Source: Seison nebaliae | Lineage: Eukaryota | DNA: 64,000 bases | Reading direction: 5' to 3' | Assembly: GCA_023231475.1 (NCBI GenBank) | Contig: JALJEE010002534.1 | Span: 1 to 64,000 of the forward strand | Shown: piece by piece, positions 1 to 64,000 of the stretch | Numbering within the stretch: the first letter of the stretch is position 1 | How the letters are laid out: each line of letters opens with the position of its first letter | The notes under the pieces: model-generated | The model's database searches: none | Told to the model about the DNA's origin: nothing | The model's input: the letters and a program-made list of their open reading frames with translations, nothing else | Position numbers and translations under genes: made by a program

Positions 1-975
1 TTCGTAAAAGTTGATATCGGTATTGAGAAATTACGTATTGCAGGTGTGGACGAATGTTGTTTACACTGCACCAAACTACTATCGAAAGATTCCACTGGTC
101 GAATAAAAATAAATGGGCAAATTGGAAACGAATATGTAATCAATAAAGGTGTACATCAAGGTTCCATCCTCGCCCCTTGGATATTTGGGAAAATACTTGA
201 CGATGTAATAATTCCTTGCAATAACCAATTCTCTTTTTCATTGGAAAATTATAATTATCCTGCAGTTCTTGCATATGCTGATGATATAGTCATCCTCGTA
301 ACCTCATCAAAAAACCTGAAAACGGTTTATGAGGTAGTAGTGAGAAGAATGAGCCAGTGCGGAATTGAATGTAATGCCAGAAAGTCCAAAGTCATAACTA
401 ATCGAACCATTCTACCTCGTTATTCGGAACTTCGTGAAATAGTTTATAATGATCTCATTTTCCTCGGATGTAGAATCGATAATCGTTTGAAGTCTTCATC
501 GTCCATTGACAAAATCAGATCCAAATTTATCCGAGCGTTTTATTCCTTTCACCATCGATTTAATGTACCGTGTACATTCTGCACGGATTTTTATGGAATT
601 CAGGCATCTATCTCATTTTCCATACAGTCCATAACCTCTATGGATAGAGCATACAATCGGTGCTGCCGCATCTTACTCGGATGTAAACGTCCCTTTAATC
701 GAGAATTTATGTTCTGCCTAATGGGCATCTCTTCTTTCCCATTCCTAATCGTTAAGAGGTATTTGTCAATCGTTTCCGATATTAACATATCTTCTTTACC
801 TCAACAATTGTGTGAACAATTCAACAGTCCTGCAAAATATTTCTGTCAATATTATGCTTTATTATATCCCACCTCTACGGAAGATTTGGAAGCTTTAGTT
901 AACAATTTTAGTCTCGAATCATTCATTCCTATTCATCTGAGGGATGAATCGATCGAACATCCCTGAAAAAAAATA
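1..975 (+). mobile_element. Non-LTR retrotransposon (LINE) reverse transcriptase, 3' part, probably decayed
   Basis: ORF 46-966 has RT motifs GVHQGSILAPWIF, LAYADDIV, GIECNARKSKV and FLG; an A-rich run follows the stop. Confidence 0.85.
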
Positions 976-1812
976 TATATAAAAGTTTTATAAAAATTGA
1001 AATTCTTAAAACTCACAAAATATAGAAACTATTTTTATTAATCATTATTAATTTCTCATTTGTTTAATGTAATTGAAATTAAAAGAACGATTTCATAATA
1101 TGCGAGGGAACTGAATTCCTATGAAAAATACTTTGTTAATGCATGAAAATTTTAATAATTTTTAAAAGCATTTTCAGTATCTTAAAAAGTTTGAACAGGA
1201 TTATTTTATGATATGAACTTTTAGAAAAGACATCTAATTAACCGGAAGCTATGATCAGTTTTATGAAACCTAAAAAGTGAGAGATTATTTTAAATTTTTA
1301 TTCTATAAAACTATGAATTTTCAAGTTAAAAAGATTTCATGTGAAAATTTCAAATTAGAAGAAAGTTGAAAGATATTTAATATAATATCGTTGAAAAAGA
1401 TTAAAATGATCATCATGGAAGGAATATGAGGGATAATGGTGATACATTTTCTCCGAAGTAATATTCTTATAATCGATATCGATACAAATTAATAAATAAA
1501 TAAATTTTCAATTATTTTTAAGAAAAGAGGTGAGTTGAACATTTAGTTTTGTACTTGATAAATAAATGGGGAAATGAAATAAATTTGAAATTTAATGGTT
1601 ATCGACATTGTGGTGAAGCTTAATACTAAAACGATAAATTATTTCATTGGATAAGAGATTGATTGGTGAGTAGTGAGGGTAATTTCCATTTCTCGTGAAT
1701 TCGGTTGCTTAGCCCAAACGTAAACAAAAATACAGAGGAGACTGTTTGTAAAAACGATATTTGAAGTGAACGAGAAAATTTATAAAGAAAGTCAATTTCG
1801 TCATTTTCCACA

Positions 1813-3173
1813 ATGGCCAATCGTTATCGAAGTGAGGATCGTTCATCATATGGCAGTTCGTCGAGAAGTTATTCACATTCGCCTCCTCGACGTCACGACA
1901 ATTCGGGTACTCGCGTGTACATTGGCGAGATTGGCGATCAGGTCTCCAAACGAGAATTGCGAGATCATTTCGAGAAGATCGCACCGGTTTATGATTTGTT
2001 CATAGCTCGATATCCCGGCTCGTTCGCTTTCGTCCAATACGAACATTCATCAGCAGCTCGTCGAGCAGTTCGTGAATTGAATTTGAAGTTTTTTTTTTTT
2101 TTTAAATTTTTTTTCAAATTTTAAAAAAAATTGAAATTCTTCGTAGACCGTTGGGACCATATCGACCGGTAGTGGAGATGGCGGTGAGTAAGAGGAACGC
2201 TCCACGACGAAAGAATCCACCATTTAATCCGAACGACAAATGTTTCCGTTGTGGTCAATTGGGCCATTATGCATACGACTGTCGAAAGCAGATGCATTCC
2301 GAGTTATTGTTTTATTCAAATCTTGCCTTATGGCAGTGTCGATGTGTGAGAAAGGAATGAGAGAGGATGTTGTGTTTCACGAAAAATTTATTTTGTTTAT
2401 TTATCTCAGTCTTCCTGAAAGAAATTACGTTTGCGATGATTCATGAATAACGACGAAATCGATTGAGTTTGAGATGTGTCAAGAGCTTCACCACCCATCA
2501 TTCTACACCACCACAATTATTCGCCTACCATTGACGGAGAGAATTAAATGAATTAACTTGACATCCATTCCCTTTGATAGATCAATGGAATTTTTCCTCC
2601 TTTCGTTCCATCGATCGTCTATACTTCTATCCAATATCACATCCGAATCGACAAAACGCGAACTATTTTCCCTCTTAAATAATTCTCCATTTTCCTCAAT
2701 TTTCAGTTTTCATTCACGTCGGACATCAAGAAGCTACTCGAGAAGTCCATCAAGAAGTCGCAGTCGAAGTTACGATCGTCATCGTTATATTCATCGTTCA
2801 TACAGTCGCTCTGTTTCTTCGCGATCAGTTTCATCAGATCGTAGAATTGGAACGACTTATCGATCAAGAGATCGATCGCCATCCTATTGTTCGAACGATA
2901 GTTACGATTCGAGAAATGGTCCGTCTCGTAACGGAGGACGATCCACATATACAAAACAACGAGATCGATATCGACGATCAAGATCAAAATCCGTTTCTTC
3001 CGATTATCGAGCGAACGAAAAATCGCGACGAGATAGTGGACGATCTCCGAGAAATTCGAAAGTTAATTTAAAAATTTATTTTTAAAAAATAATTTTAAAT
3101 TTATTTTCATTTTTAGTATGGTCGACGATCGTCGTCACGATCTTCCTACGAAGTTTCACCACCAAAACGATAA
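1813..3173 (+). CDS. SRSF7: Serine/arginine-rich splicing factor, SRSF7/SRSF3-like (RRM, CCHC zinc knuckle, RS domain); exons 1813-2087, 2147-2302, 2707-3061, 3117-3173
   Basis: RRM motifs (RVYIGEI, FAFVQYE), knuckle [14 protein letters not shown] and RS repeats; three GTT..AG introns join the frames. Confidence 0.85.
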
Positions 3174-3416
3174 GGAATGGGGAAAGGAATGAAGGAATTT
3201 TATTAGAGAAATATTGTTTGTTTTCCTAATGGATTCTCCTCGTCTTCCTCCTCCTCCTCTTTTTCTTCTTTTTACGAGTCAACAAAAAAAAACAATAAAA
3301 ACTCTTTTTCTTTTTGTCATTAATAAAGTTCAAGTTTATAAGAATTGAAAGAACAACAACAACATTTTCTCCTAATTCTTTTTCTTTTTTACCATAAATA
3401 AATTTTCTTCCTTCTC

Positions 3417-5949
3417 TTAATCCTCTTCGATTTCTCTCTTGTACGTCGTCCAGATTGTCTCCGGCGTCTTATGCGGTTTATGACTGGTGAGAAGGATTTC
3501 TTTTAACGAGTCGCTTTTCCGTTCGATCGGTCGTAGATAAGATCGAGGACATGTGAATTCTTCCTCTTTCCTCACCATCTTCTCACCGGAACTTTGTGCA
3601 CGCGGTTTCGCTTTCACTGGTTCCTCATTCCTCTTCATACACGTCTCATCGTCATAATTGGAAATATTGAAACATTTCGGTCTCGCTTTTATCGTCGTCT
3701 TCATGGGAATGGCACCTGGTTCATTCGAATTGAATAATTTCTCATATTGTTCATCGGAAGTCAAAGGCTGAAGAAATTGAAAATTATTAAAAAATATAAA
3801 AATTATTTTAAAATTATTTTAAAATTAATTTAATTTAACTCGTATTCGTTTTAGTGCACTTTTGGGACATGGTGCGACTCGTAACAATTCCTCGACTGAT
3901 TTTTTCGGAGTGGATTCGTGTCGTCGACAAGGTGTCGCTTTGTGAGGTACTAGTCGCGGTAAGGTCGTATTGGCCAATATGGATTGACGTGTCATATCCT
4001 TCAATTCGTCCAGACATTTCTTAGTCTCGTTAGGAGGGAAGAGATCGAGATAATCGTCTTTTCTATCACTGGTTAATCGAATGTAACTACGAGGACAATC
4101 GGCTTGTTTATTCATCAATGGTTCCTCCTCCACCGGAATTGGTATGATTTTCTTTTCTTTTCTCATTGAGTGCGGAGAAGTCCTTGGCAACGGATGTAAT
4201 TGATGATGCACTTGAATGGGATGAATGTGACGTGGTGGCGCTTTCGTCATTTCATATTCGACTCGTTTACGATAAGCTTTTTCCGCTTCTTCCATACACT
4301 CGAATTCTAATACTCGTTTACGATCCAACTAAGAGAACATTTTTTTAAATTTATATTATTTAATATTAAATTATTTATAATTAAATTAACATCATTTTCT
4401 CGTTCAATTTTGAATTTCATTTGTTCCTCCAGATCTTTTCGCGTTTGCATTTTCTTTCGACATAATTCATTTCTCTCCAAAATCTCTTGTTCTTTCAACA
4501 AATTAATTCGTTCCATTTCCAATTGTAAGAATTTCTCACTCTCTTCCTTCTCTTTCTCCTTCATTAAATCTACGAAAAAGAAATTTAAAAAATTATTCGA
4601 TCAATTGTTAACTTTTGTCTCGCATTTGCATTCGTCGTCCGCAGACAACATCTTCCATTAAGTCGTATCGCTTTTGCGCGTCCTTCTCATGAAGTTTCCG
4701 TTGCTTTTCCGTTTTCTTCTCAATCTCCTTCAACATCTCTTCATCAATTATCTGTTCGTCTTCCTCTTTCAATTTGTCCGCATAAGCTTTCCAAGCATTG
4801 AACCGTTGAGTTTCGTAGCGCATTTCCAATTTCCTCAATTTACTCTCCTCCGTTTCTCTACTGAATTTAGAGAGTGCATTGTCTAACACGTGAGCGTCGA
4901 GCGCATTATTTTTCGCTCGTGTCCTCTCGTTTATCTGTTTCTTCACGTCCATCTGATATTGGAGTTCATTCCGCCAATATTCCTGTTTCCTCAATTTTTC
5001 CTCGTACAATTTCGCTTTCTCCAATTCCGCTTTCGCCATCTCCTCTCGCACTTCCTTCCCCATCTCTTTCACCAACTCCACTTGACCCAATCGCTCTTCG
5101 TCCAATTGGACGACACGTTCTTTCAACTCTTTCGATGTCTCTTTTGCTGCCGTTCTCCGATTTTTTTCACTTTCAGCCTCTTTCAATCCCTTCACTTCAT
5201 AATCGTCCATGTACAATTGATGGAAGATTTTGTCTCGTTCTTTCTCCTCTTGTCGTTTCTCCACATTCTCCCTCATTTGCAATTCATGTTCTTCTCCCAA
5301 AAATTTCCGTCGTTCATTTATCTTATACTCTCGATATTCTCCACAATCACGTCTAAATTTAAATTATAAATAAATTAATATAATAAATAAATAAATTATA
5401 ATAATAATAATAATGAAAGATGTTCTAACAGAAACATTTGTTGCATTTTCTCAGCGATCCATTTCTCTTTATGTTGTTTTCGTGCCGATCTGATTTTCTC
5501 AACTTTCCTCTTCAATTCATCAATACGAGAAGTGGCCGCTGTCGGTTGTTGTTCCAGTTCGGCGAAGTATTCACGTCGCTCCTCCTCTAACAATCGTCGT
5601 AATTTCTCCCGTTTCATGTCGATACTCTTCGAATGACTATCCATCATCATGTCCACTTGAGAATAAAGATGAGTTTGATCTTTTCGCATTTGATTCATCT
5701 TGTCTTCCTGTTGAATACCCAGTAGATGGATATTGTCTTCCTTCAATCTTTGCTCATTCTTGCGTCGTTGTTCTTCATGTGCCGCCGCTGTACTCGCTAC
5801 GTGTTTGGTGGGGAGAGTCCGGAATTTCTGAACCTTTTATGTAAAATTTTTTTTGTAGTTTAATTTCAAAATTTTTAAAATTTAAATTTCTCAATAACTG
5901 TCCCACAAGCGGAGAATGATGTTTTATTCTTGTTCACCAACATGCTCAT
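3417..5949 (-). CDS. CFAP53: Cilia- and flagella-associated protein 53 (CCDC11)-like coiled-coil protein with an extra C-terminal region; introns 5834-5898, 5353-5429, 4570-4612, 4329-4390, 3768-3839
   Basis: KREKLRRLLEEERREYFAEL and WIAEKMQQMFLRDCGEYR resemble CFAP53; E/K/R-rich TPH-type coiled coil; five GTT introns keep the frame. Confidence 0.7.
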
Positions 5950-6208
5950 TCCGATCGTTTATTTCTACGAGTTTTCAACTTGATTTAGTAGATTCAAAAA
6001 TTTTTTCTTCTAATAATTTTTTATGTTGACAGTAGACGATTGTTTATATTTGCATGGAAACAATATGATCGAAATTAAACAAAAGCACAACTCTCTTCTC
6101 CGCCTCCTTTCGACGTGATTAATTCACAAACACTTTTTCCAATTCCTCAAATTCTTAGCCGAAACTCAAATAATAATCTGAGGTAAATTTATTTTAAAAA
6201 TCTAAAAT

Positions 6209-7483
6209 ATGATATCTCGATTCACTTCAAACATTTTCCGCACTTCCAAATTAGCGTTAGTGTCATTGAGTCGTTCCTCTCATGGTGCCGTATTCACCGT
6301 TATTATTCCATTTCAACGTTATTCATTTATCGTCCTTTCAGCATATTCCATCCACACACGACAACACAAAATTTGTGTTTTCACCTGAAAATCTAAATTT
6401 CGCTAACAGCGTCATCAAATGTTATCCCGATGGTTATGAGGCGGCAGCTGTCCTTCCTTTACTCGATTTGGCTCAACGTCAGAATGATGGATGGCTCTCC
6501 TTGCCAGCCATGCATTACGTTGCCAATCTGTTGAAAATGGAACGAATGAGAGTCTATGAAGTCGCCACATTTTACACCATGTTTAATCGACAACCTATCG
6601 GCAAATATCATATTCAACTTTGTACCACCACTCCATGCTGGTTGAGAGACAGCGATTCCATCATGGAAACTATTACAACGGAATTAGGTTCTCTTTTCTT
6701 CCTTAAATAATTCTTTCAAAAATATTTCTTTTTTATTTTATAAAATTTCCCAATTTTAATTTCCGTTCAATTTCCCAAAATTAATTTTTTTATTTTTCAT
6801 AAATTCTTTCAAACTTTCTTTTATTTTTCGTCAATTTTTCAAAATTTTTTTTTTAATTTTTCGTAAATTTTTCAAAATTTTTTTTTAATTTTTCGTAAAT
6901 TTTTCAAAATTTTTTTTTAAATTTTCGTAAATTTTTCAAAATTTTTTTTTAAATTTTCGTTTAATTTTTCTTCAATTTTTTTAATTTTCGCAAATTCTTC
7001 CAAAATATTTTCAAAACTTTTTTGAGAACTTCCTCCATAATCTTCGAAGAGTTGTGAATTTACTATTCTGGAACGAACTAATGATTTATTTTCGTTTTAG
7101 GAATATCAGTTGGAGAAACGACGAAGGATAATTTGTTCACTTTGAGTGAAGTTGAATGTCTGGGCGCGTGTGTAAATGCGCCCATGTTCGCCATCAACGA
7201 CGACTACTACGTTAAAATTATTAATTGTCAATTTTATTTTATTAGAAGTTGTGTAGGAAGATCTATCGCCGCAGGACGTGAAGGAAATCATCGAATCATT
7301 GAAATCGAACAAGAAACCGAAAATCGGTCCAAAGTTTTAAGATTTTGTTTTTAGAAGTGAGGGAGATGAACTAAAATGTTTATTTACAGGAATGGTCGTC
7401 TTTGTGCGGAACCGGTGAATGGTTTGACCAGTCTCACCTCTCCTCCAAAAGAGAAAGGATTTGGTATCCGCGCTGATTTATAA
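6209..7483 (+). CDS. NDUFV2: NADH dehydrogenase [ubiquinone] flavoprotein 2 (24 kDa subunit); introns 6299-6341, 6688-7100, 7211-7256, 7334-7389
   Basis: [31 protein letters not shown] and [12 protein letters not shown] (2Fe-2S ligands); N-terminal transit-like peptide. Confidence 0.97.
6820..6990. repeat. Intronic tandem repeat, about 28-bp unit (ttttcgtaaatttttcaaaattttttttta)
   Basis: Four to five imperfect copies inside NDUFV2 intron 2. Confidence 0.8.
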
Positions 7484-7531
7484 TTTATATCTAGACAACA
7501 ATGAGATGATTTTATAAAGTATTTTCTTTTC

Positions 7532-9367
7532 TCAAATGTAATTCAAATTTTCGTCGTTTTCGTCGTTGGAATCTTCGTCTTCTTCATCGTCATCGTCAGG
7601 ATTTTCCTCTTCCTCTTTCACTTCTTTCAGAGGATGAAGTGAGTGATTTGATTTGATGCGACTCCGATAATATTTGGTATGAGGATAATTTTTATTGTTA
7701 TTACATTTCGTCTCTTCGTTTGTTATCGGTTCTTTTTCCTTCACTTTCAATCGTGGTGCTTTCGCATAAACATTCTTAATTTTCGATGCTGGTGGTCGTT
7801 GTTCTTTCCGATAATTCGATTTTCTCTTATTCTTATCATTATCTTCATTTTTCTCATCGATCACTTCTGATATGATTTCCTCTTGAACAATTGTACCTTT
7901 CTCGATCATCCAACGACATTTCTCACAATCTCTCTCGATTTCTTTGCTATTACGATCGATCATCTTTCCCACCTCATAATCGCCAAGTGCTGATAAAGAA
8001 TGTAAATTTGAAATATTTGAATGACATGAAGGAACCTTCAGCAAATAATTCGAGTTTCATAAACGCTCCACCTCGTCGTAAATGACATTTGAGACGTTGA
8101 TTTTCATTCGATTTGACTTTCGGTTTTAACAATTCTAAAGACTAAAAAAAGAAGAAAAAATAAAGTGGAGACAGAAAAGGAAACTTTGCTACAATCTTCG
8201 ATACATTTCATTAAATTACCCACTCTATAATGACATAATGATCGATTGGAATAAATGGAATATTCGTTGGGAAATATGCGAATACAATGTCCATATAATC
8301 CGATCGCACTCTGATAATCTTCATTGTCAATAAAGAATCTTTTCATTAAATTTAAATTAATAATATAATAAATAAAAAAAATAGAACTTTGCTTTCGATT
8401 TCAACCAATTCAAATTCTTCTCATTCTCACTAAACTCGTCGTCATTAATGAGATCAGTTAACGCCTTCCTACCTTCCATTTGCGCCGCCAACCATTTATT
8501 CTCTTGATCGACATATGTGTCCCGTAACGGGGTTGGGAAAGGTCGACGAGTAAATTTGGTTTGAATTGATTGAAAATTTCTTACTGAAGTAATCTCGTCA
8601 ACCAAATCATTTTTCTTCTCTCGTTCTCCTTCTCGATTGGAATTTGAATTTTCCTTTTTAACATCACTCGTCATGGTTAGAGCTTGTTGATGGTTCAGTA
8701 TATTCGCTAATTCCTTTCCCAATCAAATGAAGTTTTAAGTTGAGAAATAAAAGAAAAACTTTTTCTCCTTTGGAGAAATGTTGAGCTAAATCAAAATTCT
8801 CACTATTCTCCTCCTCAATTATCACTTTGAACGATTTACCATTCTCCAAATTCTCCATAAATTTCCCTTTAATTTCCATCTTTTCATCTTCGATTCGTTG
8901 GCGATTAGTCGATTCAATTGTCATTTGTTGTTTTAATGTAAATTTCCGATTCTCTTCACGAATCGCCGAGATGTTCTCTAAATTATTTTTAGTTTCTTCC
9001 TCCAAAAATTGAAGGGCCTCCTCTTTCAGTCGTTTCTTGTTGAATGTGTTTGTCCGATGAAGATGTTTCCATTCCTCCGCCAAATTCTCTTTCATCAACT
9101 TCACAACGATTTGACCACGTTCCGGAATGGTGATGTTAGATTGTCGATGATCGATTGAAGATGATGGAAACAATTCATAAAGATATGTAGCTTGTGAGAT
9201 CTGAATTAAGAAGTAGATTAGTTGAAAAGAAGGACAATTTTATTTTTTCCAACTTTGAGATAGTTCGGTGTGAGAATGATGTCCAAGTTACCCGTTTGTG
9301 GGAAGTGGATAAATATCTCTAAGAATTCTCCATGGTCCACCCATCGATCTTCACCAATTATTATCAT
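7532..9367 (-). CDS. DNAAF4: Dynein axonemal assembly factor 4 (DYX1C1): CS domain, coiled coil, TPRs; introns 9201-9253, 8714-8759, 8339-8387, 8142-8184, 7990-8035
   Basis: FTRRPFPTPLRD, YSNRSLCH..CIEDCSK|SLELL and HLRRGGAF..LELFAE|ALGDYE match DYX1C1 motifs. Confidence 0.9.
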
Positions 9368-10369
9368 TTCAACGATCGTTAATTTTTTGTCCTAGAAACC
9401 GAATAATGTTCATACCCATCCTTAACATTCCACAATGTATCAAATGACATATTTCTCTTTTATTCCTCGTCTAAATATGTAGCTTTCATTCCATCAATTC
9501 ATTTGACTCTCATTTATTTAACTTAATTTATTCATTAACTAATCTAATTCCATCTCAATCTTATCGCGCAAAAACGAATGGAAATTAAGGAATTTTCGAA
9601 AGATAACTTTTGTCAAATTTCCTTCAATTCCTTTATATTTTAATATCTAATTATTTAATTATACCTATTTGATCTTTTAACATGTAATGTAATGAGGGAA
9701 ATCATTCATTTCTGGATTAAAATTTTAACTTGAAAATTTTTTTGACCATCAAATTTGGATAAGTAATAAAAAATGGACAGCAATAAATAGAAATTGAATT
9801 TTTTGAAAAAAAAATTTAAAAAAATTCAAATTCTTTCTTAAAATTTTTTAAGTAATATTTAATTTGTTAAGAAGAGAATTTTATAGTCTTTCGAATGAAC
9901 TCTACAACGTTAATTTTAAATGAGCAGAAATCCCTTAAATTCTTATTTTCTTTGAATAAAAATCAATTCCATAAAATTAAATTATTTCATTTTAATAATA
10001 ATAATAATTTTCTCTAATCAAATCCAACAGAAAAATTAATTTATTAACAGAAAACTAGAAAATAATGTAATTAGGTAATGATAATAATAAATAATGTAGT
10101 TGTTCGATATATCTTCTGAAATAAGAACAGTAGCCATATCGAAGAATATTTCTTCTTAATTTTTTAGTTTTACATTCCTATTTAATTTATTTCACGATAT
10201 TTTAATAAATGATGTTGCAACATTTCATCGTTGTCATTTGTTACAAATCAACATGATTGACGAAACTCTACAAATTAAATTTTATTCATATTTTATATAA
10301 AATAATTCAGTGAAATTGAGAATTAGTTGGGAAATTTTACAATTGAAATTTAAAAAGGAAAAAATTGTC

Positions 10370-11638
10370 ATGTCGAAATTTCTGTACCAGTATATTATAA
10401 AACGTCCATTAGATTATTTCGTTCAATGTCAACCAGTAAAGGACAGAGATGATTTGTTGGAAGAAAAAAAAGTTTACATCGAACAGTTCCAATATTGGCC
10501 AAGATTGGTAACTGAGAAGATTCTACTTCATCTCGATTGGGAAACGTTAAATTGTTTAGATGTCAATTCAACGTCGTTGTTAGAAGATGATGAATTTTGG
10601 AAAAAGAAATTATTTTTCGATTTAACTCGAATGTTCCAATTCACTCATCAAACATCTCCATATGAGATGGAAGAGAACATTAATGAAAATAAAAAACTTT
10701 ATAAATTCTGTTATAAGACATATTGGAGAGATGAAGGTGATAAATGTGGAAATTTTTTATTAATCGGAAATGGTTTAACTCGATCAAATTATTCGATCGC
10801 GAGCAAATTGATAAATGTTGATTCGTTACCAATGAATAATATGCTCACATCTAAATTGATTAAAGGGAAATCATATGGAATAACAGTATGTTTTTCAACA
10901 AACGCTAAAACTAGAAAAGAACGATTAGCGAATGTCGAAAGAAATTTTCATTTTCGATCGATTGAAAGCAATTTAAATTATTTATCAATTCTAATTGATT
11001 ATATTCGAATTCTTCTCACTGACGTCTCAGTTATCCATCAATCGGTTTATGGATCAAAATCTCTTCCTATTTATCTCCTCAATTTCGACGTGGAAATTCA
11101 TGAAGAAATTTATTGGTTCGAAAAAGAATTTCTCAATTATTTCCTCAAATTATATGACGATCGATATACTTATCATTTTCCTTTATTAATCTGTTGTCTT
11201 TATCATCCAAACAAAATGTTGGGAACTACTTTATTTAATTTATTACGAATATTTAATAATAATCGAACAACACAATCAATTAATGAATTGTATGACTTAA
11301 TCATTAAATTTCATGAGAATTATTTAACAAAATATCGTCAGCTCAAATTGGAATTGATTAAGGATGAAATATTTATAAATCTTCCTGATGATTCGAAGGA
11401 GGCATATGTCATCTCCAAATTCAAGCAACTTTCTCCAATATCTGATGAGAATAAATTCACAATGGAAAAAGAATTAAATCAATGGAAGAATAAACAGATA
11501 AATGTAAATTTATGGAGAAATAGATTGTGGAGAATGAGAATTTTAGATATTACAAATCAAAACGAGTTTGAAGAGTTCATTGAAATTTATTTGGATGGAA
11601 AAAATTCTCGACATGTTCGTGCATTATCTTCACATTAA
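10370..11638 (+). CDS. FBXO4: F-box only protein 4-like, intronless
   Basis: F-box (WPRLVTEKILLHLDWETL..DDEFWKK..DL), then IGNGL..SIASKLI, KGKSYGITV, KTRKER and PLLICC, which resemble the FBXO4 substrate-binding domain. Confidence 0.65.
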   Translation: MSKFLYQYIIKRPLDYFVQCQPVKDRDDLLEEKKVYIEQFQYWPRLVTEKILLHLDWETLNCLDVNSTSLLEDDEFWKKKLFFDLTRMFQFTHQTSPYEMEENINENKKLYKFCYKTYWRDEGDKCGNFLLIGNGLTRSNYSIASKLINVDSLPMNNMLTSKLIKGKSYGITVCFSTNAKTRKERLANVERNFHFRSIESNLNYLSILIDYIRILLTDVSVIHQSVYGSKSLPIYLLNFDVEIHEEIYWFEKEFLNYFLKLYDDRYTYHFPLLICCLYHPNKMLGTTLFNLLRIFNNNRTTQSINELYDLIIKFHENYLTKYRQLKLELIKDEIFINLPDDSKEAYVISKFKQLSPISDENKFTMEKELNQWKNKQINVNLWRNRLWRMRILDITNQNEFEEFIEIYLDGKNSRHVRALSSH

Positions 11639-11699
11639 ATCTATAAGATTTTTGACTATTATTCGACTATTTGACTATGTAAAAGTTTCTTTAATCCCA

Positions 11700-11915
11700 T
11701 TAAATTTTTTTCTTCTTATTATTCTTTCGAAGTTCTTCATTCATTAGATGAAGCTCTTCGTATTATCTCCAATTTCGAGATTACCTCTCTTCTTCCGACT
11801 TATTTACGAGATCAAATCGAAATTGGAAGAAAACTTATTAATGTGTACAGCCAGTTATCTTATTTTCTTTTTAATTTACCCCGAAGGGATTTGATATTAT
11901 AATAATAAAAAAAAA
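11700..11915 (+). mobile_element. 3'-terminal remnant of the LINE family seen at 1-975
   Basis: Translates IISNFEITSLLPTYLRDQ versus LVNNFSLESFIPIHLRDE at the end of ORF 46-966; ends in a (TAA)n/A tail. Confidence 0.5.
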
Positions 11916-12483
11916 TTATTTTAATTTCTATTTTTACCGAGACCTAATTTTTTTCCTTCTCAAAATTAACACATATGTTAAAGTATAACATTCTGTAGAT
12001 TAATAATAATTTTACATGACAAATGTAAAAGATATCCATCCGCCGTTTGACTCCAAAAAATTATGGAGATGGGAAAAATAAGGTTAAAGAGATGTGTACA
12101 TTTTTTTATCCTTATTCCAAGTATTACACCCGGTTTTTGGTCTTCTTTACTCTGTATGTAGATGTAGATATGTATTCTTTATATTAATTTTCATTAGTCG
12201 AATATTTTGTACACGAGATGAAATTGTTATTTGTGATTAATTATCATAATTTCAAATGATAATCGTATGATTTATAATATTATCATAATGATTATACATG
12301 TACATGACATGATGATTAATTATAATTATCTTAATATATCTTATTTGACTGGAGAGAAATGACTGAAAATTTTTACAAGGTCAAGACGGTTGATTAAATA
12401 TAAAATAAATAGCTGAATTACTTTATTTAAATTTATCGATTTGATTAAAATTTTTAGTTTTACACATTTAACCAACGGAAAAC

Positions 12484-13604
12484 ATGGAAAATAAGAATGA
12501 GGAGGAAATGTCGAAAGCGTTTTATGAGAAAGTTCTCACGTTGCCCATCAGTGCATATGGATATCCTGTGGAGAAGTTTCGGGATCTGGTTGTCTTCCGT
12601 TCGTATATATAACATTAGATTTCTAGTTACTCATATTCTTCCAGCTAATATCGGGTACAAATGGGAAACGATACTGTCTGATATAGAGAACAAATGGATA
12701 CCTCGGGAAGAGGATGTTTGGGTTATCACATATCCCAAATGTGGACATACTTGGTCGTTTGATTTTCTTAGTATGTTAATTAGTGGCGAAACTAAACCGA
12801 AAGAGACAAGTAAAATCGCAAATTTCATTGAACTGCGACAAGAAAATTTTGACCGACTACACGAACAGAAAGGTCCACGATTAATAATGGTTCGCCTTTT
12901 TCTTTTTCAATTTATTTTTTTACATTATCAGACTCATATACTACCAAGTTGGATTCCAGATAAAATAAAAGAAACTAGTAAACTAATTTGTATTTTTCGA
13001 AATCCGTTCGATGTGGTCATCTCCTATTTTCATCATATATCCACTGTCAATTTGATATCGTTGGCACCGAAAAATTTCCATAATCAACTCCACAAGAAAT
13101 TCGCTAAGGAAATCGATTTAAAATTGTTCGTCGACGGTTTCTGCAACGGAAACATTCCAATTGGTCGATATGATCACTATATCAATCAATGTATGGAAAT
13201 GATTGAGAAATTCTCAGGTCATTATTTCACTTTTGAAGACATGAAAACGAATGGTGTAACAGAATTGGAGAGGATTGATAAATATCTTCAACTTAAAAAG
13301 TTCATTTTATATTTGAAATATTGTCAAACGGTTTCTTACTGTTAGTTCTAAGAAATTTTTGGAGAACGTCCAAAAAGCGACAAGTTTCGATTCGATAAAA
13401 GATTCGATTCGAAAGAGATTACAGGCCGACATGACCAACTTCACTAAGAGAGATGATGACGGTATTAAAGTTCTTTGTCGAAAAGGTCAAATTGGAAATG
13501 GTAAATTAGAATTGTCGATCGAACAACGTCAATTGATCAAAGAGACAGTACTGAAAGGAATTGCGAACGAACAATTGAAAAAGAAGTTTTCACAATACTA
13601 TTAG
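12484..13604 (+). CDS. Cytosolic sulfotransferase (SULT1-like), 3 introns
   Basis: PREEDVWVITYPKCGHTW (5'-PSB), PRLIM|THIL, RNPFDVVISYFH (3'-PB) and RKGQIGNGK. Confidence 0.9.
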
Positions 13605-14559
13605 AAATAAATCTACTTCACATACGTGAATCTAATTATAAACCGTTCAAAAACCATAATGAGTTTCACGCGAAAACAGTGTTGAAGAAAAGAATTGGGA
13701 ATTTTAATAAATTAATATTAAGAAATAATTAATTTTTAAATTTCAATCTTCATTTCAAAGAGAAGATGGAAAGTTAAACTTCCTTAAACCCTTTGAAATA
13801 AACCATTACGCTTAGAAGCATAACGAAAATGACGATTGATAGAACCATGGTGAGTTTATTGAAAAATAATTGTACTTTCATTGTTAGCAGATGGCCGATT
13901 TGATGCATAGACGAAATATAAGTAATAATAGCCATGAGAAGTAGTATAAAGATGATGAATCCAATCAATACGGGCATCAAAACTGGAAATTGAACTTCCT
14001 TATAAATCAAGAAAAGACTTTGTTTCATGAAAAGGAAAGTGACGAGTAGCAACTTGATAAGGAAGATATGTATGATAGTACTTTTAATGTGTGTATACTC
14101 GAAACATCGAGCCCATATGATGTTGTTCTCTAACGTGTTCTACATACAAGTACAAGAAACATTGATACAGTTCGAAAATGGATGAAGGAAACGGTAAACT
14201 TTAGAGTAAGCCTCTCTCGAATCCGCATAATTCTGTCGTCTTATAAAGGAACCGTCTCTATCGAAAACTGTATCGTAACTTCCTTGCTGCATAGCACGAA
14301 CTGATAACAGTCTTCTAATAATATGATAACGGAAGAAAAGTGTTGAATGAATTGTTTTTCAAACAACTTCCTCAACAATACTTCATCGTGTCAATAATGT
14401 AAAAGGAAAGCTCGCGAATTTTCAACATTTCTCAATTCTATCTCTAGCAAGACTCTATTACTCTTTTTCATTAATCAATAATAATAAGTTATAATTAATA
14501 ACTTTTTCATTCGTCATGAAAGTGAAATTATATAAATAATAAAACGGAAATCTCTAAAA

Positions 14560-16507
14560 TCAACCAATTTTTATTCGAACGTCAAGTATTGAACGATTGT
14601 GATAAATTAAATTTTCGTTGCAATATTTCTCAATTGGACGACTGGAATTGTGAGAATATTTAATATCCTCATTTTTCAAATCGATTCCGCCCAATTCGTT
14701 TTCCATTAACAAATTAAACTTTTCTTTACTGAGATGATCTCTCATCATTTCCAAACTGAAAAATGTGTTGTTTCGTTTGAGTTGTTTCGTCTTCGCTTGT
14801 AACATCGACAATTTTTTGTAACAATTGGAATTTGTTGAAGGAGTTCGAAGCAACTCTAAACTATTATTAACGAAAGGAAAAATGGAGTGGAAATTTGAAC
14901 ACGGTTTCGTTATCGGAAGAAAAAACATCTTCCTTTCATGTCGGTTTTTAGGACTGAAACATGTGGAGAATATGTCAATAATCTGTTGACTACTTTTACA
15001 CATAACCAAAGCGAGAACCGGATCATTGGGTGTAGGTAGCCACAACGGCCCAAATGGTCGATGAACTATCGGATGTAAAATGTTCTTGTGGAACCGTCCA
15101 GGATTACCAGCCGAATGTGAACATTCGCCTTCGAAGTTCACCAAATAATAATCGGGATTTAAGTCATCCGGATAACCGATCCACAAATCGATGGTGGGAT
15201 ATGAGAAATAATTTTTGATAAAGAAACCTCTCATGTATTTTAGAGATAGAACCGGCTCCAAAATTGAAGGTTTGAATGAGATTTTCAATTGTGTGTAAAG
15301 ATAAATGAAATTTTTTGTGGTTCTTTGGGGATATTTGATGTGTAGAAATCCGTCGTCTAATAAACGTTTCTCTTCTTCGAGGAACGTGCGTTTCGTTGTG
15401 TTGTCCAGCAACGCCCCAATTTCTGACCATTTATCATATAACCATGGTGTTGTTTCGTAGTAGGAACTAATTTGATTTCCACTGAAACGTACTTTTCTAC
15501 CTGAATTCCAAATTCGAATTTAATATTAACAGAATTATTTAAATTAATATTAAGTATTTAATTAAATATTTTTAATATTATAAATTAATAAAAATATTAA
15601 ATTAAATATTATTATATTAATTATTATATATATAATAATTTACGCTTTACCCTATGGGGATTCCGCGTCTTAATAAAAAAAAAACATAATATATTATATA
15701 ATAATATTAATTAATATTTTTAAGATGATAAATTAATTACATTTAACCTGGTTGTACGTCGATCATACCCAATTGCATTAATTCGATGAGAGCTGCCACC
15801 AGATGATAGGGTCGATCATTAATTACCATTATATCGACATCATCGTCCCAGGGAATCATGTCATGATGTCGAAGTGAACCGATCAAAGTACCTTGATATA
15901 AGACATGTGTCAAACCATATTTCGTCAGAACTGATGATAACGCTTGCGTGAGAGAGATATAGAGATTGTAGTGTATCGGTAACATTCCATGATCCAGAAA
16001 CATGGCGTTCTTCTCGTCTTCAGGTAGACTGTTTATATCAAATTTCATTTGGAATTTAATCTTTTTGAAAACGGCATTAGAAAGTGTATCGTCCCTATCG
16101 TAACGGCCATATTTCCAACCTCTTTCATCGCTGTACTCATAATGAATTAAGGGATAAGATGTATAACCATGTTGTTCGAATGTGTTGTACGATACGACGG
16201 CTTCTTTCCTCCCATAACAATGTGAATAGACCTTCGATAAATATTTATTAAGAGCAACTGCTCTCTCAGTCACCGATACGATTGACGAGAAATCCACTCC
16301 TCTCCGAATCGGATCTCCCAACAACCTTCTCAATCTGAATTGATTGACCGTATTCTCCAGAGGCAACAAACCAGACACCAGGTCCAAATTCGTCACATAG
16401 AGACACGATTCTCCAATTCCAGACGATGCACTTCTCTGATATCGGAGGAAAACGACAAGCACAATAAATAGTCCAATCAAGCAACAATAGAATCTGTTCG
16501 TTTTCAT
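14560..16507 (-). CDS. LicD/fukutin-related (FKRP-like) phosphotransferase, type II membrane protein; one intron 15501-15747
   Basis: N-terminal TM anchor, GTLIGSLRHHDMIPWDDDVDI LicD motif, YPTIDLW and RPFGPLWLPTPNDP. Confidence 0.85.
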
Positions 16508-17229
16508 TAAATTAGGGGGAAGCACTTCAACTCTCACCAAAGTCAACAGTAAAATTTATATCTAACAAATTAATCAACTTTGAATTATTTTTTATTCACA
16601 TCTATTGTACAAAATAAGATATACTATTACGTAATAGCGATTAAGGAGAAGTTAACGAAACAGAGCTGTTCTTTTCCAAATTTCTCCTTTCTCTACATTT
16701 TTCATTTTGTAAAAATTGTTGGAAAATGAATAGCTGCCTTTCTTCATCGTTGAATTTCTCATCGTGAACATTTTGTGATATTTCGCTTAATAATTATTAA
16801 GCGTTATCGGGATATTTTGTGATCTGTTAATTTGATAATAATAACTTAAGTTATCATTTTTACTCGAACGTAACTCGATTTAGTCGATTTATATGGAATA
16901 AGTATAAATCCAACAATACAATATCAATACTATAAAAATCGCAGAAGTTTCAATGGAATTGATAAATTTTTAGAATTAATAATAATACGTTAATATTTCT
17001 TCCCGGTACGGTTAATGAAGGGTTAATTTCTGGGGGATGATGATATGACATATGATGTACATACACGATTATCATTGATTAATGATTTTCAATTATTCTT
17101 TTTGACGATTTATCTTTTACATGCATTTTAATTTAAAACTAAAAATAAAATAACTAAAACTTTTATGACTTTTATACCAGCGATGGAGATATGAAATGGT
17201 TTACTCCGTTGTCCTTTCAATAAACGAAA

Positions 17230-17790
17230 TAATTCTAGTAACATTCACTTTATTTCTTTTAACACTCATGGCTCAACTAGTCTCCGTTCTTCCATTTCTT
17301 CTTTCAACAACTATGACATCATTTTCTGTCAAGAGACAGTCGAGTTGACCGACCACTTCATCTACTGTACATTATTCTCCATTATCCCGACGGGAATTAT
17401 CGAACAGAGGTGTTTCCATCAATCCGTCCAAGTGTTGTCTGTTATCAACCGGTTCACGTTCTTTCTCGACTATTCCTCTCAAAGCCTCAACCATCTTTCT
17501 TGGTTCAACCATCGATCTCCGAGGTCTTTCATCAAACGTGTTAGATCATATTCCTCACAAATTATTCAAATCATTCTTCTCTTTCTCTTCCAAAACGAAA
17601 TTCACTCCTCTTAAATTACGTTTGCAGCTTTTCAGGAGTTTCGTTAAGAAAATTGATATGTTATTTTCACAGATGCAACCGCAACAGTCGGTCTTCTTCC
17701 CCTACCCATTCCCTTTTCTGGTCGAATCTTTACTCTTATCGACAAAATCGGGAATCATTCGCGGAATTACTCCGATTGATCAACACTAAC
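17230..17790 (+). mobile_element. Degenerate LINE APE-endonuclease remnant
   Basis: Translation gives ISFNTHG...NYDIIFCQET (APE motifs I/II), followed by broken frames. Confidence 0.5.
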
Positions 17791-19390
17791 GAGGATCGAA
17801 ATTTTGTACATTTTTTTCTACCTTATTATTATATATATCATATTATTATTATTATAAAATCAGATCCCCTGGTGATAAATTAAAAAGAAAATAAGATATC
17901 TGGTGGTACACATTATCATTAATAAGTTATCTTTCAATATCGAAATTGGAGGTAATAAGAAGAGCTTCATCTAACAAGAATAAGATTGTTCCTTATAATT
18001 TGGTCGAAACGGATTATAAACTTTTTTACATAAAGATATATATTAATAAACGTATACGATGGAGACGATAATTCCTATTCTTTAATAGAAAGAATTATAT
18101 TATATTCAAATATATCGTTGAAGAATAAGCAGAAGAAAAGGTTTATTACTTTTCCTTATATACTAATTGGACTTTTCCCCACCTTATCACCGTTTTACTC
18201 CTAATTGAGCAAAATTAGATGAGAAAAATAATTATTATTATTTTGTCGTATTAGTGTCGATTAGATGACGAATCATAAGAGACAATGAACTGTTTGAAAA
18301 CACTGACTTGTGAGGGAAATATTACACGATAGACCATAATATCTCCCGGTGTACGAAAGAATTGAGTGAGTCGGAAATGGGTAGATGGTAATGGGGAGTA
18401 GGAGAAGTAGGTTTAGGTTAATATCCTATCAGATGCGGTAATTTTGTCGAATAAGGAAAAACGACGACATATGAGAATGGGAAATCTTTACTGAAGCGAA
18501 GAGAAGAGAACGGTTGCATCTATGAAAAAACGAATCTAGAATGTGTAAAATTTATAGTATTACGTATATAAATATTTATACTTTTCTTATTGTGACAAGA
18601 GAACATTGAAAGTAAAAATAGAGATAGAAAGATAGGGCCGAGTGTAGTGTAGTGGTCTACGTTCACAACATAACAACAATTGAGACAGACGTCTCATGAA
18701 AGTAATCTCCTATCACTGAGCGTAAGGAATGAGATCGCTCAAACAATATTCAATTGCCCGCATTGGGATTTCAAGAATAAAAATTAAAAAAACAAGAAAA
18801 GTTACTCGTATTAGATATTATTATTACTCAGAGACCCTGTAAGCATTTGAACGTCTTGAGAACGTTTTTTTGATGTATATAAAGGTTAAAAAAACGTTCA
18901 AATCCCAATAGGGGATATTACTCATCATATTAAATATATTTATATAACGTTGATGACTTTTTTATTTATTTGTTGGATTATACCGATGTTCTATTGCTTC
19001 TCAAATGTAATTATCTAATATCATGTCATCTTTCTTTCTTTTCATTGAACGACGAGAGAAATGAAACCAACGAAAGTTTGAGAATGTTTAGCATCTTCTC
19101 CGAATTCTCAATGAACGAATTAGTAACGTTCGACCTCGAATCTTCTTCTTCATTGGACGTTCCATCATACGTCATAAATTATCAGAATTTTTTATGTTTT
19201 TTTCAATGAATTCATAAAAAACAATTTTGACGTAACGTCCCTTAATATTTTACCTCGATGATTCTTTTGATTGAGTTGATGAAGTAGTAAAATATTTTAT
19301 TTAAGCAAAATCAAATAAATTAGATATTTATGGTAAAGATTCTTTAATTATTTACCGTTCGTATAATATCGCCATCATATTCATAGTAAA

Positions 19391-22300
19391 TTAGGTGGCA
19401 TAATCTGATAAATGAGTGGCATGATTCTTTAGATAATTCAATGTTTGTTTCGTCATTTCTTCAGTTAAGCCTTTTGTCTTCATCAATTCTTTCATTTTCG
19501 ATATGTAATTGGGGGAAATCTTTTAAACAAAAATCATAATCGATTTCGATGGAATCAATATTCAAACTTGCAAATCATCATCGATGAGATTTCGAACATA
19601 GTTTTCTGCCGATGTCTCTTCTTCGATTTCTGATTTCATAATATTTCTAATCGTTAATCTCAATTGATCGAATCTAAAATTTTGAATTTATTTCAATTTG
19701 ATAACATGAAAAAATTAACCGATCGTAATAGAAGACGGTGGCCCAAGGTTCTGTGAAGAATTGGAAGAAATCGTCGATTAGACCGTCGTTAAATCTCGTA
19801 GCTAAATTATTCAACAATCTCACATGAAGCCCATACAATTTGATATATGATTGCCATTTGATCGGCTAAAAAGAAAATTCGTAAGAAATTTTAAAATTTG
19901 TTTGAAAAAATAAAAAAAAACTTTATTAGAGACACAGATGATTTGTTTGATCTTGTTAAATCGTGAGCAGATAATGGAAAAATATTCGCCATTCTTATTC
20001 GTCAAATAAGTTCTGTCGTTGGAATTCTTTGCACGATTCCTCTCCAAATGCCACGCCGCCGGTCTCATACTGAACACATAACGACTGTCGCAAATGAGAG
20101 TTTGATAGTAGACGGGTTGTTTATAATCCGGCAATAATTTCTCTTTCGATTTATCGTCTTCATAACTAGTAAGATTAGGATCGAATAAACGTAACATACA
20201 ATTCGCAATCTAAAAGGAGAAAGTTAAAAGAAATGGAATGGGAAAAAAAGAGAGAGAGAAGTCAACATGTTCTCCCACTTCCACGGGATTGTATGAAGCG
20301 TGTGTATTATAATTGTCGTGATATGTCCGACCATATTTCGTCAACGGTCCAGCAGCTCTTATCGACGGATCATTTGTATGAAATTCTGAATCGATAACTA
20401 AACGACCGTCATAAACTAAAGCGGCTTCATTGACAGCTCGAAATAAATGATAATCTGGCATCATCTTACTAAACGAGATAATGGCCTCAACATCGAACTG
20501 ATGAATATTGGGCAATTCGCCCACATTAATCGTTCCCGCTTCAGCCGTATCATTTTGACCATAAACCTTCACCGTTCGTATGGTATCGCCATCACGCCAA
20601 TATCCACCATTCCATTCATAGAACATGAATTGACCGAGTACTTTCACTCCATGTTTTTCTAAATAATCGAAAATCTCATTCTCGACCATCTCACACGGAA
20701 AATGTTGTTGTTCGAAAATTTCGTTAAACGGTAAATTTGTATTAATTTTCGGAATGACCCAAACGATCTGTTTTCCTGGTATGCCCATATCGATGAGACA
20801 TTGAATACAACTCACAACATCCAAATTATAACCGAATCCATAAATGAGGAAAATTTTCGTGAATGATGACGATTCCTGAGTCTCATCATCAATGACGGAC
20901 ATTGTTCGTTGTTGAATGAAATAAATGAGAGATTCGATCGCTTTCATATCATTTAAACAGAAATAATTTGAAATTTTCTGTCGATACGTACTTCGAGGAA
21001 GACGATCCAAAGCCAATGTTGACGGATAATCAACTTCGTATTGAATTCCTGTACCAAGAATTAGATGATCATATGGAACGATCGATTTGTCATTAACGAT
21101 GACTTGTTTCCGTTTTCTATCGATAATCGTCACTATTCCCTCAATCACATTAATCGCGCTAGCTAATGACATTCGCTCCATCATCCGATCCGTCAAATAT
21201 CGACGACTACCCAAAATTTTGTGGACGATGGAATCGGTCGATATTTCAATACCGTTTCGACTGATCAATATCAAATTGTTGAAACGAAGATGAGCAGTGA
21301 AAACTAATTTACGAATTAATGTCAGAATCGTATCAGACGCTCCCACACAAACGATACGGATGTTGATGACGAGTTTTCGTTCTAAGAGTAATTTTTTATT
21401 CAAATGAAAAACGGTAAAATTCTCATGAAGTAATTCGTCTCGATCGATCTTCTCTGTCGTGACACTGGGCACTTCGTGAATTCTTTCGTGCAACGCCACC
21501 ATCGATGGTAGACAATTGACCATTTTGATGGCGAACAATGATTGTTGGGAGATTTGTGGTTTAAATTTGGTGTGTGGAACGAATTGCATTTCTGAAATTT
21601 CAGTCTCATTTTCCGTTATTGGTTGAGTGTCGATATAAACCGATTTGTTATTCGTTCTTCGATTCACACACAAATAGAGACAGGAGATATTTGACATTTG
21701 CATCATTTGTTGGAGGAACATTTTACTCATATTATTCAATGATGGTGCTATGATAAAATAGAGAATGATGGCATGTTCCGCCGCCCGATCATAAGTCTCA
21801 TAATAAATGAAATCATCTAAATTGTAATTGGAACGAATGAATTCCAATTGTTCCACATCACCAGTTCGTAATAGACAAATGCCGATGACGTACGAACCGA
21901 GATAGAAAGCGTAAGCGTGTAACTTAAAACCTGCATGCTGGTGAAATGTCAAATAATGTTTTAAGTCGTATTCGACGGCTTCCCAATTGTGCAATTCGCG
22001 TCTAACGAAAGCTGAAATATTCTCCATGTCATCATACGTGATTTGAGCACAACGGAAATTCTCGTACATGAGAGAGAGACGATGGAAAACGTACAATTCT
22101 TGATCTAAAATCTGATTTGGTAATGGAGTAGTTCGAATGAAATTCCTGATTAACGGAAATTCGGGCACTGTATGTGGAATCGAAATAATCGCATAATCAT
22201 AATCTTCATATTTTTCGAAAATCGCTCCGAGAAAATCAACGGAACGATGTTCGTATTTCTCGTCGATCACAAACATATTGATCACGACACCATTCACTCC

Positions 22301-23488
22301 ATTCGCGTACATTTCTTCTTTCGTCGATTCTTTATCGATGATCGGATTATCTTTATCATGAATTATATCTTCCGTATTATCTCCCACTATTTCGGAGGGA
22401 GCGGTCGATGGTACCACAGACGATTCCGTCGATGGTAGAGCCGAATTCGACATCAGATTATCTACGGACGGTTCACGTGACTGAATCGGCGCTAAAGCCA
22501 CCGACTCCACCATATCCAAATTCGACAAATTGGGCAACATATTTTGAGAAGTTTTCGCCGTTTGACTCATACTAATCAGATCCAACATCGTTCCTTCCTC
22601 GTGCGACGCTTGACGACTCAAACCTGAGGCATTTGTTTGAACTTCCGCAATTTTCACTTCGGCATTTCCACCAACGTCAGACGTTTGTGAGGGACATATT
22701 GAACGTCTTATTGTTCCCATTTTAAAATAATCGAATGGCGCAATTTCAAATGTATTCGTTAATAATTCAACATTCAAATCCGTAGTCAATCCAACAAATC
22801 CCATCGCCACACCATCAACATCAGCCACGTAACATGACGAACCGTTGTCTTGTTGAGAGATCGTCTCCGCCAGGAAATAATCACCGTATGCCATCCTCAA
22901 CGTTTCGGTGTGTCGATTGAATAACGGTGTGAGATCATCAGTATCCTGAATTTTAGCACGACGAATTTTCAAGCGTGGAAGGACATCTTTTCGTTGAATA
23001 CTTAAAATTTTAATTGTCTCACTTTGAGTGAGTAGTTGGAAAGGAACACATTTGACGGTTTGGGCGGAAAGTGGCAAAGTCATCAATAAATTATCCATTT
23101 CCGGCAACGCATGTAACAACGACGCAGCAATCAAATTGAGAATTCGTTTCCGGTCTTTTTCGTACGACTCATCTCTCAACACGAAAAAGACAAGATGAAG
23201 CGAATTCCAACAATTGACACGTAAATCTGACGTGATTATCGATTTCCAATTTGAACGCATCGTAAACCGTTTGGAGAGATTGGACGGGAAATCGTCAATC
23301 GCAGCAAACGCCACCAATTTATTATTAGCACTACATAACGCTAAAGTTGTCAACGAATTCTCAATGATGGTGATGGGTCGACGAAAACCGAAAATTGTGG
23401 TGTCGATCTCAAAACCGTTCGTCAACTCATCAGCATCCGACGATTCGCCTTGTCGTATGAAATAGTTGGATGACGTTGGATTTTCCAT
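19391..23488 (-). CDS. CFAP61: Cilia- and flagella-associated protein 61; introns 20210-20266, 19866-19921, 19674-19719, 19520-19567
   Basis: DTDDLTPLF..YGDYFLAE, RIVCVGASD, VPYDHLILGTG, LVYDGRLVIDSEFHTNDPSIRAAGPLTKY. Confidence 0.93.
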
Positions 23489-23615
23489 CAGTTATGATTT
23501 CTATCAAATTATGATATTCATGCATTCAATTCACCAAAGTTACAAGGTAAAAAAATATTCTTTATTCATGTGAGAAAATGAAAAAAATTTATTGAAAGTC
23601 TTTTAAATCTTAAGC

Positions 23616-24093
23616 TTATTTAGCTTTCTGTGTTTTCATTTGCATTTCAGAGAATTCCTTTTGAATAGTCGTGATATTTTCATCAATCTCCTTCTTTTTC
23701 GACAGTTCGTCTTCGAGTAAACTTTCTACTCTTTTTCTACAACATTTCATCATTAGATGAGGAAATTATTAATAAAAAAAAATAACATTTCCCCATTAAT
23801 ATATCGGAGACGAGTTTCAATTATATCTACCGCTTCTTTAAGTTCATGTTTAAACATGACTGGACCAGTCATTTTATAGACGATGTCCTTATCGTCACAC
23901 AATTTCAATTCCTTCAACAAAAATTGATAAGGAAATAATTTTTGGACATGAATTAAACTTCCAAAACAGCATCATTCTCAATCGCCTGACCCTCCAACTG
24001 TTGTTGTTTCTCACTGAAATTTTGAATTTTCTTCAACAATTCCTTTCGTTTCGCCATCTCATCTTCCATGCGCTTAAGATAATTCGACTCCAT
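23616..24093 (-). CDS. PFDN6: Prefoldin subunit 6 (missing from the ORF track); introns 23912-23958, 23737-23786
   Basis: Spliced translation QQLEGQAIENDAVLE|ELKLCDDKDIVYKMTGPVMFKHELKEAVDIIETRLRYINGEI|KRVE. Confidence 0.88.
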
Positions 24094-24486
24094 AATTCGA
24101 CGCACGAATTAAATATGTGAACAATAGTAGAAACAAATCACAACTAAGAATCGAGATAAAAGCTTAAAATTTGAATAAACACATTTTCCTCAAAATTTTT
24201 CTAGTTTTCTACAAATGCCAATTGATTGTCAGACATGAGAAGAAGGCTCATTTTCCATTAGTTTCCTTTATTATTTTTTATTATTTTCTTCACAAATTTC
24301 AAGCAATTATTTTTAAGTAATATTTATGATTTCAATCGACTTCTCATCATCTTTCCTTTATTCTCTTCGAACCTTCGAAACAAATTTCATTTGTGAACCA
24401 TTTCCACGTTTCTCTTCATTCATTTAAATTATCGTCCATTCGATTGTTCATTTTGTACAGATTCGTTTTTTTTTCTTGTTTGATTG

Positions 24487-25518
24487 ATGGAAGAATCGAA
24501 TGGGAAGAAAAGACGATTAGACAATGAACCTGAAGTTAGTGACGACAATACTGATAAATTAGAAAATGTAAATGAATCAGAAAGATTGGAAAGTTTAGAG
24601 AAAGAAAAGAATGAAAATGAAGAAAAGGATTTAGTAGATAAAGAAACGGTTTCAAGAGAAAAAGTGAAAGAAGAGAAAGTGGAAATTGACTGTGGTGAAA
24701 AGGAGGAGAAAGCGGAAGAATGTTTATCGTCGTTTTATAAAGAGGTGCGAAAGGAGCAACAGAAGAAAGTCGAATTGAAAACGTCTCAATCGATTTATTC
24801 GGATGAGAATGAGAAGAAAATGACAGGAATTGAACACATCGAACGTCTCTTACGTCCTGGTTCATCTTACTTCAATTTGAATCCGTACAATGTGTTGCGC
24901 TTAGCGACGAATGCTAGTCTCGAACAGATCTCGAAGAAATATCGTCGATTGGCAGCACTTATTCATCCCGATAAAAACCCGGACGATGTCGATCGAGCTC
25001 AATTGGCATTTGAAGCGATAAATAATGCGCACAAAAAATTGTTGGATACGGAGCAGAGGAAAGTGTGTCTAGATATAATAGCGGAAGCGGAAGATAAATT
25101 GAAACGTCAATTGGAAGAGAAACGGGAACATCATTTCAATGCGAAAATTAAAATGATGAGAGAAGATGACGCGGCGAAATTAAATTTGAAATCGATCGTG
25201 TTAGAAGAAGATGATCCCGAAGTTTTTTCCAAATTACTCTATCGGGAGACGTGTAAATTATTCGCGAAATTGGAACGATTGAGAGTGGCAGAAGAAGCGA
25301 AAAGAGCGAATGAACGAAAACGGAAATTTGAAGAGGAGGAATACAAGAAAATGGTGGAAGAGGAGAAGAAGTTGAATCAAAAACGAATGGAAGAAACGAG
25401 AAATGATCGTCGAACGGAATGGACTCGATTCACCAGACAACAAATGAACAAAAAGAAGAAAAACGGGAATGTGGTAGGCATATTCCGACCACCCACCTTC
25501 CGCGCACAGAGGAAGTGA
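24487..25518 (+). CDS. DNAJC8: DnaJ homolog subfamily C member 8, intronless
   Basis: IERLLRPGSSYFNLNPYNVL, HPDKN J-domain motif, C-terminal FRPP. Confidence 0.93.
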   Translation: MEESNGKKRRLDNEPEVSDDNTDKLENVNESERLESLEKEKNENEEKDLVDKETVSREKVKEEKVEIDCGEKEEKAEECLSSFYKEVRKEQQKKVELKTSQSIYSDENEKKMTGIEHIERLLRPGSSYFNLNPYNVLRLATNASLEQISKKYRRLAALIHPDKNPDDVDRAQLAFEAINNAHKKLLDTEQRKVCLDIIAEAEDKLKRQLEEKREHHFNAKIKMMREDDAAKLNLKSIVLEEDDPEVFSKLLYRETCKLFAKLERLRVAEEAKRANERKRKFEEEEYKKMVEEEKKLNQKRMEETRNDRRTEWTRFTRQQMNKKKKNGNVVGIFRPPTFRAQRK

Positions 25519-25756
25519 CGATGAATAATTCAGTTGCAAAATGAAATATCCGCCTCATATTTTCAAATTTCCGTTAAACGGAAACGTCTCAAACAACATT
25601 TTTCGAGAGGCAGTATATTTATTGTGCAATTGAATCGTTCAAATTTTTGTTAGGGAGGTGAAAGAAATTGAGAAAGAAATAAATGAATTGTGAGAATCAG
25701 TTCACTCGATTTCAGATGGAGTGAAGTGAATTTTATAAATAAATTTTCCTTATCTT

Positions 25757-25770
25757 GTTGCCATGCCAAC
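25757..25770. promoter_or_regulatory. Candidate RFX X-box
   Basis: GTTGCCATGCCAAC closely matches the GTTNCCATGGNAAC consensus. Confidence 0.35.
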
Positions 25771-26728
25771 GATGAATGTTTTTCTGATGCTACATTTTAA
25801 CCGAAGTGAATCCAATCATATCGAATAGATAACAATCAATTGACTCATAGGTCTATTTCGAAAATAGTTTTCTATTATAATTTTCCCAATTTGCCATGCT
25901 TCTATATCCTCACTGACAGTTGATGCCTCAATGAGAAATAATGACAAATTCCAACTCATGCTTGTTAGGGAAGAGAAGAAAGGAGAATTCAACTCCTTAA
26001 CGGATGAATGAGTGGGGAGAGTAGTCGGAGAGGAGAATGATAAGATAATCTGAATTTGAAGGAAGAAATGAATTGATATCATTCTCCACTTCTCTCCCTC
26101 TTTTTATACAAGTGTGATAGGGAGAAGAACAAGAGAATAGGAAATTTTTATTTGTAAAATGGAATTCGAAGGAAATTCTATTTCGAAAGAGAAAGAACAG
26201 CTGTCTATTACATATGCCGACACATGGACCTATCACAACGTGTACATACACAATTCACAATTCACAGCCATTTCACATAAGAGAGTGTCGATCTGTGTCT
26301 TTTCAAAAGACATATAGCCACCGGTCTTCATCCCTATAAAAACAGCTAGTCATTTACTAAAAAACTTTCAACTCAACAATATTTCAATGAACCAAATTAA
26401 GAGATGTAATGAATATCATTTGCATATCATATTCTTTCCTTTCTTTTTTCTTCCCTTCTCTCAACCGTTTACATAATATGTCTTTCGTTAGATCATTATC
26501 ATTCTCAACGCTCAATCATCCGTTGCACTTGACAATTGATCATTCTTTTCATAGTCTCATAAATAAATAATTCATAATTATTATTAATATTTCTCAATTT
26601 TTTACACTTTTCGATACTTCGAATTCACTTTTCAAAAATGAATGTAAGACATGAAGAAAGAATAAATAATTTATTTTTTTTTGCCCAAACAAGAAATCTT
26701 TTCAAAATGCTCTTTGAAATAAAAATCT

Positions 26729-27410
26729 TTAGAAAGACAAATTCACTTGATATTTTATAGAGTGCTTCGCCGCCGTTACCGTTGTAGTATCATTTTCTGA
26801 TAATAATTTTCCCATTCTGTCGTATCGAAACACAAAATTTTCATAATTATCAATTAATTCTCTAACTTTATCCATATTTAATCTGAAATCGAGAAAAACG
26901 TTTTGACATCGTTTGATGAAGCTGAAAATGAAAATGAATTTCTTCTCACACAAATCCTCCACTAACATATGATGTGAAATGATGTGATAATGAATTTTGA
27001 AAAAAACGATAGACATTATCAGCGTAACGGAAACGATAATAAAGATTGGATCATCTTTAATCTGGCAATCGACTATGTTTTATTGATTTTTCGCAAAATT
27101 TTCAAACTTTTCTTTCTCTCGATGTTAACTGACCGAAAAGACGATAAATGAACACCAGGAATATAGTCAATAAGAAAACTAGAGAATTCAATTGAACGAG
27201 TTGAAATGAAGGAAAAATTTAACTTAAACATTTCGTCGAATGTCGACGAGAATTGTCCAATATTTCCGTTAACCGACGTTGAAATAAACGTAAATCTGAG
27301 AATGGCAAGAATATAATGGAAATTGATGGAGGAAACGAACCGGTAGCTATATGGTTGCCACAATCAGAGATTCGGTGATTTCCTCCATTCACCGACGACG
27401 TAGTTGTCAT
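26729..27410 (-). CDS. CNEP1R1: CTD nuclear envelope phosphatase 1 regulatory subunit (TMEM188/Spo7)-like, 4 GTT introns
   Basis: Spliced product has DLRLFQRRLTEIL, two TM segments, KIH and FRYDRMGKLL, resembling DLKAFERRLTE..GIH..CDDTGKL. Confidence 0.65.
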
Positions 27411-27770
27411 ACTATGGAGCTAGAAAATGAAGATGAAATATTATTTCATTTTCCAACAGTTGGAAAAAGATGGAAGGGAGAAAGCTAAAAATTTTCATTT
27501 ATTTCTTTCACCAGCATGGAAATTTTCACAAATTTTCTTCCTCCATTACTGATTATGTAACATATCGAGGAAAGAGAACGAAGAAGAATAAATAAGTTTC
27601 GTTACGACATAATTTAATTATCTTTTCATAACTTCATTGGTCCGTCCGTTGAATCTCATTAAATTTAAATAACTTAAATCGACTTCTATTCAATTTTTTC
27701 TAATAAAAAAATTCAAATTTTCTAATACCTAATACCTAAAACGGAATAATTTAAATTTAAATTACGATTA

Positions 27771-29423
27771 ATGGATAAGTTGTGGAATATAGCGGACGAT
27801 AACGACGAAGTAGTTGAGGGAGGTGATTGGCGGAAATTGGTGACACGTCGAACAGGCAAAATCTTCCTGGTCGATGTTCGTTATGATATGAAAGAAGAAT
27901 TTTCGTTAAATGACGGTGGAAAAAGTTGTGGGGTAAAATTGGCGTTCGATTCGATGGAGAAGGAGTATAAGGACACGGTCTTTATGAATGATAAAGATTG
28001 TTTGTCCACCATCGTCTTTGGCGACGAGAGTTTCAACGAGGAAATTTTCCCACACTTGAAAATCTTGACACCGATGGATGAGATGAGAATTGAGTCGGTG
28101 ATGAAAATAAAGAAGTTTGATTGGAAATCGTTGTCGAAGGATTGTAAAGAAATGAAATTCTCCGATTTGTTGTGGACGGCAATGCAAATATTTCAAAGGA
28201 GCAAAAAACAATTCTCCATGAAAGAAATTATTTTGTGGACAGCGGCCGACATACCATCGAATGATACGGTTGAAATGAAATTGTTGAAGAAGCGATTGAG
28301 TGATTTGAAGGAGGAGAATATCGACGTGAAATTATTTGGTTGTAATAAAAACTTTCGGTTCGATCATGAACTGTTCTGGAAGGATGCTTTGGAATGGACG
28401 AATGATGATTTGATGAAGAATAAATTGAAATTATCAAGTTTGTCCAATATTCAAATTCGATTGAGAAATAAAACTTATCAACAACGAGTATATTCGAATT
28501 TGAAACTAAAATTATGTTCGGGAACTGAGTTGTCAGTGGCTATATATAATGTTTGTCGTAAATGTGCTAAGCCTAAACGTATAAAGTTGGATAAGAAGAA
28601 GAATGTTGATACGAAAACCGTTACAAGTAAGATGGATGTGAGTACGGGATCGTTGTTAATGCCGAATGAAATCTCTACGAAATACACCATCAATTCCCAA
28701 GAAGCTATCTTTACAAGTGAGGAGTTGAAAATACTCAAATATTTTGGTGGTTCAAATTTGAAATTGATCGGATTTAAGCCACTCTCATTTTTACAGCCCT
28801 ATCATTATCTCAAGACATCGCATGTCCTTTATCCGACGGGTAGGGAGAATAATCAGGGAAATATTCGATGTTTCACTACTCTCTTGTCATGTTGTTTGAA
28901 GAGGAAACTGTTCGTTTTATGTGAGATGGTTTTGAGAAAGAACTCCCCACCATATCTCGTCGCTTTGATCCCTCAAAAGCCAAAGATCGATCTTAAAGCC
29001 AATGAAATTGTTGATGGTTCCCATTCATTCAATGTCATCTATCTTCCTCATATGACGGATATTCGAGAGATCAATCGTGTAAATGATGTGGGCACAGAAT
29101 CGATGAATCCCGAAAAGATGGAGGAGAAAGTGGAAGTTTCGAAGGAGATCATCAAGAAATTATCAAACAAAAAATTCGCGTGTGATCTACTACCAAATCC
29201 AGCTCTACAAGTCATGTGGAGGAATATCGAGGCGATTGCGTTGGACGAAAAAGATTTACCAGAAGTCAAAGATTACACGATGCCATCGACGGAAATGATG
29301 AACAAGAAATGTGGGGAATTGTTCGAAAAATTTAATTCGATTAATTTGACTGTGGAAAAGACGAAAGTTTCAAGAAAACGAACAGCTGCCACAACATCGA
29401 GTCGTGCTAAGAAAACAAAATGA
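27771..29423 (+). CDS. XRCC6: Ku70, intronless, without an apparent SAP domain
   Basis: vWA domain (IFLVD), Ku core LKLIGFKPL, PYLVALIPQ, VIYLPHMTDIR, PNPALQ..IEAIALD. Confidence 0.93.
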   Translation: MDKLWNIADDNDEVVEGGDWRKLVTRRTGKIFLVDVRYDMKEEFSLNDGGKSCGVKLAFDSMEKEYKDTVFMNDKDCLSTIVFGDESFNEEIFPHLKILTPMDEMRIESVMKIKKFDWKSLSKDCKEMKFSDLLWTAMQIFQRSKKQFSMKEIILWTAADIPSNDTVEMKLLKKRLSDLKEENIDVKLFGCNKNFRFDHELFWKDALEWTNDDLMKNKLKLSSLSNIQIRLRNKTYQQRVYSNLKLKLCSGTELSVAIYNVCRKCAKPKRIKLDKKKNVDTKTVTSKMDVSTGSLLMPNEISTKYTINSQEAIFTSEELKILKYFGGSNLKLIGFKPLSFLQPYHYLKTSHVLYPTGRENNQGNIRCFTTLLSCCLKRKLFVLCEMVLRKNSPPYLVALIPQKPKIDLKANEIVDGSHSFNVIYLPHMTDIREINRVNDVGTESMNPEKMEEKVEVSKEIIKKLSNKKFACDLLPNPALQVMWRNIEAIALDEKDLPEVKDYTMPSTEMMNKKCGELFEKFNSINLTVEKTKVSRKRTAATTSSRAKKTK

Positions 29424-30002
29424 CAATTTTACAAATAATTTTCCTCTCGTTTCAAATTGTGTAATAGTAACTTTCGTAAATGTCATTTCTATCGAACTTC
29501 TATTGTTGTGTGTAGTAAATGTGTTTTTTTTATTAATTTATGATAATTCTCCTCATATTGATACATGAGTCATAACCTGTAGAGTTTTATTTATTTTTCA
29601 TCAATGACTCATTCGTGTACGAGGAATGATTGAACACGTGAAAATTTCCAACAAATTCATTCGACGTCGAAGGCAATTTTATTAATTTTCATTTGATTAA
29701 AACGAAAAAAAAAGAATTTTCTGGAAATATTTTAAAATGGATTATTAAATTTAACGAATTCGTTTTTTCGTACGAAAACGATATTATCGAGCCCACAACA
29801 AATCGTCATTATTTGATAAACGTTAAGTGTTTAGACGAGTGTCGTAAAGGCGATAGAGTGTGGGAGGAGGGAGGAAGTGAAAAGTGAATGAATTTCAAAA
29901 TAAAAATCTTCTAAATTTCCAGCCTCATTTTCTATTCAGAAAGAAGAAAGAATCATTTCATTCACAATCATTTCTTCTAAACAGAAACGAATAAATAAAG
30001 AG

Positions 30003-31869
30003 ATGAGTAATGACGCCTTCCTAGATGATATCACTCATAGAACAACAATTAAAATAGACAATGAAGAGATCGAAGTATCTCCCGAAAACTTAGAGAGAGT
30101 TCGCATTCTAGGAAATGGACAGAATGGAGCTGTTTGTACATTTTTCACAATCCGACCATTTATGACCTCCTTTAGGTTTTACTCATGAGACACACACCTA
30201 GTAATAAATTGATGGCTGTCAAACGTATCACATTCAACAATGACAACACTGAACAACATGGAAGAGAATTGAAAGTTTTCCTCTTTTGATTGATAATTGA
30301 AACTACATCTCTCCATTCCCTTCTCTTATTGTGTAATAGTTGAGTTTAAATACACAGAACTGCTTTTATCTTATACGTTCATACGGCGCCCTCTATCATG
30401 AATTTGTTGCTTGGATTCTCATGGAAGTTATGCAAGCAGATCTCCAAGTGATATATGAAAAAGCAAAAAAAATGAATATTCGTTTGTCCGAGTCATTCCT
30501 TCGACGAATTGCATTTATTGTTAGTATAAATTCATCTCCTTCTCTTCTCTTCTCCCCATTTCGTACTACCATTTCATTTCGAAACAATCTTTTTTTAAAC
30601 CATTTTTTCCCACAATATTTAAACAAAGTCACTTCGTTTTTCTTTCTATGAATGAAATTTAATTATCCACATTATGAATTTAAAGTATTTCTTTTTCTTC
30701 GTATTAACATGGAAATCGGTATAGAATATGTAAATACTAATACTCATTTTCTCGTCGTAGTAAAAGAAAAAAGTAATTTCCGTCCAGTTTTCCATGATTT
30801 ATGAAATAATTTTTAAAAAAATTTTAAAAAATTTCTTCACAATAATTTTCGATGATTAACATTCATAAAATGGATTGAAAGATACCACAACAATGAAATT
30901 ATTTTCAAAGAAAATTTTCGTCTAGTTTTTGATGATTATGAAATAATTTTCCAAAAAAATTTCGGAATAATTTTCAGTGATCATGAAATATATTTGTGAA
31001 ATGATTTTGTGAAATAATTTTTGATAATTAAATTTTTGTTAAAACGAAATCTACTTTAATGAAATTCAATTTCTCTCTCAATTCAAATTTAATTTTAATG
31101 GAATTGATTAAAAGATTTTTTTAATGAAAATTTAATTGTCAAAAATTATTTTGGAAAAGATTTCACGTCAATAAATTGTCGTGTCTTTATCATTCTTGGT
31201 TTGAAGGTGTTGAAAACACTAAATTATTTGGACCAAGTCTGGGGCACCCTTCACCGCGATATCAAACCGTCCAACATCCTAGTTAATCAAGATGGCACTG
31301 TCAAATTGTGTGACTTCGGCATTTGTGGTCGGTTGGGACAGAGATCGAATGCTCACACCTTTATCGGTCACAGTCGGTATATGGCTCCTGAACGAATTAT
31401 AATGAAAGAGAAACAACATTCTTATAATATCCGAAGTGAAGTGTGGTCATTAGGTTTTTTTTTGAAATTTTCCTTCTTTTCCCCACTCTCCCACATTTTT
31501 TCAGGGTTGACTTTATATGAGTTGGCTACACGTCAATTGCCGTATTGCAAAGCGAGAGGTGATTTTGGATTAGCGACAGCGATCGTAGATGGACCGCCAC
31601 CCAGTCTGGAAGAAGATGAAGAGACACTCAATTATTATTCAGACGATTTCAATAAATTCATTAAGAAATGTCTGGTGAAGGACGAAGAGGATCGAGATAA
31701 ACCAGAAACACTTCTATTAAAAGACGAATGGATCAAAGGCGAATATGAAATATATTTAAAATCGGTCAATTTAACCGTCGAGACGGAGAATCCGTTGGAT
31801 TGTCATCCATATGAATGTTCTGTTCAATCTGATCGCGACATGTTAAAAAGGATAATCGATAGCACATGA
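30003..31869 (+). CDS. Dual-specificity MAP kinase kinase (MKK3/4/6-like); introns 30132-30175, 30275-30339, 30520-31206, 31454-31504
   Basis: LGNGQNGA|V, MAVKRI, HRDIKPSNIL, KLCDFG, SNAHT activation loop, YMAPERI. Confidence 0.9.
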
Positions 31870-31993
31870 GACACAAAACATTCTTTTTTATTTCCTGTTT
31901 TTTTTTTTAAATAATTTTCGTTAATTTTTCTTTCGATAGTTGATGAAATTTCATTCCATCACATTTTGCCACACCATTCCAATTCTTATAGTT

Positions 31994-32591
31994 TTAGTAT
32001 TCGTAAAGAATATCTCGTCTCTCTGAGATGTCATGATCGAGAGCTGAGGCAACTGACGTCATAATTTGTGACCATTTCCATGCATCATCGACTTCCGCAA
32101 ATAAATCCATTTCACTTGTTAATTCCTGAGTGAGAGGACTCAAATTGACGTTCGTCTAAAAATAGATCATTAGAAATTTTTCGAATTTCTCTAACTATAT
32201 AATTGAATTGTTGCATCGATGGTGAATCCTTCAAATCATTCGTCGTCACTTTCATTCCCATACTGTAAAAAAAAATTTTATAAATTCAAACAAATTATTA
32301 TTATTATTAATAATAATTGAATTAATTATAATATTTATTATTATTAATATGATTATTATTATGAACTTGGTTTGTGAAGTGTTGATGATTCTCGATCTCT
32401 TCTCCGTTAATTCCGGTATATTTTGAAACGACGCTTGTTTCACCATCTTCCTAAACTAAATTAATTTCAAATGTAATTTCCATATTGAACTTTGTATCAC
32501 GATTGTTCGTCTCGTCGCTGGGGCGAGCTTCGAAGACCTTTTCTGAAGGAATTTTATTTGTCGATTTTTTCTTCTTTTTCGAATCGCCCAT
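31994..32591 (-). CDS. IFT43: Intraflagellar transport protein 43 (largely missing from the ORF track), 3 GTT introns
   Basis: Spliced C-terminus NIPEL..KVTTNDL..VNLSPLTQEL..EVDDAWKWSQIMTSVAS fits the IFT43 motif IDLxxLTxxL..EDDxxWxWxxL. Confidence 0.7.
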
Positions 32592-32730
32592 AACTTGACG
32601 TTTGGAAGAACTTGATTAATTTGAACTTATTAGAAAAAATTTCCTTTTTTTGCGCACAATAAAAGCCGTTTCTAAAATTTATTCATTTTATAATAAAAAT
32701 TGTTTATTTTTTCGAAAAAGAAGGAAATTT

Positions 32731-34515
32731 CTATTGTTTGGAAAGGACGGACGTGAGTGCCTTTGTATCGTTATCGGCTATTTGATCGGCGATCGTTAAA
32801 GTACCAGCATAGCTAATCAAAGCTCCCTGATGGTTATCTAGTGTAGGCGATTATTAAAAATATATTAAAATTTAAATATTCACAAAAATGATTCCTAACG
32901 ATATTTTCGATGCCAGATAAAAATGGGCGGAATGATAATTAAACAAATTAAGAGAACTATTATGAAGAGTAGGAGCCATTTTTTAGTTCCGAAAAATACA
33001 TCTCGATCATAAAATCGAAAAGATCGTTTCGTTATAACTAATATGGAGAGATGAATGACGTGACATTGACAGGACAACTAAACTGTGATTCACCACATCG
33101 ACTTCTTTTCCCAGATTAAAATTTAATTGTTCCTCGAAATTATGTGAAGGGAATGTCGTCGGTCCGATCATTTGTCCTTGTTTCTCCGCAAACCTTCTCA
33201 AATTTTCCGCGTCCGTTTCGAATAGATAATCGTACGATACTCGTTTGGCGTCATCGCCCACCATTCGTTCATCGATGATATGCAAGTCGAGATGACTCTG
33301 GCTCGTTTTCAGGAGTTTCCTATAAGTCGCTAAAATCGCTTTCTGTAACTTCGGAGAATGTGAATGAATTATTCAATGACAATTCAAACTATTTCTTTCG
33401 GATTCGACTTTTTCACCTTCCTGTAATGCAGTTGGCCTTCTTGTGTCATCTCGAACATCTTTTTCTTCTGTGAAATCTTCTCCTAAACAAACGGAAAATC
33501 GTCATTGAAAAACCGTTAAAAAATTGCATAAAAAATCTCTTTTAAAATTAAAACAACTTATTTGTCTGTTTTAGGACTGAAACGAAGAACACTATTAACA
33601 AACTAAAGGACACTGGAAATAAATGGGAGATAGTTAACAGGTTTTTTCTCTTCTCGTTTCGTCGTGGTATTAAAGATGATGGTTTCAGTAGTCGAGTGAT
33701 TTGCAGCGAGCGAAGTCAACTAAAACGAAAAATTTACAAACAAACAGAGACAATAGAAGAAAACGTCAGGTCTTGTCTTGTACCAGTTTGAGTCTAAAAT
33801 TATCTTCTCTTCATCGATCGTGTCATTTGACATCTGGATAGTTGAACTTGGACGAAATGGTCTTCTGTCCTTAAAGATGATGATGAAATACGAGAAAATC
33901 AGGAAAAAAATGAACTTCCGGTGCAATCTTTTGTGTAAATTTATCAAATTTTTTCAAGTCCAATTTCTGAAAATCTTCGTTGATTATTGCGATAGGACAA
34001 ATGAATCCTCTATATCGTTTCTCTATATCTTTCTCGACCATTAACGGTACTAATCTCGCAAAATATAATTCTAATTCATTAACAATTTGTTTTTGAATGA
34101 GAGACGAGAGAAAAAAACGTGGCAAGTCGATTGGTGTTGTCGTATTCAGTGGATCTATTTGAGCATCGTATCGATAAGTGTGTTTCATAGTTTGCAAAAT
34201 GGTTCGCTATATATTCGAAATGATTCGAAATGTAGAAGAAGAAGGGAGAAGGACCTGAAAGATATCATATTGAATATGCATCGTCGATTTTCCGCTGATT
34301 GATGTGTCGATGTTGAACATTAATCTAAATTGAAGAACAATTCATTTAGTCTCTCATTGGACAAATTCAAACATTTTCTTACAGTCCAAATAAAATAATT
34401 TTTTTATTTTCTCCGTAGCATTATTCGGTACGGTGAACATTTTCAACGAAGCAGTATTGGGAGGTCGCGCCCCATTCACCAACAAGGGCAAGAAGACCAG
34501 TAAGGAGAAGAACAT
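32731..34515 (-). CDS. Uncharacterised single-pass type I membrane protein, multi-exon
   Basis: Signal peptide MFFSLLVFLPLLVNG; exons join across GTT/GTC..AG introns; TM segment WLLLFIIVLLICLIIIPPIFIW followed by HRK. Confidence 0.6.
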
Positions 34516-35111
34516 TTTGAGTGGGAAACAAATTGAAAAGGAAGGTGAATTGTGCTTGATCAAAAATTCAAAAAAATTTGAAACCAAATTAAAAAATAAC
34601 GATTTTCTAATTAAGACATAAGTAATCCGTTTTCTTTTAAGTATAACCCAAATTGGGGAAATACGTAAATTTTTTCTTGACTGCTTCAAATTATTCATTT
34701 TTTAATGTTCCATTTTTCTATTTTTTTTCTTTTTCAATATTCCTCATGTACTTCATCGATCAATTCGTGTGGGATATGGAAATAAATTAATAAACGTTTA
34801 ATTAGACAATGACATGATAATCATATTAACGATAATTAGAAAAAAATCATTAACGATTAGACAAATCATGTCTGATAAATGAAAGTTTCATTCAGACGAT
34901 GGTTTTGAGATGGGAAAAAAAAATTTTTTTTTTTAAAAAAAATTCTTAAGTAAACGAAAGAAAAGACTTGAATTCGAAGCGGATGATAAATAAAATTGTT
35001 GGAGAAATGAAAATGTCAGATCAGGTGACAAATGTGTCGTATGTGGATAGTTGAGAGTTGATTAGTTTAATTAAATTTAACAATGATTATTCGAATGAAG
35101 TAAGAGAGAGA

Positions 35112-37880
35112 ATGTCGAAAGAAAATAAAAGAGTTGAATCCTATTCATCCGACGCCTCTTCTTCCTCCTTATCGTCGTTAGATGATGAGAACCATCAGAA
35201 TGAGAATGATGATAATGAATCAGGTGACGTTCATTTGAATTTACTGCAAGCCGTTTGTTTCATTGAGGATGCGATTGGTTATAAATCCATATTTCATTCA
35301 TGTCGTACAAAAAATGATATTAAATGGTATCGGCTTTATCATTCATGGCAAATAAAATTCATTATTGGTCTAAGTATTTTCATGGTGAATTGTCTACCAT
35401 TCGTCGAGTATCCCTCCAGTCTCAGTTATACTAGTGACACGAGAAAAGCTTTTCATCGATATCAAATCAATTGTACACTTTTACTCTACATTGAATTGTT
35501 GACATTGATCATTCTCACTTTTGATGTGATATTCAAAACGGTTTTGAAATTATTTCAAAATTCTTTGAAAGAAGGATGGCTACTTACTTATTATCTGATT
35601 CTTTTTATCTCTTTCATCGATTGGAGTTTGACGATGGCGAACGGAAGTAATTGTTCTCCTAATACCAATAATTCTTTACAATATTTTTCCTCTTTACAAA
35701 TTCGACGATATTTCCGTCCATTCTTCCTCCTCCAATCCTCCACTCTCATGAAGAAGATTCTCCATTGTATGCAACGATCTATGAAACCCATTCTCTCCGT
35801 TGGTCTCTTACTCGTTTTTCATCTTTTCTTTTTCGCATTGATGGGAATTCTCATCTTTCCACGAAATCGTAACGGAATACCAATTCATGACGATGAGAAG
35901 GAAGCGTTCGCCGTTTTCGATTCCATCTCTCATTCTCTCATTCATCTACTTGTCCTCTTAACGACGGCAAATCATCCCGACGTCATGATGTTGGCTTATG
36001 CAGCGAATCGATTGTATGTTATTTATTTTGTCATATTCGTATTTTTTGGCACTTATTGTATGGTCTCCATGGTAACGGCTGTTATGTACAACGTTTTTCA
36101 AACTTATTTTCTCGATTCGATGCAATCGGCAATTTACCGTCATAAAATGGCCATATATGCCACATTCCGTTCCATGCAATTATACGAGCGATTATTATAT
36201 AAACGACAAACAATCAAAACATTCGTCCGATTGACAACTATTGAGAAAATGATCAATTTAACCAAATTGTCCAATCTCAAAAAATATAATATCAAATTAC
36301 TTTTACAAACATTTCTCGATCTTCAAAAACAACCAAGACGATTAATCGATCTCACCAATTCATCATCGACGTCAACGACCGATATCGATTCAGATAACGA
36401 TGCTCACAACAATCGATATAACATCCAATTCATGAAACCGGTCATTTATCGGAGTGACGGTCGTTCTGAAAATCTACCTTATTTTTTTTCTAAGCCTGGA
36501 AATTTTAGTTCTATAAAATATTCAAATTATGTCTCAATGGATGTTCATCAATTCGAATATCTCATGAGAGAATTGAACGAGAATGAGAAAATTATTTCCG
36601 TCGACGATTCCATCACACGCACTAACGTCACCACCACCGACATTGCACAACAAATACGTCGGAGAAGTTTGTCACGTATTCCCGAGACACAAGAACAAAC
36701 TTTCCTCCATCGATTACGAGTGTTTGGACAATCGAAATTATTCCATCATCTCGGCGATCTAGTCGCACTCATCAACATCATTATGATAACATGGGAGTTG
36801 GAAGTAGAAGTTCATGGTGGTAGGAAAGCGGAAAAAATTCGAAAAATTTTAAACGCTGCAAATTCAATTTTTCTCATTTTTTATTGTTTCGAACAAGCAC
36901 TCAAGATCTGGTCATATGGCATTTATCAGTATATGCAATCGTTGAATAATGTCTTCGATTTGTTCGTCACTTTATTTCTAATGGCGGCCGAAGGTGTCTC
37001 ATTCGCCTTCCTTTCTGAACCATTCGATTTTACTCCCGATTTCAATTCGACTGATACTCGATCGTCATTTTTCTTCAATAATTCTACGAATTTGACGACC
37101 ACGATAATTCCGTCGACAGTTACACCATCAAATATCATCGATCGTCGTATTCAGGTGTGGGACATAGTTCGGATCATTAACATTCTCATCATGTTCCGTT
37201 TGATTCGATTGATGAAATTGTTCCGAACAATGTCCATAATTTTGAACGCGCTAATTGATCTGGTGAAGAATTTGGGATCGTTTTTTGGTCTACTTTGGTC
37301 TTTATACTATTTTTTCGCCTTGTGTGGAATGCAATTATTTTCAGGGACGATACGACCAGATATTGCACCATTCAACCTCACCAATCAGACGACAACGGCC
37401 AAATGTGGTAGTTATGAACAACTGAATTATTGGGCTAATAATTTCGATGATTTCGCTTCGTCCGTCGTCGTCCTTTGGGATATTATGGTCGTTAATAATT
37501 GGCAGGTCTTCCTCAACGTCTTCAGTCGCGTCACCAACGAATGGTATCAACTCTACTTCATCATCTGGTGGTTCATCTCCACCATCTGTACGATGAGCAT
37601 TTTCACAGCAATCATTCTCGAACTCTTCCTCTCCAAATTGGCAGCAGCCGAACAAACAGAAAAGAAAAAAAAAGAATTACAGACTCAAATGAATCGGACA
37701 CCAACACCGATGACGAGGAGGAATCGTTTTCAGAAAAAGGTACTCAAACCGCGCTCGCCCAAAGCTACCACTCAGAATATCGCCACCGTTTATCAAATAT
37801 TCGAGTCGCGAATCAAAGAACCGACTAACGAATATCTGATGCAAAACCTGAATCGACATCCTGATTTGAAATTAACTTAA
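35112..37880 (+). CDS. TPCN2: Two-pore calcium channel 2, intronless
   Basis: Two 6-TM repeats; pore motifs LLTTANHPDVM and MVVNNWQVF; CGSYEQLNYWANNFDDF. Confidence 0.93.
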   Translation: MSKENKRVESYSSDASSSSLSSLDDENHQNENDDNESGDVHLNLLQAVCFIEDAIGYKSIFHSCRTKNDIKWYRLYHSWQIKFIIGLSIFMVNCLPFVEYPSSLSYTSDTRKAFHRYQINCTLLLYIELLTLIILTFDVIFKTVLKLFQNSLKEGWLLTYYLILFISFIDWSLTMANGSNCSPNTNNSLQYFSSLQIRRYFRPFFLLQSSTLMKKILHCMQRSMKPILSVGLLLVFHLFFFALMGILIFPRNRNGIPIHDDEKEAFAVFDSISHSLIHLLVLLTTANHPDVMMLAYAANRLYVIYFVIFVFFGTYCMVSMVTAVMYNVFQTYFLDSMQSAIYRHKMAIYATFRSMQLYERLLYKRQTIKTFVRLTTIEKMINLTKLSNLKKYNIKLLLQTFLDLQKQPRRLIDLTNSSSTSTTDIDSDNDAHNNRYNIQFMKPVIYRSDGRSENLPYFFSKPGNFSSIKYSNYVSMDVHQFEYLMRELNENEKIISVDDSITRTNVTTTDIAQQIRRRSLSRIPETQEQTFLHRLRVFGQSKLFHHLGDLVALINIIMITWELEVEVHGGRKAEKIRKILNAANSIFLIFYCFEQALKIWSYGIYQYMQSLNNVFDLFVTLFLMAAEGVSFAFLSEPFDFTPDFNSTDTRSSFFFNNSTNLTTTIIPSTVTPSNIIDRRIQVWDIVRIINILIMFRLIRLMKLFRTMSIILNALIDLVKNLGSFFGLLWSLYYFFALCGMQLFSGTIRPDIAPFNLTNQTTTAKCGSYEQLNYWANNFDDFASSVVVLWDIMVVNNWQVFLNVFSRVTNEWYQLYFIIWWFISTICTMSIFTAIILELFLSKLAAAEQTEKKKKELQTQMNRTPTPMTRRNRFQKKVLKPRSPKATTQNIATVYQIFESRIKEPTNEYLMQNLNRHPDLKLT

Positions 37881-38190
37881 TTAATTTATTTATTCTTCTA
37901 TTATTATTTATTTGAAAATTTTCAAATTTATTTTTTCATACTCTCCAAATACTCTACAAATAAGTGAGAAAAGAAGATATTCATTTTTTTTTTCATTTTT
38001 TTTTTCATACTCCCAAATAAACTTCAAATTAGTTTCATATTTGAAAAAAATTTTGTTAATTTCTAATTAATTAGAAATAATTTAAATGGAATAATTTATA
38101 ACAGTGAATCAATTGAGGAATAATTTATGAATTGAGTTGGAATAACTTTATTAAAATTTAAATGGAAATGATGAAAAAAGAGGTTTTTTT

Positions 38191-40443
38191 TCAATGTATC
38201 TCGAAAACCATATGAGATGATTTGGATGAGGTAAATTTAAGATGAATTTTGTACTGTTTGAGATGTTTTGGACGATTAATTAATCGGAAACATAATAATT
38301 GCTCCAATTGAACGAGTTTCATGTTGACTTCCTCGCTTAGTTCGTAGTCATCAATCAGGTACATGTCGGCCAAAGTACAATCCGTTTGTTTGTTTGGCAT
38401 CTGACAACGAGCTATATCGGCAATGAAATAGTTGACGTGATTCTCCCGTAACAATTGAACCCATTTATTAACGTCTGTATTTAAACCATAGAATTTATAG
38501 AGATGATAAGTGCGATTTCTCAATTGGACATTCTCATAATGTGGATGATTAAATAGTCGTCGATTAGTCGATAATTTCAAATTGGCCATGACGTTCATAC
38601 TACCGGCGAAGATGGCATTCTTCTCAGTATTCTCGTTCACCCAATTGAATAATTCTTCCATTTCAGGATTCTCGTAAGAATTGTGATAAGCCGTTAATTT
38701 TTTTAGGTTCGACGATCCGACGATACACGGCCATATCATCAGACCACCCAACAAATAGATGATGTGTCGATTATGATTCATGAAATAGAAAGGGAGAAGG
38801 AAGAATAAGGCAGCGACGATACAAATGGTCGGGGTCCAAAACAATTGTAATCTCATGATGAATAAGGCCATGATGGTATGGAAGATGGTTTGGAATAGTA
38901 GCAACATTAACGATAAAGGGAAAACATGATTTTCCACTACTTTCTTCTCCTTCTCTTTTCGTTCTTTAACATTTTCATTCGAATAATTGTGAATATTTTC
39001 CGAAATTTGTCGTGCTCCAAAAAAATTTTTTGAAATAAAATATAAAATAATGAGCAGAGTGAGAGAAGCCAAAGGAATTAATAGAGATATTGAGAGATCG
39101 ATGAGAGTTTGTTTGGGAAGGAAATCGAACTCTTTCGCACACAAATACAATTTGGTATGAAATGTTTGAAAGTTGGTGAATTTGGCGAGGAGGATATCCC
39201 AAATATGTCGATCGTCGTTACTGGATTGAATTGAGAAACGAACGAGCATCAAAATTGAGAGAGATGAAAAACAAGAAAGAAAAAGTTGAAGATAATTATG
39301 AAGATGATCAAATAAGAGAATTGTAGCTAGAGTGAAAAAGAAGACGAAAATGAGAACGTAGAAAAGTAGAGAATGAAAGAGGAATCGTTGACAAAATTGG
39401 AAAATGAGAACGAGAAAGAAACTGAGAAGGAAATGAGAGAAAATGTTGAGAAATATAAATTTCTTTATGGACAACTCACGACGATTGTTCACCAGTCTCA
39501 CAAATTCATATGAGAAAATGATGAATAAAGAAACTATTTGTGTGGTCAATTGAAATTGAGCGAATTGCCAAGTGAGAAGATATATGACGTTAGTAACGAC
39601 CAATTTCCAATTGATCATATCATATTTATTCCGTTTGTTCGTCTCATCCAAATAACTGACCATCACCAACCATTGAAGGATATGGAAGGGATATGAAACC
39701 GTTTCCCGTAACGGCAACGTCCACATAACTCGTGTGGCATATCGCAAGTGGAAGAGATAGAAGGAACATGCAATAATGGAAATGAGAATAGAATAAACAG
39801 TTCGATGGAAAGTGAATGATTTGGAGAAATATCGATCGACTAAATCGAAGAATTGTCGAGCGAAAAAATAAGTGAGAAAGAAATAGGAAGTGAACATGAG
39901 CCATTGTAAGAGGAAGAAACATTCGCTATAGAATATGATAGGTTCACCTAATCCCACACAACTAATCACCACGGACGAATCACCTCGATTCACTTCGAAA
40001 CATTCATGTTTCCATAGCAACGACTCTTTCATCCAATATCGATATGATCGATATAATATACCAATAATTAATTCAGGTAATAAATTGAATCGTTGAAGAA
40101 CGTTAATGGAATTCGGTTGTTCAGTTCGATCATCATTCAACAAATGAGTAAACTCTTCCCATAAACTCTCGCCATTCACCAACTGCTTATAATAAGAGTA
40201 ATATAGTCCTTGTTCGGTTCGGAAGGACATCTCTCGCTCCATCTCCGACAACATTGAGAATTGTGTCGAATTTTCGAAGAGCGTTCGAATTAAATTCCAA
40301 TAACAATAACCGACCACCATCCCGATGAGAAGGACGAGTCGATCCCAAGAGAATGCCGACATCATCGTCTTATCGTTTAGCGCAGTAGATGAATTAATAG
40401 TGCGCTTAGAACTGCCTTTCAATTTCTTCCGTTTCTCTTTCAT
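38191..40443 (-). CDS. DPY19L1: C-mannosyltransferase DPY19-like, intronless
   Basis: EREMSFRTEQGLYYSYYK, LPLRE, FHTKLYLCAKEFDF, NHPHYE. Confidence 0.92.
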   Translation of the reverse strand: MKEKRKKLKGSSKRTINSSTALNDKTMMSAFSWDRLVLLIGMVVGYCYWNLIRTLFENSTQFSMLSEMEREMSFRTEQGLYYSYYKQLVNGESLWEEFTHLLNDDRTEQPNSINVLQRFNLLPELIIGILYRSYRYWMKESLLWKHECFEVNRGDSSVVISCVGLGEPIIFYSECFFLLQWLMFTSYFFLTYFFARQFFDLVDRYFSKSFTFHRTVYSILISIIACSFYLFHLRYATRVMWTLPLRETVSYPFHILQWLVMVSYLDETNKRNKYDMINWKLVVTNVIYLLTWQFAQFQLTTQIVSLFIIFSYEFVRLVNNRRELSIKKFIFLNIFSHFLLSFFLVLIFQFCQRFLFHSLLFYVLIFVFFFTLATILLFDHLHNYLQLFLSCFSSLSILMLVRFSIQSSNDDRHIWDILLAKFTNFQTFHTKLYLCAKEFDFLPKQTLIDLSISLLIPLASLTLLIILYFISKNFFGARQISENIHNYSNENVKERKEKEKKVVENHVFPLSLMLLLFQTIFHTIMALFIMRLQLFWTPTICIVAALFFLLPFYFMNHNRHIIYLLGGLMIWPCIVGSSNLKKLTAYHNSYENPEMEELFNWVNENTEKNAIFAGSMNVMANLKLSTNRRLFNHPHYENVQLRNRTYHLYKFYGLNTDVNKWVQLLRENHVNYFIADIARCQMPNKQTDCTLADMYLIDDYELSEEVNMKLVQLEQLLCFRLINRPKHLKQYKIHLKFTSSKSSHMVFEIH

Positions 40444-40840
40444 TTCGTATTTTTATAAAAAAATTTTCTAACAATTTCCTTTCTCTTACAATTATCGAGT
40501 GATGATTCATTCATGTACCATATGTGTGCCGTATGAGAACGTCATTACTAGTAAATGATCGAACAAAGGAATCGACCGAACAAATGCCGCAGTCATCGAT
40601 CACCAATCGATTAATTCCCTTCCCAAACATGAAAATCTTCAATTCAACTAATTTAAATTATCAGCCTCTCTAATTAATTTATATCTAATTGAAATTCCTA
40701 AAAAATTTAATTATTCGTGCAGAAAAAATGGGAATGCACAAAGAATGCACGAAAATGTTGAAATTGAAGGAAAGTTTATTTAAGAGAAGTTTTTTAGGCG
40801 AAAAAAAATGAGGAAGAAGATGATAATGATTATTTACAGT

Positions 40841-41398
40841 TTACAAATGTTTCAACGCCGTTTCCAACAAAATGTGCGGTTGTGTACAAGTCAAATTCCG
40901 TTGGAAGGTATAAGACGACGGATTGTTGATGGTGGGCGCGAATTCCGCTTCACAATTCAACGTCATCAAATCCTTCCGATTGATAAGCGGTCCTGTTTCG
41001 TTCGCTTTCTGATGGAGAAGCGATCGACGAATTTCGTTCGCTTCCTGCAATTGTAATTGATATGTGATCGTGTACATGTCTTGGATGGTGTGATGTAATT
41101 TTTCTGGTTGCATTCGAGAGAATTCATTCACTAATTCCACATCGTCCATCGACAAGTTTTCCACCCACTTCTTATCGAATCGTAATTCGGTGGGGAGATC
41201 TTCGATGGGAATTGACGATTCGAAAATATTCTCTGCTTTCTCCTTCGGGAGACTTCGTGTCATATTATCGATGATCTCATTCAAATCCACTTCATTCGCT
41301 TCCTCCACATTCTTCTCCTCCGTTTCTTCTTCGAACATGAGTTCGGTGAGATTCCTCTCCATATTCTCCCACGTAAACTTCTCATTACACAACGACAT
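40841..41398 (-). CDS. LIN52: Protein lin-52 homolog (MuvB/DREAM complex)
   Basis: FESS..E.LP and LSMDDVELVNEFSRM..YQLQLQEANEIRR resemble LIN52 AYQLGLDESREMTR. Confidence 0.7.
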   Translation of the reverse strand: MSLCNEKFTWENMERNLTELMFEEETEEKNVEEANEVDLNEIIDNMTRSLPKEKAENIFESSIPIEDLPTELRFDKKWVENLSMDDVELVNEFSRMQPEKLHHTIQDMYTITYQLQLQEANEIRRSLLHQKANETGPLINRKDLMTLNCEAEFAPTINNPSSYTFQRNLTCTQPHILLETALKHL

Positions 41399-41829
41399 CT
41401 CTTGAACGAATTCGTCGAAATTTCAAATGTTTTCAATTTAAAATCTTTTTGGGGACATAAGCTTAGAATTTGAATTTCCGATAAATAATTAAGAAATTGA
41501 ACAATTTTTAATTCGGTACTTTGTCAACTAGTTGGAAGCTTGTCAGATCTCCAATGCAGATTAATTGTTTTAAAATAACAGAAATATAATGGAATTGAAT
41601 GAGATTGATGATGGTTTGATGGAATGGGAGAAAGACAAGGAAATGGAAACGATAATTAAATGGAAGACAGTTGAAACAACTTCTGACCAGAAATTAAAGA
41701 GTCTCCCTCTCCCCAATTATGGGAGAGTCGTTAACTGTGAGAATGGTTGTGAGGTGGATGGGGAAGTGGAGTGGAGTATTTGAGAGGAGAAGTGATTGGA
41801 GAAAAGTAAAATATTTGATTTCAATTATC

Positions 41830-42522
41830 ATGATTTCCATTTTGTTTCCTTATCTCTCATTCATGCTTATTAATAATGTGGTTATATCCGTTTCGGATGA
41901 GACTGTAATCAACAATGACATTCCGTTAAGTGTGGCGACTACATTCAGTTTTCTCATTTATCTTCTTCCCGATTGTTTGATGAGTGGTGATGGTATGAAT
42001 TTTCAGAACGGATCACCGATATCCACCAATCGAAGAATGATCAGACGTTGAACGATATGCAATATATCGGCCGTATGTGTACCATGAAATTGATTTCAGA
42101 TACGGAAGAAACGATAATGAAAGTTTCAATTTCTCAATCGCTTTTCCATCTCCGTCCACAGTTATAAATGATAGTTGAGAACGACGGGACAGATCATTCA
42201 ATCGAAAATCAATAATGTCGATAATAGTTATGTGGAGAATTATTTGAATCTCGTTCTCCAAATTCATCGGCAGTTAGATGAATTACAGAACGCTTATGCT
42301 AAAGTCATCGGAACCACCGAGAAATTTTTAGACTCGTATTTAACGTCGCCCAATATCTCCAATTTCCGTCTACAACGACGAATAGAGAAAGTGGCGGAAA
42401 AGTTCGCAGAGAAAATCGTTACTCTCCACAATAAGAGGGATGAGCAACAGTCGGATTATAAGCGTCAAACAACCATCATTTCGGAAGGCGTTGGAATTGA
42501 AGAGGCAGAAGACAATGTGTGA
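41830..42522 (+). CDS. Uncharacterised small, possibly secreted helical protein (tentative 3-exon model)
   Basis: Hydrophobic N-terminus MISILFPYLSFMLI; two GTT..AG introns join frames into ORF 42175-42522. Confidence 0.35.
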
Positions 42523-45500
42523 GAAGTAACTATAAAGAAATTTCCATTCCATCTGATCTCATTTGATAAGTAATAAAAGAAACGGAAATTATTTCACTTC
42601 CTATCATCACATCTCGTCGATTAGAAGCCTAAATTGATCTCTCCATTTCGTCTTTGGAAAAAATATGGTAATTTCTTTAATTATTTTCGGATTAATCGAT
42701 TAGCGCAATTTCATCGTCATTTATCAGAATATATTTATTTCTTAATTCCCCTTCACTCCTATTGCTCACAAATGAACAACAACTGTAGCTCTCTCTCATA
42801 AACGAATTAGGAATTGGAAGAAATGGTTTTCTACCGTTTTTCTTTCTCGTTCTCATTCTAATCGCGTTGATATAGATGGGAGAATGAGTTATTTTATTCA
42901 TTCGCATTCGAAAAGAAAGAAAAGTAAGGAAATTTAATTTTTTTTCTTCTTTCTTATCCACTATCGATAGTTATATGGCGATTGATGGTTTTCTTCTTTT
43001 TGAGAAGAATCGATAAATGAAAATCGAAGAAGATGTAAACGTTCCGGTTCAGTTCGTAAAAATTGATTGTCTAATCAATTGATGTTATTATCGTATCTCA
43101 TTTATCATTAGGGAGAATAATCGATAATAATAATAATTCTCTTGTAAGTTCAGACAGAAATGGTAATCAATTACAAAAATAATTTTTCCGATGAGAAAAA
43201 ATTTGAAATAACTGACGTTTGAATAAGGAGGGAGGGGAGGAGGAGGTGAAGAGGAGGAGGAGAAACAAACGTAGAATAAAACGAACCAACGCCACGCCAC
43301 GCCATTCAACTCATCTCAACTCAACTCGATTCGACTCGACTCGTGTCAATAGATGAGAAATAATTGAATAATTCTCCTAATCTTCCCTCGGAGTGATATG
43401 ACTTAATTAATTTGGTGGAAAGTTATGTAAACAAAAGTCATTACTTATCATTAACATCATCCATCCACTGTCAAAGAATAAATGGTTAAAAGTGACATTT
43501 TTTCTTCTCGAACAATATACTACGTCGACGTCGATGACGATATTGTTGGAGGGGGGAAGGGGGAGAATGAGTGATGGTATAGAGCGGTTATGTATGGATA
43601 TCTAATAATTTGCCAGTCGTTCAGTTCGATTGAACGATACGAAGAGAATGGATGAATGTTAATACGATCAATCACTACACGTACTTCATCTTCCATCAAC
43701 ACGCAATTATACGATATTCTTCTTTTCTTACTGATAACCATTTCTATTCTATTGTTGTTGTCTTCTTCTTCGTCTTCTTCTTCTTCTTTTGTGTGTGGGA
43801 AGAATGGGAGAGGAGGGTGGTGGATAGACTAGAACAAGAAGATATAGTCGCAGCAGATGACTAGTAGAGACGAAATATTGAAGTCGATCTATTGATAACA
43901 TCTCTTCATTCATTTATATTCATTCAGTCATTCGGATTGAATTACACCATCCATATATTCTCTTTTCGTCTAATACTTCTCCGATTGAATGGGGACTGAC
44001 ACTTGCCGTTCTATCCTTCTCCCATGCATTCATTATCATCGATCGTGCGCATACGGTGGTAGAGATATTGATTTAAAAGGAAAATGTTTAAATATCTCCC
44101 CCTCCCCCCCTCCTCTACAATTCCATTACATCGTTACTTCCATCTGATTATTTACATAATACTGAAAAGACATTCCCTAACTTCTCCAAATCATTCTCGA
44201 GTCGTGTGTATATTTCTCTTCCATCACAAATGTAGAGGAGGAGATGTAATGTAGATCTCCAATGTAATTTCATTGATAATGGAATTGATAATGATACATA
44301 TCTGTTAGGAAGCAAATCGATCATCATTCGAATGGAAATCGAAGAATTTCCAAAGAAATCTTAGTGTGAAATTAATCGTCTCAATTCAGACGAATTGACT
44401 ACACCCTAACAACTGATCGTTCGTCCCCTCCCAGTCTCCCAATTTTTTTAAATTTCATTTTAATGGAAAAATATTTTGTGTTTTTATCTTAACGCAATCT
44501 GACTAAATGTACTTGTTGGACGAAGGAGAAAAAATAATTCGAATTTTTATCATAATGCAATCTTTGATTTCTTCTCAAAATTCTATCTAGAAATTCCATT
44601 TCACGACTAGTATTTCGAGTGGAGGAATTTCTCCATCAATTCCATTAAACCACGTCATTGTTCATCTGAAAATCGTCTTAATGTTTCCAATTCGACAGGG
44701 AAATTGAGTGAAATTTGTGTGGGTTGAAGAACGAAATGGAAAAAGTAGAATTTAATTGATCTCTCCATTTTTTAATTCGATTAACAACAACATTAATTTC
44801 TGGTTTGGTGGATGGAATTTATCTGTCGTCCACTCTCCTCCTCCCACCATTCCTCTTGAATGATGGTTAGGACATCTCTCTATATACGTCGATTGGGAGA
44901 TAATTAATAGGAGGACTATTAATTTATTTGAGAAAAATTCATTAAATGTCTTTCGAAAACTTTTCTTTCTGTTTTTTGAGTGAGAATGATGGAATGTCTT
45001 CGATTCGTGTGAGTTTCGTGGGAAAAACTTCCACAACGATACGACGAGAGCAAAAGTGAAGTTGAGTGTTGAAAGTAAATGAATATTTGTTGTGCTGATG
45101 TGAGTGATGGTGGTGGTGTATGATGAGAGGATGTGTATGAAACTGAAACTGCTTCATTTGTTATTTTATCCTTCACTCCATCTTGTCGTTAAGGTGATAG
45201 TTCTCTCTTGTTCCATTTCCTTATTATTTCTTTTGCATCATCTCCCCTTCCCCTCTGACTACATTAGAAGTTCTTCCACATCTTCCAATTTTCATATGAT
45301 TATTTCTCTCTCTCTCTCTCTCTTTCTCTCTCATTGTGTATGTCTTGAAAAGAAATATTATGAGAATTCTTATTAATTTGATTCAGTTTGTCGTGTGAAA
45401 AAAAAAGAAAATTTAATTGGGAGAAGATGATTTTTAATCGATCTGTATGAATTGAATTGTGACAGATTTCGTTCATGGGAAGAGTGAGAATATATTTGAA

Positions 45501-45538
45501 AATATTTTTCGGCCACTGAGAAAGTTTGGAGAGTTGAC

Positions 45539-47221
45539 ATGAAGGAGTCATCTCCTCCCAACAAGATCGTTCGCTTATACAACAACATTCACTTCCATTA
45601 CGACAATGTTAAATTAAATAATAATAACAACATCAATAATAATGGTGGTAGTAGTGGTGGTGGTGGCGGAGCGAGTAATAGTAATTTCTCTTTAAACATT
45701 CAATCGACTCATCTGTTGGAGATCAATCATTTCACCCCGAAACAAATCGCTTGGATTTATAAACAATCGTCATATCCCTCATCGTTCGATCGGTCGAATG
45801 ATGAGATTATTGGCAGTATTGACGTTCCCATCGAAATGAATGGGAATGATAAGAAGAAGTGGATGATCCATCGGAAATTCCCTCAAGATTTCCATCATTT
45901 CGATCATTGGCTACATTGTTGTTGTTTCAATCGCTCCTTCACTCAACTGCCCACTATTCACTATGTGAATGTCTCTCAATTCCTCTTCGTACAAAACGAG
46001 GAACAAAGACGAATTCCCCTTAATTGTCAAACGAATAATTATGCGCAATTGTCGAGTGCACTTAAGCTGATTTGTGTGCACTTCATTCACCAATATCTCA
46101 AACGACTCAATGACGTCATTCTCAAAACGAATTATTCGAACCAAATTAATTGTTCATTTGTCTTGAATTGGTGCGAGATCGACAATCACGGACGACGACT
46201 CGTCGATCTGCCAACGAAGAAACATATCAAAATTCAAGAGAACAAAGACTCAACTTGTCAGACATCCATCAACTTCAGTTATGGTCAGAACGACTTAACA
46301 GACGATAGTGGGGAGAATGATTACGAAGTGAACGATGATGATGACGACAACCAATTAATGTCCACCTCCGCCATCAACATTCCTGCAATAGCGACTGGTC
46401 GTTGCATAAAGAAATATGAGGCACTCAATTCCGACGAATTGTCGTTAAATGTCAACGATCTCGTCTCCATCATCGACACGTCGTATGAGACGAAAGAGAA
46501 TTATAATCTTCCCACTAATCACACTCATTGGTATCGGGGGAAGAAGTTGAATGATTTATCTGTCGGTTTCTTCCCTCACAATTGCATCGAATTGATCAAT
46601 GCGAAAAATTTGCTCTCACTCAAATTCCTCCAGACATTGAAAGATGATGGTCGTTTGAAAAAGAGAAAGAATGAAATTGGTGATCAATCTCGATCAAGAG
46701 CCTCCATCGACATCATCCATCCAATGGATACTAATCGGATTGTTCTTCCTTCCACGTCCATCGGTTATCATAATTTATCTAGATCTTCTCTCTCGTCTTC
46801 TTCCTCATCGTCCGTCTCCGGATTAACAAGGAATAATTGCAATATAATTGCAACCAATACTAACAATCGATCAATGATCACCTCAATCATTCATGACACA
46901 AAATCCACATCAACATCTAACACACCGTTAACAACGATAACCACCACGAATATTCAAACGTCATCCTCCTCCTCAAATTCCTCTACTATCACTACCACCA
47001 CCACCACATCAGGAAAATCGGCAGTAACAAATTATTGTTATACTCCGAAAAAGTATTTGAGAAATCGAAAGAAACTAAATCAGAATTCATCCATCTTTCA
47101 ACGTCTCAGAAACTTCTTGTTATATCGACCAAATCGAAATGTTCTCCGTTCTAACGGAATTTTCAAGGAACGTCTTTTCGGTTGTGACTTATGTGAATAT
47201 ATCGTCAACAATAACAGCAGA

Positions 47222-47261
<40 letters not shown>

Positions 47262-50023
47262 ATTATCAGATTGATTCGATGGGGAATGGTAACGATGATG
47301 ATGATGATAATAAAAACCATCAAACAGGAATTCTCGCACCATTGGCACGTGGATCAGATCCCGATATCGAAACCATCGCTTACAATCATAAAAGACCAAT
47401 ATATTTGACGAAGAAAGAGAAATTGAAAGAACGATTACCAAAAAATTTAAATAATATTAATAATAATAATGATGTTAATAATTTTCAAAAAAGAAATGGA
47501 TTGAGCACATTATATTCGTCGAAATTATGGATAAATCATCAATCGTCGTTCATTCCGAATGTGGTGGTGGTGTGTGTACAATTTCTGGAAAAGAATGGAA
47601 TTGTTGATGGAATTTATCGATTATCAGGAACAATGTCGAATGTTCAAAAATTACGATTATTATTCGACGAGAATCATATTCATTCAGCTGCTCAACTCAC
47701 TTATACGTCTTCAACAATATCTTCTTCTTCTTGTTCGTCTTCTTCTTCTTCTTCTTCTTCTTCTTCTTCTTCCATGACTATCACCACTCCCATCACCTCG
47801 TCACAACACAACAAATATTTCAGTAAAGTCTCAAAGAAAGCGACGAGTGTTATCACTCCGAGTGGAGAGCGAAAAAAATACAGAATTATTGATGTTCACG
47901 CTATCTCGTCTTTACTTAAATTATATTTTCGAGAACTGCCAAATCCGTTGTTGACGAATCAGCTTTATGGTGAGTTCACTTCGATTTTCATCGATCGATT
48001 AAATATCGAGAAAACGTCGGCAGGCACTTCGATCAATTTGCAACGACTCTCCTCAGATCTCCATCGCAAACAGGAGACGATCGATAGACTCAAAAACGTC
48101 CTCAAGAAATTGCCACCGCCACATTATCACACGTTAAAATATCTGATGTTTCATCTCCATCATATGTCGACATTCGAGAATCGGACGAATATGAATATTC
48201 GAAATTTAGCGATTGTCTGGTCACCCAATTTATTGAGACCACAAGAAAATATGGATTATACAAAGAAACATAATTCCTCCATCATCAATCAGAGTAAATG
48301 TTACGGATCGAATAAAGGTCGAAATGATCCGAATGAAATTAATCGAAATACTTTACTAGCTCTCCAATCGGTCTCATTACAAGCTCTACTAACTGAATTT
48401 CTTATTCAATATGTATTTGAATTATTCGAAGAAGAAGAAGGAGAAATTCATAATGAAAATGAATCGAAAGTTGAGAATGATCAATTGATAAAGAATAAAA
48501 ATGGAAATAAAATGAAATTACTTGTCACTCCATTAACGTCGAATTCTTCTATTATCTCTCCGCCATTGTTGACCACGTCGTATTTGGAGAAACATCGTTT
48601 ACTCGATCCAAATCGACAGAATCGACTCATCTCTCAATCATCGAACATTCCGACGATGGTGGAATTCAGTCAACGATCAATTCCTCTCATCTCTATCGAC
48701 GAAGCACAAAAGAAGCACAAACATTTAGCGCAAAGTCTTTCCGCTACCAATCTCCATTCATTCTCACACGACATCTTTCCATCCTCTCCACCAACTAACA
48801 ATAACAACAACAACAACAATCAGAATCGATTCCTTCAACAATCGATTAATGATGAATTTCATAAAATTATCGATCAGAATAATAATCGATATCTGCTAAT
48901 GAATCAACAATCGAATCAGTTTTCGGTGGCGAAGGAATCAGGTAAGAAGATTCGAGAATTAATTCTCATGGAACAGAATGAGGAGACGCATCAAATCTAT
49001 TCGTCGGTAGATGATAATTATCGTCGGAAGAAAAGCGAGTCGAGCAACGAGAGAAAACGAATGGAATATGAAGACGAAGTTCATGAATTGAACAATCCAA
49101 TTCATCCCGTTATCAACGACAACGAATATTATTATAACTCGTTAGGCATCGACAACAATCCAGTGCCATTAGCTACACCGGACACATCGATTTATACGAA
49201 GGATTATTCAAATTATTCCGCTACGTCTAACAACCGTTACAAATTGATCGATAATGAATCGTATTCATATTCAAATAAATTATTATCCGACGACTTATTA
49301 AAGGAGAATATTATTAGTAAAAAATGCGGCTCATCAACCCAGACGATTGATTTAGATTCCATTCTAACGGAAGCTACTCAAAATCTGAAATGCATTTCTT
49401 CCGATCATCATACGAATCATATCGATAATCATCTCGATCAGATCGTTACGAATAATTCGTTGAACTCACAAAAGTTGTGGGAGAAACGATTGAACTCGTA
49501 TCTCTCACCTCAGAAACAACATTATCCTTATGATTATATGAATCCTCAGCCAAATTACTCGTGTCGAACTGATGATATTCCATCAAACCCTTCCACTGCC
49601 GCCTCCACTCTAAGAAAACGAAGCGATTACATCTTTTATGATTCATCCAATCCAAAACCATCAAATACTACTACTATTACTACTACTACTACTAATAATA
49701 ATCCTCTGACTCCCGCTACAACTACTACGAATAATTCTTCGAATTTAAGAACAAACAACAACAACAACAAAAATCGTAGAAATGAATATTTGCGACGGAA
49801 GCATCATTCGTCGAATCAATTGATGGATGAGAAGAAATCATCATCATCATCATCATCATCGTCATCAGTTTTCCAGAATAATTTTATCAAACCAAAATCA
49901 CACAATATCACAACCAAAACCAAAACCAACAACAACAACAATAATGACACAGCAGAAAAAGATTCAATTTTAACTTTCCAACAAATTCGAACTAAATTCG
50001 AAGCACCGGTATCAATCCTTTAA
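45539..50023 (+). CDS. ARHGAP32: Rho GTPase-activating protein 32/33-like (PX-like, SH3, RhoGAP), intronless, with long N/S/T tracts
   Basis: SH3 (ELSLNVNDLVSIID..WYRGK..VGFFP), KERLFGCDL, GIVDGIYRLSG, LKLYFRELPNPLLT, NLAIVWSPNLLR. Confidence 0.88.
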
Positions 50024-50470
50024 TATCTGAACTTTCTTTTTTCAATCCTTTTCTTTAAAGTTTGATAAGTGTCGAAAAACTCTTCTCAATTTTTTTCCTT
50101 TTCCATTTTACTACACAACTTATCAATCCGATTTATGGTGATACTTTTTTGTTTAATATTTCTGTCACTTGCCAATTCTCTCAGTCACCTGCATTTTTTT
50201 CAATTATTCTTTTTACGTTCAATCAAAAATAAAGATGAAATCAAATTTCTTATTCTCTTCACAATTTTCCTTACAAATTGACAAGTTAAAATCGTTTAAA
50301 TAAGGAAAATCTAGGAAATTTAAGGTATTTTTAAGAATGGCTTTTCTAAAAGAGAACCGCAAGAAAAAAAAAGATTTTTGTAAAAGGAAAATTTGAATGA
50401 AATTCTCCAAATGGAAAGCTGAAATTAATTGTTCCAATTGAAACTTATCAATCGACAAGTTCTGTTTGTC

Positions 50471-53461
50471 ATGAGATTTTTCCACCGATTGGCCGTCGTA
50501 CATCAACCGTCGAAAATAGAAAGTAAATGGATCGATCGATGGAGGAAAGCGAAATTGTTCAATTCGCCGAACAAGTTCAATGGCAGTCAAGTTCTCCTTT
50601 TTCCGCCTCCCAATGTCACTGGACGTTTACATTTGGGTCATTGTCTGACGGCGACGATTGAAGATTCGATAATTCGACAGTTTCCATTCCCCTCTTTCAA
50701 TTTCACTTCCTTCCTTGCAGTCAACGGATGAAAAAAGGAAAAATGGAACATTTCGTTGCAGGATACGATCATGCAGGAATCGCTACTCAAGTGATGGTGG
50801 AGAAGGATGTGATGACGAAAATGAAATTAACTAAAGATGAATTGGGAGAGGAAACTTTTCGCTCCCAATTGGACAAATGGAAAACGCAGAAGATTTCCGA
50901 AATCTCTTCCCAATTAGATAAATTTGCAACGAGTGTTTGTGAGAAGGACAAAAGATATTATACGATGGATCATCACCATTCGGTGATTGTGAGGAATGCT
51001 TTCGTTCGATTATGGAATTCAAACCATATATATCGTCAAAAGAAAATGATCAACTGGTGTTCCACATTGCGCTCAGTCATCAGTGACAGTGAAGTTAAGA
51101 TTTCTCTGAAAAAAAAATTGCACAAAAAATGTTGATATTTTTCTGCACAAAAATTGCACAAAAAATGTTGATATTTTTCTGCATAAAAATTGTTCATATT
51201 TTTCTGCACAAAAATTGCACAAAAATTGTTGATATTTTTCTGCACAAAAATTGCACGAAAAATGTTGATATTTTTCTGCAGAAAAATTGCACAAACAATA
51301 TTGATATTTTTCTGCACAAAGATTACATAAAAAATAATAAAGTTTTTGTGCATAAAAATGGGAAAAAAATTTGAAAGTTTTTCTCCAAAAAAATGTTGAA
51401 ATAAAATATAAAATTTTTTGTTTAGATCGATAATGTGGAATTGAAAGGGAAAACTCAAATAAATGTACCGGGTTATCGTCGACCGATCGATTTCGGTCAA
51501 ATGTATTATATCAATTATCGATTAGTCGGTTTCCAATTGTCTTTTCATCCAATTCTCAGTTTTACCATTTTCGCATCTGATTAATAGATGGAAATGGTGT
51601 GGAGATACCGGTAGCGACAACACGACCAGAAACCATTTTAGGAGATGTTGCATTAACCGTGCATCCGAAGGGTAAATATGCAAAATTTATCGGGCAGTTC
51701 GTCAGTCATCCCTTACGGGACGAATACCATCTGCCGATATTGGCGAATGAGAATGTAGACATAGAGATTGGAAGTGGAGTCTGTAAAATAACTCCTGGTC
51801 ATGACAAGAGTGATTACGAGTATTATTTGAAGGAGAAGAGTCTGACTGAGATTATCGAGATTTTAGATAATGAAGGAAATGTGACGTTGGATGATGAGAA
51901 TCGTTTCCAAATCCGTCAGAAGAAACGTTACGATGTTCGCGATGAAATAATCGATCGATTAACGATATCATGTAAATTGACACGAATCGAATCACATTCG
52001 ATGATTCTTCCGATTTGTAGTCGATCGAAGGACGTAATTGAACCGAGATTGACATATCAATATTTCCTGCGATGTGGTGATGTTAAATGGAAATTGTTAG
52101 AGGAATTGGAACATCTTCGTATTGAACCTGATTATTCGAAGAGGTTAATGAGAAATTGGTTAGAGAAAATGAATGATTGGTGTATCTCACGACAGTTGTG
52201 GTGGGGACATCGAATTCCGATAATTCGATTAGAATTTGAAAATAAAATCAAATTTATTTGTGAAGCGAATGAATTGGAGACAAATCGAATTATCGACGAA
52301 ATGAAACGAGAACATCCGCATATGAAAATTATAAAAGAGAACGATGTTTTAGATACCTGGTTTTCGAGTGCATTAATTCCGTTGGCTATTCAAAATTGGT
52401 CACTTCCTCAACAATCACGACCGTTACAGACATTACCATTATTGGAAAGTGGTTATGATATCATTTTCTTTTGGGCCATTCGAATGATGGTTCTCTCACA
52501 ATTATTGGAGAATCATCGTCCTTTTCATCATTATTTATTCCACGGATTGATCTGTGACGAGAATGGCGAGAAAATGAGTAAATCGAAAGGAAATGTCATC
52601 GATCCGATAAAGTTGATGGAAAAGGGTGGAAAGAATAATATCGGAATCGATACCATCCGATTGGCACTTGCTTCCATTCAATACAAATCGCAAATTTGTA
52701 AATTCCATTTATCGATAATTGATCAATCGAAATTATTCTTGAATAAATTGTGGAATAGTTTCAATTTCGTTCGAATTATCTCCGAGAAAAATTCTGATCC
52801 GATTCGGCAATTCGATGAAATCAAATCCGATTCCTTTCATATCTCTCCCGTCGATTTTTGGATGTTGGGAGAATTGAATGAATTAATCGAAACCGTTGAA
52901 CAGGATTGGAATCATCATTCACTCCCCTCCATCGTCAATTCCATACGAAGTTTTCATATCAAAATTTTTTGTGACATTTATCTCTCATATATTCGAGATC
53001 GTTTAAATCGATCTACGAATGTCGACGAATCGAAATTCATCATTTCCATCCTTCATCATATCATCACCATCATCGTCCGATTACTTCATCCGATAGTTCC
53101 ATGTATGACGGAAGAAATCCATGAACAATTGGGAAATGAGAATTTTCTCATACTCTCATCATATCCCACTCCATTCTCGTTGGAACATGAAACTTTCAAT
53201 TTCCATCAACTACGACGAGAAATGACTGATATTGTTCATCAATTGTCGTCCCTTCGTCTCCAACTACAGAAGAAACAGATCAAAATGAAGAGTATTCAAG
53301 AGATTGAACTCAATTCACGTCAATTCCAATCGAGACGGTTTATGAAAAACGAAATTCTTCAAATTTTTCTTTCTTCTCAATTCGGATCGAAATTTCATTT
53401 CAATCTCATTGACGACTCATTTCAAAATCCAAACATAATTTTAAATATTAAATTAAAATAA
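50471..53461 (+). CDS. VARS2: Valyl-tRNA synthetase, probably mitochondrial; introns 50680-50720, 51094-51425, 51529-51587
   Basis: PPPNVTGRLHLGH (HIGH), DHAGIATQ, ATTRPET, WCISRQLWWGHRIP, KMSKS; short transit-like N-terminus. Confidence 0.88.
51100..51355. repeat. Intronic minisatellite, about 33-bp unit (aaaaattgcacaaaaaatgttgatatttttctgcac)
   Basis: About six to seven imperfect tandem copies in ValRS intron 2. Confidence 0.9.
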
Positions 53462-53790
53462 AATTCAAATTTCGATTATCATCAATTTGATATTAAATAT
53501 TTAATTTTAATTCATAAAATCACATTTTTTAATTTACCATCATCAATTTCCATTAAGATATTTTCAAATTAATTCCGATTAATATGAAAATATTTTTCTC
53601 ATTGAGAAGATATCGATAATTTGATGATTAATTATCAGGATTGATCAATTTGTTGAAATTGAATTGAGTAAAAATTTCAGAGAAATCTTTCTGTGTAAAA
53701 TAATTAGAAGTTTTTTGCTTTTCACTTTTCTACTTTCGAGATCAAATTCTCATTTCTTTTTCTTTTACGTTGTTTCTTTGACTAATATTT

Positions 53791-55287
53791 ATGTTGCCGG
53801 AAAATTATCCGAAATTGTTATTTGCACTACGTCGAGCTGAAGTAAACAAATTGTATGAAGGCGATGTTGGAATTCAAGGTTTTTTTAACGCCATTCATCT
53901 CGGCGTTTGTATGACGAATGCGGTTTTTGCGGTCATTGTGTCTTCGACTAAATTGTCCGCCAAATTGGAAACCTGCACCGCAAACAAAGAGTACGACGAA
54001 GAACATCTGAAGAAAATTCGACATTGTCCAACTTTCATCGATCCGGCAGTGCACAATAAAGTCTCTCATGGTCAAGTGCTCTGCAAAGGATTGTTACAAT
54101 CGATAAAAAATGAAAAATATGATTCGCCTTGTGGATTGGCCGCCGATTATTTCCTGACGAAAAGTTACAACCATAAAACATTGGAGAATGAACCGATCGC
54201 ATATGCGTGTGCGGTTCGACGGTGCAAAGATGAATACACGTCTGAAACATCGAGATTGACATCGGTTATCAGCGATTTATTCGAGGAGAAATTCGAAATC
54301 GTCGTCAAAGTAGATGTCGATGATAACGCGAAAATAATAGCGACATGGTCGAAAAATCTGAAGATGTTAGATTTGGAATACAATTTATTCTTGTTGATGA
54401 TGGTGGGATTGGTGGAGCCGTTCGGTCGAAGACACTTATCATCAGATTTATTGAATAAAATGGAGGATGTGAATTTGGAAATTATCAATCGACAATTCAT
54501 GAGATTCGATGTAAATGATCCGGAAATTATCAGTGCCAGTTTTATAGACTTCATGTTCGATTTCCATCTGAGAACTTTCGAAGAAACGATCAATTTGATT
54601 ATGCCCAAAATAATGAATAATGAAGAAACAGAACTGGCAGATCTACAACGTTTGAATATAATTTATACGTTGAAAGCAGTAAAACTACCCGACGTCATGA
54701 ACGACGAGACTCTCACTTTCCAATTTAAATTTGGGGGTTTAGATCACAAGAGATATACGTTGAGGTCGATGATCTTTGTCCAATTTTCTGAAGATAGTTT
54801 CCCATTGGGCAATATCGGTTTGCCACTGCCTACTCCCGAGGAATGGACTATAAAGCAAATTCAATTCCATCAATGTTCTATTGAATATTTGAAGTTGACT
54901 GAGACAGCGTTTGGTGACAGAGGGGCCGATTACTTAGCCTATTATAAACGTTTTCCCGACGCATTTAGAGATGTCTCTTATTTAGTTTGTATGAAGATGA
55001 TTACCGATGTGAATAGACTATTTCCTGCCGAACATCAAGCACACGCTCTCGCTCTCATACGCGATCCGAGAGATGAATGGATATTGATGAATGATGCCTT
55101 ACCATACAAAATACGGGACATTAACAATTTTGTTAAATATTTCCGCGAAGAGAGAATTGTTCGAATTCTTCTCGAATCTATTCCAGACGGAAAAGTTGAT
55201 GAACCTACTGCCATCACTACTACCACCACGACGACGACTACTACTACTACTACTACTGGTGATGATACAGTTTCCACTAGTTTCTAA
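53791..55287 (+). CDS. Divergent USP (peptidase C19)-like cysteine protease, intronless
   Basis: Cys-box-like GFFNAIHLGVCMTNAVF, YTLRSMI and His-box-like HALALIRDPRDEWILMNDA. Confidence 0.5.
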   Translation: MLPENYPKLLFALRRAEVNKLYEGDVGIQGFFNAIHLGVCMTNAVFAVIVSSTKLSAKLETCTANKEYDEEHLKKIRHCPTFIDPAVHNKVSHGQVLCKGLLQSIKNEKYDSPCGLAADYFLTKSYNHKTLENEPIAYACAVRRCKDEYTSETSRLTSVISDLFEEKFEIVVKVDVDDNAKIIATWSKNLKMLDLEYNLFLLMMVGLVEPFGRRHLSSDLLNKMEDVNLEIINRQFMRFDVNDPEIISASFIDFMFDFHLRTFEETINLIMPKIMNNEETELADLQRLNIIYTLKAVKLPDVMNDETLTFQFKFGGLDHKRYTLRSMIFVQFSEDSFPLGNIGLPLPTPEEWTIKQIQFHQCSIEYLKLTETAFGDRGADYLAYYKRFPDAFRDVSYLVCMKMITDVNRLFPAEHQAHALALIRDPRDEWILMNDALPYKIRDINNFVKYFREERIVRILLESIPDGKVDEPTAITTTTTTTTTTTTTTGDDTVSTSF

Positions 55288-55959
55288 TCGACAACAAGTT
55301 GAAATGTAACAATTAAATGGAAGGGAAGTAAATAGTAAGTTTTGTAAAATATTATTTTTGTAAAGTAAATTTAAATTAATTAAGTATCTTAATAAATCTC
55401 TCTCAATTTAGTTTAACATTGAAATATTGAACAAAAAAATCTCTCAATCTTGATTCAATTAAATAAAATTAACAATTAGAAGAGTTGAAGGAAAATAATT
55501 TCATTCAATTTGAATTGGATAAAAATGAATTGGTATTATGAAAGTACGCATTTTTTTAAACCTATAAAACTATTTTAAAGAAATTTACATATTAGAAAAA
55601 TGATTTAGGGCTAATAAAAAGAAGCTTACTACAAAATGTCTCATCTTGTCCTCACACGACGATATGTAATACATACCGTATCTTGCTCCACATCAGACAA
55701 AGTCACTGAAAAGGACATTGTCGGATAACAAATTATCAGTTGGATGACGACTAGTATGTATCATAAAATGTTCATTTCCTTCAAACTTGTTAAAATTGTA
55801 AAGTTTTTTTTAAATTATAAAAATTTATTTGAAATGAGAAATTTAAAAGAGACTTAACATAGGAATAATGGAAAGCGAGAAATGAGAGAGTAAAGAAAAG
55901 AATAGTCATAAATTGAAAAATTCTGAGGATTTATAAGCAATTGTCGAATTATTTTGTTG

Positions 55960-56716
55960 ATGATGATCTTTATGGTATTCCTAATGGAATTCCAGAATCA
56001 TCGATCATTCCTAGGGGTTCTAGAATGTAGCGCGTGAACCATTCCCCCACAACTACAATTCGTCTAAACGTTTCCGGTTTTTTTAAGTCTATCTAGTTGC
56101 CAATGGTGGTCGGTTTGGCGACCTATGAGTAAAAAGTTTGTAATCTGATTAAGACCCTGGTAATTGTTTGTTAGAATTGCTCATCGTACAGTCTGTGCCA
56201 TTGGACAAATGGTTTCCTTTATAAATATTCCAATTTGTTTATGAGGAACGACAATTTTCCAGATGATTATCTGGGAATGTTGCCGTTCCATATCATATCC
56301 AAGAACAGCGCCCTGGTTTATGTGTTATCTTCTTCAAGATGTCACCCATTCGTTATTGGTGAAACTGTCTGGAAGTATTTAATTTCCATCGAGAACGATC
56401 GTTGAGGAGATTCTCTCATGATCGATCAATCCCCATTTTGTCCTCAATCGATTTGAGCGAACGATGAGGAAGATTCCTTCCAAATTTCTTCATTTTCCCG
56501 ATCATGAGATGAATCTCCTCATCGATGTTCCAATGAACTATAGGAGGAGGACCGGACTCGCTCCACTTCCATCGACATAGTCCGATTCCATCTTTTTTCC
56601 AGATTTTCCCGATTTTTTTCGAATACTGTTTCCTTTTCCCGATAATAAACATATTCAGTTGATGTAATCGATTGATTATGTCCTCCAATGAATCCATTCC
56701 CCTTCTCCAGAATCAT
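55960..56716 (-). pseudogene. Possible decayed non-LTR retrotransposon fragment
   Basis: Broken frames; DLKKPETFRRIVVVGEWFTRYILE resembles the RT N-terminal xxNYRPISLL..K.LE block. Confidence 0.3.
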
Positions 56717-57482
56717 TTTTTTTTTAGTTTCCGTCTTTCCGATTCTAAATTAAAGTAAAATTCAAAAAATAGTCAAATGAAAAAAATAGAAAGACAAAAA
56801 AACTTTATTTAAAACTTTTCATAATTCTCGAAATTAAAATATAATGAATTTGAATAAATGAATTTCGCTCAATTTATATCAATGAACGTACAAACTTGAC
56901 TTGTATTAAGCGCGTCGTTCTAATCCATTTGACATGACGTGTCCATTTGTCGTAAATTCTTAAAGGAAACATGAAAAGGATGACGTGTTAACATGACGTG
57001 TGTGAATTTAATTGGAGAATATCGAATATAAAATTTTTGAAATTCGTACAAAATGAAAAAAATACCGTACAAGATCATCTATTGACGTGTAATAGAGATG
57101 GAAGAAATTTCAATCCAGAAATTTCTGAAATTAATTTTTTTTTAAATTTTCAGAATATTTTTCGATTTTTTTCTATCGATTTTTTCTTCCATCTTCTCGT
57201 TGGAACAATTGTGAAATGATTCCAAAAGAAATTTTCAATCAACTATTCTAACGAACAATATTGTTGTTTATTTTTGTTCCGCATCTTATCCGATCGAACA
57301 ACAAATATCAAATTGAGAAGACAAAAAAATTGGATGGACGTGATTTGAAAAGGTGAAAGCGGGCAGCAAATCATCAATTAATTCCCCAAAATTGCAGAAC
57401 AAGTAGTTGATGGAGTGAAATGGAACGTTTCAATCGTTCGATAACTTTAATTGTGATTGAATGTACCGCATGAAATTTGACC

Positions 57483-57490
57483 TATAAAAA
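57483..57490 (+). promoter_or_regulatory. Candidate TATA box
   Basis: TATAAAAA about 90 nt upstream of the ATG at 57575. Confidence 0.4.
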
Positions 57491-57574
57491 TGAAGAGAAT
57501 TTTTTTAGAATTTATCAATTCAATTTTCCTATCAATCTCTCAATTTAACACCAATTCAAATCATTTACAAAAAT

Positions 57575-58119
57575 ATGAACACTTTAAAGTTTTTAATTAT
57601 TCTCTTCTGCATCTGTGTCTCCCAATATGAGGGTTAGAAATTTGAATTTCATTTTTTAATTCTCATACATTTTCAGCATTCTTCTGGGGAGGACGAGGAC
57701 GAGGAGGCGCTGGCGCCGGAGCAAAAGCCAATGCAGCTGCCAAAGTCGATGCTCAAGCAGCAGCCAAAGCTCAAGCAGCAGCCAAAGCACAAGTAGCAGG
57801 ACAGGCACAAGCTAAAGGATCAGCTGGGGCTGGAGTCGGTGGTAAAGTTGGTGGAGGGTTCTCATTGGGAGGAGGAATCGGTTTGAATCCGTTCTCCGGT
57901 TTAACTGCTGGTGTCACCGGTTCAGGAAACGCATACGCTCAAGGAAATGCTCATGCAAATGCACAACTTAGTGGATCAGCAGCCGCCCAAGGAACTGCAG
58001 CCGCTCAAGGAAGTGCACAAGCTGTCGGTAGCGGTTCAGCACAAGGAAACGCCGGTGCTAGTGCTGGTGCTCACGGATATGGTCAAGGACAAGGCTTCGG
58101 AGGTTTCGGTCGACGATAA
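57575..58119 (+). CDS. Secreted Gly/Ala/Gln-rich low-complexity structural protein; intron 57633-57676
   Basis: Signal peptide MNTLKFLIILFCICVSQYEA, then FFWGGRGRGG, AQAAAK and AAAQG repeats, ending GQGFGGFGRR. Confidence 0.75.
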
Positions 58120-59006
58120 GGAGAGAATGTGAAATTAATTACTTTATAGTTGAAGAAATTCTTATTTGATTTTCTGATAGTATGATTTAGAATGAGCATA
58201 TTCTATTCTATGTATTTTCAATGTATCCTCTTCGAAGAGAATAATAAAATTTATTTTATTTTCCCCAATTTTTTTCCGCCAATTTACTTCTTTTATTCTT
58301 CTCCAAATGATATTCTTTAGAATCTAACAATCTTCATTTATGAATTCAAATGAAATTTCACTTAGAACTCTTCAAATTTACATTTCTTCTTCTACACTGT
58401 AGACTAATTGACGATAGACAATATCAGTCAAGAAATTTGAAAATTAGAAATCGTTATAATTGGATGGAGAATGTTCCTAAATGTAATTATAGTTGTAATT
58501 ATAAATCATTATAGAAATAATATTAAGAAATCACGTCAAATGCTGATATTTATGTCGGTGACACGATTATAGAGGTGGTTTTTCACTGGGTGAAAGGCCT
58601 CGGGTTCAATATAATTCAATTGCCGTAAAAAACGAATGTCATAGGAAAATGCACATAAAATGCACATAGAATGCACGACTTTTTAAATCTAAACAAATTG
58701 AGTATGAAGGAACGCCAATCACAGAACTGATGGAAAACATTCATTATTTGAATTGTTTTTCCTTTTCTGTTATGGTGCACAAAAATTGATTTGTGCACCT
58801 AAAGTTATTTTCTTATAAAATCATCAATTTTCTCACAGAATGCTTGTGGAGATGTTCATAATGGATATTTATTTGCATAATCAATAATAACGAATGGACA
58901 CAAGAAGAACGAGAAAATGTATTGGAGAGGAGATGATTGATTGAGTAGGAGGGAAGTGATCGGCACCGGAAGAGCATTTGTGGAAAAAGTTTATCCTTTC
59001 CTCCAA

Positions 59007-61115
59007 TTAGAACGAGGGTATTTGACTGATGAGAATCTGATCAAGAGAATCGAAAGGAGGAAGTGTTCCGTTGAAGAATGGTAAAGAATTGCGTTGTAAT
59101 TTTTTCGGATCGGTCTCATATTTCCCTGATTGATAACAGAGGAAAGTGACGAGTTCCTTCTTATAGAAAGCGAAACAAAATTTCCAATAATGTTCATCTT
59201 TTTTCGATATGTTCAATTTGTTCATCCAATAACCATGATCTGGATCGTCTTTCTTCACTTCCCCGTCGTAAGTGATATGGAAGAAATTGTTATTTTTGAA
59301 ATAATCGCGAATATGCTCCTGTGCGTCATAGAGAGAGGTGAATGAAATGAAAATATTTAATTTGGAATTTAATTGAAATAATTGTCGTTGATAAATGCGA
59401 CGACGATGGAATGAGAGTGTGGTGAGTTTGCGATGAACACAATCCTCCACTCGATAGTCGACAGATATGCGTGCCATGTCAAATGGTTGAGAATAGTCGG
59501 TGGGAATGATATTGGAAGATGACGTTTTATCGAAATATAATTGATTGACGATTTGTTTAATATCCACATCATTCAATCGATAATTGATTTGAAGACATTT
59601 CTGTTGGAGAATTAATTGTTCATAACGATCAATCGATGAGCTGGACAATGATGATGATGATGATGATGATGGTGGATATGATGAGAAGAAATAGTTGTGA
59701 TTTGATAACTCACAATCGATCACCTCCAAATTCTGATTGAGACAATGTGCCTCATTCTGTAGATGAATCACCGATTTGATCGGTACACTATTATTCCATG
59801 AGGATGATTTATGATTGAAAATTTTTGAAAATTCCTCATAAACATTCTCGATGAACCAATGAATATCTCTACATTTCAATTGTTTAATTAATTCAAAACG
59901 TTCCGTCAAATCCTCTTCGTCTATTGGAATGACATTTGGATTTAATTGATAATATTGTGGCAAATAAGAATCCATCCACAATTCCGCTAATCGTTTCCCG
60001 TTCCGTTTGATGATATGAGCAGCTCCTCCTCCCGGAAACTGATATGGATGTTGTGTACGGAACACGTGCGACACATGGGAACATGGTACAAGAATTAATT
60101 TTCCATGACAATTCCAAATTCGGAGAGAGATCTCGACATTCTCACTTCCCCATACCGACATGCCACGATCATACGCGCCGATATCGAGGAAAAATTGTCG
60201 ATGAATAGCGAAAATGCCACCAGCGAATGTTGGCGTCACATATGGTTGGACAACATTCTTCTTATTACGGAGAATGTCTTCCGTCGACATTGAAATCCAG
60301 GAGAAACGTAACTCTTTATCAATCCCACCCAATATATAAGTTGAAGCTTTATTAAATTCAAATGTTTTCTCATCGATTATATTCAAAATTGGAGACGCGA
60401 CAATTCTCATATCATCTTTCATTGATTCGATTAATGGTCTCAACCAATTCGCATCACATTCACAATGAGAATCGAGAAAGACCATTATATCGATATTTCT
60501 CATATGGACCGTTCCTTTCATACGAGATCTAATCAATCCTTCTCGTTGACTATTACGATAGAGTGAGATACGATGATCATATTCCAATAATTCTTTTCCG
60601 TCTCTTTCGTCGGCGCTGAAGTCGTCGATGAGAACTATCTTCTCAATCTTGATTCCATCAACACTTCGTGTAGCGCAACTCTCGATCGTTCGAATGAGTG
60701 TCGATCGAGCTTCGTTGACGAATGTTATGATAATGCCGACGGTTTTCTTCTGTATATAATTCTCTCGAGAAAACTTCTCCGAACATTTGTAAGGGAAGAA
60801 GAGTGGCGGATCTCGATACAAGCCAATCTCGTCACTCTTCTTAACATTGAAATAGTTTCGGTGGAATTCTTTCGTTTGTGCACCGCCTCGCACATAGTGC
60901 ACATAAGAGAAATTGTTTTTGGGTGCGATGGGATGATGCGGGGACTTCTTGTTGAAATGTTGGAAGATTTTGTTGGAGGAAACAGATGAAATGTGGATAG
61001 TTTGTTCAGATCGTTCGCTGTCGCTTAAGAGTAGAATTGTCGCCCACAACCACCAGAATGTGGTTACGGCTATGAAGAATTTCCAACGAAAGAGACGAAA
61101 ATAACGTTTTAACAT
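59007..61115 (-). CDS. Polypeptide N-acetylgalactosaminyltransferase (GALNT2-like), intronless
   Basis: TM anchor, ITFVNEARSTLIRT, REGLIRSR, FLDSHCEC, WGSENVEISLRIW, HVFR. Confidence 0.92.
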   Translation of the reverse strand: MLKRYFRLFRWKFFIAVTTFWWLWATILLLSDSERSEQTIHISSVSSNKIFQHFNKKSPHHPIAPKNNFSYVHYVRGGAQTKEFHRNYFNVKKSDEIGLYRDPPLFFPYKCSEKFSRENYIQKKTVGIIITFVNEARSTLIRTIESCATRSVDGIKIEKIVLIDDFSADERDGKELLEYDHRISLYRNSQREGLIRSRMKGTVHMRNIDIMVFLDSHCECDANWLRPLIESMKDDMRIVASPILNIIDEKTFEFNKASTYILGGIDKELRFSWISMSTEDILRNKKNVVQPYVTPTFAGGIFAIHRQFFLDIGAYDRGMSVWGSENVEISLRIWNCHGKLILVPCSHVSHVFRTQHPYQFPGGGAAHIIKRNGKRLAELWMDSYLPQYYQLNPNVIPIDEEDLTERFELIKQLKCRDIHWFIENVYEEFSKIFNHKSSSWNNSVPIKSVIHLQNEAHCLNQNLEVIDCELSNHNYFFSSYPPSSSSSSSLSSSSIDRYEQLILQQKCLQINYRLNDVDIKQIVNQLYFDKTSSSNIIPTDYSQPFDMARISVDYRVEDCVHRKLTTLSFHRRRIYQRQLFQLNSKLNIFISFTSLYDAQEHIRDYFKNNNFFHITYDGEVKKDDPDHGYWMNKLNISKKDEHYWKFCFAFYKKELVTFLCYQSGKYETDPKKLQRNSLPFFNGTLPPFDSLDQILISQIPSF

Positions 61116-63710
61116 TGTTCCTCCTAGATGGGAAGATAGGAAGAAGGAAGAGAAATTAGGAAGAAGAATTTCTTTTAAAGAATTTTATTTGACATAATTT
61201 CACGAACTAGTTTGTTCGGTGGTTACAAAGTCGAGTAGGGGAAGACAAGCTCATTCGAATGGAACTCAACTCAAACTTAATTCGACTTTCCATACTCAAC
61301 GATTACTTCGAACAAACGGCTTCTATTCCAATTCAACGGAGAACTATCGTTGACAGAACTATCGACTTTATACCATGAATTTCATAGATCGTTGTTCGTT
61401 TCAAATTTAGTAGTTCAACTTGAATTATTCAAATTAGTCCTACTCTGTCCAACTATTCCTCCCAAACCTCTCTCACCCTTCATTAGACATATGTTAAAAT
61501 TTTTTGTAGTTGAAAAAATTTCAAAAAATTCGGATTTGTTGAAAGAATTGGTCGTGCTTTACCATCTCGATGGTGAGTGAAATAAATAATGATTAATTTT
61601 AAATAAGAATAATAGAGATCAGTTGGAAGAATCACATAGTTTCCATGAGATTCATTCAAAAATGTCCGAAATTCGTCCTCGCAATAACGAGAGAATGGAA
61701 ACATGAAAATTGTAGTAAGAGAACGTGTAGGGCCCACCACTGCGCTACATGAAGAGAGGAGATGATGAAAGGAAAGAAATGGAGAGAACATTAATTCTTT
61801 TTTGAAATGAATACAGGTCAGGACATGGAAGAGAAATTGAATAGGAGAAATAAAAATATTTGTATAAGTGAGAAATAAGTGAGACGTTGACGTCTATAAG
61901 AATTTCTTTGAGAATCATTTCGAGAATTCTATATGAAGAAAAGTTGAAAGTAAATACGAAGTAATTTCATCATTTCTACTACACTACTAACGTTAGTCAT
62001 TTGAAATGGGAGGGAGAGGAGACTAAAAAAACCGAACGACTTAGAAATGATGAGAGGAGGGGGACATATCTGTTGTATTATATCTGTTGGGTGGAAGCAG
62101 AAACCATCGAAGCAGATCAATTTTATTCCAGCATGCAATTCATATGTCGCCATTGCATTTTATTTGATGGCATCATCTTCTTAATGTTTGATGGAAGGAA
62201 ATGTTATTGAACAATTCTTCTTCGACATGAGACGAATAATAGATTTGGGTTGGGGAGGGTGAAGAAGAACAGATGTGTTTACGTTGACAATAAGCTCGTC
62301 TCAATAAAGTTTTATATTTCTCATTTGAATGTCGGAGGAGGAAGGGAAGAGGAAGAGAATTTCCAGTGGAGAAAGAAGATATGGTAATTAAAGAGATTAA
62401 TTATAAGTCATCGGCGACTGGAAGGAGAGAAATAGAAATGAGTGGAATCAGAGAACATTATGTTAACGGAAATTCCCCCATCTTCTATTGGAAAGACAGA
62501 TAGATAGATAGATATGTAGACACATAGAAGAAGTTGTTGTTGAAGAAGTTGATGAAGGGGGGGGGGGAACGAATATGTAGATAAACAACAAGAACATCGA
62601 ATCAAATTATATGAATGATGTAAACTTATTAATATAATTGAGATGAGAAGTATCTGAGGGAATTAATTTTCTCATATTCTATTTGTGGTTTCTATCTGAT
62701 GCAAGTGCATATGAAGTGTGGAGGCGGCAACGACGGGTAGCGGCGCTGAGGAGAATAATAGCAATTGCATGTTTAGGGAATTGTTTTTATTGATATGAAA
62801 AACGATGAGGAATCGGATGTGAGATAGTTATCAATCATATTTTCTTTTTATCGATTCTCAATTTCATGTTCTCCTACAACACAACTTTTCAATAAAAACA
62901 TATTCCCATTATTATTAATTTTTCTTCAATTTCACTATCATGAGGGTCGGTCCGTCCATCCATCGGTCGGTCGTTCGGTCGGAGTGTACGGACGCGATCG
63001 CGATGAGACAGAGACAGAGAGAGAGAGACCCACCGAATCATATCGACAACATTTCAACTGTTATTTATTAACAACATCTTCTACTTACTATATCAGATTT
63101 TTATATGTAATACCGTTTGGTAAAGGAAACTCTCTAACAGTAAGTTTGATAGAGAATCGAATCAATATCAAAGAATATGTTATCAGCTTTCGTAGGAAAT
63201 GTTCGAAGTAGTTGTACGTATACATCATTTTCCATCGTCTACACTGTAGACTCTACAGCGTAACAACCCACCAAACAATAGTTAGAATGAAAGGAGAATG
63301 TCAACTTATAAATAAATAATAACTTATAAATATCAATATTATACTCCATCTTTCTTCCAGTCCAAGTTTCTTCTATTCACCACTTTTTAATCCTACCATC
63401 AACTGCCACCATTCTCTCGTCGCTACAACTATCTATTACCTCCCATCGTCTCCTACTATATCTTCTTATTCTTCGTTCTAGGCAAGAATGAGCAACAACG
63501 ACTATAATACTTCAATTAAAAGGAGATTAGTCTAATAAGACACAAACTCACTAAATCAACATTAATACATTGTTAAACGCGATCAATTATCTCTGATATG
63601 CCGTAAGAAATATTATCAATCTTCTTCAATTAATAACATTACATAAATGGAAATCTCTGCTAATTTAACATGTCTCTCGGAAAATAAGACGATCATTCAA
63701 CGAGTCTCCC

Positions 63711-63750
<40 letters not shown>

Positions 63751-64000
63751 CAACTACTACATTGCCATATTAATATGATATTAATATACAATTTCTCTCT
63801 ATGGTTCTGTACGAATTTCTATTTGTCTTATTTCAAAAATAATATTTCCATGTCCGACCTCAACAAATCCGTAAAACTTCGAATTTTCATTCACCGAAAT
63901 TCTGGTGAAACAACCGCCGGAAATTGAAGGAATGATTCCTATTTCCTGTCGAATTCAATATCTCATTTTCTCTCCATACCAATTGGAGAGAAAAGAAAAT

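Follow-up and report, generated by a model that had tools for sequence, protein, structure and literature searches.

A purine at intron position +3 is among the most stable splice signals of animals, and we found no description in the literature of an animal with donors that begin GTT. The described systems that come closest are Entamoeba, in which GUUUGU(U) donors occur alongside a U1 snRNA that co-evolved with them (Roy and Bowser, bioRxiv 10.1101/2022.06.08.495308, available in part), the U5-class and U6-class major 5′ splice sites (Parker et al. 2022, PMC9803359; 2023, PMC10581693, both available in part), and donors that pair with U1 in a shifted register (Roca and Krainer 2009, as cited in the available part of the review PMC9311317).

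Within a 64,000-nt window of Seison nebaliae, a marine rotifer relative (the whole stretch of DNA analysed), 41 introns were modelled in 13 genes on both strands (Table 1). All 41 begin with GTT, have GT...AG ends and restore the reading frame, and 15 of them match deposited proteins. Tier A comprises these 15 introns (NDUFV2, CFAP61, MAP2K and ValRS), for which the spliced models are identical to deposited Seison nebaliae proteins; tier B comprises 23 introns of 8 genes, based on frame restoration plus Pfam or PDB support for most genes; and tier C comprises 3 introns of one gene without a homologue, which were kept out of the 38-intron statistics. The multi-exon genes at ~33007-34188 (-) and 41719-42522 (+) were excluded from the counts because many parses fit and none is unique, and a Pfam search of 26 leftover ORFs of the window returned no further conserved multi-exon gene. 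An earlier note on this DNA had claimed that about 42 introns all begin GTT and none GTA or GTG; at sequence level this is confirmed for all 41 models, and the ten example donors that it quoted each start, at their coordinates, with the hexamer given. Position +3 is T in 38/38 tier A and B donors (GTC, GTA and GTG, 0/38), such that the purine of the canonical AG/GTRAGT donor is found in none. T follows GT at 2155 of 5786 sites in the window and at 43 of 96 sites within introns, with a per-intron chance of GTT of ~0.45; given this background, uniform GTT has P ~6e-6 for 15/15 introns and ~6e-14 for 38/38.

Table 1 Modelled introns of the Seison nebaliae window. A slash marks the exon–intron boundary; positions are those of the window.
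Gene	Strand	Introns or donors	Acceptors	Tier and model	Further evidence
NDUFV2	+	6299-6341 (ACC/GTTATT), 6688-7100 (TAG/GTTCTC), 7211-7256 (TAC/GTTAAA), 7334-7389 (AAA/GTTTTA)		A, equals P0001	Homologue profile: GTT best of all dinucleotides, 4/4
CFAP61	-	20266 (CAT/GTTGAC), 19921 (AAA/GTTTTT), 19719 (TCG/GTTAAT), 19567 (CAA/GTTTGA)	20210, 19866, 19674, 19520	A, equals P0361	Homologue profile: GTT ranked first, 4/4
MAP2K4/7-like kinase	+	30132-30175 (GCT/GTTTGT), 30275-30339 (AAA/GTTTTC), 30520-31206 (ATT/GTTAGT), 31454-31504 (TAG/GTTTTT)		A, equals P0241	GTT top of all dinucleotides 3/4, top GT/GC 4/4
Valyl-tRNA synthetase (ValRS)	+	50680-50720 (ACA/GTTTCC), 51094-51425 (GAA/GTTAAG), 51529-51587 (TCG/GTTTCC)		A, equals P0121	GTT top GT/GC 3/3; top of all dinucleotides 1/3, other two within 0.1 bit
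SRSF7/3-like	+	2088-2146 (GAA/GTTTTT), 2303-2706 (CGA/GTTATT), 3062-3116 (AAA/GTTAAT)		B, open 280-aa frame	RRM_1 then zf-CCHC (zinc knuckle) on successive exons (Pfam); motif-blind scorer favoured a GTG donor for intron 2303
CFAP53-like	-	5898 (ACA/GTTATT), 5429 (TCT/GTTAGA; alternative GTT at 5435), 4612 (AAA/GTTAAC), 4390 (GAT/GTTAAT), 3839 (CGA/GTTAAA)	5828, 5353, 4570, 4329, 3768	B, open 735-aa frame	Exon 2 matched to its end by CFAP53 chains in PDB; no match of the long exon in the PDB search
TPR-containing	-	9253 (AAA/GTTGGA), 8759 (AAA/GTTTTT), 8387 (AAA/GTTCTA), 8184 (AAA/GTTTCC), 8035 (AAG/GTTCCT)	9201, 8714, 8339, 8142, 7990	B, open 532-aa frame	Weak TPR matches (Pfam); 5/5 introns found by the parser without +3 preference
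Sulfotransferase	+	12599-12644 (TCC/GTTCGT), 12890-12931 (ATG/GTTCGC), 13300-13345 (AAA/GTTCAT)		B, open 328-aa frame	Pfam profile positions 2-73 and 75-182 adjoin across the 12890 junction
LicD-family	-	Single intron 15501..15747, donor 15747 (CAG/GTTAAA)		B, open 566-aa frame	LicD match
Prefoldin-6-like	-	23958 (GAA/GTTTAA), 23786 (AAT/GTTATT)	23912, 23737	B, open 126-aa frame	Exon 2 aligns with residues 46-86 of a solved prefoldin 6, end to end
IFT43-like	-	32490 (AAA/GTTCAA), 32366 (CAA/GTTCAT), 32195 (ATA/GTTAGA)	32451, 32263, 32156	B, open 137-aa frame	Weak IFT43 match, last exon
Secreted Ala/Gly-rich protein	+	57633-57676 (AGG/GTTAGA)		B, open 166-aa frame	Intron follows a signal-peptide-like exon
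Small gene without Pfam match, 26922..27223	-	27223, 27107, 26966 (all modelled GTT)		C, uncertain, open 181-aa frame	Motif-blind scorer favoured GTC and GTG for 2/3 donors

Such uniformity could be an artefact of modelling or assembly, with T-rich DNA biasing calls to GTT, or could reflect a pattern that is much weaker genome-wide. The GTT junctions were modelled from DNA, the deposited proteins were themselves predicted from that DNA, a composition-based scorer blind to the motif picked non-GTT donors in 5/41 introns (often by small margins), and one contig permits, at the 95% upper bound, 8% (38 introns) or 18% (15 introns) non-GTT donors. However, homologue profiles blind to the donor motif placed the GTT site top among GT/GC donors in all 15 tier A introns. 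Nine of these introns have a frame-compatible non-GTT GT/GC rival, and profiles from non-Seison homologues favour GTT in all nine, including four with GTA or GTG rivals (GTT margins of 4.0, 11.1, 19.7 and 34.7 bits); the profiles also contradict two of the five non-GTT picks of the scorer. Furthermore, a contig of run X5, from a second sample, carries the two CFAP61 donors 19719 and 19567 unchanged. The contigs of X5, X1, X2 and X3 over 19350-24150 contain no joints, which weighs neither way on splicing, X5 being probably DNA and coverage patchy owing to filtered records. A per-strand gene parser without a +3 preference recovered many of the modelled introns on coding strands, and its output was left uncounted because it also made many spurious calls on shadow strands and over gene boundaries. 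We consider an artefactual or merely local pattern unlikely.

Beyond +3, the intron side of the donor is loose (+4T 12/38, +5G 9/38, +6T 17/38), and the full motif GTTTGT is seen once among the 38 donors, at 30132. Compared with 240 non-donor GTT sites, +8T is enriched (25/38 versus 99/240, P = 0.008) and +4A is borderline (16/38 versus 64/240, P = 0.056); +5G, which had been reported as absent, exceeds intron base composition (P = 0.003) without clear enrichment over the non-donor sites (31/240, P = 0.09). The last exon bases, previously described as free, are instead A-rich: A is found at -1 in 21/38 donors (11.9 expected) and at -2 in 24/38 (12.7 expected), AAA occupies -3 to -1 in 11/38 (1.7 expected), and the usual enrichment of -1G is gone (8/38 versus 7.4 expected). 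In a post hoc comparison, -2A is scarcer with +5G (2/9) than without it (22/29, P = 0.006), and exonic decoys have the same sign more weakly (10/50 versus 55/163, P = 0.08). The introns are T-rich and 31/38 fall within 40-72 nt, T precedes the terminal AG at -5 in 27/38 and at -6 in 27/38, base -3 at the acceptor is T in 19, C in 14 and A in 5 of the 38, and no branch-point consensus stood out among the modelled introns. Minor (U12-type) introns, whose donors have a long fixed motif with A at +3, are ruled out by T at +3 throughout and by variable positions +4 to +8.

Two bdelloid-like loci (L005 and L001), which resemble Seison in GT-AG ends, short introns and a T-rich 3′ end, carry canonical G/GTR in 6/6 donors versus 0/38 GTR in Seison (P = 1.4e-7; the six donors omit one L005 candidate intron, with GTA, 5′ of the chosen start codon). 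NDUFV2 intron 1 of Seison shares its site with the c.120 intron of the human gene, and this comparison places at least one Seison intron at an ancestral site. The GTT introns might alternatively stem from a single family of mobile elements that happens to begin with GTT and inserted recently, an ordinary spliceosome removing them, in keeping with their short, similar lengths and with the absence from Seison of the one NDUFV2 intron of the bdelloid-like loci. The shared human position counts against such an origin, as do the best 20 listed intron–intron matches, all low-complexity A/T stretches, and the missing flanking direct repeat at 23/38 junctions; introner-type introns were rejected on these grounds, and we regard recent insertion as very improbable. 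We infer that these are major-class introns with donors converted in place. The donor rewiring proposed in the earlier note is supported at sequence level by the invariant +3T, the loose +4 to +6, the canonical outgroup loci and the one ancestral position, while its "minimal" GUU donor proves incomplete because the exon side bears a clear A-rich signal.

As the cause of the invariant +3T we favour, at about even odds, a change of U1 snRNA base 6 from (pseudo)uridine to adenosine, helped by U5 pairing; Entamoeba offers a precedent. U1 uridine 6 takes A or G, the usual +3 purine; an adenosine, without a wobble partner, would allow only U at +3 and would thus explain its invariance. Uridines of U5 loop 1 would pair with the A-rich end of the exon, offsetting weak remaining U1 and U6 pairing, and recognition of the short T-rich introns would proceed by intron definition. 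U1 may also have changed at base 9 (C to U), since -1A replaces -1G. AAA at -3 to -1 matches U40-U42, which lie opposite these positions in the prevailing cryo-EM register (PMC8283771, available in part). Outside the GTT core and in the normal register, donors fit the U1 5′-end with 3.36 pairs versus 2.37 at other GTT sites of the same genes (P = 2e-7), a difference that composition explains in part, because coding DNA meets a T-rich intron at each donor and most decoys lie within exons; the duplex predicted with the assumed U1 change is weak (mean -2.6 kcal/mol for donors versus -2.0 for decoys). Also counted in favour of a U1 change is a perfect canonical G/GTGAGT at 2184..2189 (+), in coding exon 2 of the SRSF7/3-like gene and 5′ of the zinc knuckle, which is apparently unused; splicing from it to the next acceptor would delete the knuckle and lead, by a frameshift, to a stop codon. 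Counted against it are the unclear +5G enrichment and, in the partial sources available, an unchanged U1 in most lineages with shifted donors (yeasts, Giardia, Thecamonas, Micromonas). The window contains no snRNA gene at gathering or E-value thresholds (one sub-threshold sR5 match, E 0.02) and 13 matches to a U1-like pattern versus 21 expected. Synonymous codon shuffles revealed no specific avoidance of GTT-type sites in coding DNA (GTT 544 versus 569 expected, z -1.8; AAAGTT 18 versus 19.9); GTA (222 versus 330) and AGGTR (19 versus 33) are more depleted, probably because of TpA avoidance.

The red alga Cyanidioschyzon is reported to have lost U1, and a tentative, less probable reading is that U1 pairing in Seison is unchanged, reduced or lost, with +3U set later or by protein (U6 G44, Prp8, U1-C/LUC7) and U5 loop 1 holding the exon AAA. 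The positions most enforced by U1 besides GU, -1G and +5G, are at or near background, and U1 is canonical in several of the altered-donor lineages covered by the partial sources; U6 G44 touches position +3 (PMC9803359, available part), and GUUUGU may pair better with the U6 box (Roy and Bowser, available part). A U6 G should, however, take C no worse than U, yet GTC is found in 0/38 donors, and donors led by U6 should retain +4U, +5G and +6U, which are loose in Seison. SNRNP27K and METTL16 fit poorly as the cause of a +3 change because their known action, in the sources available in part, is on +4. A canonical U1 shifted or bulged by one base, reading the donors as GU-U-RAGU, was also considered: such registers exist (PMC9311317, available part), and the shifted score is slightly higher for donors than for decoys (5.1 versus 4.6, P = 0.015). 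This register nevertheless predicts +6G and +7T, and +6G occurs in 1/38 donors, GT at +6/+7 in 0/38 and GTTRAG in 1/38, which largely refutes it and makes it highly unlikely.

Overall, we lean slightly towards a recoding of the whole major 5′ splice site to AAA/GUU in Seison, in which ancestral introns would have been converted singly, U1 pairing rewritten or abandoned, and GTRAGT rendered invisible to the spliceosome. An apparently all-intron switch to +3U with loose +4 to +6 offers a natural experiment on whether U1, U6 or protein is the reader, and bears on the joint change of a reader and its thousands of sites. Where a matching U1 is already known, the organism is an amoeba poor in introns and its motif is rigid; in an animal, close relatives with canonical donors allow the sequence of events to be followed. 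Splice predictors trained on standard animals would misjudge Seison genes.

The known systems also differ from Seison, as far as the available parts of their sources describe them. Shifted-register donors also begin GUU but need the +6G and +7U that are missing here, and the bdelloid-like loci differ by the G/GTR donors noted above. U5-class and U6-class sites share with Seison a weak intron side offset by exon bases able to pair with U5 loop 1, and the -2A/+5G anticorrelation hints at the same U5/U6 trade-off (PMC9803359); their exon motif is AG, their variable base is +4, and they are tied to METTL16/SNRNP27K with snRNAs unchanged, whereas Seison has an AAA exon motif without -1G and an altered base +3. 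Entamoeba, like Seison, combines GT-AG introns with a near-universal +3U in place of the purine, but its motif is strict and long (97-98% GUUUGN), its introns are few and its matching U1 change is known; Seison is an animal in which +3 alone is fixed, +4 to +6 are loose and an AAA exon end is added.

Our models, drawn from both strands of the 64-kb window (34% GC, no N), comprise 13 genes with 41 introns in all, and every one of the 41 begins, as modelled, with GTT. The earlier note's claim that every intron opens with GTT and none with GTA or GTG thus holds for these models, and its ten example coordinates all open with the GTT hexamer quoted for them. Briefly, 15 introns in four genes (tier A: NDUFV2 4, ValRS 3, MAP2K 4, CFAP61 4) give spliced translations equal letter for letter to deposited proteins, which were themselves predicted from this DNA; eight further genes hold 23 introns with restored frames (tier B), with family support of varying strength for seven of the eight; and three (tier C) lie in one gene without homologues. 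Two further genes without a unique parse (33007-34188 and 41719-42522 in the table) were left out of the intron counts. In a search with an NDUFV2 exon a protein labelled Seison nebaliae came far in front (next best, 64% identical), ValRS and MAP2K exons matched proteins labelled Seison nebaliae, and a CFAP61 search gave an unnamed protein identical along the whole query. An ectosymbiont, Seison belongs to the Rotifera-Acanthocephala clade (PMC8351084).

Two scorers were applied to the choice of donor. For the 15 tier A introns, every frame-keeping donor up to 24 nt away, of any dinucleotide, was compared using profiles made from other homologues only. The GTT site ranked top in 12 and was outscored by a non-GT position in three (by 0.1, 0.1 and 3.2 bits); as a GT/GC donor it was best in 15/15, with a non-GTT GT/GC rival present for nine and a GTA or GTG rival, beaten by 4.0 to 34.7 bits, for four. 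A composition scorer that ignores the donor motif, with ORFs lacking introns and intergenic DNA as its training set, picked a GTT donor in 36 of the 41 introns (in three of these, a GTT other than the modelled one), a non-GTT rival being on offer for 32. It picked a non-GTT site at 2303 (SRSF7/3-like), 19921 (CFAP61), 30520 (MAP2K), and 27107 and 26966 (both tier C); at 19921 and 30520 this is at odds with the homologue profiles. Given how often T follows GT in this DNA (2155/5786 window-wide; 43/96 within introns), chance would yield 15/15 with p ~6e-6 and 38/38 with p ~6e-14. Furthermore, a second sample (X5) yielded a contig with zero differences from 19350-19831 that covers two donors, which argues against base-calling error at those two. 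We consider the GTT-donor feature very probably real at the sequence level, with tiers A and B (38 introns, from one contig) still compatible with up to 8% non-GTT donors.

Base counts over tiers A and B together (38 introns) bear out the proposal that positions +4 to +6 are loose (+4: A 16, T 12, C 8, G 2; +5: A 13, T 12, G 9, C 4; +6: T 17, A 12, C 8, G 1). The last exon bases, said in the same note to vary freely, are instead A-rich: compared with phase-matched coding DNA, -1A occurs 21 times (11.9 expected), -2A 24 (12.7), -3A 20 (12.1) and exon-end AAA 11 (1.7), while -1G is found 8 times (7.4 expected). The A excess at -1 and -2 also appears against exonic non-donor GTT sites (p ~1e-4 each). 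The most fitting description of the donor is (A)AA|GTT; the fixed GTT and loose +4 to +6 of a "minimal GUU donor" stand, but an A-rich exon end is also part of the signal. The +5G count is above intron composition (p 0.003) but not clearly above non-coding GTT decoys (31/240, p 0.09), over which +8T is enriched (p 0.008). In a post hoc comparison, -2A was scarcer with +5G (2/9 vs 22/29, p 0.006), and exonic decoys showed a weaker trend in the same direction (p 0.08). The coding sequence, 34,371 nt in all, contains six canonical GTRAGT sites, against 8.6 after shuffling, and splicing at the one at 2184 would wreck a zinc knuckle and the reading frame. Codon shuffles revealed no specific avoidance of GTT-type sites in coding DNA.

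Acceptors of the same 38 introns are TAG (19), CAG (14) or AAG (5), no branch-point consensus is prominent among them, and lengths are 40–72 nt in 31 and above 200 nt in five. The 404-nt intron of the SRSF7/3-like gene, against the usual 40–70 nt, contains internal AG sites downstream of pyrimidine tracts. Vertebrate SRSF3 and SRSF7 carry a poison exon in the corresponding region and, by analogy, this intron may be alternatively spliced. The long NDUFV2 and ValRS introns are swollen by A/T-rich tandem repeats (~32 and 25–36 nt). With so many long intron-free genes and exons, the genome looks intron-poor, as other lineages with transformed donors are. Over 20330-23324, within the CFAP61 coding exon, low-depth contigs from runs X1, X2, X3 and X5 are ~82–90% alike and differ mostly at bases three apart, which looks like the presence of a second, diverged lineage; no donor is spanned among the pieces listed.

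Features of the window, with coordinates, strand and remarks
Feature	Coordinates	Strand	Remark
Reverse-transcriptase open frame	1-966	+	RVT_1, E 9e-15; 3' part of a LINE-like element, truncated by window edge
SRSF7/3-like long intron	2303-2706	+	after zinc knuckle
Tandem repeats in long NDUFV2 intron	6754-7011		
CFAP61, first 1074 codons	20267-23488		intron-free
DnaJ protein	24487-25518		intron-free
Ku70	27771-29423		intron-free
Multi-exon gene	33007-34188	-	no Pfam hit; GTT-only parses exist, not unique
Two-pore-channel-like	35055-37880		intron-free
DPY19	38191-40452		intron-free
LIN52-family gene	40844-41398	-	intron-free; family hit
Multi-exon gene	41719-42522	+	no Pfam hit; GTT-only parses exist, not unique
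RhoGAP	45500-50023		intron-free
Tandem repeats in long ValRS intron	51113-51418		
Ala/Gly/Gln-rich repeat protein	57575-58119	+	secreted-looking; possibly structural
Glycosyltransferase	59007-61184		intron-free

A scan with Adineta vaga NDUFV2 gave 80 loci, of which two (L005, 88% identical, and L001, 82%) were taken as bdelloid-like. In this small control, confined to those two loci, all six frame-restoring introns were G|GTR (five GTA, one GTG), compared to 0/38 in Seison (p 1.4e-7). In human NDUFV2 a donor is described at c.120, its bases +5 to +8 reading GTAA (PMC8961761, PMC10454233). Codon 40/41 of the mammalian protein (249-residue chain) aligns with Seison 30/31, the site of intron 6299; from this shared position we infer that at least intron 6299 is old and its donor converted in place. 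Human positions are presumably also shared by the remaining three introns of NDUFV2 and by the two of the prefoldin gene. A mobile-element origin of the introns was rejected: intron-to-intron matches were of low complexity only, among the best 20 listed, and a flanking repeat is absent at 23/38 junctions, both of which speak against it. Adjoining the bdelloid-like NDUFV2, at L005:78-1900 (-), lies an open frame of 548 codons that contains four canonical introns and has a secreted-looking product.

Uridine pairs with A or G, and adenosine with U alone. The U1 5' end pairs with donor positions -3 to +6 (PMC9311317), with U1 position 5 opposite +4 (PMC10581693), so that position 6 faces +3. Were position 6 changed from U to A, only U would pair at +3, and the invariant +3U with zero GTC is what such a U1 would predict. 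That a change of this kind can happen is indicated by Entamoeba, where GUUUGU donors are reported with a matching U1 (bioRxiv 10.1101/2022.06.08.495308). The A-rich exon end would pair with U5 loop 1 uridines, fitting the prevailing cryo-EM register (PMC8283771) and a U5/U6 trade-off (PMC9803359). Two observations count against the U1 change. The predicted duplex stays weak even with A at 6 (donors, -1.85 kcal/mol with canonical U1 and -2.59 with A; decoys, -1.08 and -2.03), and most altered-donor lineages keep a canonical U1, according to two reports (bioRxiv 10.1101/2022.06.08.495308, PMC10581693). In the main rival, U1 pairs little and +3U is instead recognised by U6 G44, by Prp8 or by proteins of U1; U6 G44 contacts +3 (PMC9803359), and such reading fits the lost -1G and +5G, although it does not obviously explain the absence of GTC. 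Pairing with U1 in a shifted register fails, +6G being present in only 1/38. A putative U1 position 6 change remains our best explanation. No Rfam families were found in the 64-kb window. Rotifers are described as having spliced-leader trans-splicing, independent of U1 (PMC11347140).

The Seison nebaliae genome paper and its two supplements hold nothing on donor sequence; the available portion of a lamin paper mentions, of Seison splicing, alternative splicing alone (PMC10125929), and a pan-eukaryotic minor-intron survey has Seison in its supplementary species list, absent from the main text (PMC10639083). Literature on Seison, rotifer or atypical donors, searched with subscription papers mostly outside its reach, contained no description of GTT donors in Seison or another animal, and the (A)AA|GTT set is apparently the first such case in an animal. 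Its donor feature works like the Entamoeba case without being a member of it: the motif is not the same, and no U1 was found in the window.
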